Positions 1 to 52,284 of a DNA stretch of 52,284 nt are shown here, piece by piece. Each line of letters starts with the position of its first letter. Within the stretch, counting starts at the first letter, position 1. Both the position numbers and the translations under genes were made by a program. Below the pieces are notes generated by a model. That model searched no databases. It was given only the letters and a program-made list of their open reading frames with translations, and was not told the DNA's origin. Origin of the DNA: Patescibacteria group bacterium (lineage in GTDB: Bacteria > Patescibacteriota > Microgenomatia > UBA8517). The DNA lies in NCBI GenBank assembly GCA_042571305.1, contig JBHPHS010000003.1, positions 1 through 52,284 of the forward strand, given 5' to 3'.

Positions 1-1138
1 GAAGCATGTTTTGTTGCAGGGTAAGCCAGTAGTGATCGACTGAACCGGTAAGCAAAATGAATATGGTAACCAACGCAAGAGTCTTTAAGTTTTTGCTCTT
101 AAGTCTTTGGATGCTCGAAGAAATTAAAGCATAAAAAATTAAGACACCAAATATTCCTACTTCTGAAAATATCAAAAGAATTATGTTGTGAACAGGCTGA
201 AGAAGCCAATGGGTAGAAATAAAATTTCCCAAACCAACACCAAAAATAGGATTTTGCTTAATTAAACCCCCTGATACATTAGCCAGCTCCAATCTTTGAA
301 TAACTCTTTCGCTTGTGTTGTCAGCTACCACAAACCCCTTAGGAATAAATATCGGAAAAGCAATTCCTGTAATAAATACTACAAATACAATTAGAGCTAA
401 TATTTTCCAAAAGTGTCTTTTATTCTTAACAAAAAGGGCAATGGCTCCTACAAAAAACAAAGACACAAATGCCGAAAAGGAAAAAGTTAGCAAAAAACAG
501 ATCAATATAATTAAGACTCCAAGTTTAATAATTGGGGTAATTTTTCTTTTTGTAAACATAAATATTAGTATTATCATCACTCCTAAAAACCCGGCTAATG
601 AGTTGGGGTGGGAAAATGTGGAATAACTTCTCATAAAATCCTGTCCAAAAAGACTTGCCAAAGCAACACCTGGTGTTGAAGCACTAAACGTTCTTTCTCC
701 CAGTAGGTTTAATGGAAAACCAAGGGTAGATAGTTTAATAAACTGGATAATTCCAATAACTGAAACAGTCACGCTTGAGTATAAAAGAATTTTTATGGAG
801 TTATTAAACAACTTAGTTGTTAGGTTTTTAGCAACGTATATTCCCAAAAACAGCATTTCAAAAACCTTAACCCACTTATATACACTTACCTCAATACTTT
901 TTGAAAAGTATATATTAAGCAGTGCGAACAATAGAAGTAAAAGAACCTTTTTTGAAAAGAACTTTTTTTTTGCGTCTGAAAGAACAAAAAGGAGGACAAC
1001 TAAAACATCGGTAAGGTAAATAGTTGGAGCTAGATAATCAACCCTTATTCCATAAACAAAAGCAGATGCTGGCCAAAAATGATATGCAAGTTGTGTCGGC
1101 AGAAGAGCTAAAAGCACATAAAAAACAATGTTTGCCAT
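1..1138 (-). CDS. O-antigen ligase (Wzy_C)-family polytopic membrane protein, 3' end outside window
   Basis: Not in ORF track (runs off the edge). Manual translation from ATG at 1138: MANIVFYVLLALLPTQLAYHFWP...; later VHNIILLIFSEVGIFG and DHYWLTLQQN, typical of this family. Confidence 0.75.
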   Translation of the reverse strand, partial: MANIVFYVLLALLPTQLAYHFWPASAFVYGIRVDYLAPTIYLTDVLVVLLFVLSDAKKKFFSKKVLLLLLFALLNIYFSKSIEVSVYKWVKVFEMLFLGIYVAKNLTTKLFNNSIKILLYSSVTVSVIGIIQFIKLSTLGFPLNLLGERTFSASTPGVALASLFGQDFMRSYSTFSHPNSLAGFLGVMIILIFMFTKRKITPIIKLGVLIILICFLLTFSFSAFVSLFFVGAIALFVKNKRHFWKILALIVFVVFITGIAFPIFIPKGFVVADNTSERVIQRLELANVSGGLIKQNPIFGVGLGNFISTHWLLQPVHNIILLIFSEVGIFGVLIFYALISSSIQRLKSKNLKTLALVTIFILLTGSVDHYWLTLQQNML

Positions 1139-1143
1139 ACCCT

Positions 1144-1605
1144 TTAGGCTTTGTTGGGTTTGATAACTAAATACCTTTCTTTTCCCTCACCCTGTGACTC
1201 TGTTACTATTTCTTTGTCGGTGGATAGTGTCATATGAATAATTCTTCTTTGTGCAGAGGTAAGGTTGTAAAGATTTTGTGGCTCTTTAGTTTCTATTGCA
1301 CGCTTTGCGGCAGAGGTTGCTAAACCATTAAGATATGCCTCTTCTTTTTCTTTGTAATCCCCCACATTAACCAAAACTCTCGACCATTCCCCTGTTTCCT
1401 TTCTTAAAATCATACCCAAAACCATCTGTAATCCTGCTAAAGTTTCTCCTCTGTGTCCAATTAACAAACCCTTCTCGTCCTCTGTTTGAATATCAACAAC
1501 CAAAGCCTCATTGGTTTTGTCTTCAGACACCTTGGCTTTTGCTTTTGTGCCCATAAGGTTCAAGAGCTCATTAACTACCTTATCAAGAGTTTTTGTCTTT
1601 TGCAT
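1144..1605 (-). CDS. jag: Jag/KhpB-like RNA-binding protein (KH + R3H, no N-terminal Jag domain)
   Basis: KH motif GLLIGHRGETL, R3H motif RRIIH; position downstream of yidC. Confidence 0.9.
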   Translation of the reverse strand: MQKTKTLDKVVNELLNLMGTKAKAKVSEDKTNEALVVDIQTEDEKGLLIGHRGETLAGLQMVLGMILRKETGEWSRVLVNVGDYKEKEEAYLNGLATSAAKRAIETKEPQNLYNLTSAQRRIIHMTLSTDKEIVTESQGEGKERYLVIKPNKA

Positions 1606-2401
1606 TTAATTTGGACAATTTTAACAAAGAGGCAACGTTTTTGAAAGACGGATCCTGCTGCCAAAGGTTAAAAACTGAGAATATTAACCAATAAAGGGCA
1701 AGTCCTGACGGAAAAGTCATGCCAAAAAACAGCGTTAAAAGAGGCATTGTATAAGTCATAGATTGCTGCATAGTAACCTGCAAATCATCTGCTCCTCCTT
1801 TTGTTTTCTTGGCAATCTTTTTCTCTTGGGAAATTCGTGGAGCTGAAGCCTTAACCGACAAAAATTGTACAAGTGTTGCCAAAATTAAAACAGGACCCGG
1901 AATTGGAATGGGTAAACCCGGGAAACGAAAAGTGTCAGGTTTGGCCGTGTCAAGATATAAAAATTTGGTATTTAATCCCTGCTCTTGAGATATCTTTAAG
2001 GGAGCATAAAGAAGCTCGTTTAATTTTTCAACCGTATCTCCGTTTGCTGAAAGAACGGTTGTAAAAACCCTAAAAAGAGCAATTAAAATCACAATTTGAA
2101 AAATATATGGTAAGCACCCCTTTCCAGGATTAATTCCTTTTTGTTTATAAAACTCTGCCTGTGCTTGGGAAAACTTTAATTTATCACTCCCATGTTTTTT
2201 CTTAAGCTTATCAAGTTGTGGTTGGAGCTCTTTTATTTTCTTCATCGACTCCATATAGGGTCTGGTTAATGGCCTGAGTGCAAAAACCAAGACAATGCTA
2301 AATACCAAGATTGCCACCCCCAGGTTGTGCCCCAGGATGTTGTAAAAAAATATCAATCCGTTTGCCAGAGGTTGGGATAAAATTACGTTAAATATATTCA
2401 T
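1583..2401 (-). CDS. yidC: Membrane protein insertase YidC/Oxa1
   Basis: LQPQLDKLKKK...NPGKGCLP..Q and PSGLALYW motifs; rnpA-yidD-yidC-jag synteny. Confidence 0.95.
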   Translation of the reverse strand: MNIFNVILSQPLANGLIFFYNILGHNLGVAILVFSIVLVFALRPLTRPYMESMKKIKELQPQLDKLKKKHGSDKLKFSQAQAEFYKQKGINPGKGCLPYIFQIVILIALFRVFTTVLSANGDTVEKLNELLYAPLKISQEQGLNTKFLYLDTAKPDTFRFPGLPIPIPGPVLILATLVQFLSVKASAPRISQEKKIAKKTKGGADDLQVTMQQSMTYTMPLLTLFFGMTFPSGLALYWLIFSVFNLWQQDPSFKNVASLLKLSKLNAKDKNS

Positions 2402-2607
2402 TGTTTATAAAATGGATTACACCTACTTAGCCTAACAACCGACCTCCATCCTCCTTTGACAATTCCCTCCCTTTGAATTTCATTTTGCGCATACTCACTA
2501 CAGGTTGGACTAAATCTGCATGCATGGCCAAAGGACCCTACAATAATAGGGGAAATAAATTTTCTATATAAACCAATTAGCAAAAGAATTATTTTTTTCA
2601 TAGTCAC
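2398..2607 (-). CDS. yidD: Membrane protein insertion efficiency factor YidD
   Basis: CRFSPTCSEY and RCNPF motifs; synteny. Confidence 0.95.
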   Translation of the reverse strand: MTMKKIILLLIGLYRKFISPIIVGSFGHACRFSPTCSEYAQNEIQREGIVKGGWRSVVRLSRCNPFYKQ

Positions 2608-2945
2608 TTTAGTAACCTAGCCTTTTTCAAAGCATCCCTAACGTCTTTCATAATTACATCGGTTGTTTTTCTTACAATATTTGATTTTGCTAAAAATACT
2701 ACATCAAGCCCTTCTTTGACATAATAATTATTAATCCTAACAGCCTCACTTAGTGCGCGCTTAATTCTGTTTCTTCCCACCGCTTCTTTAGATATTTTGG
2801 TTGAAACCACAAAACCAAAACGACTTACTCCCTTACCTTTGTCCAACACCACCAAGCCAAAGTCTTCAAACTGGTGCAGTTTTCCTTTTTGCTGAACCTT
2901 GTTAAAATCCGATTTCCCGGTAAGTCTGTGTTTTCTTGCAAGCAT
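2604..2945 (-). CDS. rnpA: Ribonuclease P protein component
   Basis: RFGFVVSTKISKEAVGRNRIKR (RNR motif); synteny. Confidence 0.95.
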   Translation of the reverse strand: MLARKHRLTGKSDFNKVQQKGKLHQFEDFGLVVLDKGKGVSRFGFVVSTKISKEAVGRNRIKRALSEAVRINNYYVKEGLDVVFLAKSNIVRKTTDVIMKDVRDALKKARLLK

Positions 2946-3086
2946 CTATACGCTAAGTTTTTTTCTTCCTTTAAGTCTTTTTCGTGAAAGCATTTGTTTT
3001 CCTTTTTTGGTTTTCATCCTTATCCTAAAACCATGCTTTTTTGCTCTTTTTGTTTTGCTTGGTTGATATGTTCTTTTCGTGCTCAT
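2946..3086 (-). CDS. rpmH: 50S ribosomal protein L34
   Basis: Below ORF-track cutoff; manual translation [46 protein letters not shown]. Confidence 0.97.
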
Positions 3087-3145
3087 GAGAAGATTATATC
3101 ACCTGAAATTCAGTTAACAATCACAAAAAATGGTCCTTGACGAAT

Positions 3146-3154
3146 TGTGGATAA
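3146..3154 (-). promoter_or_regulatory. DnaA box upstream of dnaA
   Basis: TGTGGATAA = perfect TTATCCACA on the minus strand, in the rpmH-dnaA intergenic region. Confidence 0.8.
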
Positions 3155-3207
3155 CTTTGTAAACAGTAATATATTCCGCCCACTGCCCCAAACAAATAAA
3201 AATTATA

Positions 3208-4560
3208 ATGGACAATCTTGAAAACATCTGGAACGAAGCTTTAGACATAATCAGAATATCGGTATCATCCGCCATCTTTGTAACTTGGTTTTCTCAAACA
3301 CACATCTCCTCCGCTAAAGACTCAGGAAAAAGAGTTTCTTTTGAGATAGGCTGTCCAACATCTTTTGCGAAGGCAACAATCGAACAAAGATATTTTGGGC
3401 TTGTTCAAGATGCTCTGGTTAAGGTAGTCGGAAAACCTTGTGATACCGTGTTTATTGTTAAACAAAAACCCCAAAAAGAAGGAGTTGAAATAAAAGTTGC
3501 TGCACCCCTTTTTGAAACAGAGACGGTTAGTGATCAACACAAGCAATTTCTTTCAAATGCCCGAATTAGACCGGGTTTTACTTTTGAAAACTTTGCTGTT
3601 TCTTCATCAAACCAGATGGCCTGGGCTGCGGCGGATGCGGTATCTAAAAGCCCAGGCAAAGCTTACAACCCCTTGTTTATTTGGGGTGGGGTAGGGGTAG
3701 GAAAAACTCATTTAATGTTTGCTGTGGGTGATTTTATATTAAAAAAAGATGATCAACTAAAGATTATATTTTGTACGGGGGAGGATTTTACCAACGATAT
3801 TGTGGAAGGAATAAGAAACAAAACCACACAAAGCTTTAGAAACAAATACAGAAAACTTGATTTGTTATTAATTGATGATATTCAGTTTATTGCAGGTAAA
3901 GACGCTGTTCAGGAAGAGTTTTTCCATACATTTAATGCGGTAACCTCCGCTGGAGGACAAATTATATTAACCTCAGACAAACCCCCTTCAGAAATATCCA
4001 AACTTGAAGAGCGTTTAAAAAGCCGCTTTGAAGCAGGACTTATTGTTGATATGGCAGCGCCGGATTTTGAGTTAAGGTGTGCAATAACTCAAATAAAAGC
4101 CAAAGAAAAAGGAATTGACATTGACATGGAGATTGTTCAAACAATTGCTGGAAATATCGACTCCGCCCGAAAAATTGAAGGGATATTAACCACAATTAGT
4201 CTTAAGAAAGAACCCATTACTCAAGAGGTTGTTGAGCAGATGCTAGGGAAAGGTGACGAAAGCAACAACAAAACCCTAAAAACAACCCCTCCAGAGCTTA
4301 TTTCTTCTGTCTGTAAATACTACTCCATTGGCAAAAGGTCTCTTTTGGGTGCTTCTCGTGTACGGCCTGTTGCTAGACCAAGACAGGTTCTGATGTATCT
4401 TTTAAGAACTCATTTGGGTCTTACCCTAGAGGAGGTAGGGAGAGTTGTGGGGGGAAGGGATCATTCAACCGTTATGCATGCTGTGGAAAAGATAACCCAA
4501 CTGGCCTCAACCAATGTGCAGATTCGTGAAGATATCTTGGGTATAAAAAATACATCTTGA
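3208..4560 (+). CDS. dnaA: Chromosomal replication initiator DnaA
   Basis: YNPLFIWGGVGVGKTHL (Walker A), LLLIDDIQF, QEEFFHTFN, GGRDHSTVMHA. Confidence 0.99.
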   Translation: MDNLENIWNEALDIIRISVSSAIFVTWFSQTHISSAKDSGKRVSFEIGCPTSFAKATIEQRYFGLVQDALVKVVGKPCDTVFIVKQKPQKEGVEIKVAAPLFETETVSDQHKQFLSNARIRPGFTFENFAVSSSNQMAWAAADAVSKSPGKAYNPLFIWGGVGVGKTHLMFAVGDFILKKDDQLKIIFCTGEDFTNDIVEGIRNKTTQSFRNKYRKLDLLLIDDIQFIAGKDAVQEEFFHTFNAVTSAGGQIILTSDKPPSEISKLEERLKSRFEAGLIVDMAAPDFELRCAITQIKAKEKGIDIDMEIVQTIAGNIDSARKIEGILTTISLKKEPITQEVVEQMLGKGDESNNKTLKTTPPELISSVCKYYSIGKRSLLGASRVRPVARPRQVLMYLLRTHLGLTLEEVGRVVGGRDHSTVMHAVEKITQLASTNVQIREDILGIKNTS

Positions 4561-4576
4561 TGATAAAATTAAGAGC

Positions 4577-4740
4577 TTATCCACTTATCCACATCAGCTT
4601 TGAATTTATCCACAAAAGTATTAACAATTGTCTGAATGTACTGTTCACACAAATATATTACAAAACTCAGCTTCAAAGAATTAGTTTTGTCCACTTATCA
4701 ACAGTCTCTACTACTAGAACTACTAGTATATATATGATAA
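4577..4740. other. Replication origin oriC (DnaA boxes, DnaA-trio-like run, AT-rich unwinding element)
   Basis: TTATCCACT 4577, TTATCCACA 4585 and 4606, TTGTCCACT 4687, TTATCAACA 4695, followed by CTACTACTAGAACTACTAG and TATATATATGATAAAAA; dnaA-dnaN intergenic. Confidence 0.9.
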
Positions 4741-4760
4741 AAAGGTGAAAGGAAAAATTC

Positions 4761-5879
4761 ATGAAATTACAAATTCTCCAAGAAAATTTAACACAAGGAC
4801 TTAATCTTACCTCTCGTTTTGCGTCAGCAAGAGCACAACTTCCAATACTTGGAAATGTTCTTATCTTGGCTAAAGGTAATAAACTAACGGTTTCCTCAAC
4901 AAATCTTGAGATATCAGCATCAGTTTCAATGGGTGCAAAGATTGAAAAGGAAGGTGAAATTGCGGTTCCTGCAAAAGTAATTGCTGAACTTGTCGGAAAC
5001 TTACCTAAAGAAACAATCAACCTAGTTTCTGAAAAGGAGCAGTTGGAAGTTTCCTCTGGTTCTTTTTCATCAAAGGTTTTGGGAATGAATACCTCCGATT
5101 TTCCTTCTGTTCCAACATCACTTGGAAAAGACTCAAAGATTGTACTTTTAAGAAAAGATTTGAATGAAGCAATACTTGATGTTCTCTTCTCAACATCAAT
5201 TGACGAAACAAGACCTATCCTTACTGGAGTTTTGTTTATCTTTGCAAAAGACAAACTAACACTGGTTGCAACAGACGGATTTAGACTTTCTCAAAAAAAA
5301 TTAAAAGTTGATGAACTTTCCTTAAATACCAAAATAGTAATACCAAAGCTTATTCTTTCGGAGCTTCCAAGAATTGAACAAGAGGAAGATATTTTATCTT
5401 TTAAACTTCAGGAGAAAGAAAAGCAGATTATGTTTGCAGCAAAAGATACGATACTTTCCTCAAGGCTTTTGGAAGGGGAATTTCCTGATTACGAGAAAAT
5501 TATTCCAAAAAGCGCAAGTTATAAAGTAAGAGTTGATAAAGAAGAGCTTGAAAGAGCAGTTAAGTTGGCATCAATCTTTGCGAAAGATGCAGCAAACATA
5601 TTAAAAATAAAACTATTTTTATCCTCGATTAAAGTTTCAGCAGAAAGTTCACAATCAGGGAGCCAAAGCACTAAAGTTGAAGCAAAAATAGAAGGGAATA
5701 TTTCTAAAGAAGGATTTGAAATTGCCTTTAATTATAAATTCCTGGAAGACTTTTTACATGCAGTAGGGGATGAGGAAATTAATATTGAGTTTTCAAACAC
5801 AACCTCACCAGGGGTGTTTACAAAGGCAACAGACCCTTCTTATCTTCATCTTATTATGCCCGTAAGGGTCCAGGGGTGA
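4761..5879 (+). CDS. dnaN: DNA polymerase III beta sliding clamp
   Basis: LPILGNVL, RPILTGV, VATDGFRLS, GEFPDYEKIIP, LIMPVR. Confidence 0.99.
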   Translation: MKLQILQENLTQGLNLTSRFASARAQLPILGNVLILAKGNKLTVSSTNLEISASVSMGAKIEKEGEIAVPAKVIAELVGNLPKETINLVSEKEQLEVSSGSFSSKVLGMNTSDFPSVPTSLGKDSKIVLLRKDLNEAILDVLFSTSIDETRPILTGVLFIFAKDKLTLVATDGFRLSQKKLKVDELSLNTKIVIPKLILSELPRIEQEEDILSFKLQEKEKQIMFAAKDTILSSRLLEGEFPDYEKIIPKSASYKVRVDKEELERAVKLASIFAKDAANILKIKLFLSSIKVSAESSQSGSQSTKVEAKIEGNISKEGFEIAFNYKFLEDFLHAVGDEEINIEFSNTTSPGVFTKATDPSYLHLIMPVRVQG

Positions 5880-6338
5880 TTATTGGAACTTTTCGATTAA
5901 GTTTGAGCTTTTTGCTTCTATAAACTTAAGTGGATATTCTATGGTTTGGTCAAGAGTGTCTCCATCTTTTGATTTTACGTCAATTTTAATAATATATTCT
6001 TTGTTTATTTCCCAGTAAGGAACCTCTCTAATATAAAGCGCTTTTAAACTTTCGCTTGTCTCAAAACTTAGGTTTGCACTTGGTGTTGATGTTATGACCA
6101 AACTACTCACATCAACCTCTTTGCTGAAAATAAATTCTACTGCTGTTGTTGGTACAACCTCTAAACCAATTCCGTTGGTGGGATTTGTTTTTAACAATCC
6201 AAATTTAATTGGTATAGGGGTCGGGGTAATTATTGGAGTAGAAGATTTTTTAGAAAGAATCCAATAAACAGAAAAAAAAGAAAAAATCAACAAGATTCCA
6301 AAAAAAATAACTTTTTTGTTGATCTTTTTGTTGTTCAT
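5880..6338 (-). CDS. Membrane-anchored protein with probable Ig-like domain
   Basis: N-terminal TM, PTP linker, beta-rich domain with VEFIFSKEVD and Y.IKI..KSKDG patterns. Confidence 0.55.
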   Translation of the reverse strand: MNNKKINKKVIFFGILLIFSFFSVYWILSKKSSTPIITPTPIPIKFGLLKTNPTNGIGLEVVPTTAVEFIFSKEVDVSSLVITSTPSANLSFETSESLKALYIREVPYWEINKEYIIKIDVKSKDGDTLDQTIEYPLKFIEAKSSNLIEKFQ

Positions 6339-6355
6339 GTTGTTTCTATATTATA

Positions 6356-9145
6356 TTATTTACAGAAAAAGTTCTCCGGTTTTTGCCAGCGCCCATTCAT
6401 CTGAAACTCCATGTGTAAATGGGTATTGCCTAATTGGTTATATAGTTTGCCTATTTTTTCTCCGGACATAATAACCCCTGTGTTTGCCCCCTTGTCCATA
6501 TGAGTAAGCACTAAGGTAGAATTACCGTCCGAGCTAATACATTTGTAGGTGTGGCCGGCGCTTCCATATTTATCTTCGTTTGCAAAATAGTACGAACATT
6601 GCCATTCAACCGGTTTTCCTAGAACCGTTGGCGCGAACACCTCAGTAGTGCCTGTTGGAAACACGTCATATGCATATCCATAGTAAGAGCAATCCTCGGG
6701 ATGTTTGCAGCCTGATTTTTGTGGAAGTGCGTAACGATAAGGTTCGCCCCCCATAGCTGTCCAGTACCCAGTACTTCCATGTCCTGTGTCGTTGGAGGCA
6801 TTGTATGAATAGTTAAATAGAGAGGAAGCTGGTTTAGCACCGGGAACAGGACAGGTAATTGGTGGGGAACCAAAAGTAAGTGAGTAGCTTGTTTCTGTTG
6901 AGACAGTGGAGTTATCAGAAGATACGGCACTTAGTTTAACTGAATCGATAATAGCTGAATCGACAAAACTTGAATCATAATTTGATTTATAGGTAAAAGT
7001 AATTCCTGTAGCACTTAGTGTGTCTAGTGGTTTAGAGAACACATCTTTATATGCTTCCTCAATATCTATCTGAGGACAACTATTGTTGGAATTGCTTATT
7101 ACCTGACAGTCATATGAAAGTTGGACGTTTGATAAACTTCCTTTTTTGGGCTTGATTGTTATTGTGTATATTATTTCCTTTCCGTTGGTAAGTGCTGAAT
7201 TTTCAAGAGGTTCTGTTGTACTTGCTGTTTTTTGAACATCTACATACGGCGATGTAAAACCTCCAAGATTTAAGTCTCCAAACGATGGGGGCACTATATA
7301 TGCTCCAGAATTAATAATAAAAAGGATTAAAGCAACGAGTATAGGAAAAGCGGCAATAGTAACAATTATCGGAGTTCCTATTGTAAAAACCATAGCTTTG
7401 CCAATACTTCCGAATAACGCGAACATGCCCCGCACAGCTCCTGATATTCCTACTCCAGAAACACCCTTTATTGATAATGAGGTTCCCAGCCCAGCCAACA
7501 CTCCGGGAACAGGTCCCCATAAAAGAAGAGTTGCAGCGCCTACGACATACGGAATTGCCTTTTTAACTTTATCCCAAGGGATCCTTTTGACAATTTCCCC
7601 AACAATTATGCTTGCAATAGTGGTAATTCCTGCTGTCACCCAACCGCTTGCAGCACCTAGCGCCACGATCGCTTTAGAGAATAGAAAAGAAATTCCTTTC
7701 TTTGCTGCTACACCCGTAGCCGCTCCGACAGTTTCTCCAGTTATTGCAACCCCTGTTGATATAGCAGTTGTTTCGGCTACAGCCCCTGTGGTTAGTGCTA
7801 CGGCGGGAGCCGAAATAGGGGCTATGAAATCGACACCTATTATTTTTCCCAGTCCACTTAAGAAAGGTGCTGATTCGGGTGAAAACTTAAGAGCCATTCC
7901 TCCAAACCAATTTGTTGCTTCCCAAGCGACAGGTTTACCAACTCCGAAGGTGCTAAAAAGTAAGCTTTTTGCCTCTACCGAACCAAGAGCTTTACCAAGG
8001 GTTGATGTTGTGGGTATGGATGCAACTCTGTTTTCTACAAAAACCCCTGCTCGTTTAAACAGAAAAGATTTTGCTTGATCACCACCAAAATCTTTTACTT
8101 GCTCAAGGGCTGTTGCTTGGTTTTCCAAGAGTTGTGCATTTCCTTGGTTTAGCTCACCCAAGTCAACCTCATAATCAAAATCCTCAGCCGGAGTGTTTGA
8201 TAATGTTACTTTTATTACTTCTGGGTTTGGACCGAAAATAATTTGAGAAAACTTTTCACCAAGGGTGTTTTTTGCAATGTTTCTGGCTACTTGATCAGGA
8301 AACACTCTGAAGGTGGAAATATTTTGAGCAGATAGTCTTAGAGACTCTTGTGTGTTAGGGTTGGTTATGGCTTTGTTTACAACCGTTTTGTCCGGGGCAA
8401 TTGAGGATAAAATTGCAGATTGGGTTGAAACAGGTACATAACCAGAAGAATCCAGGGTGGTTAGGTTTTCAACAATTGTTGCTGCGGTTTGTTTAGACAG
8501 TGTGTCAACTTCTTCAGGAGAAACACCCTGATTTTTTAAAGGGGTATCAATTTTTGATTTAATTTCTTTTTCAACCTCTTTAGTAAATTCTTGAGGTTTT
8601 TCATTTGCGGTTTGCTTAAGCGTGTTTAGTGTTTCTTGTTCTTTTTGTGTTAACTGAGGAGTTTCTGGTTTGTCAACTTTTGCATATATTTTTTTGTTTT
8701 TTAAATCAGCTTGTGCCTGTTTTGTTTTTTGAAGTTGTTCTTGAATCAACTTTTGTTGTTCTTTGTATGTTTGTTCTTTCCTTGCTATTGTTTCTTCGAC
8801 TGCTTTTTTTGTTTTGGAGACTATTTCTTCAGTAGCTTCCTTTTTAGCTTTAAGCTCTTCTTCAAATATTTCTAATTGCTCTTTCCCTGGCCTTGCTGCT
8901 TCTAAGGCGACCCGTTTTTCGGCTTCAAGTTGTGCAAACTTAACAGTTTCGGGCTTTGAGGGATTTATTTCTACTCCAGTTTGCTCAGTAATAAAATCAA
9001 CAAAGCCAGCTCGATTCTTCCAGACAAACTCACCAGAAGCATATGGTGTATCTATTCTATAAACAGTATCTTCAGGAAAAAAATGAGAGAAGCCGTCTCT
9101 TACGTTTTGTATGTTGTGGCTGGTTAAAACTGTTTTTTCTGCCAT
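6356..9145 (-). CDS. Large membrane protein: coiled-coil N-terminus, Gly/Ala/Thr-rich hydrophobic core, C-terminal M23-like peptidase domain
   Basis: C-terminal LTHMD...GEKIGKL...NTHLHME (HxH) and AYDVF resemble M23; several TM segments mid-protein; directly downstream of virB4. Confidence 0.6.
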   Translation of the reverse strand: MAEKTVLTSHNIQNVRDGFSHFFPEDTVYRIDTPYASGEFVWKNRAGFVDFITEQTGVEINPSKPETVKFAQLEAEKRVALEAARPGKEQLEIFEEELKAKKEATEEIVSKTKKAVEETIARKEQTYKEQQKLIQEQLQKTKQAQADLKNKKIYAKVDKPETPQLTQKEQETLNTLKQTANEKPQEFTKEVEKEIKSKIDTPLKNQGVSPEEVDTLSKQTAATIVENLTTLDSSGYVPVSTQSAILSSIAPDKTVVNKAITNPNTQESLRLSAQNISTFRVFPDQVARNIAKNTLGEKFSQIIFGPNPEVIKVTLSNTPAEDFDYEVDLGELNQGNAQLLENQATALEQVKDFGGDQAKSFLFKRAGVFVENRVASIPTTSTLGKALGSVEAKSLLFSTFGVGKPVAWEATNWFGGMALKFSPESAPFLSGLGKIIGVDFIAPISAPAVALTTGAVAETTAISTGVAITGETVGAATGVAAKKGISFLFSKAIVALGAASGWVTAGITTIASIIVGEIVKRIPWDKVKKAIPYVVGAATLLLWGPVPGVLAGLGTSLSIKGVSGVGISGAVRGMFALFGSIGKAMVFTIGTPIIVTIAAFPILVALILFIINSGAYIVPPSFGDLNLGGFTSPYVDVQKTASTTEPLENSALTNGKEIIYTITIKPKKGSLSNVQLSYDCQVISNSNNSCPQIDIEEAYKDVFSKPLDTLSATGITFTYKSNYDSSFVDSAIIDSVKLSAVSSDNSTVSTETSYSLTFGSPPITCPVPGAKPASSLFNYSYNASNDTGHGSTGYWTAMGGEPYRYALPQKSGCKHPEDCSYYGYAYDVFPTGTTEVFAPTVLGKPVEWQCSYYFANEDKYGSAGHTYKCISSDGNSTLVLTHMDKGANTGVIMSGEKIGKLYNQLGNTHLHMEFQMNGRWQKPENFFCK

Positions 9146-9147
9146 AT

Positions 9148-10929
9148 TTATTTATCTTGATATGATTTGGGGTTCATTTGTGCCATTTCAGAAGGTTTGG
9201 TAGTAATTAGAGAATGCTCTTCTTGGGACGCCACAACTCTGATTGGTGCATGGTGTGGTCCTGCAAAAAATATTCCCTCACCAACGTTTGCCGCTAAAAG
9301 AAGTTGTTTTTCTCCTTGAGACAAATAAAAGACCTCGCCAATCCTGTCTATTGCAGCAGGAGACTGCTTCAGAAGTACCTGCAGAGCACTGTTTGTTACA
9401 ATTGCCTTGCCTATATCCTGGTTTAAGAAATCCTCCACATCCTGGGTTATGGTGGTTAGGCCTAGATAATACTTTCTTGCCCGCTTTACAACACTCCACA
9501 AAAACTGAGCAGTGTCTTCAAACTTCATCATTTGCCAAGCCTCATCAACAACAAGAAGTCTTCTTTTGATATTCTTTTTTACTCTGGTCCAGATGTAATC
9601 AAGAATAATAAACATAGCAATTGGTCTTAATTCATCCTGAAGATCCTTCACAGAAAAAACAGTAAATGGATTTGTTATATCAATGTTTGTTTGTTTGTCA
9701 AATATTCCAACGAAGGAACCCCTTACGAACTTTTCAATTCTTGCAGCCAAATCAAGAGCGTCTGGTACCTCCATTCCAATAAGTGTCTTGTATAAATCTT
9801 CCATTAAAGGAGGTTCTTTACTTTGGGTATCGGGATCCATGGTGATCCCTTTTGCTTTGTAGGTGGCAACAAAAGCTCTGTCAAGCAAAGCTTCCTGTGT
9901 TGGGGTAATTTTGCCCATAATAACCTTTAGAAGAGAATGGAGGGAAAGAATTTTAAGCCCTAGTTGATTTTCTCCCTCTTCCCTAACTTGGGCTAAATCA
10001 AATGGGTTTATTTTGGAAGAAGAGTTAAAAGAAAATGAAATATATTCTCCCCCCACTGCTTTGGTTAATTCGCCATACTCACTTTCCGGATCAATTACAA
10101 CAACCTCCGTTCCAACCATTAGTGACCTAAGAGATTCCAGTTTAACAAAGTAAGATTTTCCAGCACCAGATGTGGCAAATATTACCATGTTTGAATTCTC
10201 CAGGGTAAATCGGTCAAAGATAATAAAAGATTCGTTTTGGGAATTAATTCCGTATAGAACTCCTGTGTCGCTTGAGAGTTCAGTTGAGGTTAAAGGAAAA
10301 GTTGTGGCAACACTTGTTGTATCCATATTGCGGGTGATGGATAGCTCATCCCTTCCAAAAGGGGCGGTTGAGAGAAACCCTTTATCCATATCAAGGGTTG
10401 CGTGTTTGCTGACAACAAGTAAAGATCCTAGGGTTGACTCTACCTGACGGGTGATTTGATTAAGCTCATCAACTGAGTTTGCAGGAATGGTGACATAGCA
10501 GGAAAATTCGTAAAAGCGCTCAATTCCTTTAACAAGCTGCTCTTGTAAGGACTTGGCGTCTTCAAGTTTTGCTTGGGTTGAAGCATTAACGATTCTTCCT
10601 CGCTGGAGGTCTGTTGAAATCTCAGCCTCCATCTCAGCAATCTTTCTTCTTAAATCGTCAAGTACGGTTTTACCCTCAACCGGATATATATAAAAGGCTA
10701 TATCCAAAGAACTATCAAAATTAACAACCGGTTCAAGCCAACCTGCAGTAACAAATCTGGGATATCCTCCGACAAAAAGAGTTCTGAAATAAACATCATT
10801 AATCTTTACATGGTCAAAATCAATCTCGATGGACTTTGGAGAAATTGCATCCAAAATACTCACACCTTCCTGTGTTACCGAAAGTACTGGATTTACTATT
10901 TTTGGTTTTTCTTCCTGTTTATCATCCAT
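9148..10929 (-). CDS. virB4: VirB4/TraC-family type IV secretion ATPase
   Basis: Walker A ATSGAGKS, IDPESEY, Walker B LLVVDEAW, RARKY, TQDVEDF. Start moved to ATG 10929 (MDDKQEE) to avoid overlap with the upstream gene. Confidence 0.9.
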   Translation of the reverse strand: MDDKQEEKPKIVNPVLSVTQEGVSILDAISPKSIEIDFDHVKINDVYFRTLFVGGYPRFVTAGWLEPVVNFDSSLDIAFYIYPVEGKTVLDDLRRKIAEMEAEISTDLQRGRIVNASTQAKLEDAKSLQEQLVKGIERFYEFSCYVTIPANSVDELNQITRQVESTLGSLLVVSKHATLDMDKGFLSTAPFGRDELSITRNMDTTSVATTFPLTSTELSSDTGVLYGINSQNESFIIFDRFTLENSNMVIFATSGAGKSYFVKLESLRSLMVGTEVVVIDPESEYGELTKAVGGEYISFSFNSSSKINPFDLAQVREEGENQLGLKILSLHSLLKVIMGKITPTQEALLDRAFVATYKAKGITMDPDTQSKEPPLMEDLYKTLIGMEVPDALDLAARIEKFVRGSFVGIFDKQTNIDITNPFTVFSVKDLQDELRPIAMFIILDYIWTRVKKNIKRRLLVVDEAWQMMKFEDTAQFLWSVVKRARKYYLGLTTITQDVEDFLNQDIGKAIVTNSALQVLLKQSPAAIDRIGEVFYLSQGEKQLLLAANVGEGIFFAGPHHAPIRVVASQEEHSLITTKPSEMAQMNPKSYQDK

Positions 10930-10930
10930 T

Positions 10931-11629
10931 TTATTTTTTTGGCTTTTCAACCACAGCCTCAGGTTCTTTTTTGACTGCGGGTTTGCCTGGGTTGTAAATT
11001 TCATAAAAAAGGGTAATAAGTTCGTTTGTATTAAGCTGTTTTAACTTAATGCCCAACCGTCTGGCTTGCCTTATAAGGTGATCCCGTCTTGGGTAAAGAA
11101 TAATTTTTACTTTTTTAATTACATATGATTTCGGATAAGGTAAAGCCACTCCTTTTCTGGTTAAGGCAGCAATTGATTTACCAACTCCAAGCTCAAGTGC
11201 TGAAAAAGGTAGCACAACAAAAAATCTTTTCCCCAACACATTTTTCTTTTTGACACTTTCCAGAATGAAGTTTTTATACCCCTGCATCATTTTTGAAAGA
11301 AGTGGGTTGGTAATCTTATTTTGTGCGTTAGATAAATAATTAATAAAAGTTGTAATATCTTTTCGTTGTGTCCTTGTGACAATTTGTACAGAGAAAGAAA
11401 GGGAATTAATCATGGCCGCATAAGCTGCGATTACCGCTTCTCTTTCCTTTTCGGAGAGAAGCCCAAAATTAAGAGAGGTTGATTCCATAATAAGTGCAGC
11501 ACCACCGTCTTTATAAATAACAACATCATTTGATATATCAGCTATGGGGATGTGTTTTTGGGTAGCTGCGGTTAGGGGTTTGTCCGGCAAACTTAGATAG
11601 GGAACTTTGATGGTTTTAGGCAGATTCAT
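10931..11629 (-). CDS. T4SS-associated protein resembling the VirB4/TraC N-terminal region
   Basis: TQKHIPIADI, SLNFGLLSEKEREAVI..Y...INSLSFSVQI; between the PrgI-like gene and virB4. Confidence 0.6.
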   Translation of the reverse strand: MNLPKTIKVPYLSLPDKPLTAATQKHIPIADISNDVVIYKDGGAALIMESTSLNFGLLSEKEREAVIAAYAAMINSLSFSVQIVTRTQRKDITTFINYLSNAQNKITNPLLSKMMQGYKNFILESVKKKNVLGKRFFVVLPFSALELGVGKSIAALTRKGVALPYPKSYVIKKVKIILYPRRDHLIRQARRLGIKLKQLNTNELITLFYEIYNPGKPAVKKEPEAVVEKPKK

Positions 11630-11630
11630 T

Positions 11631-12635
11631 TTAGTTAGACAGCTTCTTTCCTTGAATAAGGATTGGCGGAATTATACTTCCATTGGCTTCAAAAGACACA
11701 GAACCAAATTCATGTCCTTCTTTTTCAGTTGATATCTCGTACTTTCCATTCTCCAAAGGTGTAACAATAATGAAGTGTCCCAGGCGGTTACTTTTTAAGG
11801 CTCTTACGGGCCTACCTGCTGAATCACTTATTTCCATTATTGCTCCCTCGACAATCCTTTTTTGATTATCAATAACCTGACCAACTATCACATTGGGTGA
11901 AGTGGGTGGATTTGGAGGAGCAGCTTCAGGAGAAAATTGTGCAGCTCGGGTTGATACAAGTTCACTTCCAGCAATGGTGGGGGTTACCTTGCTAAATTGC
12001 ATCTGAGGACTTTGTGTTTTTTGTTCTTCAACTACCAAACCAGGTTTAACATTTACACCCACCTTAACGGGTTGAGGCTGAGGGATTTTGACACCTTGTT
12101 GTTGAGGCGTAGCTTGCGGTTGGGGTTGGGATTCAACTGATTGGGTTACAATTTTTCCTTGACCCATTGGCATACTCACCGAAAAAAGTCCAGAAAGACG
12201 TGCAAGAACGCCCTCTTCTGCCCTCTCAAGCTTTTCCCAGAGAGCGCTTTTAGGGGTAGCCGCATATTTTTTCAATTCTTCCTCCTCCTGGGGTGTGATC
12301 TTTGCCTCCTGAACAGCTGTTTCATCTTGGAAAAATTTGTTAATCTGTGGATTTTTTTTCCAGTAATACAAAGTGGGGGAGTAAACTGCACGAAAGAATG
12401 CAAATATCCACTGCTCCAAAGGACGCTCCTCAAGAGGTAAGAAAGCAAGACCAACTCCCAAAAGAACTGAAATGAAAATAAAGGGCCATTTAACAATTCC
12501 AATTATTGGTGTGGAGTAAATAATAAGCCCAATAACGATTCCTCCAGCAACTTCAAAAAACTGCTTTAAAGTCATATCACCCACCAATCTGAATTGGTAA
12601 GAACTAATCTGTTGTGGTATAGGATGTTGTTCCAC
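11631..12635 (-). CDS. PrgI-family (VirB3-like) membrane protein with C-terminal beta-sandwich domain
   Basis: QHPIPQQISSYQFRLVGDMTLKQF, two TMs, ERPLEQW; likely GTG start at 12635. Confidence 0.75.
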   Translation of the reverse strand: MEQHPIPQQISSYQFRLVGDMTLKQFFEVAGGIVIGLIIYSTPIIGIVKWPFIFISVLLGVGLAFLPLEERPLEQWIFAFFRAVYSPTLYYWKKNPQINKFFQDETAVQEAKITPQEEEELKKYAATPKSALWEKLERAEEGVLARLSGLFSVSMPMGQGKIVTQSVESQPQPQATPQQQGVKIPQPQPVKVGVNVKPGLVVEEQKTQSPQMQFSKVTPTIAGSELVSTRAAQFSPEAAPPNPPTSPNVIVGQVIDNQKRIVEGAIMEISDSAGRPVRALKSNRLGHFIIVTPLENGKYEISTEKEGHEFGSVSFEANGSIIPPILIQGKKLSN

Positions 12636-12735
12636 TATATTTAAGCCTATATCGTGAAGAAGTTGATGCAAGTATTATACTTTTTCACAACAGACTAGCT
12701 TGGAATAATTTCTGTTTAATGATAAAATTCTATGT

Positions 12736-15159
12736 ATGCCCGACGGTATGTCACCAGAAAAACCACAACCACAAAGATCTTCTGTTGAAGGATTTATTAA
12801 AGCTGGTCCAAGCGAAGAGCAGATGAAAAACTGGCAAGGCCCGGGAAAGAAAGCAGAACTTCCAGATTTAAGAGGGCAGGTCCCGGGGAAAAACGTGGAC
12901 AATGAAGCGCTTAATCGACTTGTAGAACGGTTTCAAAGTGAATTGGCTGGTGCGAGAAGAGATGAAACGGGGTCAGCCTTTATTCAGTTGACTGACTTTT
13001 TAGAAAAAGAAAAGCTTCCCGACCCTGAAGCTCTAAAAAAACTATATCGAGAACACACAGTTGATACAATGGCCACTCTTGTTCATGATTTAAACGAGAC
13101 GCGTCTTCGAGTAGTTCCGGAACAATACGGATTAATGAGGCATGGAGGCAACTTGGCTTATATGACTTCAAGGCTTGAGTCATCAATGTCTGGATATGAC
13201 AATTTCTCTGAAATGGGCAAAGTTGAGAATTTAGGAAAAGTCTTAAACAGAGACATGGTCCGCTTTAAGGCCATAGAAGTGATGGCAGAACACGCCTCTG
13301 TTTTTCAACAGTTTTATTACGATGGTATGTATATCTATGCGGCTTTGGTTACAGGGAGAAGAATTAAAGTATTGGCTACTGATGATTTTAGACTTATGTT
13401 TGGGAAACTAAAGGGGCTAGATGTGCGAGAAGACTCCTCCATGCCTGAGGAAATCGGAGAAGGTTCTGGAGAGTTATTAAAAAAAATGATGGCGGAACAC
13501 GTCCATTTTGATATGGCGATAGCCGAACTTAATAGGTTTAATCCCGAAAAGGATGCTGGTGAGGAGACAGATATGAAGATATCAGAAGTTGAGAGGGACT
13601 TTTTGGGAACCATATTTAAGAAAGAAAGCGGAAAAAACAAGACAGAAAGGATAACAGTAAATGGTAAAACGTTTGATACACCCCTTCTTTCGTTTTACAC
13701 AACAGCCGAGACCGAAAGTGACAGAAAGGATTATGAAACACGAATGAGATCTTTGTTGATTAATGATGCACACAACACACTTTCAGGTCTTTCCGGCAGT
13801 ATTGATAGTCTAACGGTAGAACAGGACCGTTTGTACAAAGACTTGATATTTCGTGTTAACGAGACCGCAGTAACTCTCAAGGGTGGATGGGATGGTTTGG
13901 TAAGCGATCCTCGTACAAGACTGGCTAGATGGGTAAGTGATATTTCGTTTTGTTTTAACGTGGCGACACTAAACATTAATCAATTGGCATATAACTTTGA
14001 GTGGGAGAAGGGTGATGATGGAAATTGGGATTTTAAACCATCTATAGCAGGACCAAATACGGGTTTTGACGCGGTGAATATTTGGCTTCATTTACAGCAC
14101 GAGGTTGAATACATGCTTAAAGCAAGAGTAAGGACACCCTTGCTTGCCCCCGTTGCACAGGATCGTGCGTGGGAGTTGATAAAAAAGGTTGTTGTTGAAA
14201 AGGACGACCCATCTATTAAAAAAACAATATTAAACAATAGAGGGTTGTCTTTGGGGGCTGCAATTTTGGGTTTATATGGGAACGAAACAAAAATTTCACC
14301 TTCTGATCAAGAAAATATTGAAAATGTTAGAGCCGGCATGACTTTTAACGAAAAGGCTCTAAAAATATTGGAAAAAACAATTTTTGGTTTTCCTGTGTGG
14401 GTTGATGGAAAGGTACTACCGATGCCAATTAGGCCGATGTTTAGCGGAATTAACCTTCTTAATACTATGGTGGTTGACAAGGGTGAAGGAAAGACCGTTT
14501 TGGGCGCACTGAAAGAGGGAAAGCTTTTAAGTGATGAGGCAATCAATTTTGAGGATTTTGAACCCTATGCTGCAGATAAATGGCAGGTAGATTTGAAAAT
14601 GCTTAGCGATATTATGAAATATATTTACGGACAACCAGACAAAGATACCTTTGCTCTTTTTCAAGGCAACCCCGCAGAAGCAATAGGAACATTAATTAAA
14701 AAGTTAGATATTGGAAGCAGAACAGAAAAACTATGGCTTGATATAGAAGAAGAAAATGAAAAAGGAGAAGCGGTGACGGTCAAAACTGAAGTTCCTCAGC
14801 AATTCTATGAAATAGTATATACTGCCTATATGATTGTTGCACATCTGGCTTTTGTTGAGCACGGAATTTGGGATGGTAACGGCAGATGGACCGGACCAAA
14901 AGATACCTTTTGGAACGGAATTCCTGGCAAAAAACAGGGAGTGGCTGATTGGATTAAAGCAGCTTATGCAACGTTGCCAGAAACAAAAAGAGGCTTTGAT
15001 CACTATAGGGATAGTATGGTTTTAATGATCTGTACTTTAGCTCAATGGGTTGGATCGATTGCCCCTGACGCAGAGAAGATGTCCACTAAAACCGACGAGA
15101 AAGTTAAGAAACCATATGGTGGTATTGTAGATGGTTTGAAAAATCTTAGAATGACCTAG
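12736..15159 (+). CDS. Large soluble hypothetical protein (807 aa)
   Basis: Long ORF, no family motif, signal peptide or TM recognised; opposite strand to the surrounding locus. Confidence 0.8.
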   Translation: MPDGMSPEKPQPQRSSVEGFIKAGPSEEQMKNWQGPGKKAELPDLRGQVPGKNVDNEALNRLVERFQSELAGARRDETGSAFIQLTDFLEKEKLPDPEALKKLYREHTVDTMATLVHDLNETRLRVVPEQYGLMRHGGNLAYMTSRLESSMSGYDNFSEMGKVENLGKVLNRDMVRFKAIEVMAEHASVFQQFYYDGMYIYAALVTGRRIKVLATDDFRLMFGKLKGLDVREDSSMPEEIGEGSGELLKKMMAEHVHFDMAIAELNRFNPEKDAGEETDMKISEVERDFLGTIFKKESGKNKTERITVNGKTFDTPLLSFYTTAETESDRKDYETRMRSLLINDAHNTLSGLSGSIDSLTVEQDRLYKDLIFRVNETAVTLKGGWDGLVSDPRTRLARWVSDISFCFNVATLNINQLAYNFEWEKGDDGNWDFKPSIAGPNTGFDAVNIWLHLQHEVEYMLKARVRTPLLAPVAQDRAWELIKKVVVEKDDPSIKKTILNNRGLSLGAAILGLYGNETKISPSDQENIENVRAGMTFNEKALKILEKTIFGFPVWVDGKVLPMPIRPMFSGINLLNTMVVDKGEGKTVLGALKEGKLLSDEAINFEDFEPYAADKWQVDLKMLSDIMKYIYGQPDKDTFALFQGNPAEAIGTLIKKLDIGSRTEKLWLDIEEENEKGEAVTVKTEVPQQFYEIVYTAYMIVAHLAFVEHGIWDGNGRWTGPKDTFWNGIPGKKQGVADWIKAAYATLPETKRGFDHYRDSMVLMICTLAQWVGSIAPDAEKMSTKTDEKVKKPYGGIVDGLKNLRMT

Positions 15160-15195
15160 GAGTGTAAAGACCCAACCCCAATTTGCTGCCTAGTT

Positions 15196-16908
15196 TTATT
15201 GTGTATTCGTTGTTTTTCCTTGCATTGAACCAGACATATCTTCCAATTCATCTCTTGACGGAACTCCCAAACGTTGACCAAGCCTGGTTCCCCCAAACCA
15301 TCCAACAGTGGCCCGAACAGGTCTTGAGTTGAGTACGGAGGCCCCTGATCTATATCCAGCATATTCGCCTATAGCCCTACCAGCAGGGGTTCCCCTTGCC
15401 CAATTATATGGAGCCATTGCTTCATTAATTGCATCTCCATATGTAAACCTTTCTCCCATAATTGCTGCTTTTACTATATTAACTACTTTCGGTAGTGCGA
15501 TTATTATACCAAAGCTCATCAATAAAAGTATAAATCCGCTTAGGCTTTCACCAAAACCAATTATTGATGGTACCCAAATAACATCAACTAATTGAGTGTT
15601 TGCTCCAAAAAGACCCATGACTTCATTAATAATATCGGCAAAAATACTTTTCGACGCCAGTATTTTGAGATTGAATCCGTATGATGTCCACATTAGCTTC
15701 CATGCCAAAAATAAAAACAAACCCGTTAAGGGAAAAACAGAAAGTTCCGCTGCCATTTTCTTAAGCCACGTCCCGAAACCTATCTGTGGAACCAACGCCC
15801 CAAGAACAATTTGAATAGGAGCAATTATGATGGAGAAATAAACACTTATTAAGTTTTTGATTAGCACCCAAGATATTTTAAAGGTATACCAAATCGATAG
15901 AACCAATAGCCAAACTACCACAAGTAATCCTGCGACAGAGATTAGAGTCCCGAAAATAATAAGTGGTCCACTAAAGGTTGAAAAGGTTGCAATGAATGAC
16001 CACAAAAGACCTATTAAGAAAAAAATATCATATACCAACAAGTTTGTTAGGATATAAAAGCCATAGTCGTTTTGAGGGAATATTCCTTCATATGCGGCGG
16101 GTGCACTGCTGGCAATTCCCGCAACGCTTAGCATTGAGGCCAAAAGACCGCCGAAGACATACATTAAATCAATCAAAAAACCAGCAATAGCGTATGAGAA
16201 AGTTGCTAATATAAGGGCAATTATTACCTTTGGAAGAGCTGACTGAACAGTAATTATGGTTTGCGGAGTAATTTTGACTTTAAACATAATCATAAAAGCA
16301 AAAACAATAACAACCAGAACGATAATTGAGTAGGCAACATTTCTAACACCCGTCCAATATATTTGTATAGGGTTTAGCGCACCGTAACCGAATCCTTGAG
16401 CTTTTACCTCGCTAACGGGGTTAAATTTTGACAATAATTCTGATGTATATACTATTCCAGATATGGGTCTGTTTTGAGTATTAAACATTAGCTCAGCTAA
16501 ATTGCTTGAGTTTGTAGATTCAGCAAGTGTAGGAGTAATAAAATCTATAAATTTGTTGAAAAGCCCTACCACCGCAGAAGTACATTCACTTCCATCTATT
16601 GTGTTTTGACCAATATATTTCATCATACAACCGACCGCCTGTTGGTTATCTCTCCCCAAAATATTAATGGGAAGAGAAAGAAGACTCCAGACCACCCATT
16701 GGACTTGAGCTGCTGTGTAGCGTTCACCGAAAATTTCAGTTGGTGGAGAGATGGTCTCGTCAAAAACTTTTGGATACCATTCTGAAAACGGTATGTTATA
16801 CCAGGTCGACTCTTGTGCTTGGACGTAAGAAAAGTTGGGAACAACAGAAAATAGAACAATTAAAGCTGATAATAATGAAAGGGTTAGTTTTTTAAAAATG
16901 ATGGGCAT
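15196..16908 (-). CDS. VirB6/TrbL-like polytopic membrane protein
   Basis: W..VRNVAY, LPKVIIALILATFSYAIAGFLID, IIIAPIQI..G.L.P..GFGTWLK; many TMs; T4SS context. Confidence 0.65.
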   Translation of the reverse strand: MPIIFKKLTLSLLSALIVLFSVVPNFSYVQAQESTWYNIPFSEWYPKVFDETISPPTEIFGERYTAAQVQWVVWSLLSLPINILGRDNQQAVGCMMKYIGQNTIDGSECTSAVVGLFNKFIDFITPTLAESTNSSNLAELMFNTQNRPISGIVYTSELLSKFNPVSEVKAQGFGYGALNPIQIYWTGVRNVAYSIIVLVVIVFAFMIMFKVKITPQTIITVQSALPKVIIALILATFSYAIAGFLIDLMYVFGGLLASMLSVAGIASSAPAAYEGIFPQNDYGFYILTNLLVYDIFFLIGLLWSFIATFSTFSGPLIIFGTLISVAGLLVVVWLLVLSIWYTFKISWVLIKNLISVYFSIIIAPIQIVLGALVPQIGFGTWLKKMAAELSVFPLTGLFLFLAWKLMWTSYGFNLKILASKSIFADIINEVMGLFGANTQLVDVIWVPSIIGFGESLSGFILLLMSFGIIIALPKVVNIVKAAIMGERFTYGDAINEAMAPYNWARGTPAGRAIGEYAGYRSGASVLNSRPVRATVGWFGGTRLGQRLGVPSRDELEDMSGSMQGKTTNTQ

Positions 16909-17037
16909 TAAGTTATTCTAAACGTTGGTAGAAAAAAATCAAATAGCCTTTGTTGTACTGGGTATATTGAAGGAAAGTTCACAACTGTCTGCAAGCTTAG
17001 ATCAGCTTTTGTAATATTTGTTTCCGAATATAAATTT

Positions 17038-17526
17038 CTATTCACAAAAGCTTAGTTTGAAGTATTTACCCGCTTCTTCGCTGTTTGCAAAACGCGGAGT
17101 TACTACATTTGAGTTTAGTTTGCACGCATCCTCTTCACTTATGTCAAGTAGTTTTAAGAATTCTTTCTCAGCTTGCAGTCTAATTTCTTGGAAAGGGGAT
17201 TTGAGAATTGTGATTAAGAAGTGTTTTTCATTAGGAAAGAAGTAAATAGAGTATTCTTCTTTTCCAAATAGAAGCATATCTCCCGCCTCGTCAATTTTTG
17301 AAGCCGTCTTGTAGAAATCTCTCATTTTTACCCCTGAAACAGTAGTGGATGAGGTATCTTCTTGTTTGGTTAATGGAGTCGAAGGTGGGGGGGTGAATTG
17401 GGGTAAGTTGCTCTCGTTGGGTTGGATAGAATCAGAAACGGCTTTTTTTCTGTTTTTGATTAAAAAGAAAACCAACAAAATAATTACTAAGAATATTAGA
17501 AATATTATTAGCCTTTTTTTATTCAT
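17038..17526 (-). CDS. Membrane-anchored hypothetical protein
   Basis: N-terminal TM, Pro/Ser/Thr linker, two C-terminal Cys. Confidence 0.7.
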   Translation of the reverse strand: MNKKRLIIFLIFLVIILLVFFLIKNRKKAVSDSIQPNESNLPQFTPPPSTPLTKQEDTSSTTVSGVKMRDFYKTASKIDEAGDMLLFGKEEYSIYFFPNEKHFLITILKSPFQEIRLQAEKEFLKLLDISEEDACKLNSNVVTPRFANSEEAGKYFKLSFCE

Positions 17527-17530
17527 GGTT

Positions 17531-19921
17531 TTATTCTACACCACCTCCACACCACGACCAGTCAAAATTATCTCCGGAATAAACTCCTGTGGAACCGTCA
17601 AGTGTATAGTTAGGATTTCCCCAAACAAGAAGATTTATTTGAAACAAGCCCACACTATAGTCGACCGAGACGTTATCAAGACACGCGAAACCTTCCGCGT
17701 CTGGGGTACCACCGCTTTCCTGCAAACATATCATTGAGGCAATTCTAGCTTTGTTCCAATTCCCCTCAAAATAATTTACTAGGTTTGACACTTGGCACGG
17801 CCCCGACACCGCAACGGGACAGTTTCCGGGTGTGCCGTCGCTAGTTACACACCTAGCTGAAGCTATTTTCCACGCATCCCAGTTGGTTCCATTTTTTGAA
17901 AACTCAACCATTTTGTTGATGTTGTTTTCGGGATTTTTGTAATATTCTACAAGCTTTGCTACCGCCTCAGGATTCTTCACCACGCACATCTGACACCCGG
18001 CGTTGGGGTCTGAACCATCTTCGTCTGGGGATTCTCCTTCGACTTTTTCTGTTACACCCTCTCTACTTGTTGCTTTGTTACCTGAAGTATCAAGTGAGGA
18101 GCTAAAACTTATCGGTTCTCCAAAACCCTTTGGCCTAAGCATTGTCTGGATTCCTTTTAAGAAATATTCCTGAATTCCCCCAAGATGAGAAAAGTAAATT
18201 TCAGCATTGGGGTTTGTAACTGCAACACCACCACCTTTGTCTGTTGGTGAAGCTCTTTGTGAGTCATATATAACAGGCGTTACGGCTGGTATGTCATATA
18301 AATATCCCAAACCACTTAATCTTAAGTTGGGAAATATTCTTTTAAAAGCAGAAGCATTGCCCGCTACCAACTTTTTCCATATGTCTCCCGCAAGCGGTGT
18401 TCCTGTGTCTATTTTTGAAAGGAAGCGTGCTGTTTTCTCACACATCTCTGGACTGTATATCTCCCTTGTATTGCAGTCACCTTTGTAAGTACCTGTTTCG
18501 GGATCATAATAAGTGCCTGTACAAACCTCCTCTGTTCTTAGTTGAAAGGTGCAAGTGAAAGTTGCCTGGTATGTAAAAGTTCCGACGGTATTGTCACCAA
18601 AGAGTTTGTCTCCCGGGTTTGATCTTACATTTAGAATTTTGCATTCACTTGTTTTATCTACCGGTTGTGTTACACCAATAGCCTGATCTTGTATGAGATC
18701 CTTTGGAAGATACGAAGTTTGTAATAGACTTGAAAGTTGTGAGTTTTCCTCCATGTGTGCAAAATAAAGCTTTGAGTTCATAGACTCAACATTTTTACCA
18801 AAATATTCAAAAACAGCATTTCCACTATCTACTTCTACATCTCCATCAACATAAACTGGTTTGTGGATCTTAAGAACTCCAATTCTATCTTCGGTTGACG
18901 AGAGAGGAACGTATGGAAATAAGTTGGAATAAAAATCTGGTTTTAATGGGTTGTTGTAGCAAATATAAATTATCTTTCCCCCTATAACTGGGATGGTTTC
19001 TGGTATTCCTACTTCAACACATGTATCTCCCAACCAGCTTTTATATTCTTTATAAAAATCACTATAGTTGTCAAAGTTTTCTTCTTTTGGCGGCAATCTT
19101 CCTTCGTTGTTCCACTCACTTAATTTTAGTGGTGATCCAGTTGGACACTGTATTGGAAAACCACCGATTTGAATTTTTCCAAAACCACTGGTTTTGCCAG
19201 TTAGAAAACTGATTATATCGCCGATGGTACTTAGCAATGGGACATCAAACGTTGCACGCAAAACACAAACCACAGTCTGATCATGCCTGAGAGTTGGTTG
19301 TATAACACCGCCCAATAAAAGGTTATCACCGGATTCCAATTTACCTGTAACTTGTATCTCTCTCGCATCATTTTGTATTCTTAGAGGCAAAAGCTTTCTA
19401 ATGGGACCGGAGAAATTCACTATTTTTCCAAGATCCTCCAGCTCTCTTAAACTAAGAGGGGGTTCTTCTGCTCTGTAAACAACACCATTTAAATACCAAC
19501 TTAAATAGTCATTAACCCTTTGTGCGCTACTTAGTTCATTGTCTTTAGAGTCGTTATTAGGAACCATTTCAGTGTTGCCTGCGATAGGTAATTCAGACTG
19601 AGAAGCATCAACGGAAACCGTAAAACTTCTGTCTATACCTTCATATTTGCAGGTATAGGTATCACCATCTTGTTCACACTTAGAAAAATCGCTTCCTTTA
19701 TTGTTAACCTCAATATTATCAACAATAATTACATCATTGCCGCAGATCATAGAAAGTTCTTCTGCCTTTTCATTGCAGGGGTTGGCTGGAAAAGGACGAA
19801 GTGAATGAAATTCAGGATCAGGAGACATTTTACACACTGCAGAAACAGTCTTGGTTGAAAGAAGAAAAGCAGAAATTAAGATTAAGAAAGTAATTAGTAG
19901 TTTGGACAGGAGCTTTGTCAT
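17531..19921 (-). CDS. Secreted Cys-rich protein with C-terminal lytic transglycosylase (SLT)-like motifs
   Basis: Signal peptide; ICLQESGG (catalytic ES) and SVGLFQINL motifs near the C-terminus. Confidence 0.6.
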   Translation of the reverse strand: MTKLLSKLLITFLILISAFLLSTKTVSAVCKMSPDPEFHSLRPFPANPCNEKAEELSMICGNDVIIVDNIEVNNKGSDFSKCEQDGDTYTCKYEGIDRSFTVSVDASQSELPIAGNTEMVPNNDSKDNELSSAQRVNDYLSWYLNGVVYRAEEPPLSLRELEDLGKIVNFSGPIRKLLPLRIQNDAREIQVTGKLESGDNLLLGGVIQPTLRHDQTVVCVLRATFDVPLLSTIGDIISFLTGKTSGFGKIQIGGFPIQCPTGSPLKLSEWNNEGRLPPKEENFDNYSDFYKEYKSWLGDTCVEVGIPETIPVIGGKIIYICYNNPLKPDFYSNLFPYVPLSSTEDRIGVLKIHKPVYVDGDVEVDSGNAVFEYFGKNVESMNSKLYFAHMEENSQLSSLLQTSYLPKDLIQDQAIGVTQPVDKTSECKILNVRSNPGDKLFGDNTVGTFTYQATFTCTFQLRTEEVCTGTYYDPETGTYKGDCNTREIYSPEMCEKTARFLSKIDTGTPLAGDIWKKLVAGNASAFKRIFPNLRLSGLGYLYDIPAVTPVIYDSQRASPTDKGGGVAVTNPNAEIYFSHLGGIQEYFLKGIQTMLRPKGFGEPISFSSSLDTSGNKATSREGVTEKVEGESPDEDGSDPNAGCQMCVVKNPEAVAKLVEYYKNPENNINKMVEFSKNGTNWDAWKIASARCVTSDGTPGNCPVAVSGPCQVSNLVNYFEGNWNKARIASMICLQESGGTPDAEGFACLDNVSVDYSVGLFQINLLVWGNPNYTLDGSTGVYSGDNFDWSWCGGGVE

Positions 19922-20236
19922 TTATTGAACTACTTCAAAAACATCAAGTGGCACACCTGTAATTTTGTAAATAAGCCTTAATATAATATAAGAAAGAAGA
20001 ATTAGTATTAAACCTCCGAGAGCAAGAGTTATGGTCTTCTTTGCTCCTTCAACAGCTTTGGGATCCCCACCTGAAGTTATATATTTAAAACCTCCGACAA
20101 GAAGGAGTACAAAAAAAGTTATTCCCGCAAAACCCAATATTACGCTTGTGACTTTTGCGAAAACGGCCTCGAAATCCTCAATTGTTGCAGGCACACCACC
20201 TTCTGGGTTAGACCAGTTTTGAGCTAACATATTCAT
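19922..20236 (-). CDS. TrbC/VirB2-type pilin
   Basis: Two TMs around GGFKYITSGGDPKAVEGAKKTIT.A..G. Confidence 0.8.
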   Translation of the reverse strand: MNMLAQNWSNPEGGVPATIEDFEAVFAKVTSVILGFAGITFFVLLLVGGFKYITSGGDPKAVEGAKKTITLALGGLILILLSYIILRLIYKITGVPLDVFEVVQ

Positions 20237-20280
20237 ATAACTAAAAGTTTAGTCTAACAAAGCAACTTGAGCAAGGATTA

Positions 20281-20634
20281 TTAAGAGAGAGATGGGATTT
20301 TTACTTCCCAGATAGTGATGCCGAAGAACGTTTGAACAAGAGCAAGTATTGCCCAAGCCGCAAAAACGATAACCAGACCGACCAATGCCGCCGTGATTTG
20401 ATTTCTTGCGTTTTCTGTTTGTTGTTTGTCTCCACCAGAGGCAATCCACCTTATTCCTCCAATAACCAATATGAAAAAGAAAACGATTGCTGCAACAACC
20501 ATAATTAGCTTAATCAGCCCGGAAACAATTGTGGGGACGGTCAAATTTGTAAGTCCTGAAAATTCTCCAACATTATCCTTAAACTTAATAGTCTCTTCCT
20601 GCGCTAATAGCATAACTGATTTCATATTACTCAC
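20281..20634 (-). CDS. TrbC/VirB2-type pilin
   Basis: GGIRWIASGGDKQQTENARNQITAALVG. Confidence 0.8.
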   Translation of the reverse strand: MSNMKSVMLLAQEETIKFKDNVGEFSGLTNLTVPTIVSGLIKLIMVVAAIVFFFILVIGGIRWIASGGDKQQTENARNQITAALVGLVIVFAAWAILALVQTFFGITIWEVKIPSLS

Positions 20635-20638
20635 TATA

Positions 20639-21022
20639 TTATTGAATTTTCAAAATACCTATGTCAAGAGTCAATATGTTTATTCCAAAAAATGCTTCGA
20701 CAATCTTGATTAGAGCAAAGGATGATAGCAATATGACAATTCCAACGAGAGCACTTGTAATTCTTCCCCTTGCGGACTCCATAGCAGTTTTGTCCCCCCC
20801 TGAGGAAATCCACTGAATGGCAGCGATAATTAGAACAAAAAAGAAAATTAAGACGGCAATGATAAAAGCCAGACTAATAAGATTAGGGAGTATTTTTTGG
20901 AAAAAGGTAATTCCTCCTCTGGATGATAAAGACCAGTTCTTTAGGGTTGCACCAAAGGCGGGATTGGTTATACGATCCGCATCCTGATTAAGAAATCCTC
21001 CCCTTGGTATTGATCTATCCAT
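20639..21022 (-). CDS. TrbC/VirB2-type pilin
   Basis: AAIQWISSGGDKTAMESARGRITSALVG. Confidence 0.8.
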   Translation of the reverse strand: MDRSIPRGGFLNQDADRITNPAFGATLKNWSLSSRGGITFFQKILPNLISLAFIIAVLIFFFVLIIAAIQWISSGGDKTAMESARGRITSALVGIVILLSSFALIKIVEAFFGINILTLDIGILKIQ

Positions 21023-21060
21023 TTGTTTATTTGCTGGTTTAGTAAATTAGGTAAATTATT

Positions 21061-21435
21061 TTAATCTAATGTAATATTATCAATTAATTGGCTCACATTA
21101 AGTATATCTGGGATTCCGATTAAGTTTCCAATTAAGTCGATAACAAACAAAGAAGCAATAACGATAGCTAGACCTATGATGCCTGTGGTAATACTTTTTT
21201 TTCCATTTTCTAAAGCTTGCTTATCACCACCAGCTGACATGATCCCAATTGCTCCACCTATAAACTTAAAAACGAACCAGATAATAGCAATGACTGTCAT
21301 GATTCCAATTGTTGATGAAATAAATTTAGTAAAAACTGAAGGTGCAGATGCAGCATCTTTGCCTTCAAGACCTAAAGGACCAAATCCTTTGAATCCTCCT
21401 TCTGGAGCGAGCGGTATGTCAGCTATTAATTTCAT
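21061..21435 (-). CDS. TrbC/VirB2-type pilin
   Basis: GAIGIMSAGGDKQALENGKKSITTGIIG. Confidence 0.8.
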   Translation of the reverse strand: MKLIADIPLAPEGGFKGFGPLGLEGKDAASAPSVFTKFISSTIGIMTVIAIIWFVFKFIGGAIGIMSAGGDKQALENGKKSITTGIIGLAIVIASLFVIDLIGNLIGIPDILNVSQLIDNITLD

Positions 21436-21794
21436 GGTGTTGTTGGGATGGATGGGTTAAGTATAAAATCCCACTGACCAAAAATTAGTTGTCCAAATAT
21501 TGCAGCAAGAACAAAAGCCCCAGCAGTAAACGCGAGCCCTAGCAGAGTTTGCCATATTTTTGCCCAAGCACCTTGAATTTTTTTCTCGTCATCCCCCGCA
21601 GACATAAAAGCATATCCAGCAAGAACTAAATTAATAAGAGCATAAACTCCGGCTCCGATAACAAGGGTTCTTAAGATTATGTTTAGGAAGGTTCCAAGGG
21701 CACCTCCTTGAACGCCCTCGGGATACTTTTCTGTTATTTCAACAGGAAGTTTTATAGTTCCGAAGACGTCATCCACCGCTGATAATTTATTCAT
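21432..21794 (-). CDS. TrbC/VirB2-type pilin
   Basis: AGYAFMSAGDDEKKIQGAWAKIWQTLLG. Confidence 0.8.
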   Translation of the reverse strand: MNKLSAVDDVFGTIKLPVEITEKYPEGVQGGALGTFLNIILRTLVIGAGVYALINLVLAGYAFMSAGDDEKKIQGAWAKIWQTLLGLAFTAGAFVLAAIFGQLIFGQWDFILNPSIPTTP

Positions 21795-21797
21795 TAT

Positions 21798-22112
21798 TTA
21801 AAGAATTTTAATCCCTGTCCAAAGTTCAATTAATTGTACTATCCAATAAGCAACAAATACAACCACAAAGCCAATTAAAGCACTTGTTGCAGATTGTTTC
21901 CCTTTTTCTATTTTTTGAGGATCATTAGATCCTGCCCCCGCAATTATTCCTATTCCCCCCAGGATAAAAAACACCAAAATTGCTAGACCGGCTACAATAA
22001 AAGCTATTTGTATAATTAAGGAAACTAATTCTCCGACCCCCGTAACTTCCTTGAATATGTTACCTCCACTTCCAAGAAAAGTGTCTCCAATAGTTACATC
22101 TGCTAGCTTCAT
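21798..22112 (-). CDS. TrbC/VirB2-type pilin
   Basis: GGIGIIAGAGSNDPQKIEKGKQSATSALIG. Confidence 0.8.
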   Translation of the reverse strand: MKLADVTIGDTFLGSGGNIFKEVTGVGELVSLIIQIAFIVAGLAILVFFILGGIGIIAGAGSNDPQKIEKGKQSATSALIGFVVVFVAYWIVQLIELWTGIKIL

Positions 22113-22444
22113 AAATTTAGAAATATATTCTCAATTACCTGAATATTAAATAAAGTTCCAACAAGTTGCGTAAGCCAGAATGCTATAAAAACAATTACGA
22201 ACCCAACAACGGCGTTGGTAATTTTTCCTCTTGCAGCCTCCATTTTTTTAGGATCCCCCGCGGAAAACATTATTTGAATACCTCCGGAAAGTAAATAAAG
22301 GAGCAGCAGTATTCCTGCAGCTGCAAATATGTATTTAAGAGTGTTTTGGCTGAAGATGGCTCCAATTGTTTTGAACTCAAGATTGGACTCAAAAGCTTTT
22401 TTTTGTATATTTTCTAAGTTTTGTGCCAGCATATTATTTTCCAA
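22109..22444 (-). CDS. TrbC/VirB2-type pilin (real start may be ATG at 22432)
   Basis: GGIQIMFSAGDPKKMEAARGKITNAVVG. Confidence 0.8.
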   Translation of the reverse strand: MENNMLAQNLENIQKKAFESNLEFKTIGAIFSQNTLKYIFAAAGILLLLYLLSGGIQIMFSAGDPKKMEAARGKITNAVVGFVIVFIAFWLTQLVGTLFNIQVIENIFLNL

Positions 22445-23132
22445 ACCCTGGTATTTCTAATATTTTAACACCGACAACATTCAAAATGAAAACAGACAGA
22501 ATTAAAAGAATTAATCCCGATATGGCTGATGTTAAAAGTTCTTTACCAGCTTGTAATCTTTCAGGATTTCCTTGTGAGGTCATAATCATAAATCCCCCAT
22601 ACACAATCAGTAAAAAAGCTATTCCACCCCCAATTCCTATAGACCATTTGAGGATAAATATCAGAAAGTCATTTTGCCCATCACTGCCTAAAACAGGAAT
22701 GCAGCCAATTGCGGTATCAATATAGGTGTCGTCTCCGCAACTCCCATGAACATTACTGTCTGAGTTTGAAAAAGATTGTGTCATTTGTTGATGGAAACCT
22801 GCTTTTGCGGAATCGCAACTTGTCTGACTATCACAGCACCATGTCATCGCGCCGGCTGACAATTGCTGAATGCACATAACGGGTTGAGATCCAGAACAAG
22901 ACTGGAATGCAGTAACTGCGGTACAACCTGCATAGGTTGTTTCAGTAGGAAGTGCTGGTAGTGCAGTTTTCGTACAAACGCCGCTGCTGCAGACAAGGCC
23001 GCTGGTTATGTCACATGTGTTTTGGTAGCAACAAGGACCTCCCTCATACCCGCAAGTTTGCGCGTAAATCTTCGGAGGAAAAAATATAAAAAACAAAAAA
23101 AGTACAGAAACAATGAACAACAATCTTTTCAT
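22434..23132 (-). CDS. TrbC/VirB2-type pilin with signal peptide and Cys-rich N-terminal extension
   Basis: CGYEGGPCC...C..C N-terminal region; TAIGCIP then GGFMIMTSQGNPERLQAGKELLTSAISG. Confidence 0.8.
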   Translation of the reverse strand: MKRLLFIVSVLFLFFIFFPPKIYAQTCGYEGGPCCYQNTCDITSGLVCSSGVCTKTALPALPTETTYAGCTAVTAFQSCSGSQPVMCIQQLSAGAMTWCCDSQTSCDSAKAGFHQQMTQSFSNSDSNVHGSCGDDTYIDTAIGCIPVLGSDGQNDFLIFILKWSIGIGGGIAFLLIVYGGFMIMTSQGNPERLQAGKELLTSAISGLILLILSVFILNVVGVKILEIPGFGK

Positions 23133-23191
23133 ACTTTATTCATTTTAAATCATAATCACAAAATACGGAAGATGGTTGATATAATAAAATA

Positions 23192-24943
23192 ATGCAAAAG
23201 CTGTTTAAGATTTGTTTTACCTTAGTTTTTGTTGTTGTTGTGTTTTTCTTTGCAGGAGTTTTAGTTCAAAAGGTAGTACGAGCAGTTGATTGTTTAAATC
23301 TTGATCCCAAAACTGCCTCTGCCGGAGATGCGGATTATTGTATGGGAGAGCTTGAAAAAATTAAAAGTCAATATGCTCCCGCTCAGCAAAAAAACAAGGA
23401 TGATTTGGCCAAACTTCAATCACAACTTAATGATTTAAATAAAAGAATCTCATCAATGACAAATCTATTAAAAAGTTTAGAAGCAGACATTTTAGAAAGA
23501 GAAGAAGAGCTTGCATACACCAAGGAAATATTTGATAAAAAAACAGACAGCTATTACCGCTTTTTAAGAACTTATGATCCCTTAATGCCCTTTTTATCTT
23601 CAAACAGCGCATCTCAAGCGTTTAAAGAAATAATCTTCAGACAAAAAGTTTCTGAGGAGGATAGAAAAACCATAACTGCATATGCCGAAGATCTATCAAA
23701 ACTTAAAGACGACAAAGCTTCACTTGAGAAAAACAAAGAGAGTTTGGCCTCTGTGCAAAAATCGGTTGGAGAAAAAACTAGCCTCTTAGCGGGAGAAGTT
23801 GCTAAGGTTGATGCATATTTAGCTACCCTTACTGCCAAGCAACAATCATTTTTAGCGGCAAAGCTTGAAAGTTTGGGACTTTCCCGAAGTGCATATAATC
23901 TTAAAGGAGGATGTTCAGATGATCGCGGGGTTGATCCCGGCTTTTCTCCTGCAATTGCTTTCTTTTCTTTTGGGGTACCCAATAGGGTGGGGCTAAATCA
24001 GTTTGGAGCAAAAGGAAGGGCTGAGGCCGGTCAGGATTATCAAGCGATTCTACATGCCTACTATAATGCTGATATAACTTCGGGCTACAGCACCGCAGTT
24101 TCCATAAGGGTGTCTGGAACAAATGAGTATGGACAAAGTTTTAATGACAGCTGGAACATAGAAGAGTATGTCAAACATTTATATGAGATGCCGGCAAGTT
24201 GGCCAATGGAAGCACTAAAAGCCCAAGCGATTGCTGCAAGAAGCTACGCCTTAGCATATACAAACAACGGCGCAGGATCAATTTGCCCCAGTCAATACTG
24301 TCAGGTTGTTAAAAAAGAAATAAACGATGGAAACTGGCAAGCGGCGGTTAACGCCACATCCGGAGTGGTTTTGACAAACGGAGGCTCTCCGGCCAAGGCT
24401 TGGTATTCTTCAACCCATGGAGGCTATGCTTTTAACTCAGGAGATATTGGTTGGTCGGCAACTTCTTGGACGAAAAGGTTAGTTGATGCTTCCTCCTCAG
24501 TTGGAGGCTTTTCGGATCTTTTCAATAGCGCATATGACAAATCATCCTCTATCTTTTACTGTGATTGGGGATCTCGCTCCGCGTACAATAGAACCGCCTG
24601 GCTGAAAGCCGATGAGGTTGCTGATATTGCCAATGTAATTCTACTTGCCAAGGCAGATGCTTCAACAAAATCACACCTCTATCAGGTTGATAAAGCAAAT
24701 CCCGAAGGAACTGACACATGGGACGCGGCTCGGGTGAGGACTGAGCTTTCATCCCGCGGTGTTTCAGCTTTGGGTTCAGCCTCAAGTGTGTCTGTAGGGG
24801 CTGATTTTGGAACCGGTCGCACAACCTCGGTGAGTATTAATGGGGTTAACTTTGACGGTGGTGAATTTAAGGATTTTTTCAATCTTAGAGCCCCATCAAA
24901 CATCCAAATAGTTGGACCACTATTTAACGTGGAAAAGAGGTAA
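23192..24943 (+). CDS. SpoIID/LytB-domain peptidoglycan hydrolase with N-terminal coiled coil
   Basis: EMPASWPMEALKAQAIAARSYAL, CQV, YSSTHGG, GLNQFGAKGRAEAGQDYQAILHAYY. Confidence 0.9.
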   Translation: MQKLFKICFTLVFVVVVFFFAGVLVQKVVRAVDCLNLDPKTASAGDADYCMGELEKIKSQYAPAQQKNKDDLAKLQSQLNDLNKRISSMTNLLKSLEADILEREEELAYTKEIFDKKTDSYYRFLRTYDPLMPFLSSNSASQAFKEIIFRQKVSEEDRKTITAYAEDLSKLKDDKASLEKNKESLASVQKSVGEKTSLLAGEVAKVDAYLATLTAKQQSFLAAKLESLGLSRSAYNLKGGCSDDRGVDPGFSPAIAFFSFGVPNRVGLNQFGAKGRAEAGQDYQAILHAYYNADITSGYSTAVSIRVSGTNEYGQSFNDSWNIEEYVKHLYEMPASWPMEALKAQAIAARSYALAYTNNGAGSICPSQYCQVVKKEINDGNWQAAVNATSGVVLTNGGSPAKAWYSSTHGGYAFNSGDIGWSATSWTKRLVDASSSVGGFSDLFNSAYDKSSSIFYCDWGSRSAYNRTAWLKADEVADIANVILLAKADASTKSHLYQVDKANPEGTDTWDAARVRTELSSRGVSALGSASSVSVGADFGTGRTTSVSINGVNFDGGEFKDFFNLRAPSNIQIVGPLFNVEKR

Positions 24944-24963
24944 AAAGTGATATAATAGGCCAA

Positions 24964-25659
24964 ATGCCTGATATATTCATTTCAGAAGAAAAAAAAGAAG
25001 AAAGTAAAGCTACTGCTCCAACAAAGAAAAAGAAAAAAAAGAAACACAAACATTCTCATAGAAAACCTTTCGCCTACGGTGGACTTCAACCGATGCTTGA
25101 AAAAAAGCCACTCTCATCTTTTATTTTTTACCCTCGTGGTATTGATTTTGAAACAAGAGAGACAAAGGAAGAGGTAATTTTGTTTTTAAGAAAACATCAC
25201 ATAACCAATGTTCCTTGGATTCTTGGTTTGGCGTTATTGTTATTAGTTCCAGTTTTTGCCGGACAACTTGCAATATTGGAAAGTGTTCCTGGTAATTTTG
25301 TTTTTATTTTTACATTGATGTGGTATCTTTTCTGTTTGATATTTTTCATTGAGAAGTTTTTAACTTGGTATTTTAATGTGAATATTGTGACAGATGAAAG
25401 GATCATCGATTTTGATTTTTACCATCTAATCTATAAAGACGTTACAGAAGCTAAAATAGATAAAATTCAGGATGTTAACTACAAATCAGTCGGGGTTTTA
25501 AGAACGATTTTTGACATGGGGGATGTTTTAATACAAACAGCTTCAGAAATTCCCAATTTAGATTTTACCGCTATTCCCAAACCCAATAAGGTGGTTAGAG
25601 TTTTGCAGGATTTAAGAACAGAGGAGGAGCAGGAGGCAATTGAGGGGAGGGTAAGGTGA
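24964..25659 (+). CDS. Membrane protein with bacterial PH domain
   Basis: Two TMs then IVTDERIID, KIQDV, GDVLIQTAS, IPKP.KV. Confidence 0.75.
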   Translation: MPDIFISEEKKEESKATAPTKKKKKKKHKHSHRKPFAYGGLQPMLEKKPLSSFIFYPRGIDFETRETKEEVILFLRKHHITNVPWILGLALLLLVPVFAGQLAILESVPGNFVFIFTLMWYLFCLIFFIEKFLTWYFNVNIVTDERIIDFDFYHLIYKDVTEAKIDKIQDVNYKSVGVLRTIFDMGDVLIQTASEIPNLDFTAIPKPNKVVRVLQDLRTEEEQEAIEGRVR

Positions 25660-25874
25660 TGGAGTTTTTTGGAATAACCTTTTGGGCAGTTGTTAAAATA
25701 TTTGTTTTGATTCTTCTGGTGATGTATATAATATTTTCCGTTGTTGTGGTTCGACAGGTGCAGCTAATGACCAAAGCTCTTGAGGTTGGTTTTGAAACAC
25801 AATTGAGGTTTCTTTCCTTTGCACACTTGATCTTTGCAGTCATTGTATTTTTTATTGCCCTAGCGATTTTGTAA
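25656..25874 (+). CDS. Small two-TM membrane protein (DUF5657-like)
   Basis: YIIFSVVVVRQVQLMTKAL pattern; translationally coupled to neighbours. Confidence 0.65.
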   Translation: MMEFFGITFWAVVKIFVLILLVMYIIFSVVVVRQVQLMTKALEVGFETQLRFLSFAHLIFAVIVFFIALAIL

Positions 25875-27734
25875 ATGTTTAGTTTAACCTCAGCCAAACT
25901 TACGGGCAGCCCGGGGGAGAGTGGTTGGGCTCAAGTACATGAATTTCTACCGGAAGATGTAGAAAAGCTTTCCAAAAGGGGCCGGCTTTTTGCAGTAATT
26001 GCAACTAAAAAACTTGAAGAAGGGGTAGAGAGAATCACTGTAGGCCGTGAGCTATTAGCAAGACTTCACGAAGAGTACTTTGGAGATTTAGAAAAAACCC
26101 CATATGAGGCACTAAAAGGGGCTACTGAGAAAGTTGCTAGGGAGTTTGATCAGTCTGTAGGAGAGATTGAAATTGCAGCGGTTTCCTTGGTTGATAACGT
26201 TGTTTATTCAACCGCCTCGGGGGGTGCCAAGGTATGTGTTTTTAAGCAAGGGATTTTAGCAACAATTCTTGAAAGCACAGGACCATCTTCGATTTCTGCA
26301 TCTGGATATCCAAAAGAGGGCGATATATTAATACTCGGGACAAGCTTATTTTTTGAAACAGCAGCACCTGGTGTTCTAAGAGCCGCACTTGAATCAAAAG
26401 ATGCTCAAAGTGCGGTTGAGTCATTAGCCCCCACTGTTCATGGAAAAGAAAATATTGGAAGTTTGGGAGCTGTGATTGTTTCTTTTAATCAAGGGACAAA
26501 GCTAAGCGAAGCGGTTGTGTCAGAACCTAAAACAAATCTTCCGACAACGTCAAGCATTAAAGATAGATTAACCAAACTTTTTTCCAAAGCAACAAAGCTT
26601 ATTCCAGAAAGAAAGATTTATCTTAAAGGCAAGGTTGAGCCTGAGGAAATAAACCAAGGCAGAAAGACTACTCTTTCAATTGGTGCGATACTACTTATTC
26701 TTTTAATGGTAAGTATTGGTTTTGGGATACGTCAAAAAATAAACAAAGATTACAAAGCAAGTTATGAAATCCAACTTACTCATGCTGAGAGTGATTATCA
26801 GGAAGCATTAGGGCTTTCCTCGGTAAGTGCAGATAAAGCACGCGAGTTATTTCTAAAAAGCCGTGATGGAGTGGATGCAATAATTTCCAAGGGAGTAAAA
26901 GACTCAAGAGTTGATGAGCTAAAAAAGAAAATTGATCAAAGCCAAGGAGAAATCTTGGGTGAGTATTTAGCTGATACGGAGATGTTTCTTGATTTATCTC
27001 TTCTTTCTTCAGGCTTTAACGGAGATGAAATACAAACCTCGGGAGGTAGTTTATATATTCTTGATAAAGCTGGAAAAAAGATAGTTAGTGTTGGTTTGGA
27101 AACCAAAAAAAGCCAGGTTGTAGCAGGACCGGATAAGGTAGAGGATCCAACATATCTTGCCTCTTATGAGGATCGGGTTTTTATTCTTTCTTCATCAGGT
27201 ATATATGAGCTTCAGGATGAAAAAAAGAAGGTCTTGGAAAAAGATTGGCAAGGCGAGGCTTTAATTGCAGCCTATGCAGGAAATATATATATTTTGGATA
27301 AATCCGAGGAAGCAATCTTTAGATACGCCGGTACAGAATCAGGATTTTCCTCTAAACAAAATTGGCTAGGGGCGGGAGTTACACCTGATTTTTCTGATGT
27401 CACATCCTGGGCGATAGATGGATCTGTCTATGTTCTTTTTCCCTCTTCAAACATTCTTAAATACAGTCTAGGAAGTCCCAAGAATTTTTCAGTTCAGGGT
27501 GAATATCCGAAAATAACAAAGATAGATGCTCTTTTTGCCGATCAAGAGGATGAGTTTGTTTATTTGCTTGATAGATCTGGGAAACGTGTGGTGGTGGTTG
27601 ATAAAGACGGAGCTTACAAGGCTCAGTATATTAATGAAAAAGTGGCGGATGCGACCGGACTTGCAGTTTCGGAGGCAGACAAAAAGATAATTCTTCTGGT
27701 TGCCAACAAACTCTACGCAATTGAACTTAAGTAA
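25875..27734 (+). CDS. Single-pass membrane protein: degenerate PP2C-like N-domain, C-terminal beta-propeller
   Basis: GRLFAV and SASG..KEGDILILGT (PP2C-fold-like); central TM; repeated LYILD/IYILD/VYLLD blades. Confidence 0.6.
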   Translation: MFSLTSAKLTGSPGESGWAQVHEFLPEDVEKLSKRGRLFAVIATKKLEEGVERITVGRELLARLHEEYFGDLEKTPYEALKGATEKVAREFDQSVGEIEIAAVSLVDNVVYSTASGGAKVCVFKQGILATILESTGPSSISASGYPKEGDILILGTSLFFETAAPGVLRAALESKDAQSAVESLAPTVHGKENIGSLGAVIVSFNQGTKLSEAVVSEPKTNLPTTSSIKDRLTKLFSKATKLIPERKIYLKGKVEPEEINQGRKTTLSIGAILLILLMVSIGFGIRQKINKDYKASYEIQLTHAESDYQEALGLSSVSADKARELFLKSRDGVDAIISKGVKDSRVDELKKKIDQSQGEILGEYLADTEMFLDLSLLSSGFNGDEIQTSGGSLYILDKAGKKIVSVGLETKKSQVVAGPDKVEDPTYLASYEDRVFILSSSGIYELQDEKKKVLEKDWQGEALIAAYAGNIYILDKSEEAIFRYAGTESGFSSKQNWLGAGVTPDFSDVTSWAIDGSVYVLFPSSNILKYSLGSPKNFSVQGEYPKITKIDALFADQEDEFVYLLDRSGKRVVVVDKDGAYKAQYINEKVADATGLAVSEADKKIILLVANKLYAIELK

Positions 27735-27735
27735 G

Positions 27736-28095
27736 TGGAGACGGAGGGATTTGAACCCTCGTCCGAAAAATTAATATTACAAACGTCTACAAGCTTATCC
27801 TATTTTTTAATTTCCTTTAAAACTTCAAAAATAAGCAAAAAGAGTAAAAAGTAAGATTAAATATTTTCCAACCATCGGCTGTTAATCAGCAACCAATAGA
27901 GTATCTCGACTGGTTTACACCCATTCGGCTCGGCCGAGAATCAAACCTCAGGATGCCTAAAGCTTTACGCGTATGCGTAGGCTAAAGGAGCGTTACTTTC
28001 GTTGACGCTTTTGTTTTGATCTATTTTTACAAGATTAAATCAAACTTGGCTTGCAGTTTGTAAAAGAACTTTCCGTCGAAACCTATGTCGTCCCC
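27736..28095 (-). ncRNA. ssrA: tmRNA
   Basis: 5' GGGGACGACATAGGTTTCGAC, 3' GAGGGTTCAAATCCCTCCGTCTCCA; internal tag frame ...VNESNAPLAYAYA*; adjacent to smpB. Confidence 0.95.
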
Positions 28096-28523
28096 GTGTT
28101 TTTAAACTCTTGAGCGATTTCCCGCTCAATGTCTTTTTTCTTGATTGACTGTCTTTTTTCAAACTTACGCTTGGGTTTTCCCAAGGCTAGCTGAATCTTA
28201 ACTAGACGGCCCTTAGTATATATCGAAGTAGGCACAAGAGTCAACTTTCTTTGCTTCATTTTGGAAGAAAGAGAGGTAAGTTGTCCTCTGTGAAGTAAAA
28301 GCTTTCTTGTTCTGGTTGAGGAGTAATTTGTTAAGTTGGGAACTGGTATATTTGCATTTATTAAATAAGCTTCACTGTCCATAATCCTTGCAGTTGAGGT
28401 AGAAATATCTACCCTACCTATCTTTACTGATTTAACCTCTGCACCCAAAAGAGAAATCCCTGCCTCAATTCTTTCTCCCTCAAGTTTATATGCAAATGAT
28501 GCTTTTTTATTTACTTTTTTCAT
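28083..28523 (-). CDS. smpB: SsrA-binding protein SmpB
   Basis: NKKA, EAGISLLGAEVKS, RTRKLLLH, TLVP, KFEKRQSIK. Confidence 0.97.
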   Translation of the reverse strand: MKKVNKKASFAYKLEGERIEAGISLLGAEVKSVKIGRVDISTSTARIMDSEAYLINANIPVPNLTNYSSTRTRKLLLHRGQLTSLSSKMKQRKLTLVPTSIYTKGRLVKIQLALGKPKRKFEKRQSIKKKDIEREIAQEFKNTGTT

Positions 28524-28566
28524 TCTAAACTCAATTGTACATCACGCGGCAAACCGCGGTTATTCT

Positions 28567-29187
28567 ATGGATGCACTTGACCTTATTTTTCCCAAAAAAT
28601 GTTTGGAATGTGGCAAGGGTGGAAGCTATATTTGTGAAGATTGTATTAAAAAGGTTCCTTTAGGTGGATGGTTTTTCCTACCAGGTTTAAAAGTATATTC
28701 GATATGGAGATATAGAGGTGTGGTAAGAGGTGCAATAATTTCCCTAAAGTATAAATTTGCAACCCAACTAGCAAAAGAACTGATTGATTATGTAGCCCCT
28801 TTATTACACAAACGTAAATTTCTATTAAATGATAAAAAACATGTGATTTTGATACCTGTTGCACTTCACAAAAAACGCAGTAATTTTAGAGGATTTAACC
28901 AATCTGAGTTAATTGGAAAAGAAATTGCCAAAAAAATGAAATGGGGTTATTACCCCAACCTGGTGATAAGGAAGAAAAACACAACCCCCCAAGCTCAACT
29001 TTCAGGTTCTTTTAGGCGTGAGAATATACATAATGCTTTTTGTTTAAATCCAAACATAAAGATTCCTAAATCGAAAGTAATTATCTTTGATGATGTACTC
29101 ACCACAGGCTCAACCCTTTTAGAGGTAAGCAAAGCTCTTAAAGAAGGTGGAAGAAATAAGGTCTTTGGACTGACTCTTGCAAGGTAA
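28567..29187 (+). CDS. comF: ComF-family (zinc ribbon + phosphoribosyltransferase) protein
   Basis: FPKKCLECG...ICEDC, RGFNQSE, IIFDDVLTTGSTL. Confidence 0.93.
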   Translation: MDALDLIFPKKCLECGKGGSYICEDCIKKVPLGGWFFLPGLKVYSIWRYRGVVRGAIISLKYKFATQLAKELIDYVAPLLHKRKFLLNDKKHVILIPVALHKKRSNFRGFNQSELIGKEIAKKMKWGYYPNLVIRKKNTTPQAQLSGSFRRENIHNAFCLNPNIKIPKSKVIIFDDVLTTGSTLLEVSKALKEGGRNKVFGLTLAR

Positions 29188-29191
29188 AACT

Positions 29192-29282
29192 TGGCGGTGA
29201 GGGTGGGATTCGAACCCACGGTAGCCAAAATGACTACAGAAGTTTTCAAGACTTCCGCACTAGGCCTCTATGCGACCTCACC
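29192..29282 (-). tRNA. tRNA-Ser(TGA)
   Basis: Anticodon arm GAAGT-CT TGA AA-ACTTC, long variable arm, GGTTCGAATCCC, encoded CCA. Confidence 0.95.
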
Positions 29283-29288
29283 TTGGGG

Positions 29289-29373
29289 CGGTGGGTGTGG
29301 GAGTCGAACCCACTAGTCCTTTGCAGGACATGGTTTAGCAAACCATTCTCGTCGACCGTCTGAGTCACCCACC
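29289..29373 (-). tRNA. tRNA-Ser(GCT)
   Basis: ATGGT-TT GCT AA-ACCAT arm, variable arm GTCCTGCAAAGGAC, T arm GTGGG-TTCGACT-CCCAC; atypical D region. Confidence 0.85.
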
Positions 29374-29422
29374 TAAAAACAATGCAATTATACCAGATTT
29401 CGGGGTATAATAACCTTAAGAT

Positions 29423-29929
29423 ATGAATCCTGCCGAAGAAAATAAAAGCACTTTAAAACCTGAAAAGGATTTGGTTGTTTGGACAGCACCAGCAAGACCA
29501 TTCAAAAGAAGAGACAAGCAGTTTTATATGACAACCTTTGCGATTGCAGGTATTGTAGGTTTAGTTCTTTTCTTGGCTGAAGGGTGGATGCCTGTTCTTT
29601 TAATTATTTCTTTGGTTTTTTTGTATTATGTTCTCTCAACGGTTCAGCCTGAAGACATTCAGTATAAAATTACCAATAAGGGAATAAAAATAGCAAACAA
29701 ATTAACCCCTTGGGAGGTAATGGTTAGATTTTGGTTTTCTAAAAGGTTTGACAGTGAGCTTTTGATAGTTCAAATTCAAACCCTACCCGGTAGGCTTGAG
29801 TTTGTGATTAATCAGCAAGTTAAAGAACAAATAAAAAAAGAACTTTCAAACTTTGTTGCCCAGGAAGAAGTACCACCCTCAAGTTTAGATAAGCTTACAA
29901 ACTGGTTTTCCAAAAAACTACCACAATAA
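29423..29929 (+). CDS. Conserved hypothetical two-TM membrane protein
   Basis: W.AP.RPFKRRDKQF, two TMs, YKITNKGIKI, W....FW. Confidence 0.75.
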   Translation: MNPAEENKSTLKPEKDLVVWTAPARPFKRRDKQFYMTTFAIAGIVGLVLFLAEGWMPVLLIISLVFLYYVLSTVQPEDIQYKITNKGIKIANKLTPWEVMVRFWFSKRFDSELLIVQIQTLPGRLEFVINQQVKEQIKKELSNFVAQEEVPPSSLDKLTNWFSKKLPQ

Positions 29930-30003
29930 GTGCCCGTAGCTCAACTGGATAGAGCATCAGATTGCGGATCTGGAGGTTGTGAGTTCAACTCTCGCCGGGC
30001 ACA
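29930..30003 (+). tRNA. tRNA-Arg(GCG)
   Basis: GTGCCCG/CGGGCAC acceptor, TAGCTCAACTGGATAGAGCA, TCAGA-TT GCG GA-TCTGG. Confidence 0.93.
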
Positions 30004-30007
30004 CTAA

Positions 30008-30092
30008 GGAGGGTTCGCATAGCGGCCAATTGCACGAGTTTCGAAAACTCGAGGGTTAATTCCCTACACAGGTTCAAATCCTGTACCCTCCG
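30008..30092 (+). tRNA. tRNA-Ser(CGA)
   Basis: CGAGT-TT CGA AA-ACTCG, long variable arm, ACAGG-TTCAAAT-CCTGT. Confidence 0.93.
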
Positions 30093-30146
30093 CCTACATT
30101 TTCTTCTTCAGTCAATACCGAAACTGAGGTATAATGAGGGCTTAAG

Positions 30147-30596
30147 GTGAAAAACGACAATCAACAAATATTAATTTCAGGTGCTGTAGTTTTTAGAGAC
30201 TTTAGAGGCAAAAGACAGTATATCTTGGTTAAGCAAAAAGATGACGTTGGTTGGGAAATACCCAAAATCATAGTTAGAAAAGGAGAATCTTCGGTTCGAG
30301 CATCTATTAGAATGATGGCTGAACAAGGAGGAATGACAGCAAAAGTGTTGGAGGAGGCTGGGCGTGTAAGTGGTTCCACAGTTGTTAACGGAAAAAGTAT
30401 TCCTCAAAAATATTATTATTACCTGATGGTATTTAAAACCGGGATGGGTGAGATAATTGGCTTTAGTGATTATCAGTGGCTGGAATATGCAAAAGCCAAC
30501 AAAATACTTGCACTTAAAAGAGAAAAAGAAATGCTTAAAGGCGCAAAGGATGCGTTAAAACTGTGGGAAAAGGAAAAGAAGGACATACTGGGATAA
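30147..30596 (+). CDS. NUDIX-fold protein, degenerate Nudix box
   Basis: SGAVVFR, WEIPK..VRKGESSVRASIRMMAEQGG. Confidence 0.75.
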   Translation: MKNDNQQILISGAVVFRDFRGKRQYILVKQKDDVGWEIPKIIVRKGESSVRASIRMMAEQGGMTAKVLEEAGRVSGSTVVNGKSIPQKYYYYLMVFKTGMGEIIGFSDYQWLEYAKANKILALKREKEMLKGAKDALKLWEKEKKDILG

Positions 30597-31066
30597 AGCT
30601 GGAGCTTTCTTCAGGAGGCGTAGTTTATAAAAAAGACAAAGCTAAAGTTTTGTGGTTGGTTACAAAATCTTCTTCGAATTCCAAAGCATTTGGGTCTATC
30701 TGGAGACTTCCCAAAGGAAGATTGGATGATATAGGAAGTCAACCCGGTCCTTTAGCAACAGGTGCCAAAAAAGCTACAGAGGCAGAGATAAAAAGCGCAG
30801 CTTTAAAGGAAGTTGAAGAAGAAGGAGGAGTTAGAGCCAAAATAGTTAAGAAAATTGGAACAGAAAGATATTTTTTTGTCTTTAACAATCAAAAATATTT
30901 GAAGTTTGTAACATTTTATTTGATGGTTTGGCAAAAAGACTTACCCCAAGGATTTAGTTTTGAAACATCAGAGATTGCCTGGCTTTCCTTCGATGAGGCG
31001 TATAAAAAACTTTCTTACGCGGGGGAAAAGAGTGTTCTTAAAAAAGCAAAAGATTTACTGATATAA
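30563..31066 (+). CDS. NUDIX hydrolase (Ap4A-hydrolase-like); start uncertain
   Basis: SSGGVVY, WRLPKGRLD, AALKEVEEEGG, KFVTFYLM. Confidence 0.85.
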   Translation: MGKGKEGHTGIKLELSSGGVVYKKDKAKVLWLVTKSSSNSKAFGSIWRLPKGRLDDIGSQPGPLATGAKKATEAEIKSAALKEVEEEGGVRAKIVKKIGTERYFFVFNNQKYLKFVTFYLMVWQKDLPQGFSFETSEIAWLSFDEAYKKLSYAGEKSVLKKAKDLLI

Positions 31067-31080
31067 TACAAAACGTATTC

Positions 31081-31167
31081 GGAGAGGTCGCATAGTGGAC
31101 TAGTGCGCATCTTTGGAGAAGATGTATAACCGCAAGGTTATCGAGGGTTCGAATCCCTCCCTCTCCG
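31081..31167 (+). tRNA. tRNA-Ser(GGA)
   Basis: CATCT-TT GGA GA-AGATG, variable arm ATAACCGCAAGGTTAT, GAGGG-TTCGAAT-CCCTC. Confidence 0.95.
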
Positions 31168-31179
31168 CACATACCTCTG

Positions 31180-31884
31180 ATGAGAATAATTTATTTAAAC
31201 ACCTGGTACGGACAAATCAAGAGAGATTTTTTTTCCTTTTTAAAAGATAATGTTGGGGCTGACGTTTTTTGTTTTCAGGAAGTTTCCCCGCAGCTTTTTA
31301 ACGAACTTGAAAATATCCTATCTAATCATGGGGGTATATATGCCACGGAAAACAAAGCTGAACTTATGGGTTTTGTCTATGGCCAGGCTATATTTATTAG
31401 AAAGAATTTTAAGATTTTATCTTCAGGGAAGGTTGATTTGTATCGCCAAGTTATAAACGATGTCGGCTATTTGCAGTTTGTGCAGGTTAAAATAGGACAA
31501 AAAGAAGTTTGTTTAGGAAATATCCACGGTAAAGCTCGTCCAGGGTACAAACTTGATACACCGGCACGAATTAGGCAATCAAGAATTATAATTGACTATT
31601 TTAAAAATAAAAAAGGTGCAAAAATAATCGGTGGTGATTTTAATCTTCTACCTCAAACCAAAAGTATAAAAATGTTTGAAAAAGCCGGATACAGAAATTT
31701 AATAGATGAATATAAAATAAAAATAACCCGCAACAGACTTGCCTGGGAGCAGTTTCCTAATGAGGAAAAACAATATTTTGCAGATTATGTTTTTACCTCT
31801 TCTGATATAAAAGTAAAGAACTTTGTTGTTCCCAATATCGAAATATCCGACCACCTGCCTCTTATCTTGGATTTTGAGATATAA
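31180..31884 (+). CDS. Endonuclease/exonuclease/phosphatase-family protein
   Basis: DVFCFQEV, IIGGDFN, ADYVF, SDHLPL. Confidence 0.92.
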   Translation: MRIIYLNTWYGQIKRDFFSFLKDNVGADVFCFQEVSPQLFNELENILSNHGGIYATENKAELMGFVYGQAIFIRKNFKILSSGKVDLYRQVINDVGYLQFVQVKIGQKEVCLGNIHGKARPGYKLDTPARIRQSRIIIDYFKNKKGAKIIGGDFNLLPQTKSIKMFEKAGYRNLIDEYKIKITRNRLAWEQFPNEEKQYFADYVFTSSDIKVKNFVVPNIEISDHLPLILDFEI

Positions 31885-31894
31885 TCAAGGTTGA

Positions 31895-33679
31895 ATGGAC
31901 AATCAAGTTGATGAGGTAAAGCAAAAGACAGACATTGTTTCGATAATTAGCGAGAGGATTGAGCTTAAAAAGGCTGGCAGGAATTATAAAGCAAATTGCC
32001 CTTTCCATAGTGAAAAAACTCCTTCTTTTATGGTCTCTCCTGAGCTTCAGATTTTTAAATGCTTTGGTTGTTCCGAAAGTGGAGATGTGTTTACTTTCCT
32101 ACAAAAGTATGAAGGAATGGAGTTTGGTGAAGCCTTAAAGTATTTAGCTGATAAAGCGAGGATTAAACTAAAGCCTTTTAAGGGAGGACTGGGAACATCT
32201 GAAAAAGAAAGGATTGTTGAGGTTAATTCTCAAGCTTTAAGATTTTATAACTATATTCTACTTAATCATCAGCTGGGAAAGAGTGCTTTAGAATATTTAA
32301 TGAAGGACAGGGGCTTAAAAAGAAAAACTATTGAGGAATTTCAGCTAGGTTTTGCACCAATTGACTCCATATATCTTAAAAAGTTTTTGGTTGACAAAAA
32401 GAAATTCAACCTTAAAGAAACAGAATCAGCAGGAATAGGTGTATTAAGAGGATCAAACTTAATAGATAGATTTAGGGGTAGAGTGATCTTTCCACTATTT
32501 GACCATAGAGGAAATTCTATTGGTTTTGCGGGAAGGATTATGCCTGGGGCAAGGGAAGACTTGGCAAAATATATAAATTCTCCGGAAACTTTGGCATATC
32601 ATAAAAGCAATGTTCTTTACGGACTTAACCTAACAAGGCAATTTGTCAAAATAAAAAAGGTTGCAATTGTGGTAGAGGGGGAACTTGATGCAATCTCATC
32701 TTACCAGGCAGGAGTTAAAAACGTGGTTGCTATTAAAGGATCTGCCTTAACACCCGAGCAGGTAAGACTTCTTTCAAGGTTTAGTGAAAAAATAATTCTA
32801 GCACTAGATACCGATATTGCGGGGGACACCGCAGCAAGGAGTGGAATTACCATTGCGGGCAATGCCGGACTTGATGTAAGGGTAGCAAGGCTTTCCGGTT
32901 TTAAAGATCCGGATGAAGCAGCCAGAGCAGACCCTGATTCTTACAAGAAATCTTTAATTAATGCTATTGGAGTTTGGGATTATCTAATTGATTCTGTTTT
33001 TGAGAGATTTAGTTCAAAAGGACCTTCGGGAAATCTAAAAATCTCAAAGGAGATATGCTTGGTTTTGGCCTCAATTGAAGACAAAATTATCCAAGCTGGA
33101 TATATAGATAAAGTAGCTAAAAAGCTCTCAATTCCTTTTGATGCGGTTGCTGCTCAGGTTGAAAAAACCCAATCTCAAGATGAAAAAGAAACCAAAAAAG
33201 AAAAAACAGATGTTGTTGAAAAAAGAGACAGAAGAACACTGTTGGAGGAAAATGTCCTTACACTTTGCTTTCAATTTAATCCCAAAAGACTTCTTAAAAA
33301 AGATTTAAAGAATATTTTTAAAACCTCCCTTGCCAAAAGAATATTAGAAGCATATGAGGTCTATTCCAAGAAACACAAAAGCTTTAATCTTTCAAACTTT
33401 GCAAAAACACTCCCTTCCGAGCTGTTTGGTGGTTTTGCAGAAATTCTTCTTAAAGAGGATAACAACATAAAAGAACTTGACGTGGCCGTTAAAGAGCTTA
33501 AAATACTAATTGTTAAGCAAAAATTAGCAGAAATTGCTGAATCGATTCAAAAGCTGGAAGATGGTGGCGAAAAAGAAGAGCTTCTTAAAGCCCAAAATAA
33601 ATTAAACACACTCGCCGCATCACTTTCTAAGCTTGAAGATGAGGATGTGGGCGGTATTATATTGGAAGATGTTGGTTAG
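31895..33679 (+). CDS. dnaG: DNA primase
   Basis: CPFHSEKTPSF..FKCFGC zinc finger, KYINSPET, VEGELD, DTDIAG, KDPDE. Confidence 0.99.
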   Translation: MDNQVDEVKQKTDIVSIISERIELKKAGRNYKANCPFHSEKTPSFMVSPELQIFKCFGCSESGDVFTFLQKYEGMEFGEALKYLADKARIKLKPFKGGLGTSEKERIVEVNSQALRFYNYILLNHQLGKSALEYLMKDRGLKRKTIEEFQLGFAPIDSIYLKKFLVDKKKFNLKETESAGIGVLRGSNLIDRFRGRVIFPLFDHRGNSIGFAGRIMPGAREDLAKYINSPETLAYHKSNVLYGLNLTRQFVKIKKVAIVVEGELDAISSYQAGVKNVVAIKGSALTPEQVRLLSRFSEKIILALDTDIAGDTAARSGITIAGNAGLDVRVARLSGFKDPDEAARADPDSYKKSLINAIGVWDYLIDSVFERFSSKGPSGNLKISKEICLVLASIEDKIIQAGYIDKVAKKLSIPFDAVAAQVEKTQSQDEKETKKEKTDVVEKRDRRTLLEENVLTLCFQFNPKRLLKKDLKNIFKTSLAKRILEAYEVYSKKHKSFNLSNFAKTLPSELFGGFAEILLKEDNNIKELDVAVKELKILIVKQKLAEIAESIQKLEDGGEKEELLKAQNKLNTLAASLSKLEDEDVGGIILEDVG

Positions 33680-33688
33680 CTTATTGCT

Positions 33689-34768
33689 ATGATTAGAAAA
33701 CCCGTACAGGAATTAATTAAAAAAGGAAGAGACCAAGGGTTTTTAACCCAGGAGGAGATCCTGGAGGTATTTCCCGACGCAGAAAATAGAGTTGAGGAGC
33801 TTGATGAGTTTTACGACAAACTCTTAGGTGAAGGTGTTGATGTTTTTGAGTCAGTTACTCCTGAGGAGATTGAAACCGATGAAAAAGCCAAAGAAAAGTT
33901 AGATAGGGAAATTGAGATTCTCACCAAACTTGCGGGAGTCGAGTCAACAGATCCGGTAAGACAATACTTAAGAGAAATTGGAAGAGTTCCTCTTCTGGTT
34001 GCCGAAGAGGAGGTTGAACTTGCTAAAAGATACGAAAAAGCAGACAAAAGAGCAAAAGATAAACTAACCGAAAGTAACTTAAGGCTGGTAGTCTCCATTG
34101 CCAAAAAATATATAGGCAGAGGTCTTTCTCTACTTGATCTTATACAGGAAGGTAACCAGGGACTTATCCGTGCAGTTGAGAAATATGACTGGAGAAAGGG
34201 CTATAAGTTTTCAACCTATGCAACCTGGTGGATAAGGCAAGCCATAACCAGAGCAATAGCTGACCAAGCAAGGACCATTAGAATTCCTGTCCATATGGTT
34301 GAAACCATTAACAAGCTTTACAGAACTAGCAGAAGACTTATGCAGGAGATGGGTAGAGAACCTACTCCGGAAGAAATTGGAGAAGAGCTTGAGTTAGATC
34401 CCGACAGAGTAAGGGAAATATTCAAAATTGCTCAAGAAACAACCTCGTTAGAAGCTCCTGTTGGAGAAGATCAGGAGAGTTTCCTGGGAGACTTTATTCC
34501 AGATGAAAGCCAACTCTCACCGGTTGACCAAGCAAGCAAGCAACTACTTAAAGATCACTTAGAAGAAGTTCTCTCAACCCTCTCAGACAGAGAAGCAAAA
34601 GTATTAAAACTAAGATTTGGTTTAGAAGGAAACAAAGCAATGACACTTGAGGAGGTAGGCAGAGTCTTTGGAGTAACCAGGGAGCGTATTAGACAAATTG
34701 AAGCAAAAGCATTAAGAAAATTAAAACACCCCTCAAGACGCAAGAAACTTCAGGATTATTTAGACTAG
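33689..34768 (+). CDS. rpoD: Primary sigma-70 factor
   Basis: [56 protein letters not shown]. Confidence 0.99.
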
Positions 34769-34835
34769 TCTAATAAAATCAATTACTTATTCTAAGACTA
34801 CTTGACTTCGGGTTATATATGGTACATATTTAATT

Positions 34836-35513
34836 GTGGGGTATTTTGGAAAATTGGAAGAGAAAGAAAAAGTGCTGAGGCTTAGAAAAAAGGGCCTTTC
34901 GTATAATGAGATTAAAAGAGTTGTGCCCGTGTCAAAAAGTAGCTTGAGCAGGTGGTGCCGAGACGTTTATATAACTCCAGAACAGGTATTTAGATTGTAT
35001 AAAAATAAACTGGAAGGTTCAGAGCGAGGGAGGATAATTGGAGCTAAAAAACTACAAGAAGCACGGATTGCCAGGACACTTGCGCTTTATAAAGAGGGAA
35101 GGAGGGATGTGGGGAAGATAAGTAGACGGGATTATTTTATTGCTGGGATTGGGCTGTACGCAGGGGACGGGATTAAAGGAGATAAAATGGTGGGATTTTC
35201 TAACTCTAATCCTAAAATGATAAAGTTTATGTCTGGTTGGTTACGAAGTTTTTGCAGCGTTCCTCTTGAGAGAATGTCGTGCCAGATATGGATACACGAC
35301 AATCTGGATGAAACTAAAGCTAGGATATTTTGGTCTAGAATTACAGGAGTACCTCTAAAAAGATTTAACAAAAGTTACATAGCAAGAAATAAGATCGAGA
35401 GTAATAAAATAAGGAAGAATATTCATAAATACGGAGTTTGTACCATAAACATAACTTCCGCTGAGATACAAAGAAAAATTTTAGGTTGGATGGGTGGAAT
35501 ACTTGATACTTAA
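34836..35513 (+). CDS. HTH + LAGLIDADG-like homing-endonuclease-related protein
   Basis: N-terminal HTH LRKKGLSYNEI...VSKSSLSRW; IAGIGLYAGDG helix followed by VGFSNSNPKMIKF. Confidence 0.65.
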   Translation: MGYFGKLEEKEKVLRLRKKGLSYNEIKRVVPVSKSSLSRWCRDVYITPEQVFRLYKNKLEGSERGRIIGAKKLQEARIARTLALYKEGRRDVGKISRRDYFIAGIGLYAGDGIKGDKMVGFSNSNPKMIKFMSGWLRSFCSVPLERMSCQIWIHDNLDETKARIFWSRITGVPLKRFNKSYIARNKIESNKIRKNIHKYGVCTINITSAEIQRKILGWMGGILDT

Positions 35514-35546
35514 TTGTTATAATCAGTTGCTCTTTGAAGATTATAT

Positions 35547-35810
35547 TCCCCGGTAGCTCAGCGGTAGAGCAGGAAGCTGTGTTAGCAGCTCTTGGTGGAA
35601 ACATCAAGATGAAAAGTGGGTGAATTCAGGGAACGCTCCAATTAGTTTGGAGTAACCGTGAGCCAAGCCCCGATTTTTTCAGGGAAGGTGCAGAGACTAG
35701 GTGATTACACCCTTAGAGCGCCCACCACCTAAAGTTAAAAAAGCTATGGTGATGAGATAGTCCATATAGTAACTTCAAGGTCGTAGGTTCGAATCCTACC
35801 CGGGGAGCCA
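35547..35810 (+). tRNA. tRNA-Asn(GTT), split by an intron (exons 35547-35580 and 35770-35810)
   Basis: Joined exons: TCCCCGG TA GCTC AGCGGTA GAGC A GGAAG CT GT|T AA CTTCA AGGTC GTAGG TTCGAAT CCTAC CCGGGGA G CCA. Confidence 0.93.
35581..35769 (+). ncRNA. Group I intron (189 nt, no ORF) between anticodon positions 35 and 36
   Basis: P1 AGCTGT/GCAGCT with U.G at the splice site; P2 TCTTGGTG-GAAA-CATCAAGA; P AATTCAGGGAA; Q AACCGTGAGC; R CAGAGACTA; S GAGATAGTCC; terminal G at 35769. Confidence 0.92.
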
Positions 35811-35831
35811 GTGGCGCAACAAAAGATGTGG

Positions 35832-36365
35832 TTAAGAATTTGCAAGCCTTTCTAGTTCGGGAATCAAGGTTTCAAATTTTCCATTAATATCAAAGACATA
35901 TGGCCTATCTGGTATAGGGGGAATTCTTGGAGGTGTGCTACCCATCATCGTAAAGTAAAGAATACAGTTATTTTTCAATTCTCTTTCCTCGACACTAAAA
36001 CTTGCATTGAATTTATTTTTTAATTCACGAAAGCCTGTTTTTGTAAATGCTTTCCAGAAAACTTCATCAAATTTTTTCATTACTTCATATTGAGGTTGTG
36101 TTACCCCAAGACTTTCAAGGTAAGGTGTTAAAATAGGACTTTCCAGATAAGATGACGCTTCCCCTTGTTTTCTAAGCAATCTAGCTAGAGACTTTTTATC
36201 CACTGTTTCTTCTCTTGGTGTATTATTATTCTGTGTATATTCTACTATCTCCAGTTCATCGGGGCTGATTGGGTGTTTTTTAAGCTTAAGAACTGGCAGC
36301 CAGTCACCACCTCTGTCTTGGTAAAGTAGTTGTGCAGAGTCTGAGCCATTCTCTTTCTTACTCAT
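35832..36365 (-). CDS. Hypothetical protein (first unit after tRNA-Asn)
   Basis: 177-aa ORF, no recognised motif. Confidence 0.65.
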   Translation of the reverse strand: MSKKENGSDSAQLLYQDRGGDWLPVLKLKKHPISPDELEIVEYTQNNNTPREETVDKKSLARLLRKQGEASSYLESPILTPYLESLGVTQPQYEVMKKFDEVFWKAFTKTGFRELKNKFNASFSVEERELKNNCILYFTMMGSTPPRIPPIPDRPYVFDINGKFETLIPELERLANS

Positions 36366-36669
36366 AATTTATTCTGAATTGGTAGTGTATCACAGCAGCT
36401 TGAGAAGTCAACTTAAAACCCTTTACCCTTTATGCTATCAATTTGCTTTCTTCTTATTTAAGCCGCTATTCTCAGGTTCGAAAACTTGATTTGGAAGTGT
36501 TGAGAGAGAAGATGAAATATATTCAGGAGGAATAAGAAGTTACGCAGTAAATTATTAATAATTATATGTAATATTTCAAACGGACAATTGGTTCCTCACA
36601 TAGTCCACAAGAGCGAGCTTTTAGCTTTTGATATATTTACTCCAGGCTATTTGATATAATTCATACCTT

Positions 36670-36900
36670 ATGCCAATGGACCCTAAATATGAAGATTTGG
36701 AACTCGACATTGTTGAAGCTCGAGGTGCAGGACGTGTGTGGCAAGAAATGGCTAAGAACCCTGCCCTTCCAGGTTCAAAAACTGCACAAACTTTCCCTAA
36801 CGGAATCCCCAGAAAAGTATTAGAAAGAAAAATGAAAAAAACAAAAGAAAGAATAAATGCAGAAATTACTCAAGTTACAAGAAGAGAAAGAGAGGGTTAA
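36670..36900 (+). CDS. Small hypothetical protein
   Basis: 76-aa ORF preceded by TGATATAAT. Confidence 0.6.
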   Translation: MPMDPKYEDLELDIVEARGAGRVWQEMAKNPALPGSKTAQTFPNGIPRKVLERKMKKTKERINAEITQVTRREREG

Positions 36901-36950
36901 CTTAATATCTTTGTAGACTCCTCTTTTCCCGTCTGATATTATTCAAATTA

Positions 36951-37601
36951 ATGAAATTACTTTTAACTTCAGCTGGGTTAACAAATAAATCTATAGCTAT
37001 TGCTTTTAACAAACTGGTAGGACTTCCTAAAGAAAAAATCCATATTGCATTTATTCCAACCGCAGCCAATGTTGAAGAAGGAAATAAAGATTGGCTAATT
37101 GATGATTATAATAACCTTAAAAAACAAGGCTACGGATGCATAGATATTGTTGACATTTCTGCAATTTCTCCAAAGGTTTGGAAACCAAGATTAGAAGATG
37201 CAAATGTTTTATTTTTTGGAGGTGGTAACACATTTCACTTAATGCACTGGTTACAAAAATCTGGATTAGAAAAACAATTGTCAGAATTGCTAAAAACTAG
37301 GGTTTATGCAGGTATAAGTGCGGGTGGATGCATCGCTGGTCCAACTATTTACAACTCTGTTCAAAACTTATTTGATGAAAAGTATGAGTTGCGCATTAAA
37401 GAAGGTTTGGGTTTAGTTGATTTTCAATTTGTCCCTCATTTAAACTCTCCTTACTTTAAAAAAATAAGAATAAAATACCTAGAAGAAGCAGCAAAGAAAA
37501 TCACTGAACCAGTATATGTTGTGGACGACAATACTGCTGTAAAAGTTGTTAATGATAAGGTAACCGTAATATCAGAAGGTATTTGGAAAAAATTTAACTA
37601 G
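36951..37601 (+). CDS. Peptidase E / S51 (class I glutamine amidotransferase-like)
   Basis: MKLLLTSAG, AFIPTA, FGGGNTFHL, GISAG, VPHLNS. Confidence 0.9.
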   Translation: MKLLLTSAGLTNKSIAIAFNKLVGLPKEKIHIAFIPTAANVEEGNKDWLIDDYNNLKKQGYGCIDIVDISAISPKVWKPRLEDANVLFFGGGNTFHLMHWLQKSGLEKQLSELLKTRVYAGISAGGCIAGPTIYNSVQNLFDEKYELRIKEGLGLVDFQFVPHLNSPYFKKIRIKYLEEAAKKITEPVYVVDDNTAVKVVNDKVTVISEGIWKKFN

Positions 37602-37670
37602 GAAATAGTTCCCCGCATAGTCCACAAGAGCTAGCTAGCTTCGGTAATCTATATCAAACCTCAGTAAAAG

Positions 37671-37892
37671 TTACTCTGTAGGGACCACTGTTGTATACAT
37701 GTCTACGTAATTTACGACACACTCCTTTTTACCTCGGCATAGCTTATTCTGGTAAAGTGGGCAAGAAACATATCCTTTTTCTTCATCGACAATAGTTAAC
37801 TCGACAGGGTTTGAGAAGTCTTGTTTAAAATCTATTGATGCCTTACCCCTTTTTACTTTTGTAACAGGCGCACACTCGGTCCTTAATCCCAT
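37671..37892 (-). CDS. Small Cys-containing hypothetical protein
   Basis: 73 aa, 4 Cys (CP.....LC.....C); fills one repeat-bounded unit. Confidence 0.55.
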   Translation of the reverse strand: MGLRTECAPVTKVKRGKASIDFKQDFSNPVELTIVDEEKGYVSCPLYQNKLCRGKKECVVNYVDMYTTVVPTE

Positions 37893-38023
37893 GTACGGAT
37901 TCTAACACCTAAATTATATTTGTCAAAAGCCAACCTTATACAAGTAGTTCCTCACATAGTCCACAAGGGCGAGCTAGAGGTAGTTTGATATATTTATTCT
38001 TCTTGTTTTGATATAATTTCTCT

Positions 38024-38266
38024 GTGAAAGAATTAAAACCTTTTCCACCACAAGGACTAACAACCATAGATTGGTGTAATATTGATGTGGCAAAACCCTG
38101 CCCCTATAAAAGTGGAATAAAGAACTGTGGTATTAAAAAACGATTGTCTGAATTTTCTTTAAAAGGAGGGTCAAGAAAAAAAGAAGCTGAAAGATTGTGG
38201 AATTTGGCTCAGTCTAATCCAAATGTATTCAATGACTTGTGTATAGGGTCGTTTTTTAGGTATTAA
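38024..38266 (+). CDS. Small Cys-containing hypothetical protein
   Basis: 80 aa, 4 Cys; TGATATAAT 6 nt before GTG; fills one unit. Confidence 0.55.
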   Translation: MKELKPFPPQGLTTIDWCNIDVAKPCPYKSGIKNCGIKKRLSEFSLKGGSRKKEAERLWNLAQSNPNVFNDLCIGSFFRY

Positions 38267-38306
38267 CAAACCAGTTCCTTACATAGTCCACAAGGGCGAG
38301 CTAGGT

Positions 38307-38915
38307 TCAATTTTTACTTTTGAAGAGAGGGTGTTTTCCCGGCTTTACTAATGTCCCGCTGGAGTTCGACCATAGAATGGTCTCATCTTTTAATTTAAGA
38401 GATTCCCAAAGTGGGTCATCCGGTGCTGTTAGCTTACTAGTCGTCTCCACCACTTCTCTTAAGGTGGCAGGCAAATTTCCTAATTCATATTGCATTAAAG
38501 ACACACCGGTGAAGAGGGCTGTGGTTGAAGAGATTTTAATGGGTGGTACTAAATCATAATCATGACTACCAAAAATTCCACAAAGTTGTATTACTGCAGT
38601 TTCTTGCTCTTTATTCACCTCAAGTGTACGCCAATGATTACCAGGAGTAAAACCATCAGGGGGTGTGTCAAAGAGGACGGTCTTACTAAGATTTGGAAGC
38701 CCAACCTGGTCTACAATCTCTTTTAAAGAGATGGGTTTTATTCCTGATTCCCTAGCCAACGACAAGTTGAATTCAGTATTTTGATAGGGGTAAATAAGAC
38801 GTATCTTTTCATACACCCTTCTATCCACTTTTACAGAAAAAGGTCCAATAGATATCCTTAATGGTTTTGGCTCGCGTCTGAACCCAAATAATTCAAAAAT
38901 ACTTTCTTTAGACAT
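38307..38915 (-). CDS. Hypothetical protein
   Basis: 202-aa ORF filling one unit; stop 4 nt from the repeat. Confidence 0.7.
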   Translation of the reverse strand: MSKESIFELFGFRREPKPLRISIGPFSVKVDRRVYEKIRLIYPYQNTEFNLSLARESGIKPISLKEIVDQVGLPNLSKTVLFDTPPDGFTPGNHWRTLEVNKEQETAVIQLCGIFGSHDYDLVPPIKISSTTALFTGVSLMQYELGNLPATLREVVETTSKLTAPDDPLWESLKLKDETILWSNSSGTLVKPGKHPLFKSKN

Positions 38916-39107
38916 CTGTGTTTTAAATTGTTGCTCGTACTATAACGGTTATGAAAACATATTTCAACTTTAGCTTGTTTTATTAATATAATAAGTTCGC
39001 AACATAGTCCACAAGAGTGAGCTTAGTGTAACAATATTGTTAAGGTTGTTGGTACATGGGCTTTTTTGGTTTGTTTAGTTTCTCTTTTGTGGTAGTATAC
39101 TAAATTT

Positions 39108-39476
39108 ATGACAGAGCGATTAATAAAAGCCATGTTTGAAGTTGACCCCCGAAAAGCTCCAGTGGCTAGGTTTTATAAGGGACTTGCATGGGCTGTAAAA
39201 AATTGTGGACTAGGTGTTGAGTTGACTGTTCCTGTAACAGATGAGCAGAAGTTATTGCCTTTTGCATCATCTAATCCAAACGTGCGAGTTCGTATACCAG
39301 AAGATGTTGTTAAAAAGATACTTGAATCTGGTGATGTTCAGCAAGAGGTAGCAAAAATTGTTAGAAGGGGTGGTGTAAAACGTGGCCTTGGTGAAATTGG
39401 TGCAGAAGTAGTTTGTTTAGGATTGGCTAAAATTTTAGCCGAAGATGAAGATACTAAGCTGGACTTTCAAATATAG
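39108..39476 (+). CDS. Hypothetical protein
   Basis: 122-aa ORF with TATACT 6 nt upstream. Confidence 0.65.
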   Translation: MTERLIKAMFEVDPRKAPVARFYKGLAWAVKNCGLGVELTVPVTDEQKLLPFASSNPNVRVRIPEDVVKKILESGDVQQEVAKIVRRGGVKRGLGEIGAEVVCLGLAKILAEDEDTKLDFQI

Positions 39477-39625
39477 AATCTTAAACCACAAGAGCGAGCT
39501 GGACTTGTCTTAATCTACTCACTTTGATTAATTTATAACTCTACTGGTATACTTCAATAATGAAACTAGCCGAGAAAGTTGAAGATTAAATAGTCTCGGG
39601 CTTATACTGGTTACATGGAGAAATA

Positions 39626-40366
39626 ATGAAACAAGATTCACCAGAACATGCAAAAAGTTACGAGAGACAAGCGGCTTATTATGATGCGATATATGAAGCT
39701 CAAGGAAAAGATTACAAGAAAGAATCAGTTCAAATTCATGAAGTAATCGGAAAACATAAAATATCAGCAGGAAATAAACTGCTTGATATTGGATGCGGAA
39801 CAGGAGGCCATTTTCCTTTCTTAAAAGAATGGTACTCAGTTGAAGGTCTGGATATTGACCAGCACATGCTTCAGGTGGCAAGGCAAAGACTTCCAGACAT
39901 CACCTTTCATCAGGGTGATATGGTTGACTTTGATTTAAACAAACAGTTTGATGTGGTTACTTGTTTATTTAGTGCTATTGGTTATGCCATGACCATTCCG
40001 AATCTACAGTCTGCAGTTAAGTCTCTTGAACACCACACAAAACCTGGGGGTGTTGTGGTTGTTGAGCCTTGGTTTTCTCCCGAACAGTGGAAAGAAGGCC
40101 GACCCTCTTCTGTTTTTGTTGACAAGCCAGACATGAAATTGGCCCGTATTAATATAAGCGAGAGAAGAGGAAACGTTTCTATTGTGAATTTTCATTTTCT
40201 AGTGGCTACACCAGGTCAAGTTGAACACTTTACTGAGTTGCATGAAATAGGCCTCTTCACAAAAAATGAGTATATGGAGGCTTTTGAGAAAGTAGGCCTG
40301 GAAACAACCTTTGACCCAAAAGGAATTACAGGTAGAGGTCTTTATGTTGGAGTAAAAATATCTTAA
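39626..40366 (+). CDS. Class I SAM-dependent methyltransferase (TylM1/DesVI-like N-methyltransferase group)
   Basis: YYDAIY...KDY..E, LLDIGCGTGGH, GDMVDF, FDVVTCLFSAIGY, PGGVVVVEPWF, GRGLYVG. Confidence 0.9.
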   Translation: MKQDSPEHAKSYERQAAYYDAIYEAQGKDYKKESVQIHEVIGKHKISAGNKLLDIGCGTGGHFPFLKEWYSVEGLDIDQHMLQVARQRLPDITFHQGDMVDFDLNKQFDVVTCLFSAIGYAMTIPNLQSAVKSLEHHTKPGGVVVVEPWFSPEQWKEGRPSSVFVDKPDMKLARINISERRGNVSIVNFHFLVATPGQVEHFTELHEIGLFTKNEYMEAFEKVGLETTFDPKGITGRGLYVGVKIS

Positions 40367-40457
40367 GCTGATAAGAAGTTCCTCACATAGTCCACAAGAG
40401 CGAGCTAAGAGCCTGCGGACTTGCCGTTTGGGGAACAACAGTGATATATTAGAACCC

Positions 40458-40718
40458 ATGGAAAGAGAACTAGAGGCAAAACTCATGTCTTCTGTTGTAA
40501 AAGCACATAATAGACGGGAGGCAATAGCCAAGTTTATTGAAGAAAACACAGACAAATTAACCACAGAGGAGCTAGTAGAAATCACAATGATGGGTATTGA
40601 CCTGGTTGTTGCTGACGCTGTGGAGGACATAGAAAAAACTGGCCTAAGAGTTAGAACGGTCTCACTAAAAGACAATCTTAAAAAGATTTTAGAAATTAGC
40701 AGAGGGAATACTCCTTAA
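40458..40718 (+). CDS. Small hypothetical protein
   Basis: ORF track 40428-40718; ATG at 40458 follows TGATATATT. Confidence 0.6.
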   Translation: MERELEAKLMSSVVKAHNRREAIAKFIEENTDKLTTEELVEITMMGIDLVVADAVEDIEKTGLRVRTVSLKDNLKKILEISRGNTP

Positions 40719-40777
40719 AGTTCTAAATCCATCCCACCCCGCGAGCTCATAGCGTAACAATTTGGTATACTTCAGTT

Positions 40778-41452
40778 ATGAACCTGAGAGGAAAAAACGT
40801 CGTGCTTTTCGGAGCCTCGAGCGGATTGGGAAAATCCCTAGTAAAACTTCTTTCAGTTGAGGAGGTAAATTTAATCCTCCTCTCAAGAGGAATTGGTTTA
40901 ACAAATTTCCCAGACACTGTAAAAATACCTTGTGATATTCGAAAAGAAAACGAAATTGTTGCTGCTTTCAAAAAAATAGATAGTAAATTTGAAAAAATTG
41001 ACCTACTTATAAACTGTGTTGGAATTGGTTTGGTTAAAGATTTAAGAGAAACAGGAGGAAGTGAAATAGACAACGTAATCAATACAAATCTAAAAGGCGC
41101 AATTATTGTGGCACGCGAGGCATATAAAAGAATGTCTCAGAAAAGTTCTGGTTACATTGTAATTATTTCGTCTACTTCTGGTAGAAAAGTAAGAGCTATG
41201 GAAACAGTGTATTGTGCAACAAAGTGGGGATTAAGGGGTTTTACAGGCAGCTTACAGTTGGCTGGTGAGGAGAATGGGGTGAAAGTTACTGGGGTTTATC
41301 CTGGTGGGATGAAGTCTAAGAATTTTTGGTCTATCGTCCCTGGCAAGGATATAAAAGATTACCTCGAACCTGCATTTGTAGCGGAAAAAATTATTAATTT
41401 AGTAAAGGGTAGATATAAAAAAGAACTTGTTATCGAAAGAGCAAGTTCCTAA
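40778..41452 (+). CDS. Short-chain dehydrogenase/reductase
   Basis: GASSGLG, YCATKWG (YxxxK), YPGGM. Confidence 0.93.
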   Translation: MNLRGKNVVLFGASSGLGKSLVKLLSVEEVNLILLSRGIGLTNFPDTVKIPCDIRKENEIVAAFKKIDSKFEKIDLLINCVGIGLVKDLRETGGSEIDNVINTNLKGAIIVAREAYKRMSQKSSGYIVIISSTSGRKVRAMETVYCATKWGLRGFTGSLQLAGEENGVKVTGVYPGGMKSKNFWSIVPGKDIKDYLEPAFVAEKIINLVKGRYKKELVIERASS

Positions 41453-41507
41453 CATAGCCCACAAGAGCAAACTGAGTAACCTTAAGCTAAATCTGTTAAA
41501 ATAATTT

Positions 41508-41852
41508 GTGTTTCAAAAAGTAAGACAATTAACTTCACAAACTGAACCATATTGGTCAATTATTTTTGTTCCTATTTGGCAAGAATTGTTGTTTAGGTAT
41601 GTACCCTATTTTATATATTTAAAGTTAAATAATTTCTGGTTAATAGGTATTATCTCCTCTTTAGTGTTTACATCTATACATTGGTATTTCAAAAAATGGT
41701 TTATTGTCTTTTCCTTCTTTGGAGGTATACTTCTATGGATAATTATTGTTAAGTTTGGTTTGCTACCTACAATCATTATTCATTCAACAATTAACTTGTT
41801 ATTGAATGCTTCTGGGTTAAGAAAAAGGGCTGAAAAAAAGTTCTCTACATAG
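41508..41852 (+). CDS. CPBP/Abi (CAAX-protease-like) intramembrane protein
   Basis: PIWQELLFR, FTSIH, IIIHSTIN. Confidence 0.8.
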   Translation: MFQKVRQLTSQTEPYWSIIFVPIWQELLFRYVPYFIYLKLNNFWLIGIISSLVFTSIHWYFKKWFIVFSFFGGILLWIIIVKFGLLPTIIIHSTINLLLNASGLRKRAEKKFST

Positions 41853-41912
41853 TTTACTAGCCCCTGCCAATTTTTTAATTTCCTTTTATGTGGCTCCTGC
41901 TATAATCTACAT

Positions 41913-42353
41913 ATGGCAATAAAATTTGAGTTTCGTGACATGACTAAAGCCGAGTTTAAACGAGAGCAGGCTGCTTTTGATGAACACGGACAAGGGTTTG
42001 GAAATCCACCAGATAAACAAAAACGTTTTGGGTTTGTTGCAACAGACAAAGGGAAATTTGTAGGCTGCTCAAGCGGGTTGGCTCAAAAGAACAATAATAA
42101 ATATGGCAAATATTTTTATCTAAGTGACCTTTTGGTTGAGAAAGATTACAGGAAACTTGGTTATGGCAAAAAACTTTTAGAATTACTGGAAAACAAAATA
42201 AAACAACTGGGGATTGACTATATTTGGACATGGACTGCAGAGTACGAAGCTAGCACTTTTTATCAGAAACATGGATATCAAGTTTTTACTACATTTGATA
42301 AATATTACCAGTCAGGTGATGCCAGGGTTGGACTTCTTAAGAAGCTGGTGTAA
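41913..42353 (+). CDS. GNAT-family acetyltransferase
   Basis: LLVEKDYRKLGYGKKLL, ASTFYQKHGY. Confidence 0.93.
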   Translation: MAIKFEFRDMTKAEFKREQAAFDEHGQGFGNPPDKQKRFGFVATDKGKFVGCSSGLAQKNNNKYGKYFYLSDLLVEKDYRKLGYGKKLLELLENKIKQLGIDYIWTWTAEYEASTFYQKHGYQVFTTFDKYYQSGDARVGLLKKLV

Positions 42354-42388
42354 ACAAGTTCCTCACATAGTCCACAAGAGCGAGCCAA

Positions 42389-43168
42389 TTATATTCTTTG
42401 ATTAAATGCTTTTTTGAACTCTTCTTCAGTTTTGAATATATTTAGCGGAATATTCATATTTCTCAATAGTCTTCGAAGTGTTTTTTCGTGGGCACAATTA
42501 TCTATTGATATTTTCTTAAAATCTTTTGAAAGTACACTTTCTGATAAAGAAGGGAACTTTGTTTCACCAGCAAGAGCGTTTAAAGTCACCTGTGTTTCTT
42601 TGTCTATTATTTTTGCACTATAAGCTGCCAAGTCAATATTCTCTGTTTCACAAGCGAGTTTCAATTTGTTGTAAATAGATTTAAGTTCTTCATAAAATCC
42701 GATAAGTATTTTGGAGTCTGGTTGGGTTTTTTTATCTTTTTTTTCTTTAATCTTTAAATCTGGGCTTAAAATGGGAGCCGTTTTGTTTCGAATGTTAGTT
42801 TTTAATGTGGCTAACAAATTTTTATATCTTTGTAGCTCCTTATCTGTAGAAAAATATACCACTTTCCCGTCTAAAAAAATTGACTGCAAGGGCCCCTCTA
42901 ATTTAGAAATTCTTTCTGCTCTATCCCAAGAGACGGGCCACAAGTCATATCCAACCCCTTTTATAATGAACTGATAAGATAGCCGATAACCTTTTTCCGT
43001 CCTGGGAATAAAAAAGAAATCAATATCAGAATATTTATGTATATTTCCTTTAACATAGGAGCCATAGCAAACGAGCACCGAAACATCATTGGCAAAATCA
43101 CTTTCTATCTTTTTGATAATAGTTTCGAGAATCTTACTATTCCGAATTACTTTATTATTTAATCTCAT
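42389..43168 (-). CDS. Pol-beta-superfamily nucleotidyltransferase (kanamycin-NTase-like architecture)
   Basis: YGSY..G..HKYSDIDF motif; helical C-terminal domain. Confidence 0.85.
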   Translation of the reverse strand: MRLNNKVIRNSKILETIIKKIESDFANDVSVLVCYGSYVKGNIHKYSDIDFFFIPRTEKGYRLSYQFIIKGVGYDLWPVSWDRAERISKLEGPLQSIFLDGKVVYFSTDKELQRYKNLLATLKTNIRNKTAPILSPDLKIKEKKDKKTQPDSKILIGFYEELKSIYNKLKLACETENIDLAAYSAKIIDKETQVTLNALAGETKFPSLSESVLSKDFKKISIDNCAHEKTLRRLLRNMNIPLNIFKTEEEFKKAFNQRI

Positions 43169-43303
43169 AAACTAATCAACACACAAGACATGGTCTAGAT
43201 GACTAATTGAGTATAGCAGAGGTAAGTAATTTCTATACTCATTAATCGGTCAAAAGCAAAACCAGTTCCTCACATAGTCCACAAGAGCGAGCAGACTACT
43301 TAG

Positions 43304-43348
43304 CTTCAAAAAACCATACTAAATTGTTCGAACTCAGTTAGGATTTAA
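43304..43348. repeat. Second repeat family, copy 1 (45 bp, central GTTCGAAC palindrome)
   Basis: CTTCAAAAAACCATACTAAATTGTTCGAACTCAGTTAGGATTTAA; 39/45 identical to 47643-47687. Confidence 0.85.
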
Positions 43349-43351
43349 TCT

Positions 43352-44263
43352 TTATAACTTCTTAAAACTTTTTATTATTGAAGATATGGTTTGTCTGTAA
43401 GGCCAAGTAATTGGATATGCGTAGCCCACTAATCTTAAGTCTGTACTGCTGTTTGTAGGTTCTCTTAGCTTTAATTTGTATTCGTAGACTGGGGGGTCTG
43501 TTACTTGTAGTTGTATTGAACTTTGAGACTCCAAAGTATCAAGTATTTTTTCTGTTAAAAAAACAGTGGTAGAAGTGAGGTAGGCAATTTCCCCTTCATC
43601 CATTTCAATTTTACTAAATTCTGGGGGAGTATATCCAGGCCTCGAATCCTCAAAGAAAAAACCGTCAATTGGGTCCCCCATACTAATTATGTAGTTGTCA
43701 CCCAGGGGTATTTCACAGATAGTCTCTGAGTCTGGTGTTCTTTCGTCAATGCATTTTTTCAGATTATTAACACATTCTACATCCTCATTATTTTGGGTAA
43801 CCATAACATAGTCGGCAGTTGAATCATATTCCCTTGGTAATTCATAAACTGACATAAAACTCGGGTATTCAAATTGGTATTTACCATCAGAGGTTATAAA
43901 AACGTTTGTATTAAAAGGCTTGTCAACGAAGTCCCTTTCAGATATCACTGAAGACAGTTTTGTGAGATTCATTAGAGTACTTATATAAGTAGGGTTTACT
44001 CCCAAATTAGTATTAAAGTTACTATCTGACTTTTCTTGGTTTAGTGTCCCATTCGTTTTTAATGATGGAGTTGGTTGAGTTTTTGTCACCTGTTTATTTT
44101 GTTGAATGTATTGGTAACCAAAATATCCCGCCACCGATAAAGTTATAATCTGTAGTACGACAAGTGAGATTAGCAAAGCCTTCGGATTGCGAGGTTTTAC
44201 GGGCTCAACTAGTGGCTGTGAAGAGGAAGCCTTAGGAGTACTTGGTGGTAGGTTGTTTTCCAT
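43352..44263 (-). CDS. Membrane-anchored hypothetical surface protein
   Basis: Pro-rich N-terminus, single TM, YQFEYPS pattern, ends IIKSFKKL (PsbP-like pattern, tentative). Confidence 0.7.
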   Translation of the reverse strand: MENNLPPSTPKASSSQPLVEPVKPRNPKALLISLVVLQIITLSVAGYFGYQYIQQNKQVTKTQPTPSLKTNGTLNQEKSDSNFNTNLGVNPTYISTLMNLTKLSSVISERDFVDKPFNTNVFITSDGKYQFEYPSFMSVYELPREYDSTADYVMVTQNNEDVECVNNLKKCIDERTPDSETICEIPLGDNYIISMGDPIDGFFFEDSRPGYTPPEFSKIEMDEGEIAYLTSTTVFLTEKILDTLESQSSIQLQVTDPPVYEYKLKLREPTNSSTDLRLVGYAYPITWPYRQTISSIIKSFKKL

Positions 44264-44376
44264 AATAAAATTTTAGCACATTTTCTAGATGGTTATAAAC
44301 AAGTTTCTCACATAGTCCACAAGAGCGAGCTAGCTTCACAAAACCTATTCTCCCGTGTTGTAGTAAAATAAAGACA

Positions 44377-44922
44377 ATGAAAAAGAAAAGAGGCCCTTGG
44401 GTAGTGGTTGGTACCAAAACCATTTATCAAAATCCATGGATAAAGGTCAGAGAAGACAAGATTATTAGGCCTGATGGTAAAAAGGGAATTTTTGGTGTGG
44501 TTTCAATGGTGCCTGGTGTTTCTGTTTTACCCATGGACGATAAAGGTGATGTTTATTTGACCAAGGAATATCACTATGGTGTGGAAAGAATAACCATTGA
44601 GGCCGTAAGTGGCGGAATTGGCAACAAAGAAACAAAAATTCAGGCTGCAAAACGAGAACTTAAAGAAGAAACTGGTTTAACAGCAAAGAAATGGACAGAT
44701 TTGGGTGTAGTTGACCCCTTTACAACAGTCGTCGTCTCACCTAATTACATGTATCTTGCTCAAGACCTGACCCATCTAAAAAGAAACCCAGAAGGAACAG
44801 AAAAGATAACAGTATTTAAAATTCCCTTTAAAAAAGCAGTGGAATGGGTTATGGAAAATAGAATAACTCACTCGGCTACAACAACTCTAATATTGAAAGT
44901 CAATAATTACCTCAATAATTAA
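44377..44922 (+). CDS. NUDIX hydrolase (ADP-ribose pyrophosphatase-like)
   Basis: YQNPWIKVRED..IRPDG, AAKRELKEETG. Confidence 0.92.
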   Translation: MKKKRGPWVVVGTKTIYQNPWIKVREDKIIRPDGKKGIFGVVSMVPGVSVLPMDDKGDVYLTKEYHYGVERITIEAVSGGIGNKETKIQAAKRELKEETGLTAKKWTDLGVVDPFTTVVVSPNYMYLAQDLTHLKRNPEGTEKITVFKIPFKKAVEWVMENRITHSATTTLILKVNNYLNN

Positions 44923-45090
44923 TAAACAAGTTCCTCATATAGTCCACAAGTGCGAGCTAATTACCCTATAATTTGATTTATCCCCTATTCTTCAGGTATA
45001 ATTGCCTCAATTTTCTAATCAGAAGCTAGTTAATTGCTTTTAGTTTTTGAGAAGAAAAAATAAAAACTTGCACTTTAAAAGGAGGCTAAG

Positions 45091-45474
45091 ATGAAAAAAA
45101 TAGTAAGTATAATTTTATTGGTTGGCATTGGAGGGGGAATAATTTTCCACACTATAGAAAACAAAGTCTATGCAACAGCAGTTTTTCTTACATATGTCTT
45201 CGTTTTGGGTGTAGGAAAAACACTTATTACACGTAGAATAAAAGAACAAAAAATATGGGAGAGATTTTTTTCCAATATGTGGAATGTTCTCAAACTTGAA
45301 CACTTTACCTCAAGCAAGGAATTCTATGACTACATTTATAACGACCTGCCACCAATAAGACAAAGAATACGAACAAGGCATCTGCAAATTTGCCCAATCT
45401 GTAAAGAAAGATTGGAAGAAATTAAGAAATGGATGTCCGATGAAAACGAAAAGTTCAAAATGAAAAAACAATAA
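45091..45474 (+). CDS. Two-TM protein with C-terminal zf-HC2-like motif
   Basis: IRTRHLQICPICKERL (HxxxCxxC). Confidence 0.6.
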   Translation: MKKIVSIILLVGIGGGIIFHTIENKVYATAVFLTYVFVLGVGKTLITRRIKEQKIWERFFSNMWNVLKLEHFTSSKEFYDYIYNDLPPIRQRIRTRHLQICPICKERLEEIKKWMSDENEKFKMKKQ

Positions 45475-45636
45475 AAAGTGCAAGAAAAAAACTCTTTGAA
45501 AGAGAAACACAATTAAGTTATAAAGTGTTTTTCAAGTAGGAGAGTTTTTTATTGGCATAAAAGGTTCCCCACATAGTCCACAAGAGCGAGCTTAGTGTAA
45601 CAAGAAATTTATGCTCCAAAATGATACAATTCAAGC

Positions 45637-46125
45637 ATGTCTGAAAGAACAGATAAATTACTAACAGATGGCTTGTCTGAGGGTTACGCAGGTGTAAAAA
45701 AACCTGAAAATATTCAAAGGTCTGGATTTCCAGGAAAAGCCAATGACTATATAAATTCAGAAGGAGGTCACTATCATGATGAATGGTTTGCTGATGATAG
45801 TGGTGGAGGACAGGAACTAGTAAAAGAAGGGGAAGAACAATTTACTAGACTCTATGGCGGTGGTGTAATTCCAGTTGAAGAACTACAAAAGTTAGGTCTT
45901 ACAACAAAAGATGTTATCTTTCGTTTAATAACAAGCGTAAATGAACTCAAGGAAAAAACTAGACTATATGAACCTTGTTCACTAGAACTTCCAGATGGAT
46001 GGAATTACAAGTATGAAATTATCAAAAAAAGTAAAGAAGTCCCCCTAACTGTTGGTTATGAATCAATTGAATTTAATGGCAGGGAGGTTTTTGCTCACGC
46101 CCACATACTTTCCCCAATAAAATAA
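45637..46125 (+). CDS. DUF5680-like hypothetical protein
   Basis: GYAG, YHDEWF..GGGQELV, LYGGG, GYESIEFNGREVF. Confidence 0.6.
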   Translation: MSERTDKLLTDGLSEGYAGVKKPENIQRSGFPGKANDYINSEGGHYHDEWFADDSGGGQELVKEGEEQFTRLYGGGVIPVEELQKLGLTTKDVIFRLITSVNELKEKTRLYEPCSLELPDGWNYKYEIIKKSKEVPLTVGYESIEFNGREVFAHAHILSPIK

Positions 46126-46196
46126 GTCTCGCATAGTCCACAAGTGCGAGCTAGCTGTTTCATTAACTTCAGTTTTTGTTATAATTCCAGAAAACT

Positions 46197-46496
46197 ATGG
46201 TAGAAAAGGAACAACCGTTGCATCCAATACAAGAAAGAGTGAGGGAGCTTTACAAGCACAACGGTTGGGATACCGACCCAACACTGCTTCTTCTAGCTAT
46301 GCAAGAAGAATTAGGCGAGTTAGCGGCTCGCTGGTTAGCGGAGCACCCAGGATACGAAAAATCTATTAAAGATACGGACCCAATACCTGAAGAGGTAGGT
46401 GATTTAGTTCACCTGGTTTTGGCTTTTTGTAACACCCAAGGAATTAACTTTGAGGAGTGTGTGGATGCGACGATTAAAAAAAGAAGAAAAAAGTAA
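46197..46496 (+). CDS. MazG-like nucleotide pyrophosphohydrolase
   Basis: EELGELA...EEVGDL, CNTQGINFE. Confidence 0.88.
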   Translation: MVEKEQPLHPIQERVRELYKHNGWDTDPTLLLLAMQEELGELAARWLAEHPGYEKSIKDTDPIPEEVGDLVHLVLAFCNTQGINFEECVDATIKKRRKK

Positions 46497-46618
46497 GTTT
46501 TCCTCTAAACCCAAAACAAGTTCCTCACATAGTCCACAAGAGCGAGCCCTTAGCGTAACAGAAATGTAGTTAACAAGGGCATGTGGAATACCCAAATGAT
46601 ATAATTCCTTGATTTACC

Positions 46619-47182
46619 ATGGAAAGGTTACTGGACAGTATTGAGTTTGACCAGGAAAAAATTGAAAATAAAGCTAATGGGATTGCCAAAAAAATTAGTG
46701 AACTCAAAACTTCCAATAAACAATACACGCTTTTTCTTTATGACTTCAGTTTTGGAGGGAGCGATGAAGTATGGTGTCGTCCTTATTTAGATGATGTTAA
46801 AGACCATCATGATAGAGTAATTATTCAAGATTTACATATTGATTCAAGTATGCCTTTGTATGAACAGGAAGAAAAGGTTATTAATACTCTAAAAAAGGCA
46901 TTGAAGGTTAATGAGAAAAAGACGCCCCACTATGCAGAATTCGATACACTTGGTATGGGATTAAAATGGGACGGCCATGATTTGTACGAAATTCATAATG
47001 TATGGAAAACTAAGCTTTCAGGCGTATACTGGCACTTTATTGAGATAGGAAACATCTATGGTGCTCCAAATATTAATGCTATTACAGTAAACGAGGATTA
47101 TAGCAGGGAAGTGAACAAGCCTATTATAGATATTATTCGAAACGCAAAGTTATTTACTCTACGTCAAATACTAAAACCGTGA
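46619..47182 (+). CDS. Hypothetical protein
   Basis: 187-aa ORF filling one unit, TGATATAAT upstream. Confidence 0.7.
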   Translation: MERLLDSIEFDQEKIENKANGIAKKISELKTSNKQYTLFLYDFSFGGSDEVWCRPYLDDVKDHHDRVIIQDLHIDSSMPLYEQEEKVINTLKKALKVNEKKTPHYAEFDTLGMGLKWDGHDLYEIHNVWKTKLSGVYWHFIEIGNIYGAPNINAITVNEDYSREVNKPIIDIIRNAKLFTLRQILKP

Positions 47183-47386
47183 ATAAAGCTTCTCACATAA
47201 TCCACAAGAGCGAGCTAGGTGAAACTTAATATACCCAAGTTAGCCTTGTCTAGAACGCCAACAGAAACTAGCCTTAAATCGCCTCTAATAAAATTCCTAA
47301 GTTGTAAGTAAATAAAATTGTAAAAGCCCAGTTTAGTGGTTTTTTTGATTTGTGGTAAGATTGAACAAAGGAGGGGGTGGAGCGAA

Positions 47387-47560
47387 ATGGGCGGTTATGC
47401 AGTTGGTTTTGTTGTTGGTATTGCTTGTGGTTTTGCCATTGGACGAAAACAGAAACCTTGGTCGGAATTAACTGATATACAGAAAAAGATTATAGTTGGG
47501 ATTACAGTTCTCCTTGTGATATTAGTTTTACTTACGACATTTGGCGTTATCTTTTATTAA
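47387..47560 (+). CDS. Small two-TM membrane protein
   Basis: ATG at 47387 after AGGAGG/GGAG; GRKQKPWSELT between two TMs. Confidence 0.65.
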   Translation: MGGYAVGFVVGIACGFAIGRKQKPWSELTDIQKKIIVGITVLLVILVLLTTFGVIFY

Positions 47561-47642
47561 AACGGATTTCAATTAGTAGCTAAGGTTAGGCAAGGCTTTA
47601 CTCATGCTATTTTCTCTCTTGATTCCTGTACTAACTTAAAAT

Positions 47643-47687
47643 CTTCAAAAAACTGTACTAAATCGTTCGAACCCAGTTAGAATATAA
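47643..47687. repeat. Second repeat family, copy 2
   Basis: CTTCAAAAAACTGTACTAAATCGTTCGAACCCAGTTAGAATATAA. Confidence 0.85.
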
Positions 47688-47744
47688 GCTTCGAAGCCTG
47701 TTTTTTTATTGCCGAAAATATGTTTGATGTAGTAGTAACTATTT

Positions 47745-48965
47745 TTACTTACTTGCGAAAAATTCTTTAACCAAAGGGTAGGCAGCCGTATCATAAATCT
47801 TCCCAGCCCCCAACAAACTATGAACTGTAAATCCAACTGCACTATTGCCATATTTGTCAAAAGCTGTTAGTCCCACCTTGTAAAGTTCTTCTATTGAATA
47901 ATCTGTTTTTACCTCACCAAACATTTGCATTTGATCACTTGCATTATTAACCATAAACTCCGCCCCTATCCACGGAATCCCATATTCTTTGGACATCTTT
48001 CTCGCCTGTACGCTAGATAGTTGCACATCTCTAGTAACTTGTTCTGGACTAGGAGCACGGCCACAAGCAGTAACTCCAAATATATCAGCATTGACCAGCG
48101 ATACACCTTCATAATTACTCCAATTGCTAAATCCTCCCATTTTATACATCACCTTGCCTGAGTATAGTTTTCTAATTTGAGGCACCACTCTCGCATAAAA
48201 GGCATTCATTACTTCCCGCGTTTTTTCTACTGGATAATTATTGGAGTCCATAATCGCTTCTATCTGATTAACCGGCACAAAGTAATCAACATTATATTTT
48301 TCAGCTATTGGAGCTAGCTCTAAAGAAACCGCCTCAAGTCTTCTTGACAAATCTTCAGGTGTAATATTATGTTCCTCCATCCCTCCATCCTCAAACTGAA
48401 CATAATCAGGGAACAAAACTACAGATAAGCCTTGCTGTTTAGCCAATAAAATATTATGAACCAAAGCCCGTTTTGATTTATCTTGACTGTAATCTCTTGG
48501 TTTATCATAGCCCAAATACCACAGCTTCAGTTCTCCCTCCCTAAGCCAATAATTAGCATGAATAAATTGTGTGTTCACTCCCAAGTCAGCCAGTACATCA
48601 GAAAAATACAATACTTCAATCAAATTCGGTAAAGTTCCATAAGTTTGTGTAGCTTTTATATAAGTGGGATATTTTCTTGTTAGCGATTCATTCATTTTGT
48701 CTAACTTTTTCCAACTAGGAACCTTATAATCAAGTTTTACAAAAGTCTCATGGTCATTATTATCTACATTTTCCGAAATCCAGGCTTTCCTGGCTTCAGG
48801 ATCTTCTGGTGGGGGGCCAACAGTATTTGCCAAAAAACTACCAGGCAGATCCCCTGGTCCAAATAAAAAATTTCCACCAACTAAAATAACCACTCCAATC
48901 AAAATAACAACAACAATCAGCCCTAAATGAACAAAACCTTTTTTATTAGCAGTATTTTTAACCAC
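47745..48965 (-). CDS. Membrane-anchored glycoside-hydrolase-like (TIM barrel) protein
   Basis: KGF..L N-terminal TM; LGVNT, AKQQGLSVVLFP, AEKYNVDYFVPVNQIE, IRKLYSGKV, PWIGAEF resemble clan-A/GH113-like folds. Confidence 0.55.
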   Translation of the reverse strand: MVKNTANKKGFVHLGLIVVVILIGVVILVGGNFLFGPGDLPGSFLANTVGPPPEDPEARKAWISENVDNNDHETFVKLDYKVPSWKKLDKMNESLTRKYPTYIKATQTYGTLPNLIEVLYFSDVLADLGVNTQFIHANYWLREGELKLWYLGYDKPRDYSQDKSKRALVHNILLAKQQGLSVVLFPDYVQFEDGGMEEHNITPEDLSRRLEAVSLELAPIAEKYNVDYFVPVNQIEAIMDSNNYPVEKTREVMNAFYARVVPQIRKLYSGKVMYKMGGFSNWSNYEGVSLVNADIFGVTACGRAPSPEQVTRDVQLSSVQARKMSKEYGIPWIGAEFMVNNASDQMQMFGEVKTDYSIEELYKVGLTAFDKYGNSAVGFTVHSLLGAGKIYDTAAYPLVKEFFASK

Positions 48966-49050
48966 TTTACTAACTCAGTATATGAATATTTATTTATCTT
49001 TGTAAAGTATCATTACTTTTAATATATTAAACATAGCCGTCTATTCGGTT

Positions 49051-50454
49051 ATGTTATATTGTGGAGTTATAATGTCCCATATGAGGATTGGCAGATTTGA
49101 CGGGAAGAAAATATTAATAATTCACTTTAGGGTGGGTCGAACAGACGGGGTCTCCATTGAAATTGCCTCCTGGAAAAAGATTCTTGAGGGGTTAGGCGCG
49201 GAAGTCAAGCTTTGTTCAGGCTCCGTAAACAGTGGTGCTGATTTTGTTATTGATGACCTTGAGCAGCAATTAAATGTCAAGATTTTTGATTTGGATGAGA
49301 ATTCTTTTGGTGGTTTTAAAACCTACAATGAGGAAACGTTTACAAAAACCCTTTTGGAAGAACAGCTTGTTTTGGAAGAGGGGTTTTCCATGGTTTTTGA
49401 GTCTTACAAACCGGACCAGTTAATTGTTTCTAATATTTTTTCGGTTGGGGAAAATCTGCCTGCAGCAGGAGCATTAACAAAAGTTCTGGATAAGTTTCAA
49501 ATTCCCACTCTAGCAGTTCACCACGATTTTTATTGGGAAAACCAAAGATACAAAAAATCCTCATCTTATTTGGTTAGCGAACAGTTAAAGAAATACTTTC
49601 CCCCTAAAAGGAGATGGATTAAGCACTGCTGTATTAATACGATTGCTCAGGATGAACTTTGGAGGCGAAAGGGTATTAGAGGAGATGTTCTTTATGATAC
49701 ACAGGATTTTACCAAACCTTCCTGGAAGAAGAATAACCTCAATCATCGTCTGATAGAAAAATTCAAAATTGATGAAAATGATATTTTAGTGCTTCAAGCA
49801 ACCCGCATAGTCAGACGCAAAAACATAGAAATTGCGATCAGCTTTGTTGACGCCCTGACCAAAAAACTTAACTCATTAAGTAGGAAAATAACTCTTTATG
49901 ACAATCGAAGGTTTGTGCCAAAAAAACAACAGGCGGCTCTCATAATTGCAGGATATGCAGAAGAGCGGGACAAGAAATACCTTGAGCAGCTTAAAAAATA
50001 CGCTACTGATAAAAAAGTTAAGGTATATTTCATTGGTGATTCCATTAAAACACAAAGTAAGGGCAATGGAGCTAAATTTAGTCTTTGGGATATTTATCCT
50101 TATGCGGATTTAATTACATATCCTAGTGAGCATGAGGGTTTTGGAAACCAATTTTTAGAGGCCACTTTTGCTAAAAAGCCTGTTGTTATCTTCGAGTACC
50201 CAGTTTTTGTTAAAGACATTAAACCTAAAGGTTTTGAAGTAGTTAGTTTTGGGCGAAAGGTTTCCTATAAATCGGATTCGGGAATGGCCATGATTCCTCA
50301 AGAAGTTTTGCAGGGAGCGGTTGAACAGTCTCTAGAGGTTTTGACCAATAGTAGAAAACATTATAAATTGGTTAACAATAATTTTATTATTGGAAGACTG
50401 AATTTTTCCCACGAAAATACCTGTAAGAAATTTATGTCTCTTTTAGATTTTTAG
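49051..50454 (+). CDS. GT4-family glycosyltransferase (mannosylglucosylglycerate-synthase-like)
   Basis: GRTDGVSIE, HHDFYWE, LQATRIVRRKNIE, TYPSEHEGFGNQFLE. Confidence 0.85.
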   Translation: MLYCGVIMSHMRIGRFDGKKILIIHFRVGRTDGVSIEIASWKKILEGLGAEVKLCSGSVNSGADFVIDDLEQQLNVKIFDLDENSFGGFKTYNEETFTKTLLEEQLVLEEGFSMVFESYKPDQLIVSNIFSVGENLPAAGALTKVLDKFQIPTLAVHHDFYWENQRYKKSSSYLVSEQLKKYFPPKRRWIKHCCINTIAQDELWRRKGIRGDVLYDTQDFTKPSWKKNNLNHRLIEKFKIDENDILVLQATRIVRRKNIEIAISFVDALTKKLNSLSRKITLYDNRRFVPKKQQAALIIAGYAEERDKKYLEQLKKYATDKKVKVYFIGDSIKTQSKGNGAKFSLWDIYPYADLITYPSEHEGFGNQFLEATFAKKPVVIFEYPVFVKDIKPKGFEVVSFGRKVSYKSDSGMAMIPQEVLQGAVEQSLEVLTNSRKHYKLVNNNFIIGRLNFSHENTCKKFMSLLDF

Positions 50455-50486
50455 GCCATGCCTCGGTCTTGTTAGTAACTTTCCAG

Positions 50487-51014
50487 TTAGTAATTAATAC
50501 TAGGATTTCCCTTCATGGCATCTAAATCCACGAGGTTAACTTCGGCTGGTACGTCAAACTCTGCATCCGTAACTGCTGTTGGAAGACAGGTGTAACCACC
50601 AGGAACACTTCCTTCAGCTTGTTCCCACAGATCATAAGTTTCCTCTTCAAAGCAAGTTTTCATACCTTGGTTATCTTTATCCGACCAGGTATACATGCAG
50701 TTATCCTTCATAATCACAGTTCCAACCTCTCCATCTTGCATTGTAATCTTGCCTTTATACATTTTGCCCTTGACAATCCCTGAGTACTTAGCTCCACCTG
50801 CTTCGTAAGTACATTTCATAGGAACCCCCAACGCAACAGCTGCCTTAAGAGATCCTGTAAATGGATTGCTTTCGGAGACTTTTTGAGTCAAACTATCTAC
50901 TCCTGAACCACCACTTCCCTTTAGAAAAAACCAAACCGCTCCCGCGGCTGCTATAACCAAAATGATGACAATTAATTGTTTTCCTTTCACATTAATCACC
51001 CCCTCCGCATACAT
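50487..51014 (-). CDS. Membrane-anchored hypothetical protein
   Basis: N-terminal TM; GVPMKCTY, CMYTW, GMKTC, EFDVP. Confidence 0.7.
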   Translation of the reverse strand: MYAEGVINVKGKQLIVIILVIAAAGAVWFFLKGSGGSGVDSLTQKVSESNPFTGSLKAAVALGVPMKCTYEAGGAKYSGIVKGKMYKGKITMQDGEVGTVIMKDNCMYTWSDKDNQGMKTCFEEETYDLWEQAEGSVPGGYTCLPTAVTDAEFDVPAEVNLVDLDAMKGNPSINY

Positions 51015-51118
51015 AATAGTATTTAAATGATTCAGTTTGCAACAGCGGCATGGGTTTCTGGAAAGTAAGTTCTGAAACCGTCCTTATAAGCGAGCTAGGT
51101 TTAAAGTATAATTGTTGT

Positions 51119-51280
51119 ATGAGAAAGGGTTTGATTATACTCCTAATCTTGTTGGTCATTTGGTTGTTTGTAAGGTTTGTAATAGGTGGATCTGAGGACG
51201 ATTGGATTTGTGTGGAAGGAAAATGGATAAAACACGGGCAGCCCACAGCTCTAATGCCAGAGGAAGAGTGTGATAATTAG
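51119..51280 (+). CDS. Small membrane-anchored protein
   Basis: ATG 51119, 6 nt after TATAAT; TM then EDDWICVEGKWIKHGQP. Confidence 0.65.
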   Translation: MRKGLIILLILLVIWLFVRFVIGGSEDDWICVEGKWIKHGQPTALMPEEECDN

Positions 51281-51342
51281 AACCTAGGAAGGAATGACAC
51301 AGTTTCTAACTTCGTCTAGTGCGGGAACCGAATCGCTTGTGT

Positions 51343-51798
51343 TTAAACCTTTTTCTTTTTTGAAATTACTTTTTTGACTTTTGGAGCTTTAGGTTTTTTC
51401 TCTTCAGCTTCATTGCTAACGGGTACAAATACTTCTGACACTTTTGGTTCCAATAAGTTTAACAACTTGTCAAGTTTGGCATTAATGGCTTCAAGCTGTT
51501 GTTTATTTTGATCTGATCTTGGAGCAGGTCTAAAACTTGACCTGCCTGGACTATCTGACCTTCTGTCACCTGTTTTTTCGAAACAATCACTGCAGTAAAC
51601 CGGCTTGCCGCTTGTTGGTTTGAAAGGTACTTCACAATCTTTCCCGCAGTTGCTGCATGTTGCTTGGTGCATCTGATGATCTCCTCCTCGAGAAAATCCA
51701 CCACCACGCCCGCCCCTGTCATCACGACCATAATTTGGCCGTCTCCTGGGTGAAAAGCTTCCACTCCTATTATCTCTTCCAAAATTTCCCATTATCAA
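51343..51798 (-). CDS. CxxC-x17-CxxC domain protein
   Basis: MHQATCSNCGKDCEVPFKPTSGKPVYCSDCF with RGG-rich N-terminus. Confidence 0.92.
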   Translation of the reverse strand: MIMGNFGRDNRSGSFSPRRRPNYGRDDRGGRGGGFSRGGDHQMHQATCSNCGKDCEVPFKPTSGKPVYCSDCFEKTGDRRSDSPGRSSFRPAPRSDQNKQQLEAINAKLDKLLNLLEPKVSEVFVPVSNEAEEKKPKAPKVKKVISKKKKV

Positions 51799-51811
51799 AG
51801 TATAACATGCC

Positions 51812-52284
51812 TTAAGGATTAAAACTTAAGGATATTGATTTTGGGTATTTATCAAGCTTTTTTAGTTTTTTACCAACTATAGCTTTGGCTATTTTAGTCT
51901 TTTTGTTTTCTCTATTTTGGTACTTCTGCCAGGCTTGAAATTTTTCCTTAGTTTGGTGCATTGTGCCTGTACAGAGTTTACTTCCACAGCTGCAACCGTG
52001 GGTGCAAGGACTACAATTTTTGTCTTTTGGAGGAAGTAGGTATGAAATTGTCAGCTCTTCTCCCTTTTTGATATTTCTTAATGCAAAAAATAAGCTATGT
52101 CCACAATATCTATAAATCCAACAATTCGGTTCACAGGAGTGATTAAAAAGATGAATATCAGGTTTTTGAAGATTGGGATAAATACAAAGCTCATCTGAGT
52201 AATATATTAAGTAAAGACCGTCTTTGTCTTTATCTAAATCGTACTGGGAAGTTTTTAAAACTTTTCCCAAGTAATCACCAATTA
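51812..52284 (-). CDS. SET-domain protein with post-SET motif, 5' end outside window
   Basis: NHSCEPN, ALRNIKKGEELTISY, CSCGSKLCTG; frame open to the window edge (IGDYLGKV). Confidence 0.9.
   Translation of the reverse strand, partial: IGDYLGKVLKTSQYDLDKDKDGLYLIYYSDELCIYPNLQKPDIHLFNHSCEPNCWIYRYCGHSLFFALRNIKKGEELTISYLLPPKDKNCSPCTHGCSCGSKLCTGTMHQTKEKFQAWQKYQNRENKKTKIAKAIVGKKLKKLDKYPKSISLSFNP

What the first reader, a model, noticed from the sequence alone, without database searches (positions are those of the whole stretch)
35547..51330. tRNA-anchored, integrase-less gene-cassette array delimited by about 20 copies of a 29-bp direct repeat
Seen: downstream of tRNA-Asn, GTTCCTCACATAGTCCACAAGAGCGAGCT recurs in one orientation (15 near-full, 1 half, 4 divergent copies; first 28 nt exact at 36591, 40378, 42358, 43265, 46520), every 0.3-1.0 kb up to 47.2 kb. 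Almost every interval holds exactly one unrelated gene, in either orientation. Stops of + genes usually fall within about 11 nt of the next repeat, or inside it. I saw no copy in the first 35 kb. Known: cargo of this kind (GNAT, NUDIX, methyltransferase, nucleotidyltransferase, SDR, MazG, peptidase E, ORFans) is typical of integron cassettes, but attC sites are longer and have RYYYAAC...GTTRRRY ends, which these lack. Inference: an integron-analogous gene-capture platform in a CPR bacterium, built by serial site-specific insertion of single-gene units with a recombinase supplied in trans. I do not know of a description of it, but cannot verify novelty.
Basis: partly seen in the sequence, partly recalled or inferred. 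Interest (0 to 1): 0.95.

Follow-up and report, generated by a model that had tools for sequence, protein, structure and literature searches.

The report
tRNA-anchored single-gene cassette arrays
Downstream of a tRNA gene this tiny bacterial genome carries a row of single accessory genes, each bounded by the same short recombination-type site whose end copies the end of the tRNA, and related rows occur at other tRNA genes and in many related genomes, so it looks like an integron-like gene-capture system of a different make.

Summary
The window holds 18 same-strand copies of the repeat (36590-51099). They cut a 15.3-kb insertion downstream of an intron-bearing tRNA-Asn into 18 units of mostly one gene.

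The 29-mer is the core of a site of about 45-50 bp. The same genome has two more arrays with a sister site, downstream of tRNA-Trp and tRNA-His. A sequence model of the site finds it in 32 of 124 other genomes of the family, 11 of 143 from other families of the class, and 1 of 143 from other classes. I counted 21 cases lying downstream of a tRNA, all in the tRNA's orientation.

The site has a conserved left part and a right box that copies the last bases of the anchoring tRNA. Congeners differ by presence or absence of arrays, with one break exactly at the tRNA 3' end.

The sites do not fold and lack attC ends, and no integron integrase was found, so this is not an integron.

Best reading: cassettes inserted serially by site-specific recombination at tRNA 3' ends. 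The recombinase is unidentified; only Xer-family enzymes are consistently present. Seven literature searches found no description.

The parts
35547..35810 (+). tRNA-Asn(GTT) gene, the anchor of the array; its 3' end at 35810 is the proximal junction
   Evidence: ARAGORN with introns finds a 75-base tRNA at these coordinates. Uninterrupted homologues in 5 relatives are Asn(GTT).
35571..35785 (+). Group I intron in the anticodon loop of the tRNA (not part of the cassette system)
   Evidence: Rfam RF00028, 69.3 bits against a gathering score of 50, full model length.
35811..36589 (-). Unit 1: ORFan of 177 aa (35832-36365, - strand), directly after the tRNA. The tRNA trailer resembles the sequence that follows the sites at 38994 and 45563.
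   Evidence: No homologue in 40 family genomes, so it is cargo and not the system's enzyme.
36590..36619 (+). Site 1 (Asn type)
   Evidence: 0 mismatches to the 29-mer.
36620..37606 (+). Unit 2: 76-aa ORFan and S51 peptidase (36951-37601)
37607..37636 (+). Site 2
   Evidence: 3 mismatches.
37637..37945 (-). Unit 3: 73-aa ORFan (37671-37892, - strand) with a strong promoter-like match upstream
   Evidence: - strand 37926-37899, 11 of 12 positions.
37946..37975 (+). Site 3
   Evidence: 1 mismatch.
37976..38272 (+). Unit 4: 80-aa ORFan (38024-38266)
38273..38302 (+). Site 4
   Evidence: 2 mismatches.
38303..38993 (-). Unit 5: 202-aa ORFan (38307-38915, - strand)
   Evidence: No PHROG match.
38994..39023 (+). 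Site 5 (divergent)
39024..39470 (+). Unit 6: 122-aa ORFan (39108-39476); its stop lies inside site 6
39471..39500 (+). Site 6: right half conserved, left half overlapped by the end of the ORF
39501..40376 (+). Unit 7: SAM-dependent methyltransferase (39626-40366)
40377..40406 (+). Site 7
   Evidence: 0 mismatches.
40407..41443 (+). Unit 8: 96-aa ORFan and short-chain dehydrogenase (40778-41452)
41444..41473 (+). Site 8 (divergent)
41474..41838 (+). Unit 9: Rce1-like CAAX protease fragment (41508-41852)
41839..41868 (+). Site 9: a Trp-type site, the type of the arrays on contigs C4 and C15, inside the Asn-type array
   Evidence: Model R1 scores it 35.2 bits.
41869..42356 (+). Unit 10: GNAT acetyltransferase (41913-42353)
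42357..42386 (+). Site 10
   Evidence: 1 mismatch.
42387..43263 (-). Unit 11: nucleotidyltransferase (42389-43168, - strand)
43264..43293 (+). Site 11
   Evidence: 1 mismatch.
43294..44301 (-). Unit 12: 303-aa ORFan (43352-44263, - strand)
44302..44331 (+). Site 12
   Evidence: 1 mismatch.
44332..44928 (+). Unit 13: NUDIX hydrolase (44377-44922)
44929..44958 (+). Site 13
   Evidence: 2 mismatches.
44959..45562 (+). Unit 14: 127-aa ORFan (45091-45474) with a promoter-like match at 44973-45002
45563..45592 (+). Site 14
   Evidence: 1 mismatch.
45593..46122 (+). Unit 15: 162-aa ORFan (45637-46125). The same gene is a cassette in arrays of two other genera.
   Evidence: 81% nucleotide identity to L106 6962-7463. 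Protein cluster with L106 and L108.
46123..46152 (+). Site 15 (left end degenerate)
46153..46518 (+). Unit 16: MazG-type pyrophosphohydrolase (46197-46496)
46519..46548 (+). Site 16
   Evidence: 1 mismatch.
46549..47186 (+). Unit 17: 187-aa ORFan (46619-47182)
47187..47216 (+). Site 17
   Evidence: 3 mismatches.
47217..51067 (.). Distal 3.85-kb unit with four genes and no recognisable internal site: 74-aa ORF, 406-aa protein (-), GT4 glycosyltransferase (+), 175-aa protein (-)
51068..51099 (+). Site 18: degenerate terminal copy with the right half kept; distal end of the insertion
   Evidence: The conserved flank genes (zinc finger, SET) start at 51343.

Best explanation
The region is an array of small gene cassettes that were inserted one after another by conservative site-specific recombination at the 3' end of tRNA-Asn.

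Each cassette carries a site of about 45-50 bp. The left part, about 25 bp, is conserved across a whole bacterial class and is presumably where the recombinase binds. It is followed by a box of about 7 bp that copies the last bases of the target tRNA and is presumably the strand-exchange region. After that comes a semi-conserved stretch that often holds the cassette's own promoter.

Recombination between a cassette's site and the tRNA end, or a site already in the array, inserts the cassette, rebuilds the end of the tRNA and leaves one site per cassette, all in the tRNA's orientation. The tRNA end thus plays the part that attI plays in an integron.

Shown: the anatomy, the tRNA anchoring, the match between site and tRNA end, the spread across genera, and array presence or absence between congeners with one break at the tRNA end.

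Inferred: that cassettes move singly as circles; that the enzyme is a tyrosine recombinase, which I infer from the 7-bp identity; and that it acts in trans. The enzyme is not identified. The only recombinases consistently present are one or two Xer-family proteins per genome.
For: 1. Three arrays in one genome, each just downstream of a tRNA and in its orientation.
   - Window: tRNA-Asn, 18 sites.
   - Contig C15: tRNA-Trp, 15 sites.
   - Contig C4: tRNA-His, 10 sites.
   - Within each array every site has the same orientation.
2. The 20-21 nt that follow the left part of the Trp-type site are almost identical to the end of tRNA-Trp plus its trailer.
3. A sequence-only model of 36 sites finds the site family with decreasing frequency at greater distance.
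   - 32 of 124 other genomes of the family, 28 of 81 genera counting this genome's own; arrays of 8-18 sites in four genomes.
   - 11 of 143 genomes from other families of the class.
   - 1 of 143 genomes from other classes.
4. 21 arrays or single sites lie downstream of a co-oriented tRNA: Trp 13, Asp 3, His 2, Asn 2, Leu 1.
5. The right box follows the anchor.
   - Trp-anchored sites end like tRNA-Trp. One genome (G072) has a variant tRNA end and its first site has the same variant.
   - The three Asp-anchored cases lack the T, as tRNA-Asp does.
   - Asn-anchored sites end in the GAGC(C/T)A of tRNA-Asn.
6. An unoccupied tRNA-Trp keeps its encoded CCA and an unrelated trailer, whereas occupied ones continue with cassette sequence straight after the 7-bp box.
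7. Congeners differ.
   - A 5.26-kb, 8-site array in G105 is missing from G106. The homology breaks exactly at the tRNA-Leu 3' end and resumes about 85 nt after the last site.
   - In another genus the tRNA-Trp locus is empty, holds one cassette, or holds an 18-nt duplicate of the tRNA end.
   - In a third genus the content between conserved flanks differs.
8. In two relatives the genes that flank this array lie 1-4 kb from tRNA-Asn.
9. The same cassette gene occurs in arrays of three genera at different anchors. One cassette is shared between two arrays of this genome at 85% identity.
10. Cargo is accessory throughout.
11. The arrays add up to about 34 kb of 595 kb.
Against: - No recombinase gene lies in or next to any of the arrays examined, and no gene family is conserved beside them.
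- Nearly every genome of the family has Xer-family recombinases whether or not it has arrays, so presence or absence points to no enzyme.
- No excised circle, junction read or repeat-to-repeat deletion could be looked for.
- The site shows no clear pair of inverted arms around the presumed exchange box, which simple tyrosine-recombinase core sites usually have (reading). The tRNA side of the junction does not resemble the site's left part.
- Arrays at tRNA-His and tRNA-Leu carry Trp-type boxes that do not match their anchor. In G105 this is explained by a tRNA-Trp fragment at the start of the array. In this genome's C4 array it is not explained.
- Four arrays in relatives have no tRNA within the 20 kb fetched.
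- The 162-aa cassette gene shared with another genus is homologous only over the gene, not over the site or promoter. In a third genus it lies in the opposite orientation. Sites and genes are therefore not permanently linked.
Confidence: 0.72

Rival explanations
1. Decayed accretion: each unit is the remnant of a larger integrase-bearing element (a tRNA-targeting island, tycheposon-like) that inserted at the tRNA and then lost its integrase and most of its genes. On this view the arrays are fossils and single cassettes do not move today.
For: - Insertion at tRNA 3' ends with duplicated tRNA-end sequence is the hallmark of such elements (passages of the tycheposon preprint).
- G125 has an 18-nt duplicate of the tRNA-Trp end, and G105 has a T-arm-to-end fragment of tRNA-Trp. 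Both look like classical att duplications.
- The distal 3.85-kb unit of the window holds four genes.
Against: - About 43 units in this genome and dozens in relatives hold no integrase fragment. PF00589 and PF00239 each hit the whole assembly once, both away from the arrays.
- Unit sizes are tightly small, 327-1067 bp in the window.
- The non-tRNA part of the site is conserved across genera and families, which decay would not preserve.
- Genes abut the sites within a few bases.
Confidence: 0.13
2. A true integron remnant: a cluster of attC sites lacking an integrase (CALIN), with cassettes moved by an integron integrase elsewhere.
For: - Co-oriented sites separate single accessory genes of the kinds common in integron cassettes.
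- Arrays without a nearby integrase are common among integrons (passages of PMC4889954).
Against: - 70 sites folded as single strands average about -2 kcal/mol, with z-scores of +0.4 to +0.5 against shuffles on both strands, so there is no attC hairpin.
- The ends do not fit the attC end motifs quoted in the finding.
- The sites are conserved in sequence across genera, whereas attC sites are conserved in structure.
- The only tyrosine recombinase found in the assembly scores 121.8 bits against the integron-integrase model, whose cut-off is 265.
- About half of the sites are followed by a -10-like element.
- I did not run IntegronFinder itself.
Confidence: 0.03
3. Not a recombination site: a regulatory, RNA-processing or REP/MITE-like repeat that spreads between genes, or is kept there for expression or termination.
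For: - The repeat sits in almost every intergenic gap of the region.
- + strand genes stop at it.
- A promoter-like -10 often follows it.
Against: - Orientation is uniform within each array whatever the gene orientation: 18 of 18, 15 of 15 and 10 of 10.
- It is confined to three accessory-gene arrays downstream of tRNAs and absent beside core genes.
- None of the 14 terminator-like hairpins in the region coincides with a site, and the sites do not fold.
- The right box copies the anchoring tRNA's end.
- Whole arrays are present or absent between congeners, with one break at the tRNA end.
Confidence: 0.05

Closest known systems
Integrons (IntI, attI, attC cassette arrays; sedentary chromosomal integrons and CALINs)
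   Same: - Arrays of mostly single accessory genes, with one co-oriented recombination site per cassette.
- A fixed entry point at one end of the array.
- Sites are very uniform within an array.
- Cargo is of the same kinds: GNAT, NUDIX, methyltransferases, many ORFans.
   Different: - The sites are conserved in sequence, do not fold and lack attC end motifs.
- The entry point is the 3' end of a tRNA gene, not an attI beside an integrase gene.
- No IntI was found.
- About 30% of the window's cassette genes are on the opposite strand, and many cassettes carry their own promoter.
- The hosts have genomes of about 0.4-1.8 Mb (sizes listed), a size class in which the IntegronFinder survey found no complete integrons (passage read).
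tRNA-targeting integrative islands, for example tycheposons of Prochlorococcus (bioRxiv 10.1101/2020.12.28.424599; passages read)
   Same: - Insertion at tRNA genes.
- Repeated insertions push older elements outward.
- Attachment-site copies are scattered through the island.
- Found in small streamlined genomes.
   Different: - Those elements carry their own integrase and often replication genes, and are several kb long.
- Here the units are 0.3-1 kb, mostly one gene, with no integrase.
- Most of the site is non-tRNA sequence conserved across a class; only about 7 bp are shared with the tRNA.
Accretion arrays of recombinase-less units mobilised in trans (staphylococcal SCC and pseudo-SCC composites; cis-mobilisable elements next to ICEs).
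   Same: - Tandem units bounded by short direct repeats at the 3' end of a conserved gene.
- Some units lack a recombinase and depend on one supplied in trans.
   Different: - Those units are large and few.
- Their recombinases are known and are encoded in a neighbouring unit.
- They are not single-gene cassettes in arrays of 10-18.
Xer-dependent modules (dif modules of Acinetobacter plasmids; elements that integrate at dif). Recalled from memory.
   Same: - Short sites of about 30 bp bound small gene modules that have no recombinase of their own.
- Housekeeping Xer enzymes act in trans. Xer-family proteins are the only recombinases consistently present here.
   Different: - dif-type sites have two inverted arms around a 6-8-bp centre. 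These sites show no such symmetry.
- The arrays sit at several tRNA genes, not at the terminus.
- All sites in an array are direct repeats.

Membership tests
Integron / CALIN | attC sites: imperfect palindromes that fold as single strands | tested here: not met
   70 sites of 60 nt, folded with DNA parameters: mean MFE -1.9 (top strand) and -2.4 (bottom strand) kcal/mol, mean z +0.52 and +0.41 against shuffles.
Integron / CALIN | Conserved inverted end motifs of attC, as quoted in the finding | tested here: not met
   An alignment of 36 sites shows a conserved asymmetric sequence without those ends. IntegronFinder's covariance model was not available.
Integron / CALIN | Integron integrase (tyrosine recombinase with the extra IntI domain) | tested here: not met
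   PF00589 hits the assembly once. That protein scores 121.8 bits against TIGR02249, cut-off 265. The assembly is only 66% complete.
Integron / CALIN | Co-oriented sites separating mostly single-gene cassettes | tested here: met
Integron / CALIN | Cassettes mostly promoterless and co-oriented, read from one array promoter | tested here: not met
   5 of 17 short units have - strand genes. A -10-like element follows 38 of 76 sites within 50 nt, against 25.5% of random windows. An extended -10 follows 14 of 76, against 0.6%. These are sequence signals only.
tRNA-targeting integrative element (tycheposon-like island) | Insertion at a tRNA gene with a duplicated piece of the tRNA at the far junction | tested here: met
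   21 anchored cases. The duplicated piece is about 7 nt in most sites, 18 nt in G125, and T-arm to 3' end in G105.
tRNA-targeting integrative element (tycheposon-like island) | The element encodes its own integrase | tested here: not met
   No PF00589 or PF00239 hit in or beside the arrays of G000. No gene family is conserved next to arrays in 17 loci.
Xer/dif-type module | Site of about 28-30 bp with two inverted 11-bp arms and a 6-8-bp centre | tested here: inconclusive
   No dyad symmetry is seen in the alignment. The real dif of these genomes could not be found for comparison.
Xer/dif-type module | Host Xer recombinases present | tested here: met
   All 125 family genomes have at least one PF00589 hit and most have two. 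The proteins score best against XerC, XerD and XerA models.
CRISPR array | Short repeats separated by spacers of about 25-70 bp, with no genes between them | tested here: not met
   Spacing is 327-1067 bp, with ORFs in every interval.

The most novel reading that the evidence does not exclude
This is a second cassette-capture system, independent of integrons. Bacteria of this class with very small genomes use the 3' ends of tRNA genes as docking sites for single-gene cassettes. Each cassette carries a short, unstructured site whose exchange box is tuned to a particular tRNA. The recombinase is either a co-opted housekeeping Xer-family enzyme or a family not yet recognised. Cassettes circulate between arrays, tRNA loci and genera, giving these reduced genomes a shared pool of accessory genes.
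Probability: 0.45. Interest if true: 0.9.

Novelty: new variant of a known kind. Interest (0 to 1): 0.8.

Why it matters
Integrons are the textbook way in which bacteria stockpile single-gene cassettes, and in the survey I read they were not found complete in very small genomes (passage).

Here a genome of well under 1 Mb devotes about 6% of its assembled DNA to three cassette arrays built on a different site and a different docking point. The same site family recurs in about a quarter of the genomes of its family.

If cassettes really move, two things follow:
- It would explain how these reduced, probably host-dependent bacteria exchange accessory functions without plasmids or obvious mobile elements.
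- It would offer a compact site of about 45 bp paired with a tRNA end, whose specificity appears to be set by a 7-bp box. That makes the question of how target choice is encoded directly testable once the enzyme is found.

It also gives a simple sequence model for finding the variable gene pool in metagenome-assembled genomes of this class.

Tried and rejected
- Exact-pattern scans for the 20-nt core gave 4 single matches in metagenome contigs and 2 in genome contigs. None had further copies nearby, so they are chance-level.
- The Asn-type core was not found in 60 relatives at up to 2 mismatches.
- No 12-mer recurring 4 or more times (apart from two short tandem repeats) was found within the up-to-20-kb stretches fetched around the tRNA-Asn matches of 18 relatives.
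- Terminus or dif idea: GC skew in the window follows gene strand and is inconclusive. A search of the genome with a recalled consensus of bacterial dif sites gave only chance-level hits in this AT-rich DNA and was dropped. Three arrays per genome also argue against dif.
- I considered the 177-aa ORF in the position where intI would be as a hidden recombinase. It has no Pfam or PHROG match and no homologue in 40 family genomes, whereas the site family is widespread. Rejected.
- A 181-aa catalytic-domain-only tyrosine recombinase lies 2.3 kb upstream of one tRNA-less array in G007. In the family-wide scan its only listed look-alikes of similar size are in two genomes that have no site match. 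Not pursued.
- Large serine recombinases are missing from one array-rich genome, G119, which is 93% complete.
- Genes next to tRNA-less arrays show no recombinase by inspection; I did not run them through a family search.
- Two viral-contig scans with degenerate site patterns gave 0 and 8 hits. None of the 8 was supported by the model.
- A generic promoter and terminator scan was not enriched over shuffles.
- I first read the variants with an internal insert as hybrid sites marking the crossover. They are the ordinary site with an insertion of 24-27 nt.
- Literature: seven searches (plus 71 for tycheposons) showed no description of such arrays in the listings. Only titles and abstracts of the listed papers were seen, apart from passages of two papers. 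Supplements were not seen.

Full report
**What is in the window**

None occurred in 100 shuffles. Repeat families add divergent copies at 38994, 39471, 41444, 46123 and 51068. A looser scan adds a sister-type copy at 41839. That makes 18 co-oriented copies.

The copies divide 35811-51099 into 17 short units of 327-1067 bp and one distal unit of 3.85 kb. Fifteen of the short units hold one ORF. Five hold genes on the - strand. Eleven of the 13 unit-final + ORFs stop between 14 nt inside and 10 nt before the next copy.

Cargo is S51 peptidase, methyltransferase, SDR, Rce1-like protease, GNAT, nucleotidyltransferase, NUDIX and MazG; the rest are ORFans.

The upstream gene at 35547-35810 is a tRNA interrupted by a group I intron.
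- Plain ARAGORN misses it.
- ARAGORN with introns calls Thr(AGT), but with a splice site that leaves the intron ending in T.
- A group I intron should follow a U and end in G (established knowledge). That rule gives anticodon GTT.
- The uninterrupted homologues in 5 of 5 relatives checked are tRNA-Asn(GTT).

Further upstream lie dnaG and rpoD.

**The region is an insertion**

In two relatives (G024, G020) rpoD and tRNA-Asn are followed within 1-4 kb by a homologue of the zinc-finger gene, and in G024 also of the SET gene. Here those genes start at 51343, which is 15.5 kb from the tRNA. The 177-aa ORF between the tRNA and the first copy has no homologue in 40 family genomes.

**The repeat is part of a larger site, and there are more arrays**

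The 20-nt core occurs nowhere else in the 595-kb assembly (16 forward, 0 reverse, control 0). A weaker profile scan turned up related motifs on two other contigs. A pattern for the left part of the repeat then revealed two further arrays with a sister site:
- Contig C15: 15 copies on the + strand.
- Contig C4: 10 copies on the - strand.

Their cargo is of the same kind: five NUDIX genes, GNAT, methyltransferases, DUF1653, radical SAM, an AEP-like primase, SUKH, and ORFans. No recombinase is among them.

Both arrays begin just downstream of a tRNA gene and run in its direction: tRNA-Trp on C15 and tRNA-His on C4.

Aligned, 36 sites share a conserved asymmetric pattern over about 34 nt. The left 25 nt are common to both types. 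The next 7-9 nt differ between the types.

**The right box copies the tRNA end**

The last bases of tRNA-Trp plus its trailer are nearly identical (20 of 21) to the right part of the Trp-type site and the sequence that follows it. This is the signature of an attachment-site core.

Across genomes the box follows the anchor.
- Trp-anchored sites end like tRNA-Trp. Of the 12 Trp-anchored cases listed, I count 9 with a 7-nt box matching the tRNA's last 7 nt at 6 or 7 positions. One genome, G072, has a variant tRNA end that its first site shares.
- The three Asp-anchored cases lack the T, as tRNA-Asp does.
- The two Asn-anchored cases, this window and a genome of another family, end in the GAGC(C/T)A of tRNA-Asn.

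The Trp and Asp boxes differ by only one base, so that part of the covariation is slight. The Asn box is clearly distinct.

An unoccupied tRNA-Trp (G109) keeps its encoded CCA and an unrelated trailer. Occupied ones run into cassette sequence right after the 7-bp box. I therefore place the exchange inside that box. An identity of about 7 bp is what tyrosine recombinases need in their overlap region (established knowledge). That the enzyme is of this kind is an inference.

**Spread of the site family**

A sequence-only covariance model of the 36 sites gave the following.

| Sample | Genomes with a match |
|---|---|
| Other genomes of the family | 32 of 124 (28 of 81 genera, counting this genome's own) |
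| Other families of the class | 11 of 143 |
| Other classes of the phylum | 1 of 143 |

Four family genomes have arrays of 8-18 sites. The last row also serves as a false-positive control. The model was built from this genome, so its sensitivity falls with distance.

I counted 21 arrays or single sites that lie downstream of a co-oriented tRNA:

| Anchor tRNA | Cases |
|---|---|
| Trp | 13 |
| Asp | 3 |
| His | 2 |
| Asn | 2 |
| Leu | 1 |

Of 19 match loci with 1.5 kb of flank on each side (most of them the genome's only match), 7 had such a tRNA. Of 10 loci from other families, 3 had one. Four arrays had no tRNA within the 20 kb fetched. One of these starts with a copy of the site that lacks the left part.

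**Comparisons within genera**

- G105 and G106. G105 has a 5.26-kb array with 8 sites after tRNA-Leu(TAG). In G106 the flanks are 73-79% identical, the array is missing, and only 48 nt stand in its place. Homology breaks exactly at the tRNA 3' end and resumes about 85 nt after the last site. The G105 array opens with a fragment of tRNA-Trp (T-arm to 3' end). This explains why an array at tRNA-Leu carries Trp-type boxes.
- A second genus. The tRNA-Trp locus takes three forms.
  - G008: empty, with 372 nt to the flank.
  - G124: one cassette with its own extended -10 promoter, then a site.
  - G125: an 18-nt duplicate of the tRNA end, 77 nt downstream.
- A third genus. G099 and G100 have 4.2 and 6.3 kb of unrelated content between conserved flanks.

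**Cassette sharing**

- The 162-aa ORFan at 45637-46125 is 81% identical in DNA to the first cassette of a tRNA-less array in G007. The homology covers the gene only.
- A protein homologue of the same ORFan is a cassette in G105, in the opposite orientation.
- A 362-nt unit, a site plus a 108-aa gene, is shared by the C15 and C4 arrays at 85% identity.

**What it is not**

- The sites do not fold. For 70 sites the mean MFE is about -2 kcal/mol and z is +0.4 to +0.5 on both strands.
- They lack the attC end motifs.
- None of the 14 terminator-like hairpins in the region coincides with a site.
- A -10-like hexamer follows 38 of 76 sites within 50 nt, against 25.5% of random windows. An extended -10 follows 14 of 76, against 0.6%. 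So many cassettes appear to carry their own promoter.

**The enzyme**

The assembly has one PF00589 protein and one large serine recombinase, both on other contigs.
- All 125 family genomes have a PF00589 hit and most have two, with or without arrays.
- These proteins score best against Xer models and far below the integron-integrase cut-off.
- No gene family is conserved next to arrays in 17 loci.
- One array-rich genome has no serine recombinase.
- No viral contig carries the site.

The recombinase is therefore unidentified. A co-opted Xer-family paralogue and an unassembled or unrecognised enzyme both remain open.

**Comparison with what is known**

The system works like an integron: a docking point, one site per cassette, accessory cargo, and very uniform sites within an array. 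It fails the tested defining features of integrons (attC fold, end motifs, IntI).

It shares the tRNA target with integrative islands such as tycheposons (passages read). However, its units lack integrases and are mostly single genes.

It recalls arrays of recombinase-less units mobilised in trans, such as SCC composites, cis-mobilisable elements and dif modules. Those comparisons are from memory and were not read here.

The seven literature searches listed no description of such arrays. I saw only the listings and passages of two papers.

**Limits**

- No reads could be examined.
- The assembly is 66% complete.
- The organism's name was not verifiable.
- Kin genomes are not independent, so the counts describe the sample and do not test a hypothesis.

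**Verdict**

This is a tRNA-docked, integron-like cassette system with a new kind of site, shared across a bacterial class. Its recombinase and present-day mobility are still to be shown.

Noticed in passing
window 34836-35513 (+), just upstream of the intron-bearing tRNA-Asn: A 225-aa protein with a weak helix-turn-helix match. It has homologues (48-57% identity) next to tRNA-Asn in G016 and G028, two of the four relatives whose tRNA-Asn also carries the intron. It may be a free-standing homing endonuclease tied to the intron. The motif resemblance is recalled, not tested.
   Followed up: partly
G000 C15 about 2055 and 7342, C4 (- strand) 35229; also C4 (- strand) 36373: Three Trp-type sites carry the same insert of about 27 nt between the left part and the right box. 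The insert resembles the T-loop and 3' end of tRNA-Lys(CTT) of this genome. A fourth site has a different 24-nt insert. The site therefore tolerates a variable middle, and tRNA-end-like pieces seem to be nested in it. Unexplained.
   Followed up: partly
window 41839-41868: One Trp-type site sits inside the otherwise Asn-type array, although the two exchange boxes do not match. I cannot say how it got there: as a two-cassette block, or by another route.
   Followed up: no
L108 (G105) 9073-9570 against window 45637-46125: The same 162-aa cassette gene lies in opposite orientation relative to the sites in two genera. Between this window and G007 only the gene is homologous, not the site or promoter. 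Genes and sites seem to be combined more than once, which bears on how cassettes are made.
   Followed up: partly
L106 (G007 C4) 4574-5119 (- strand): A 181-aa tyrosine recombinase consisting of the catalytic domain only lies 2.3 kb upstream of a tRNA-less array, on the opposite strand. Similar 194-aa open frames occur in two genomes (G129, G117) that have no site match.
   Followed up: partly
window 43304-43352 and 47643-47691: A 49-nt direct repeat (86% identity) lies just past the 3' ends of two - strand genes, 43352-44263 and 47745-48965. It may be a shared 3' element.
   Followed up: no
window 29289-29373 (- strand) and 27733-28095 (- strand): Rfam finds a fifth tRNA at 29289-29373 that ARAGORN does not report (38.6 bits). 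There is also a tmRNA gene at 27733-28095.
   Followed up: no
L073 (G000 C4) 17781-19262 (- strand): A 493-aa serpin (Pfam E-value 1e-122) is encoded 3 kb from the tRNA cluster that anchors the C4 array.
   Followed up: no
L174 (G125 C26) 6990-7200: tRNA-Trp is followed after 77 nt by an exact 18-nt duplicate of its own 3' end and then by cassette-like sequence. This looks like a classical att duplication around a very short insert.
   Followed up: no

What the first reader, a model, noticed from the sequence alone, without database searches (positions are those of the whole stretch)
35786..35822. The tRNA-Asn 3' end looks like the entry site (attB/attL) of the array
Seen: the tRNA ends TCCTACCCGGGGAGCCA; the repeat ends TCCACAAGAGCGAGCTA, with the same TCC-N8-GAGC spacing. 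Copy 42358 ends GAGCCA like the tRNA, and divergent copy 40719 (ATCCCACCCCGCGAGCT) matches the tRNA (ATCCTACCCGGGGAGCC) at 13/17. A right-arm motif TAGYGTAACA follows copies 38995, 40719, 45564 and 46520, and a 9/11 match (TGGCGCAACAA, 35812-35822) follows the tRNA at the same 3-nt offset from GAGC as at 40719 and 46520. Known: tRNA 3' ends are common integration targets. Inference: crossover at or near GAGC; new units enter at the tRNA and push older ones outward, which fits two very divergent copies being the most distal (51068, 51302).
Basis: partly seen in the sequence, partly recalled or inferred. Interest (0 to 1): 0.85.

Follow-up and report, generated by a model that had tools for sequence, protein, structure and literature searches.

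The report
tRNA-Asn-anchored gene cassette array
The 3' end of an intron-bearing tRNA-Asn gene in a tiny Patescibacteria-type genome is the fixed first junction of an array of about 18 small gene cassettes, each ending in a ~32-base tRNA-end-like site, which looks like an integron-style gene-capture platform without an integron integrase.

Summary
The window (a whole 52-kb contig of a 595-kb, 66%-complete genome) holds 18 same-strand copies of a ~32-nt site (36586-51099). They separate mostly single-gene cassettes and start 0.8 kb after a tRNA-Asn gene that carries a group I intron. The composite GAGC-N3-5-GYGYAACA occurs 5 times in the genome: 4 array junctions and the tRNA-Asn end.

Diverged versions of the site (all GTTC..TCC-N8-GAGC) lie downstream of tRNA-Asn, on the same strand, in 9 other genera. 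In G007 the tRNA's GAGC is followed by the same 21-nt cassette leader that follows a repeat's GAGC in this window and in a metagenome contig. Six genomes share an identical tRNA-Asn 3' exon and diverge exactly after GAGC. One site class, and a 45-nt "scar" in G087, are near-copies of the tRNA 3' end. One cassette gene (83% nt identity) sits at different array positions in two genera.

Not shown:
- The recombinase. No integrase is adjacent; only two core Xer-like tyrosine recombinases were found.
- The polarity of insertion.

The sites have no hairpin, so these are not attC sites or integrons. Verdict: an integron-like, tRNA-seeded cassette platform, a new variant of known kinds.

The parts
34836..35513 (+). 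225-aa ORF between rpoD and tRNA-Asn: N-terminal HTH plus a probable single LAGLIDADG-type domain. Not found at this place in relatives and probably not part of the array machinery.
   Evidence: Weak HTH Pfam hits only. 345 homologues, some labelled Patescibacteria or Microgenomates. AF2 model pLDDT 86.5. VIA-align best domain matches are LAGLIDADG endonucleases and WhiA, Z 6.1-8.0, which is middling. No tblastn hit in 30 relatives' loci.
35547..35580 (+). tRNA-Asn(GUU) 5' exon. The end at the splice site was read by eye and may be off by 1-2 nt.
   Evidence: 24 of 24 to the intronless tRNA-Asn of G008.
35581..35785 (+). Group I intron in the anticodon loop.
   Evidence: Rfam RF00028, 35571-35785, 69.3 bits, E=1.3e-15. 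Homologous introns occur in tRNA-Asn of relatives.
35786..35810 (+). tRNA-Asn 3' exon. GAGC (A72-G73-C74 region) at 35805-35808 is the left half of junction 0, the attB/attI-like site.
35809..35822 (+). Right arm of junction 0 (CAGTGGCGCAACAA), the 5' leader of cassette 1. Same motif class as after sites 39022, 40746, 45591 and 46547.
   Evidence: 5 occurrences in the genome, all at junctions.
35809..36618 (+). Cassette 1: 177-aa ORF of unknown family on the - strand (35832-36365) plus the first site (36586-36620).
36586..47219 (+). Main run of 17 sites, all + strand: 36586, 37603, 37942, 38269, 38990, 39477, 40373, 40716, 41441, 42353, 43260, 44298, 44925, 45559, 46124, 46515, 47183. Spacing 327-1038 nt. 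They delimit cassettes 2-17: S51 peptidase, methyltransferase, SDR, CAAX protease plus GNAT, nucleotidyltransferase(-), NUDIX, MazG and nine ORFs without a Pfam match.
   Evidence: ORF stops lie 0-25 nt before the site for + ORFs and 3-60 nt after it for - ORFs.
40716..40759 (+). Divergent, tRNA-end-like site plus right arm (AAGTTCTAAATCCATCCCACCCCGCGAGC TCATAGCGTAACA).
   Evidence: 22 of 30 to the tRNA end, best in the genome. R2 E=0.009.
47216..51095 (+). Last unit, 3.9 kb with four ORFs: small membrane protein, 406-aa secreted protein(-), GT4 glycosyltransferase, 175-aa ORF(-). It ends in a class III site (51063-51099).
   Evidence: The class III site is shared with G007, G107, G084 and G009.
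51343..52270 (-). Conserved distal flank: treble-clef zinc-finger gene (51343-51798) and SET-domain gene (51812-52270).
   Evidence: Pfam. Homologues lie 1-8 kb downstream of rpoD/tRNA-Asn in relatives, and just beyond the arrays of G008 and G123.

Best explanation
The region is a gene-cassette array seeded at the 3' end of tRNA-Asn.

What a cassette is. Each mobile unit is a short leader (often with an extended -10-like TTTGATATAAT box), one gene (rarely two), and a ~30-nt site of the form GTTC-N5-7-..(G/A)TCC-N8-GAGC. The site is a diverged copy of the T-loop-to-acceptor 3' end of tRNA-Asn.

How it most likely works. Inferred: a trans-acting site-specific recombinase joins the cassette's site to the GAGC of the tRNA gene, or of a resident site. 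It exchanges strands at or just after GAGC, inside or next to the CCA position. Three consequences follow:
- The tRNA stays intact.
- Each cassette keeps its own site at its 3' end.
- Cassettes pile up in one orientation.
In layout this is an integron, with the tRNA end playing attI and the sites playing attC. In site origin it is classical tRNA-targeted integration.

Shown here: the anatomy; the junction at GAGC; recurrence of the tRNA-Asn linkage across genera; hypervariability of the arrays; one cassette shared between genera.

Inferred, not shown: the circular intermediate; the recombinase (candidates are the two core Xer-like tyrosine recombinases, since no array-linked integrase was seen); entry at the tRNA-proximal end.
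For: 1. Anatomy. 18 same-strand sites, none on the - strand, confined to this locus. Cassettes have varied accessory functions of the kinds I recall as typical of integron cassettes.

2. The junction motif GAGC-N3-5-GYGYAACA occurs 5 times in the genome: 4 array junctions plus the tRNA end.

3. Independent genome. In G007 the tRNA-Asn GAGC is followed by TTGAGATAGTTTGATGTATTT. The pattern GAGC-N2-9-AGTTTGATRTATTT hits only twice in 125 family genomes, at that tRNA end and at window junction 37971, with 0 in the reversed control. It also follows a site in metagenome contig L025.

4. Profile R2 finds related sites in 31 of 124 other family genomes. In 9 of them a hit shares a contig with tRNA-Asn: G007, G008, G107, G120, G088, G123, G036, G084, G017. 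In all 9 it lies 0.65-15 kb downstream on the same strand.

5. Six genomes of four genera share an identical tRNA-Asn 3' exon and diverge exactly after GAGC.

6. The sites derive from the tRNA end. Class IV (GTCCTTTAGGGGGAGC) is conserved in 3 genera with unrelated flanks. G087 has tRNA end, then 45 nt, then a second partial tRNA 3' end.

7. Different site classes mix within one array.

8. Arrays of four same-genus pairs share no cassettes, while the distal flanks are syntenic.

9. One cassette gene is 83% identical in nt over 618 nt between G088 (second gene after the tRNA) and G084 (>17 kb from the tRNA). In each it is bounded by sites or site remnants. For comparison, rpoD of a same-genus pair is 81%.

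10. Assemblies often break just 3' of tRNA-Asn.
Against: - No recombinase is linked to the array. There is no PF00589 hit in the window. The one tyrosine recombinase in this 66%-complete genome is Xer-like (IntI model 121.8 bits against a cut-off of 265).
- The second family-wide tyrosine recombinase is core (118 of 124 genomes) and so is not array-specific.
- None of the 150 listed PF00589 rows shares a contig with a tRNA-Asn row. Another 133 rows were not listed.
- The sites have no inverted repeat or fold, which is unusual for tyrosine-recombinase core sites.
- The tRNA end and the main repeat share only TCC-N8-GAGC.
- In 22 of the 31 genomes with R2 hits the linkage to tRNA-Asn could not be checked: 21 because the sites lie on other contigs or no tRNA-Asn was located, 1 (G127) ambiguous. 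In G121 a three-site array lies on a contig with no tRNA-Asn.
- The class (c) right-arm pattern is not enriched convincingly outside G000. It gave 16 hits against 8 in the reversed control, and 12 of the 16 were inspected with none site-like.
- No excised circle, empty site or population variant was observed, and no sequencing run was listed.
- The promoter scan shows no enrichment: 50 found against 45.7 +/- 6.9 expected.
Confidence: 0.65

Rival explanations
1. No site-specific enzyme is involved. Cassettes are swapped and amplified by general homologous recombination between the ~32-nt repeats after DNA uptake, and the tRNA merely marks a tolerant intergenic hotspot.
For: Sixteen near-identical 32-nt repeats in direct order are adequate substrates for short-homology recombination. 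No dedicated recombinase was found.
Against: The tRNA end shares only TCC-N8-GAGC with the repeats, yet carries bona fide cassette leaders at the exact GAGC offset in two genomes. Arrays mix site classes too different for homologous pairing. Divergence starts exactly after GAGC in six genomes.
Confidence: 0.13
2. The array is the decayed remains of successive full-size tRNA-Asn-targeting integrative elements (phage-like, or tycheposon- or CIME-like). These lost their integrases, leaving cargo genes separated by old attR copies.
For: Some sites are near-copies of the tRNA 3' end. Tandem accretion at tRNA genes, with partial tRNA copies between elements and newer elements next to the tRNA, is described for tycheposons (passages read in bioRxiv 10.1101/2020.12.28.424599).
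Against: Units are 327-1038 nt and hold one gene, and no integrase fragment was seen in the window by Pfam on 30 ORFs. Sixteen copies share a sequence that is not the tRNA's. The same non-tRNA site classes are conserved across genera next to unrelated genes, which argues for function, not decay.
Confidence: 0.12
3. The repeats are RNA-level or regulatory signals, for example 3'-end processing or stability elements that mimic a tRNA 3' end in a long transcript starting at the tRNA. They are not recombination sites.
For: Sites lie directly after stop codons of + strand ORFs. Many junctions read GAGCCA, like a tRNA 3' end.
Against: No conserved pairing (0 pairs). Sites keep the + orientation next to - strand ORFs (cassettes 1, 3, 5, 11, 12). 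This reading does not explain the hypervariable gene content, the shared leaders at the tRNA's GAGC, or a cassette shared between genera.
Confidence: 0.06

Closest known systems
Integrons, and CALINs (clusters of attC sites lacking an integron integrase)
   Same: One-orientation array of mostly single-gene cassettes, each followed by its own recombination site. One fixed primary site at the head of the array, with most ORFs reading away from it. Varied accessory functions. Site classes mix as in mobile integrons. The exchange point leaves almost the whole site with the upstream cassette.
   Different: No IntI: the best tyrosine recombinase scores 121.8 against a 265 cut-off on TIGR02249. The sites are ~30 nt, sequence-conserved and without hairpin potential, whereas attC sites (recalled) are 57-141 nt imperfect palindromes recombined as folded single strands. 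The head site is a tRNA gene end, not an attI beside intI. Many cassettes seem to carry their own promoter-like box, which is an inference.
tRNA-targeted integrative elements that accrete in tandem: tycheposons of Prochlorococcus, and (recalled) CIME/ICE accretion in streptococci
   Same: A tRNA gene seeds a variable island, the tRNA stays intact, and units are separated by tRNA-3'-end-like repeats. Variability is highest next to the tRNA. The model of new arrivals pushing older ones outward is stated for tycheposons (passages of 10.1101/2020.12.28.424599).
   Different: Those elements are kilobases long and carry their own tyrosine or serine recombinase, and their repeats are true partial tRNA copies. 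Here the units are single genes without a recombinase, and the dominant site has diverged from the tRNA (12 of 32 by eye; no profile match).
IMEX elements that exploit XerCD at dif (recalled from knowledge; no paper read)
   Same: Integrase-less elements that use host housekeeping tyrosine recombinases and stack in tandem at one chromosomal site. Only Xer-like recombinases were found in these genomes.
   Different: The target here is a tRNA gene end, not dif. The sites show no dif-like two-arm palindrome (read by eye). Use of Xer is pure inference.

Membership tests
Integron | Integron integrase gene (IntI, with its extra domain) beside the array | tested here: not met
   The one PF00589 hit in the genome lies on contig C1, so there is none in the window. 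That protein scores 121.8 bits on TIGR02249 (cut-off 265) and best fits Xer models. Caveat: the genome is 66% complete. Relatives with arrays also have no adjacent recombinase.
Integron | attC sites: imperfect inverted repeats (R''-L''/L'-R') able to fold as a hairpin | tested here: not met
   RNAalifold on 22 aligned sites gives 0 pairs and 0 kcal/mol. All 18 copies are on the + strand, so there is no inverted copy of the conserved core. No Rfam family other than tRNA, tmRNA and the intron was found.
Integron | Array of small cassettes in one orientation, each with a 3' site, starting at one primary site | tested here: met
   Eighteen units. Seventeen of them are 327-1038 nt with 1-2 ORFs. 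Sites are all on the + strand, and the first junction is at the tRNA end.
tRNA-targeting integrative elements (tycheposon-like accretion) | Junction inside or at the 3' end of a tRNA gene, with the tRNA kept intact | tested here: met
   Cassette leaders start right after the tRNA-Asn GAGC in G000 and G007. Six genomes with an identical 3' exon diverge exactly after GAGC.
tRNA-targeting integrative elements (tycheposon-like accretion) | Direct repeats that are partial copies of the target tRNA | tested here: inconclusive
   True for class IV sites, window copy 40716 and the G087 scar. The dominant class I repeat is not recognisably a tRNA copy.
tRNA-targeting integrative elements (tycheposon-like accretion) | Element-encoded integrase | tested here: not met
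   No recombinase domain in 30 ORFs of the region, nor near the arrays of five relatives.
IMEX / Xer-dependent elements | dif-like site bound by XerC/XerD, and integration at chromosomal dif | not tested
   The dif site of these organisms is unknown and no dif model was run. Only the presence of two core Xer-like recombinases was shown.

The most novel reading that the evidence does not exclude
Patescibacteria of this family run a previously undescribed gene-capture system. The 3' end of tRNA-Asn serves as the universal docking site. Single-gene cassettes carry ~30-nt unstructured sites derived from the tRNA end. The reaction is done in trans by housekeeping Xer-type recombinases, or by an unknown enzyme. 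This would give ultra-small genomes an integron-like, hypervariable accessory locus without an integron integrase or attC hairpins.
Probability: 0.4. Interest if true: 0.9.

Novelty: new variant of a known kind. Interest (0 to 1): 0.78.

Why it matters
Candidate Phyla Radiation bacteria have roughly 1-Mb genomes and few recognisable mobile elements, so how they exchange accessory genes is largely open. A compact cassette platform, hard-wired to one tRNA gene and recurring in at least ten genera, would explain three things:
- a hypervariable locus;
- repeated assembly breaks beside tRNA-Asn in metagenome-assembled genomes;
- the spread of small defence-, detoxification- and nucleotide-housekeeping-type genes.

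It would also add a second, mechanistically different route to integron-like architecture: double-strand, sequence-specific, tRNA-mimicking sites in place of folded attC sites. It offers short, well-defined sites (GTTC..TCC-N8-GAGC) for testing which recombinase acts on them. Five full-text searches found no description of such arrays. Subscription journals and supplements were not searchable.

Tried and rejected
- attC/integron reading: rejected. No fold and no IntI.
- The 406-aa ORF at 47745-48965 as a recombinase: rejected. It has a signal/membrane anchor, no recombinase domain, and only a sub-threshold OrfA hit.
- The repeat as a copy of another tRNA or tmRNA 3' end: rejected. Across the 35 ARAGORN genes, the best ungapped match to a 33-nt consensus is 17 of 33.
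- HUH/IS200-type transposase: no PF01797 hit in the genome (genome 66% complete).
- A large serine recombinase exists on contig C10 but is unlinked to the array. It was not pursued.
- Exact-pattern scans of public collections. The metagenome scan gave 34 stretches, of which only L025 (4 copies) is a related array. The genome scan gave 27 single, GC-rich stretches that I read as chance matches.
- Strict repeat pattern in 60 relatives: none.
- Loose regex for arrays in 20 rpoD-linked loci: nothing. Only the profile models found the diverged sites.
- Class (c) right-arm pattern outside G000: 16 hits against 8 in the reversed control. Twelve were inspected and none is site-like.
- Promoter and terminator scan: no enrichment.
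- Public sequencing runs: none was listed, so no read-level test of excision or variants, and read laying was not used.
- Foldseek of the P0002 model against the PDB: only poor OmpA-like matches, TM about 0.3. phmmer against PDB sequences: 0 hits.
- Array-specific second integrase: rejected, because it is a core gene.
- Polarity test in same-genus pairs: uninformative, because the whole arrays differ.
- Supplementary files of papers were not consulted. The tycheposon preprint's supplementary examples of tandem elements could bear on the comparison.

Full report
**Setting.** The window is the whole contig C3 of an assembly of 595,062 bases in 26 contigs, 66% complete, with GC about 37%. Homologues of one of its proteins come from records labelled Patescibacteria, Microgenomates or Berkelbacteria. 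Together with the genome sizes of relatives (0.4-1.8 Mb), this points to a Candidate Phyla Radiation bacterium; that placement is an inference.

The gene order upstream of the finding is tRNA-Ser, dnaG (31895-33679), rpoD (33689-34768), a 225-aa ORF (34836-35513), then tRNA-Asn. ARAGORN does not call the tRNA, because a group I intron (Rfam RF00028, 69.3 bits) interrupts the anticodon loop. The exons read as tRNA-Asn(GUU). The 5' exon is identical over 24 nt to the intron-less tRNA-Asn of relative G008.

**The array.**
- A 23-nt core occurs 16 times within 5 mismatches, always on the + strand, from 36599 to 47196, and nowhere else in the assembly.
- A sequence profile built from copies of several genomes (A2/R2) and run without filters finds 18 copies at E<0.01 between 36586 and 51099. 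All are on the + strand.
- The copies delimit 17 units of 327-1038 nt and a last one of 3.9 kb. Most hold one ORF whose stop lies just before the site. Five units (1, 3, 5, 11, 12) hold a - strand ORF while the site stays on +.
- Gene content: S51 peptidase, SAM methyltransferase, SDR, CAAX protease, GNAT, nucleotidyltransferase, NUDIX, MazG, a GT4 glycosyltransferase and many ORFs without a family.
- The aligned sites have no consensus secondary structure (0 pairs).

Every stated string is present.
- The 13-of-17 match between copy 40719 and the tRNA end is not significant by itself, since 7 places in the genome reach 13 of 17. The 30-mer from the tRNA's ATCC to the flank's AACAA, however, has its best non-self match among 1.19 million positions exactly at that junction, in register (22 of 30; next best 20). 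The choice of the 30-mer was post hoc.
- A cleaner test is the composite GAGC-N3-5-GYGYAACA. It occurs five times in the genome on both strands: four array junctions and the tRNA-Asn end. GYGYAACA alone occurs 50 times.

**Related arrays elsewhere.**
- The exact repeat is absent from 60 relatives of other genera.
- Among 61 stretches from two public scans, only one 3.2-kb metagenome contig (L025) holds a related array. It has 4 copies, different genes, and shared leader motifs.
- Profile searches changed the picture. R1 and R2 find diverged sites in 28 and 31 of 124 other genomes of the family.
- Reading the loci shows four site classes, all fitting GTTC-N5-7-..(G/A)TCC-N8-GAGC, and they mix within single arrays:
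  - class I, as in this window;
  - class II, ending ..GTCCATCAGGTGGAGC (G120, G121, G123, G088);
  - class III, ending ..ATCCCAGTAAGCGAGC (G107, G084, G009, G007, and the window's distal copy 51063);
  - class IV, GTTGCAGAATAAGTCCTTTAGGGGGAGC (G007, G120, G084).
- Class IV is conserved over about 30 nt in three genera with unrelated DNA on both sides. It resembles the tRNA-Asn end (..ATCCTACCGGGGGAGC).

**Linkage to tRNA-Asn.** I mapped tRNA-Asn in the same 125 genomes (plus ARAGORN).
- In 9 other genomes of 9 genera an R2 hit lies on the same contig as tRNA-Asn. In all 9 it is downstream on the same strand, at 0.65 to about 15 kb: G007, G008, G107, G120, G088, G123, G036, G084, and G017 (the last a weak hit, E=0.018).
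- In 21 genomes the two lie on different contigs or tRNA-Asn was not located. One case (G127) is ambiguous.
- G121 has three sites on a contig that ends 2.3 kb beyond them with no tRNA-Asn. Its congener G120, syntenic there, has the tRNA 650 nt before the first site.
- Many contigs end within 300 nt 3' of tRNA-Asn: G143, G001, G027, G107:C30, G068 and G070, and G009:C15. That is what strain heterogeneity at this point would cause. This is a rough observation, not a test.

**The junction.**
- In G007 the tRNA-Asn gene ends ..CCCGCGGAGC and is followed at once by TTGAGATAGTTTGATGTATTT. The same leader follows a site's GAGC in L025 (24 of 25 identical) and at window 37971.
- The pattern GAGC-N2-9-AGTTTGATRTATTT has exactly two hits in the 125 genomes, those two places, and none in the reversed control. 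The genes behind the three leaders are unrelated: an MFS transporter, an 80-aa ORF and an 85-aa ORF.
- Six genomes of four genera share an identical tRNA-Asn 3' exon, and their sequences diverge from the first base after GAGC.
- In G087 the tRNA end is followed after 45 nt by a second partial copy of the tRNA 3' end, like an att duplication around an almost empty unit.
- Because class I sites could not replace a tRNA 3' end, the exchange must lie at the 3' edge, at or just after GAGC. The tRNA is then untouched and each cassette keeps its own site. This last step is an inference.

**Turnover and mobility.**
- Twenty loci downstream of rpoD in relatives contain no homologue of the window's ORFs between 35.8 and 50.4 kb. 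The 175-aa ORF, the zinc-finger gene and the SET gene at the far end do have homologues near rpoD/tRNA-Asn.
- The zinc-finger gene is also the first conserved gene beyond the arrays of G008 and G123.
- In four same-genus pairs (G120/G121, G023/G087, G144/G142, G008/G125) similarity stops at the tRNA. In three of them it resumes only beyond the variable stretch; G125's contig ends 1.7 kb past the tRNA.
- One gene is 83% identical in DNA over 618 nt between G088 (second gene after the tRNA) and G084 (more than 17 kb from the tRNA). In both it starts just after a site or a degenerate site remnant and ends at one. For scale, rpoD of the same-genus pair G120/G121 is 81% identical. I did not compare rpoD of G088 and G084 themselves.

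**The enzyme.**
- Nothing recombinase-like lies in or beside the array.
- The assembly has one tyrosine recombinase, which is Xer-like. It also has a large serine recombinase on another contig and no Y1 HUH transposase.
- Array-bearing relatives have the Xer-like gene and a second tyrosine recombinase of about 300 aa. Neither is near the array.
- The second one is present in 118 of 124 family genomes, so it is a core gene.
- None of the 150 listed PF00589 rows from the family shares a contig with a tRNA-Asn row; 133 rows were not shown.
- The recombinase therefore remains unknown. Use of the Xer pair in trans is the simplest guess and is untested.

**The neighbouring ORF.**
- The 225-aa ORF just upstream of the tRNA sits where an integron would have intI, so I checked it.
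- It has weak HTH hits only and 345 homologues of about 228 aa. A confident model has pLDDT 86.5. Residues 95-225 of that model align best with LAGLIDADG homing endonucleases and WhiA, at a middling Z of 6.1-8.0. Foldseek gave nothing useful.
- It has no counterpart at this place in 30 relatives' loci.
- I read it as a probable free-standing homing-endonuclease-like gene, perhaps tied to the intron, and not as the array's recombinase.

**Comparison with known systems.**
- In layout this works like an integron, but it fails two defining features: IntI and folded attC sites.
- In site origin and tRNA seeding it works like tRNA-targeted integrative elements that accrete in tandem. The tycheposon preprint (passages read) describes elements separated by partial tRNAs, with newcomers next to the tRNA. 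Here, however, the units are single genes without integrases, and the dominant site is no longer a tRNA copy.
- Five full-text searches returned no description of such arrays in Patescibacteria.

**Verdict.**
- The system is best called a new variant of known kinds. A fair chance remains that it is a distinct gene-capture mechanism.

Noticed in passing
window 35547-35810: tRNA-Asn(GUU) is split by a ~205-nt group I intron in the anticodon loop, so ARAGORN misses the gene. Homologous introns interrupt tRNA-Asn in several relatives (L074, L082, L088, L090), while others (G008, G007, G020) have intron-less genes.
   Followed up: partly
window 34836-35513: A 225-aa ORF with an HTH and a probable LAGLIDADG-type domain lies directly upstream of the intron-bearing tRNA. 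It belongs to a large family (345 hits) of ~228-aa Patescibacteria proteins without a Pfam family, often found on very short contigs. It may be a free-standing homing endonuclease gene.
   Followed up: partly
window 43304-43352 and 47643-47691: A 49-nt sequence (86% identical) lies just 3' of the stop of two - strand ORFs, 43352-44263 and 47745-48965. A related stretch follows a site in L025 (3079-3130). It may be a shared terminator or cassette end for reverse-oriented genes.
   Followed up: no
window 27733-28095 and 29192-31168: A tmRNA gene (146 bits) and a cluster of tRNA-Ser and tRNA-Arg genes lie upstream of dnaG-rpoD. Rfam calls one extra tRNA (29289-29373, 38.6 bits) that ARAGORN does not.
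   Followed up: no
L112 (G120:C77) 3187-3469: The RNase P RNA of a relative scores on the archaeal RNase P model (86.6 bits against a gathering score of 84), not on a bacterial one.
   Followed up: no
L141 reverse strand (G087:C12), just 3' of tRNA-Asn: The tRNA-Asn end is followed after 45 nt by a second partial tRNA 3' end (GGTTCCCTTACCGGGGGAGC). It looks like an att-type duplication around an almost empty unit.
   Followed up: partly
rows; G009:C15 (L123): In at least seven draft genomes of the family the contig ends within 300 nt 3' of tRNA-Asn. This suggests that strain-level heterogeneity at this point breaks assemblies.
   Followed up: partly

Follow-up and report, generated by a model that had tools for sequence, protein, structure and literature searches.

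A repeat of about 30 bases, GTTCCTCACATAGTCCACAAGAGCGAGC(C/T)A on the plus strand, separates some 18 small gene units beside a tRNA-Asn gene in the window, that is, the whole 52,284-nt stretch of DNA analyzed here, which corresponds to contig C3 of a Patescibacteria group bacterium. It is likely that this repeat represents the P arm and core of the attP site of a family of large serine recombinases (LSRs) in which the recombinase gene itself reads through the attachment core. In this reading, each copy in the window would be an attR-type junction composed of a P arm and the core GAGC(C/T)A, after which the next unit begins, and the P arm, of ~24-30 nt, would correspond to the final ~10 codons of the recombinase gene. 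The recombination of the site with the tRNA end by an LSR is inferred from sequence alone, and we have no evidence of present activity of the system.

The tRNA-Asn (GUU) gene (35547-35810, plus strand) was identified by sequence reading, by its 3′-end pattern, and by the group I intron located in its anticodon loop (35571-35785, plus strand; Rfam RF00028, 69.3 bits for a gathering score of 50); this intron-bearing gene was missed by ARAGORN. Its 3′ end, GGTTCGAATCCTACCCGGGGAGCCA (35786-35810), whose minus strand reads W-L-P-G-stop-D-S-N, is the putative anchor of the array and would act as an attB-like site. The array itself (35811-47217, plus strand), delimited from site positions and ORF calls, contains 18 units bounded by sites and occupies ~11 kb of a ~0.6-Mb assembly, the genome being 66% complete. 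Seventeen units contain one ORF of at least 70 aa and one unit contains two, with the coding strand being plus in 13 units and minus in five. Pfam matches were obtained for 8 of the 19 array ORFs (S51 peptidase, methyltransferase, SDR, CAAX protease, GNAT, nucleotidyltransferase, NUDIX, and MazG). A scan of 28 ORFs of the window revealed no recombinase domain, and no recombinase gene adjoined any of the arrays examined.

The repeat is present in 15 near-full and five degenerate copies, all on the plus strand and downstream of the tRNA-Asn gene; they span 36591-47217, with two outliers near 51.1-51.3 kb. Compared to a 28-nt consensus, no mismatch was observed in copies 1 (36591-36620), 6 (40378-40407), 8 (42358-42387), 9 (43265-43294), and 14 (46520-46549), one in copies 3 (37947-37976), 10 (44303-44332), and 12 (45564-45593), two in copies 4 (38274-38303) and 11 (44930-44959), three in copies 2 (37608-37637) and 15 (47188-47217, the final near-full copy), four in copies 5 (38995-39024) and 7 (41445-41474), and six in copy 13 (46124-46153), for which the register of the left end is doubtful. 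Copy 8 is the only one with a GAGCCA end, its minus strand reading NWLALVDYVRN, while copy 12 reads LALVDYVGN and shares with copy 5 the right flank TTAGTGTAACAA. Among the degenerate copies, that at 39472-39501 has lost its left half and retained the right half CCACAAGAGCGAGC, that at 40719-40748 is more tRNA-like (GTTCTAAATCCATCCCACCCCGCGAGC) with a GCGTAACAA box in its right flank, and that at 41840-41869 represents another subtype (GTTCTCTACATAGTTTACTAGCCCCTGCC), similar to site a of genome G469. The two outlying copies are found at 51068-51097 (GTTCTGAAACCGTCCTTATAAGCGAGCTA) and 51302-51331 (GTTTCTAACTTCGTCTAGTGCGGGAACC). A GYGYAACAR box was also observed 3-5 nt past GAGC in four copies, and likewise past the tRNA. 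When a 19-mer was searched with up to three mismatches, 16 matches were obtained, all of them in C3 on its plus strand, versus none for the reversed control; the repeat is therefore far beyond chance. The 19-nt core is identical in seven copies and the 28-nt consensus in six, and conservation in the window stops ~6-12 nt to the left of this consensus (~34-40 nt in total).

On the minus strand, the repeat reads (W/stop)LALVDYVRN, and a first-pass annotation had proposed that it is conserved like a protein C-terminus and derives from an attP lying inside the 3′ end of a recombinase gene. The underlying readings held. A six-frame reading of the whole genome showed that LALVDYVRN-type readings are confined to the minus strand of C3, and confirmed the tails that follow the repeat (NWFVNT, NYLYKVGF, NFLSA, NLFTPAS, NWFCF, NLFITI, NLFINY, and NLFWV, each ending at a stop) and the preceding codon (TAG in most copies, TGG at 42358). 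The tRNA reading given above was confirmed from the tRNA 3′ end. The divergent readings LAGWDGFRT (40719) and LAYKDGFRTYF (51068) were also recovered by the six-frame reading, and QGLVNYVEN (41840) and VPALDEVRN (51302) by hand translation of the DNA. The claim of protein-like conservation failed. Its supporting count, 12 of 23 substitutions on third codon positions, was nearly matched by our own (third positions contained 14 of the 27 cells substituted in an alignment of 15 copies by 27 columns; binomial p = 0.036), yet this bias is weak and rests on copies that are not independent: 9 of 19 distinct variants fell on third positions (p = 0.15), and 11 of 21 cells when the doubtful copy at 46124 was excluded (p = 0.056). 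When the test was extended to a frame-neutral set of sites from other genomes, changes were distributed 11/7/10 over codon positions 1/2/3, with no third-position excess. The open frame upstream of the minus-strand readings is merely 0-22 codons long, in-frame stops are present in some copies, and the reading frame is broken by a long variant. The absence of a third-position excess, together with this frame-breaking variant, therefore places the conservation at the DNA level, and the protein reading does not help to explain it at the present day. We propose that the site may be maintained by recombinase binding and not by translation.

The other part of the proposal, an origin from an attP inside a recombinase gene, was supported, since an LSR family with such a tail exists. 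In this family of Microgenomates-type bacteria, the ORF runs through its own attachment core. In G184, a genome of a sister family, the LSR gene (L109:2753-4384, minus strand, 543 aa) is located directly downstream of a tRNA-Asn gene (L109:2821-2893, plus strand), and its ORF reads through the tRNA and covers it entirely. The tail of this protein is ..APPVGFEPTTFFLTGSRSTVELQGN.., and this LSR, the sole one seen at a tRNA-Asn, reads the core in another frame (APPVGFEP), which counts against the proposed origin. The tails of 120 listed homologues of this protein were classed by regular expressions, and 91 of them seem to continue into the 3′ end of a tRNA. Forty-two tails are tRNA complement in the register ..L-P-x-x-D-S-N.. 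(e.g., ..WLPRVDSNHEP..), the same as in the window, and seven are tRNA complement in another frame (49 in all); 38 homologues stop 1-2 codons past [WLQM]L[PR..], and four end in [W/Q/M]LPG, the expected product of an ORF entering the tRNA-Asn of the window. Site-like tails were found in three homologues, including P0105 and P0060, and 26 tails were classed as other. The G184 overlap, the 49 tRNA-complement tails, and the four ..LPG endings indicate that the family uses the proposed attB, the tRNA 3′ end. Both types of C-terminus anticipated by the first-pass annotation, the site-like tail and the ..LPG ending, were thus found, and both proteins named here for the former belong to the LSR family. 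LSRs of array-bearing genomes also have tRNA-complement-like tails (WDSNPR, GWDLNPR, and GDRTRN), with tRNA-Ser and tRNA-His genes at the corresponding places.

In this family, the conserved protein ends with ...VII and ~3 residues, followed by W-L. The codons of this pair, TGG CTC, complement GAGCCA, the sequence with which a tRNA gene ends when its CCA is encoded. From this point, the ORF goes on into the tRNA complement in the integrated state (..WLPRVDSN.., or WLPG-stop at tRNA-Asn) and into the P arm in the attP arrangement (..WLALVDYVGTYY..). P0105, a protein of 518 aa with Resolvase, Recombinase, and zinc-ribbon domains that is 45% identical to the G184 LSR, has the C-terminal end ...EVIIADDWLALVDYVGTYYREQLMQYQSQ, containing ..DDWLALVDYVGTYYREQ.., and that of P0060 is ...RDPMLPLVDIFRNQEIEF..., i.e., MLPLVDIFRNQ... 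The match of P0105 to the window reading WLALVDYV is exact over eight residues and falls at the point where the family tails diverge. At least one natural sequence (P0105, P0060) thus shows the site in continuity with an LSR gene, on protein-level evidence only, and P0105 may belong either to a free element or to a junction inside a tandem array. As evidence against the proposed origin, no member of the P0105 family was found with P0105 as query in the assembled genome (66% complete), the sole match being a 24%-identical LSR on contig C10 beside a terminase-like gene. The suggestion of the first-pass annotation that the cassettes are non-autonomous derivatives is still an inference.

An 18-nt box of the site was also found in 12 other genomes (G184, G169, G372, G111, G225, G212, G344, G278, G022, G469, G008, and G474), which span at least three families, and the box is identical across families. 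Four of them have a tRNA gene upstream of the box, on the same strand and at a distance of 1.3-5.3 kb, namely tRNA-Asn in G169, G225, and G008 and tRNA-Asp in G278. The site aligns to the tRNA 3′ end but for one 6-nt insertion. The alignment score was reached by 0 of 5000 shuffles for the G169 tRNA-Asn and its site, by 13 and 165 of 5000 for the tRNA-Asn of the window's genome (G000) and the copies at 42358 and 44303, respectively, and by 4 and 938 of 5000 for the G278 tRNA-Asp and its sites a and b, respectively. In the alignments from these three genomes, a GTTC motif is set apart by the single 6-nt gap. Structural work on serine integrases places the distal motif of the attP half-site ~5 bp farther from the center than that of the attB half-site, and the 6-nt gap agrees with this criterion. 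The right flank of the G169 site agrees with the tRNA's own flank at 22 of 40 positions. G169 also contains three copies of a long variant, each with an identical 23-nt insertion, which suggests a propagated variant, and in G474, a genome of the same family as that of the window, the tail fossil is longer, DWLALVEYVTNYFREQ.., and preceded by no more than 16 open codons.

These data all but exclude that the repeat is a regulatory or structural intergenic element (a terminator, a REP-like sequence, or a protein-binding site) that was multiplied locally without a recombinase, the protein reading arising by chance. The location of the copies between genes and near stop codons, and the absence of codon-position bias in the frame-neutral set, would fit such an element. 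However, 16 of 16 matches are at one locus downstream of a tRNA, in a single orientation regardless of gene strand, and in other families, too, the box is found downstream of tRNAs. Neither hairpin or covariation, for the one structure tried, nor an Rfam match was found, and terminator-like sites were not enriched (14 observed for 11.7 expected). We also estimate, without having computed it, that an exact eight-residue match to a recombinase tail at its divergence point is very unlikely by chance.

Alternatively, the units may be internally deleted remnants of complete LSR elements, and the sites decaying attR scars without present function. The G184 overlap, the homologue tails, P0105, the tRNA alignments, the other genomes, and the G474 fossil count equally for this explanation, as do the degenerate copies, both interspersed (39472, 40719, and 41840) and outlying (51068 and 51302), and the failure to find a cognate LSR in the assembled genome. 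We nevertheless consider it unlikely: conservation ends at ~34-40 nt, without the variable lengths of LSR gene that random deletions would leave, the identical copies and the cross-family identity of the box argue for continued constraint or recent spread, and the long variant present three times in G169 suggests propagation.

Under the preferred attachment-site explanation, ~18 recombinase-less, mostly single-gene units would have been stacked one by one at the tRNA-Asn 3′ end by an LSR that worked in trans or was later lost, and the minimal P half-site would be all that each unit has retained. A point against this explanation is that serine integrases are not known to recombine an attP with an attL, and serial stacking therefore needs the extra assumption that each unit restores an attB-like flank. 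A bolder reading, which is possible but goes further, is that Microgenomates-type bacteria run an integron-like gene-capture platform in which an LSR acting in trans stacks such units at tRNA 3′ ends. Integration would then exchange the C-terminal tail of the LSR, native ..WLALVDYV.. for tRNA-encoded ..WLPG-stop or ..WLPRVDSN.., and this swap could serve as an intrinsic switch that changes activity or stability from the free to the integrated state.

An integron-like platform in the strict sense, with attC-like sites and cassettes moved by an IntI-like or Xer-like tyrosine recombinase, the likeness to the LSR tail being secondary, appears very unlikely. In its favor are the single small ORF per unit, the constant orientation of the sites, the lack of an adjoining recombinase, as in integrase-less attC clusters (CALIN), and the presence of Xer-like tyrosine recombinases in every genome checked. 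GNAT, MazG, NUDIX, and nucleotidyltransferase genes are common in integron cassettes, and the functions found in the array are of this kind. Against it, the integron integrase model TIGR02249 exceeded its cut-off in none of five array-bearing genomes, a set that did not include the window's own genome (best score 88 for a required 265 bits). The best hairpin on 28 sites paired 65.2% of cells, as did shuffled sequences (65.2%; one structure was tried), and its covariation was equaled in 101 of 500 shuffles. The site order GTT...AAC is also unlike that of attC, on our reading of the attC consensus, and the exact match of the site to the P0105 tail is left unexplained. The window's own genome contains one tyrosine recombinase, which we take to be Xer-like from its C-terminus.

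If the attachment-site explanation is true, genome-reduced CPR bacteria could gather accessory genes at a single hot spot without themselves encoding the enzyme, and the repeat, as the leftover of a recombinase gene, suggests how tiny bacteria stack borrowed genes. Natural attP/attB pairs (the site and the 3′ end of tRNA-Asn or tRNA-Asp) would be defined for a serine integrase family that is large and untested, and such enzymes are wanted for genome engineering. The layout of an ORF across attP, with a recombinase that alters its own tail on integration, would also make the regulatory idea directly testable. As a warning for annotation, tails of the WLPRVDSNHEP type on these recombinases are tRNA complements.

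Several known systems resemble parts of this arrangement. SCC and pseudo-SCC elements of staphylococci use the 3′ end of rlmH/orfX as the target of their large serine recombinases (Ccr). They share with the window an LSR system targeting the 3′ end of a conserved gene, and a tandem accretion with short direct repeats of the integration site between elements, recombinase-less units lying beside complete ones. By contrast, the proposed target of the window array is the 3′ end of a tRNA, and most units are single genes, 0.3-1 kb in length. The attachment core is part of the recombinase gene's own 3′ end, which means that integration alters the tail of the recombinase, and the hosts of such arrays are ultra-small Microgenomates-type bacteria. 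Integrons and CALIN are similar in their ordered arrays of small, mostly single-gene accessory units with one site orientation and no recombinase gene within. However, no IntI was found in the five array-bearing genomes searched and no attC-type hairpin in the one structure tried, and the window site is a ~30-nt look-alike of a tRNA 3′ end that matches the tail of a serine recombinase, and not a tyrosine recombinase substrate. Tycheposons and other tRNA-targeting islands integrate at tRNA genes, with successive integrations pushing older elements inward and partial tRNA copies as boundaries, and a large serine recombinase is carried by 27 of 937 elements (bioRxiv 10.1101/2020.12.28.424599); the array is alike in its tRNA target, its proposed successive integrations, and its tRNA-like boundaries. 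By definition, however, each tycheposon contains an integrase that faces inward (bioRxiv 10.1101/2020.12.28.424599), whereas no window unit has an integrase and the boundary repeat is a conserved tRNA variant with a 6-nt insertion and not a plain copy. Finally, an attP inside a gene is known from the partition of archaeal SSV1-type integrases and from the integration-dependent immunity of mycobacteriophages (attP in the repressor gene), both of which use tyrosine integrases. As in these systems, a core within a coding region means that integrated and excised forms encode different C-termini, the difference being that here a serine recombinase would exchange its own last ~10-25 codons for a tRNA-complement reading.

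The assembly of G000, the Patescibacteria group bacterium carrying the sites, comprises 595 kb in 26 contigs (66% complete), and the window is its entire contig C3. A tRNA-Asn(GUU) gene was found at 35547-35810; it is interrupted by a group I intron (Rfam, 69.3 bits) and was for this reason missed by ARAGORN. Downstream of this gene, the site, GTTCCTCACATAGTCCACAAGAGCGAGC(C/T)A, occurs in 15 near-full and 5 degenerate versions, all located on the + strand. The site can also be written GTTCCTCACATAGTCCAC..GAGCCA, in our reading a P arm (the half lying outside the core GAGC(C/T)A) followed by the core. When its 19-mer was searched with up to 3 mismatches, all 16 matches in the genome (16/16) fell within the array and the reversed control gave none (0); the 19-nt core is identical in seven copies. 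Between 35811 and 47217, the sites delimit 18 units, each 0.3-1.0 kb long, 17 of which contain one ORF of at least 70 aa and one of which contains two, with the coding strand being + for 13 units and − for five. Pfam matches were obtained for 8 of the 19 array ORFs (S51 peptidase, methyltransferase, short-chain dehydrogenase, CAAX protease, GNAT, nucleotidyltransferase, NUDIX, and MazG), and no recombinase domain was detected by Pfam in the 28 window ORFs scanned (0/28). Neither promoters (50 vs. 45.7 expected) nor terminators (14 vs. 11.7 expected) were enriched in the scan, and cassette promoters are not claimed.

For two minus-strand ORFs of 406 and 303 aa, no recombinase-domain match was found with Pfam; a hydrophobic N-terminal stretch was seen by eye. 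A 49-nt repeat (43304-43352 and 47643-47691, 86% identity), which includes the palindrome GTTCGAAC and a minus-strand T run, lies directly past the stops of the 303-aa and 406-aa minus-strand genes and, judging from the sequence alone, may resemble a terminator common to both. A tmRNA gene (27733-28095, minus strand; Rfam, 146 bits) and an Rfam tRNA absent from the ARAGORN list (29289-29373, minus strand; 38.6 bits) were also recorded in the window.

A 225-aa gene with only a weak HTH_3 match lies at 34836-35513, just upstream of the intron-bearing tRNA-Asn (intron 35571-35785). It was rejected as the array recombinase, since its occurrence is linked to that of the group I intron: G169, another site-bearing genome, has both, with a 46%-identical gene in the corresponding position beside the same intron (L078:10165-11128), and G225 has neither, its tRNA-Asn being intron-less and no ORF of this type being found between rpoD and the tRNA. 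The product, in which a GDG-type motif looks LAGLIDADG-like by eye, could conceivably be an intron-associated, perhaps homing, protein, an idea inferred without any support beyond the sequence.

A back-translated LVDYVRN pattern searched over 401 genomes of the class revealed nearly identical DNA in other families. With a frame-neutral 18-nt box (up to 2 mismatches), 7 of 21 genomes of another family, f38, gave a match, one of them a false positive, and 4 of 125 matched in the window's own family, G000 included, vs. 3 control matches. The matches in G251, within an apparent GTP-binding protein gene, and at G000:C10:22785, within an apparent permease gene, were rejected as false positives; that in G424, whose nature is unclear, was set aside among them, and that in G456, site-like in DNA, was left out of the counts. 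With neighbouring copies added by local scans, 21 sites from 11 genomes were collected outside G000, together with a fossil in G474, and these include arrays of four sites in G169 and three in G111. A tRNA gene is located upstream of the sites on the same strand in G169, G225, and G008 (tRNA-Asn) and in G278 (tRNA-Asp), and the tRNA-Asn of G169 is also intron-bearing and also follows dnaG-rpoD (ORFs read by eye). In seven other site-bearing genomes, no tRNA was present in the stretch examined, or the contig ended at the site. An exact search for the G000-specific 19-mer gave no match in 60 relatives (0/60). This 19-mer was not found in viral contigs (0), and its 27 single matches in GTDB contigs, from unrelated and mostly high-GC taxa, and 4 single matches in metagenome contigs, without further copies, were judged to be due to chance.

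At the same tRNA-Asn, small units are bounded in G025, G047 (L060), and G010 by other site families that look unrelated, with mosaic half-sites joined between GAGC and CA. The full site of the G025 family (L050) measures ~47 nt and has inverted arms (TATATTA.GTG) and mosaic half-sites, and in G010 (L045) a 1.9-kb two-gene unit lies between direct repeats of 85 nt that comprise the tRNA end and its flank. In six relatives, no more than ~430 nt of contig follows the 3′ end of tRNA-Asn (G001:C8, G009:C15, G006:C56, G013:C19, G027:C6, and G050:C30), and it is possible that these breaks reflect a strain-variable or repeated region. Small two-gene pairs, whose N-termini resemble by eye those of BrnT/BrnA-type toxin-antitoxin pairs, were observed in or near arrays at L078:14675-15272 (G169), L082:12112-12378 (G111), and L087:2346-2886 (G022); the identity of the gene pairs of G169 and G111 is 46%, and for the G022 gene the likeness was judged by eye only.

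The first-pass annotation had read the minus strand of the site as a possible fossil of a recombinase C-terminus, conserved like a protein. The reading itself held exactly: W or a stop is followed by LALVDYVRN, two mostly aromatic or hydrophobic residues, and then a stop. Copy 42358 (named, like the others, by its window start) reads NWLALVDYVRN, copy 45564 reads LALVDYVGN, and the f38 sites read LPLVDYVRN. By six-frame reading, no motif of this type was found elsewhere in G000, and the upstream frame was open for only 0-22 codons. The claim of protein-like conservation failed. Third codon positions accounted for 14 of the 27 substituted cells among the window copies (p = 0.036), and for 9 of 19 when distinct variants were counted (p = 0.15); in a set of 17 sites taken only from other genomes and collected without regard to frame, changes were distributed 11/7/10 over codon positions 1/2/3 (p = 0.46). 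Three sites contain in-frame stops. Three sites of G169 share a 23-nt insertion that separates ATAGTC from CAC and shifts the frame, yet both flanking boxes are still conserved. Variation is blocky, not periodic, the 15 window copies varying in columns 1-9 and being nearly fixed in columns 10-21, a block that is looser over all 28 aligned sites. The absence of codon-position bias in the frame-neutral set, the in-frame stops, the frame-shifting insertion, and the blocky variation thus show that the site copies are conserved at the DNA level and not by translation. The 23-nt insertion, TCAGAAACTAGTTCTGAGTAAAC, is itself a small hairpin, and the long-form sites (L078:13296, 14619, and 15679) belong to one array.

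Except for one 6-nt insertion after GTTC, the site can be aligned with the final 24-27 nt of the anchor tRNA. The codons TGG CTC, read as W L, are complementary to GAGCCA, in which a tRNA gene that encodes its CCA ends and which is the core common to tRNA and site. Shuffled sequences scored at least as high as the real one in 0/5000 cases for the tRNA-Asn of G169 and its site, in 13/5000 and 165/5000 for the G000 tRNA and copies 42358 and 44303, respectively, and in 4/5000 and 938/5000 for the tRNA-Asp of G278 and its sites a and b. The right flanks of the sites also resemble the downstream flank of the tRNA. The spacing of the distal GTTC motif is 6 nt longer in the site than that of the tRNA, which fits the attP and attB half-sites of serine integrases. 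A tRNA with the 3′ end ..TCGGAGCA, sought to explain the CAGTCGGAGCA subtype of f38, was found in none of five genomes (0/5), and the hypothesis that the central part of every site follows a tRNA was therefore dropped. A crossover at columns 17-18, suggested by two contigs of G184 that diverge after 99 shared nt, was rejected because the homology of both continuations extends over their whole length, so that diverged copies are the better interpretation. The junction is placed at GAGCCA by the tails of large serine recombinases (LSRs).

No tyrosine or serine recombinase gene adjoins any array examined, no integron integrase was found in five array-bearing genomes, and a hairpin/attC model through the site received no support. 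Several LSRs of array-bearing genomes end, as read from their C-termini, in tRNA-complement readings. A 543-aa LSR of G184, located directly downstream of tRNA-Asn, reads through the whole tRNA gene on the opposite strand. Its comparison with a collection of 5.8 billion proteins gave 1204 matches at E ≤ 1e-20, the best 120 being labelled recombinases of the Microgenomates group, Daviesbacteria, Woesebacteria, Roizmanbacteria, and Patescibacteria; tails were classed by regex in these 120 only. The homologues agree up to ...TPIFA.L..N..VII and about three further residues, then W/L-L, and then diverge. A tRNA-complement tail follows in the register of the first-pass reading in 42/120 (NWLPRVDSNHEP and similar) and in another frame in 7/120, 38/120 stop one or two codons later, 4/120 end in [WQM]LPG, as would an ORF entering the window's tRNA-Asn, 3/120 have site-like tails, and 26/120 were classed as other. 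At the protein level, the C-terminus of the homologue P0105 is DDWLALVDYVGTYYREQLMQYQSQ and that of P0060 ends in MLPLVDIFRNQEIEF.., so that the predicted recombinase family with such a tail was found, as were C-termini with the predicted LPG ending (the four [WQM]LPG homologues). G474, from the window's own family, retains DWLALVEYVTNYFREQ.., upstream of which 16 codons are open. The LSR of G184 uses a different frame where it crosses the core, and no relatives of P0105 were found in viral contigs.

No cognate LSR was found in the assembled 66% of G000, the LSR of contig C10 being only 23-24% identical. This 431-aa protein is the only assembled serine recombinase of G000 and is encoded beside an apparent phage terminase large subunit (region G000:C10:16772-20206, L002); its contig may be a prophage or phage-like, unrelated to the array. 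Because other LSR ORFs also end in tRNA-complement readings, the layout in which the ORF runs across the core is general in this group. Other LSR ORFs at tRNA genes were seen in L104, L105, L106, and L108 (G278 and G169), with an opposite-strand tRNA-His or tRNA-Ser at the 3′ ends of those having tRNA-complement tails; in L106, a tRNA-Trp lies near a fourth LSR ORF, without a clear tail of this kind.

We propose that the LSR gene would lie on the P′ side and read across the core, its ORF continuing into the P arm in the attP arrangement and into the tRNA in the integrated state. The P arm and core would stay behind at the far junction (attR), the form shown by the window copies, and units would have been stacked one by one at the tRNA. 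The units could alternatively be deletion remnants. We favour units that may be mobilised in trans, because conservation in the window extends no more than ~12 nt leftwards beyond the 28-nt consensus (~34-40 nt in total) and because of the seven identical 19-nt cores; this remains an inference, without activity data. Serial integration by a serine integrase also requires the tRNA-proximal junction to stay attB-like, for which the flank similarities are suggestive but not proof.

Such arrays, or LSR ORFs crossing attP, were undescribed for Patescibacteria in the open-access literature searched (including PMC12455944, PMC11386340, and the tycheposon preprint, without supplements or subscription journals). 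The array is similar in function to an integron, but both integron criteria tested, IntI and an attC hairpin, fail. The closest known process in mechanism is SCC/pseudo-SCC accretion by Ccr serine recombinases, and tRNA-anchored islands such as tycheposons (bioRxiv 10.1101/2020.12.28.424599) are also close. The location of attP inside a gene recalls SSV1-type integrases and integration-dependent immunity.
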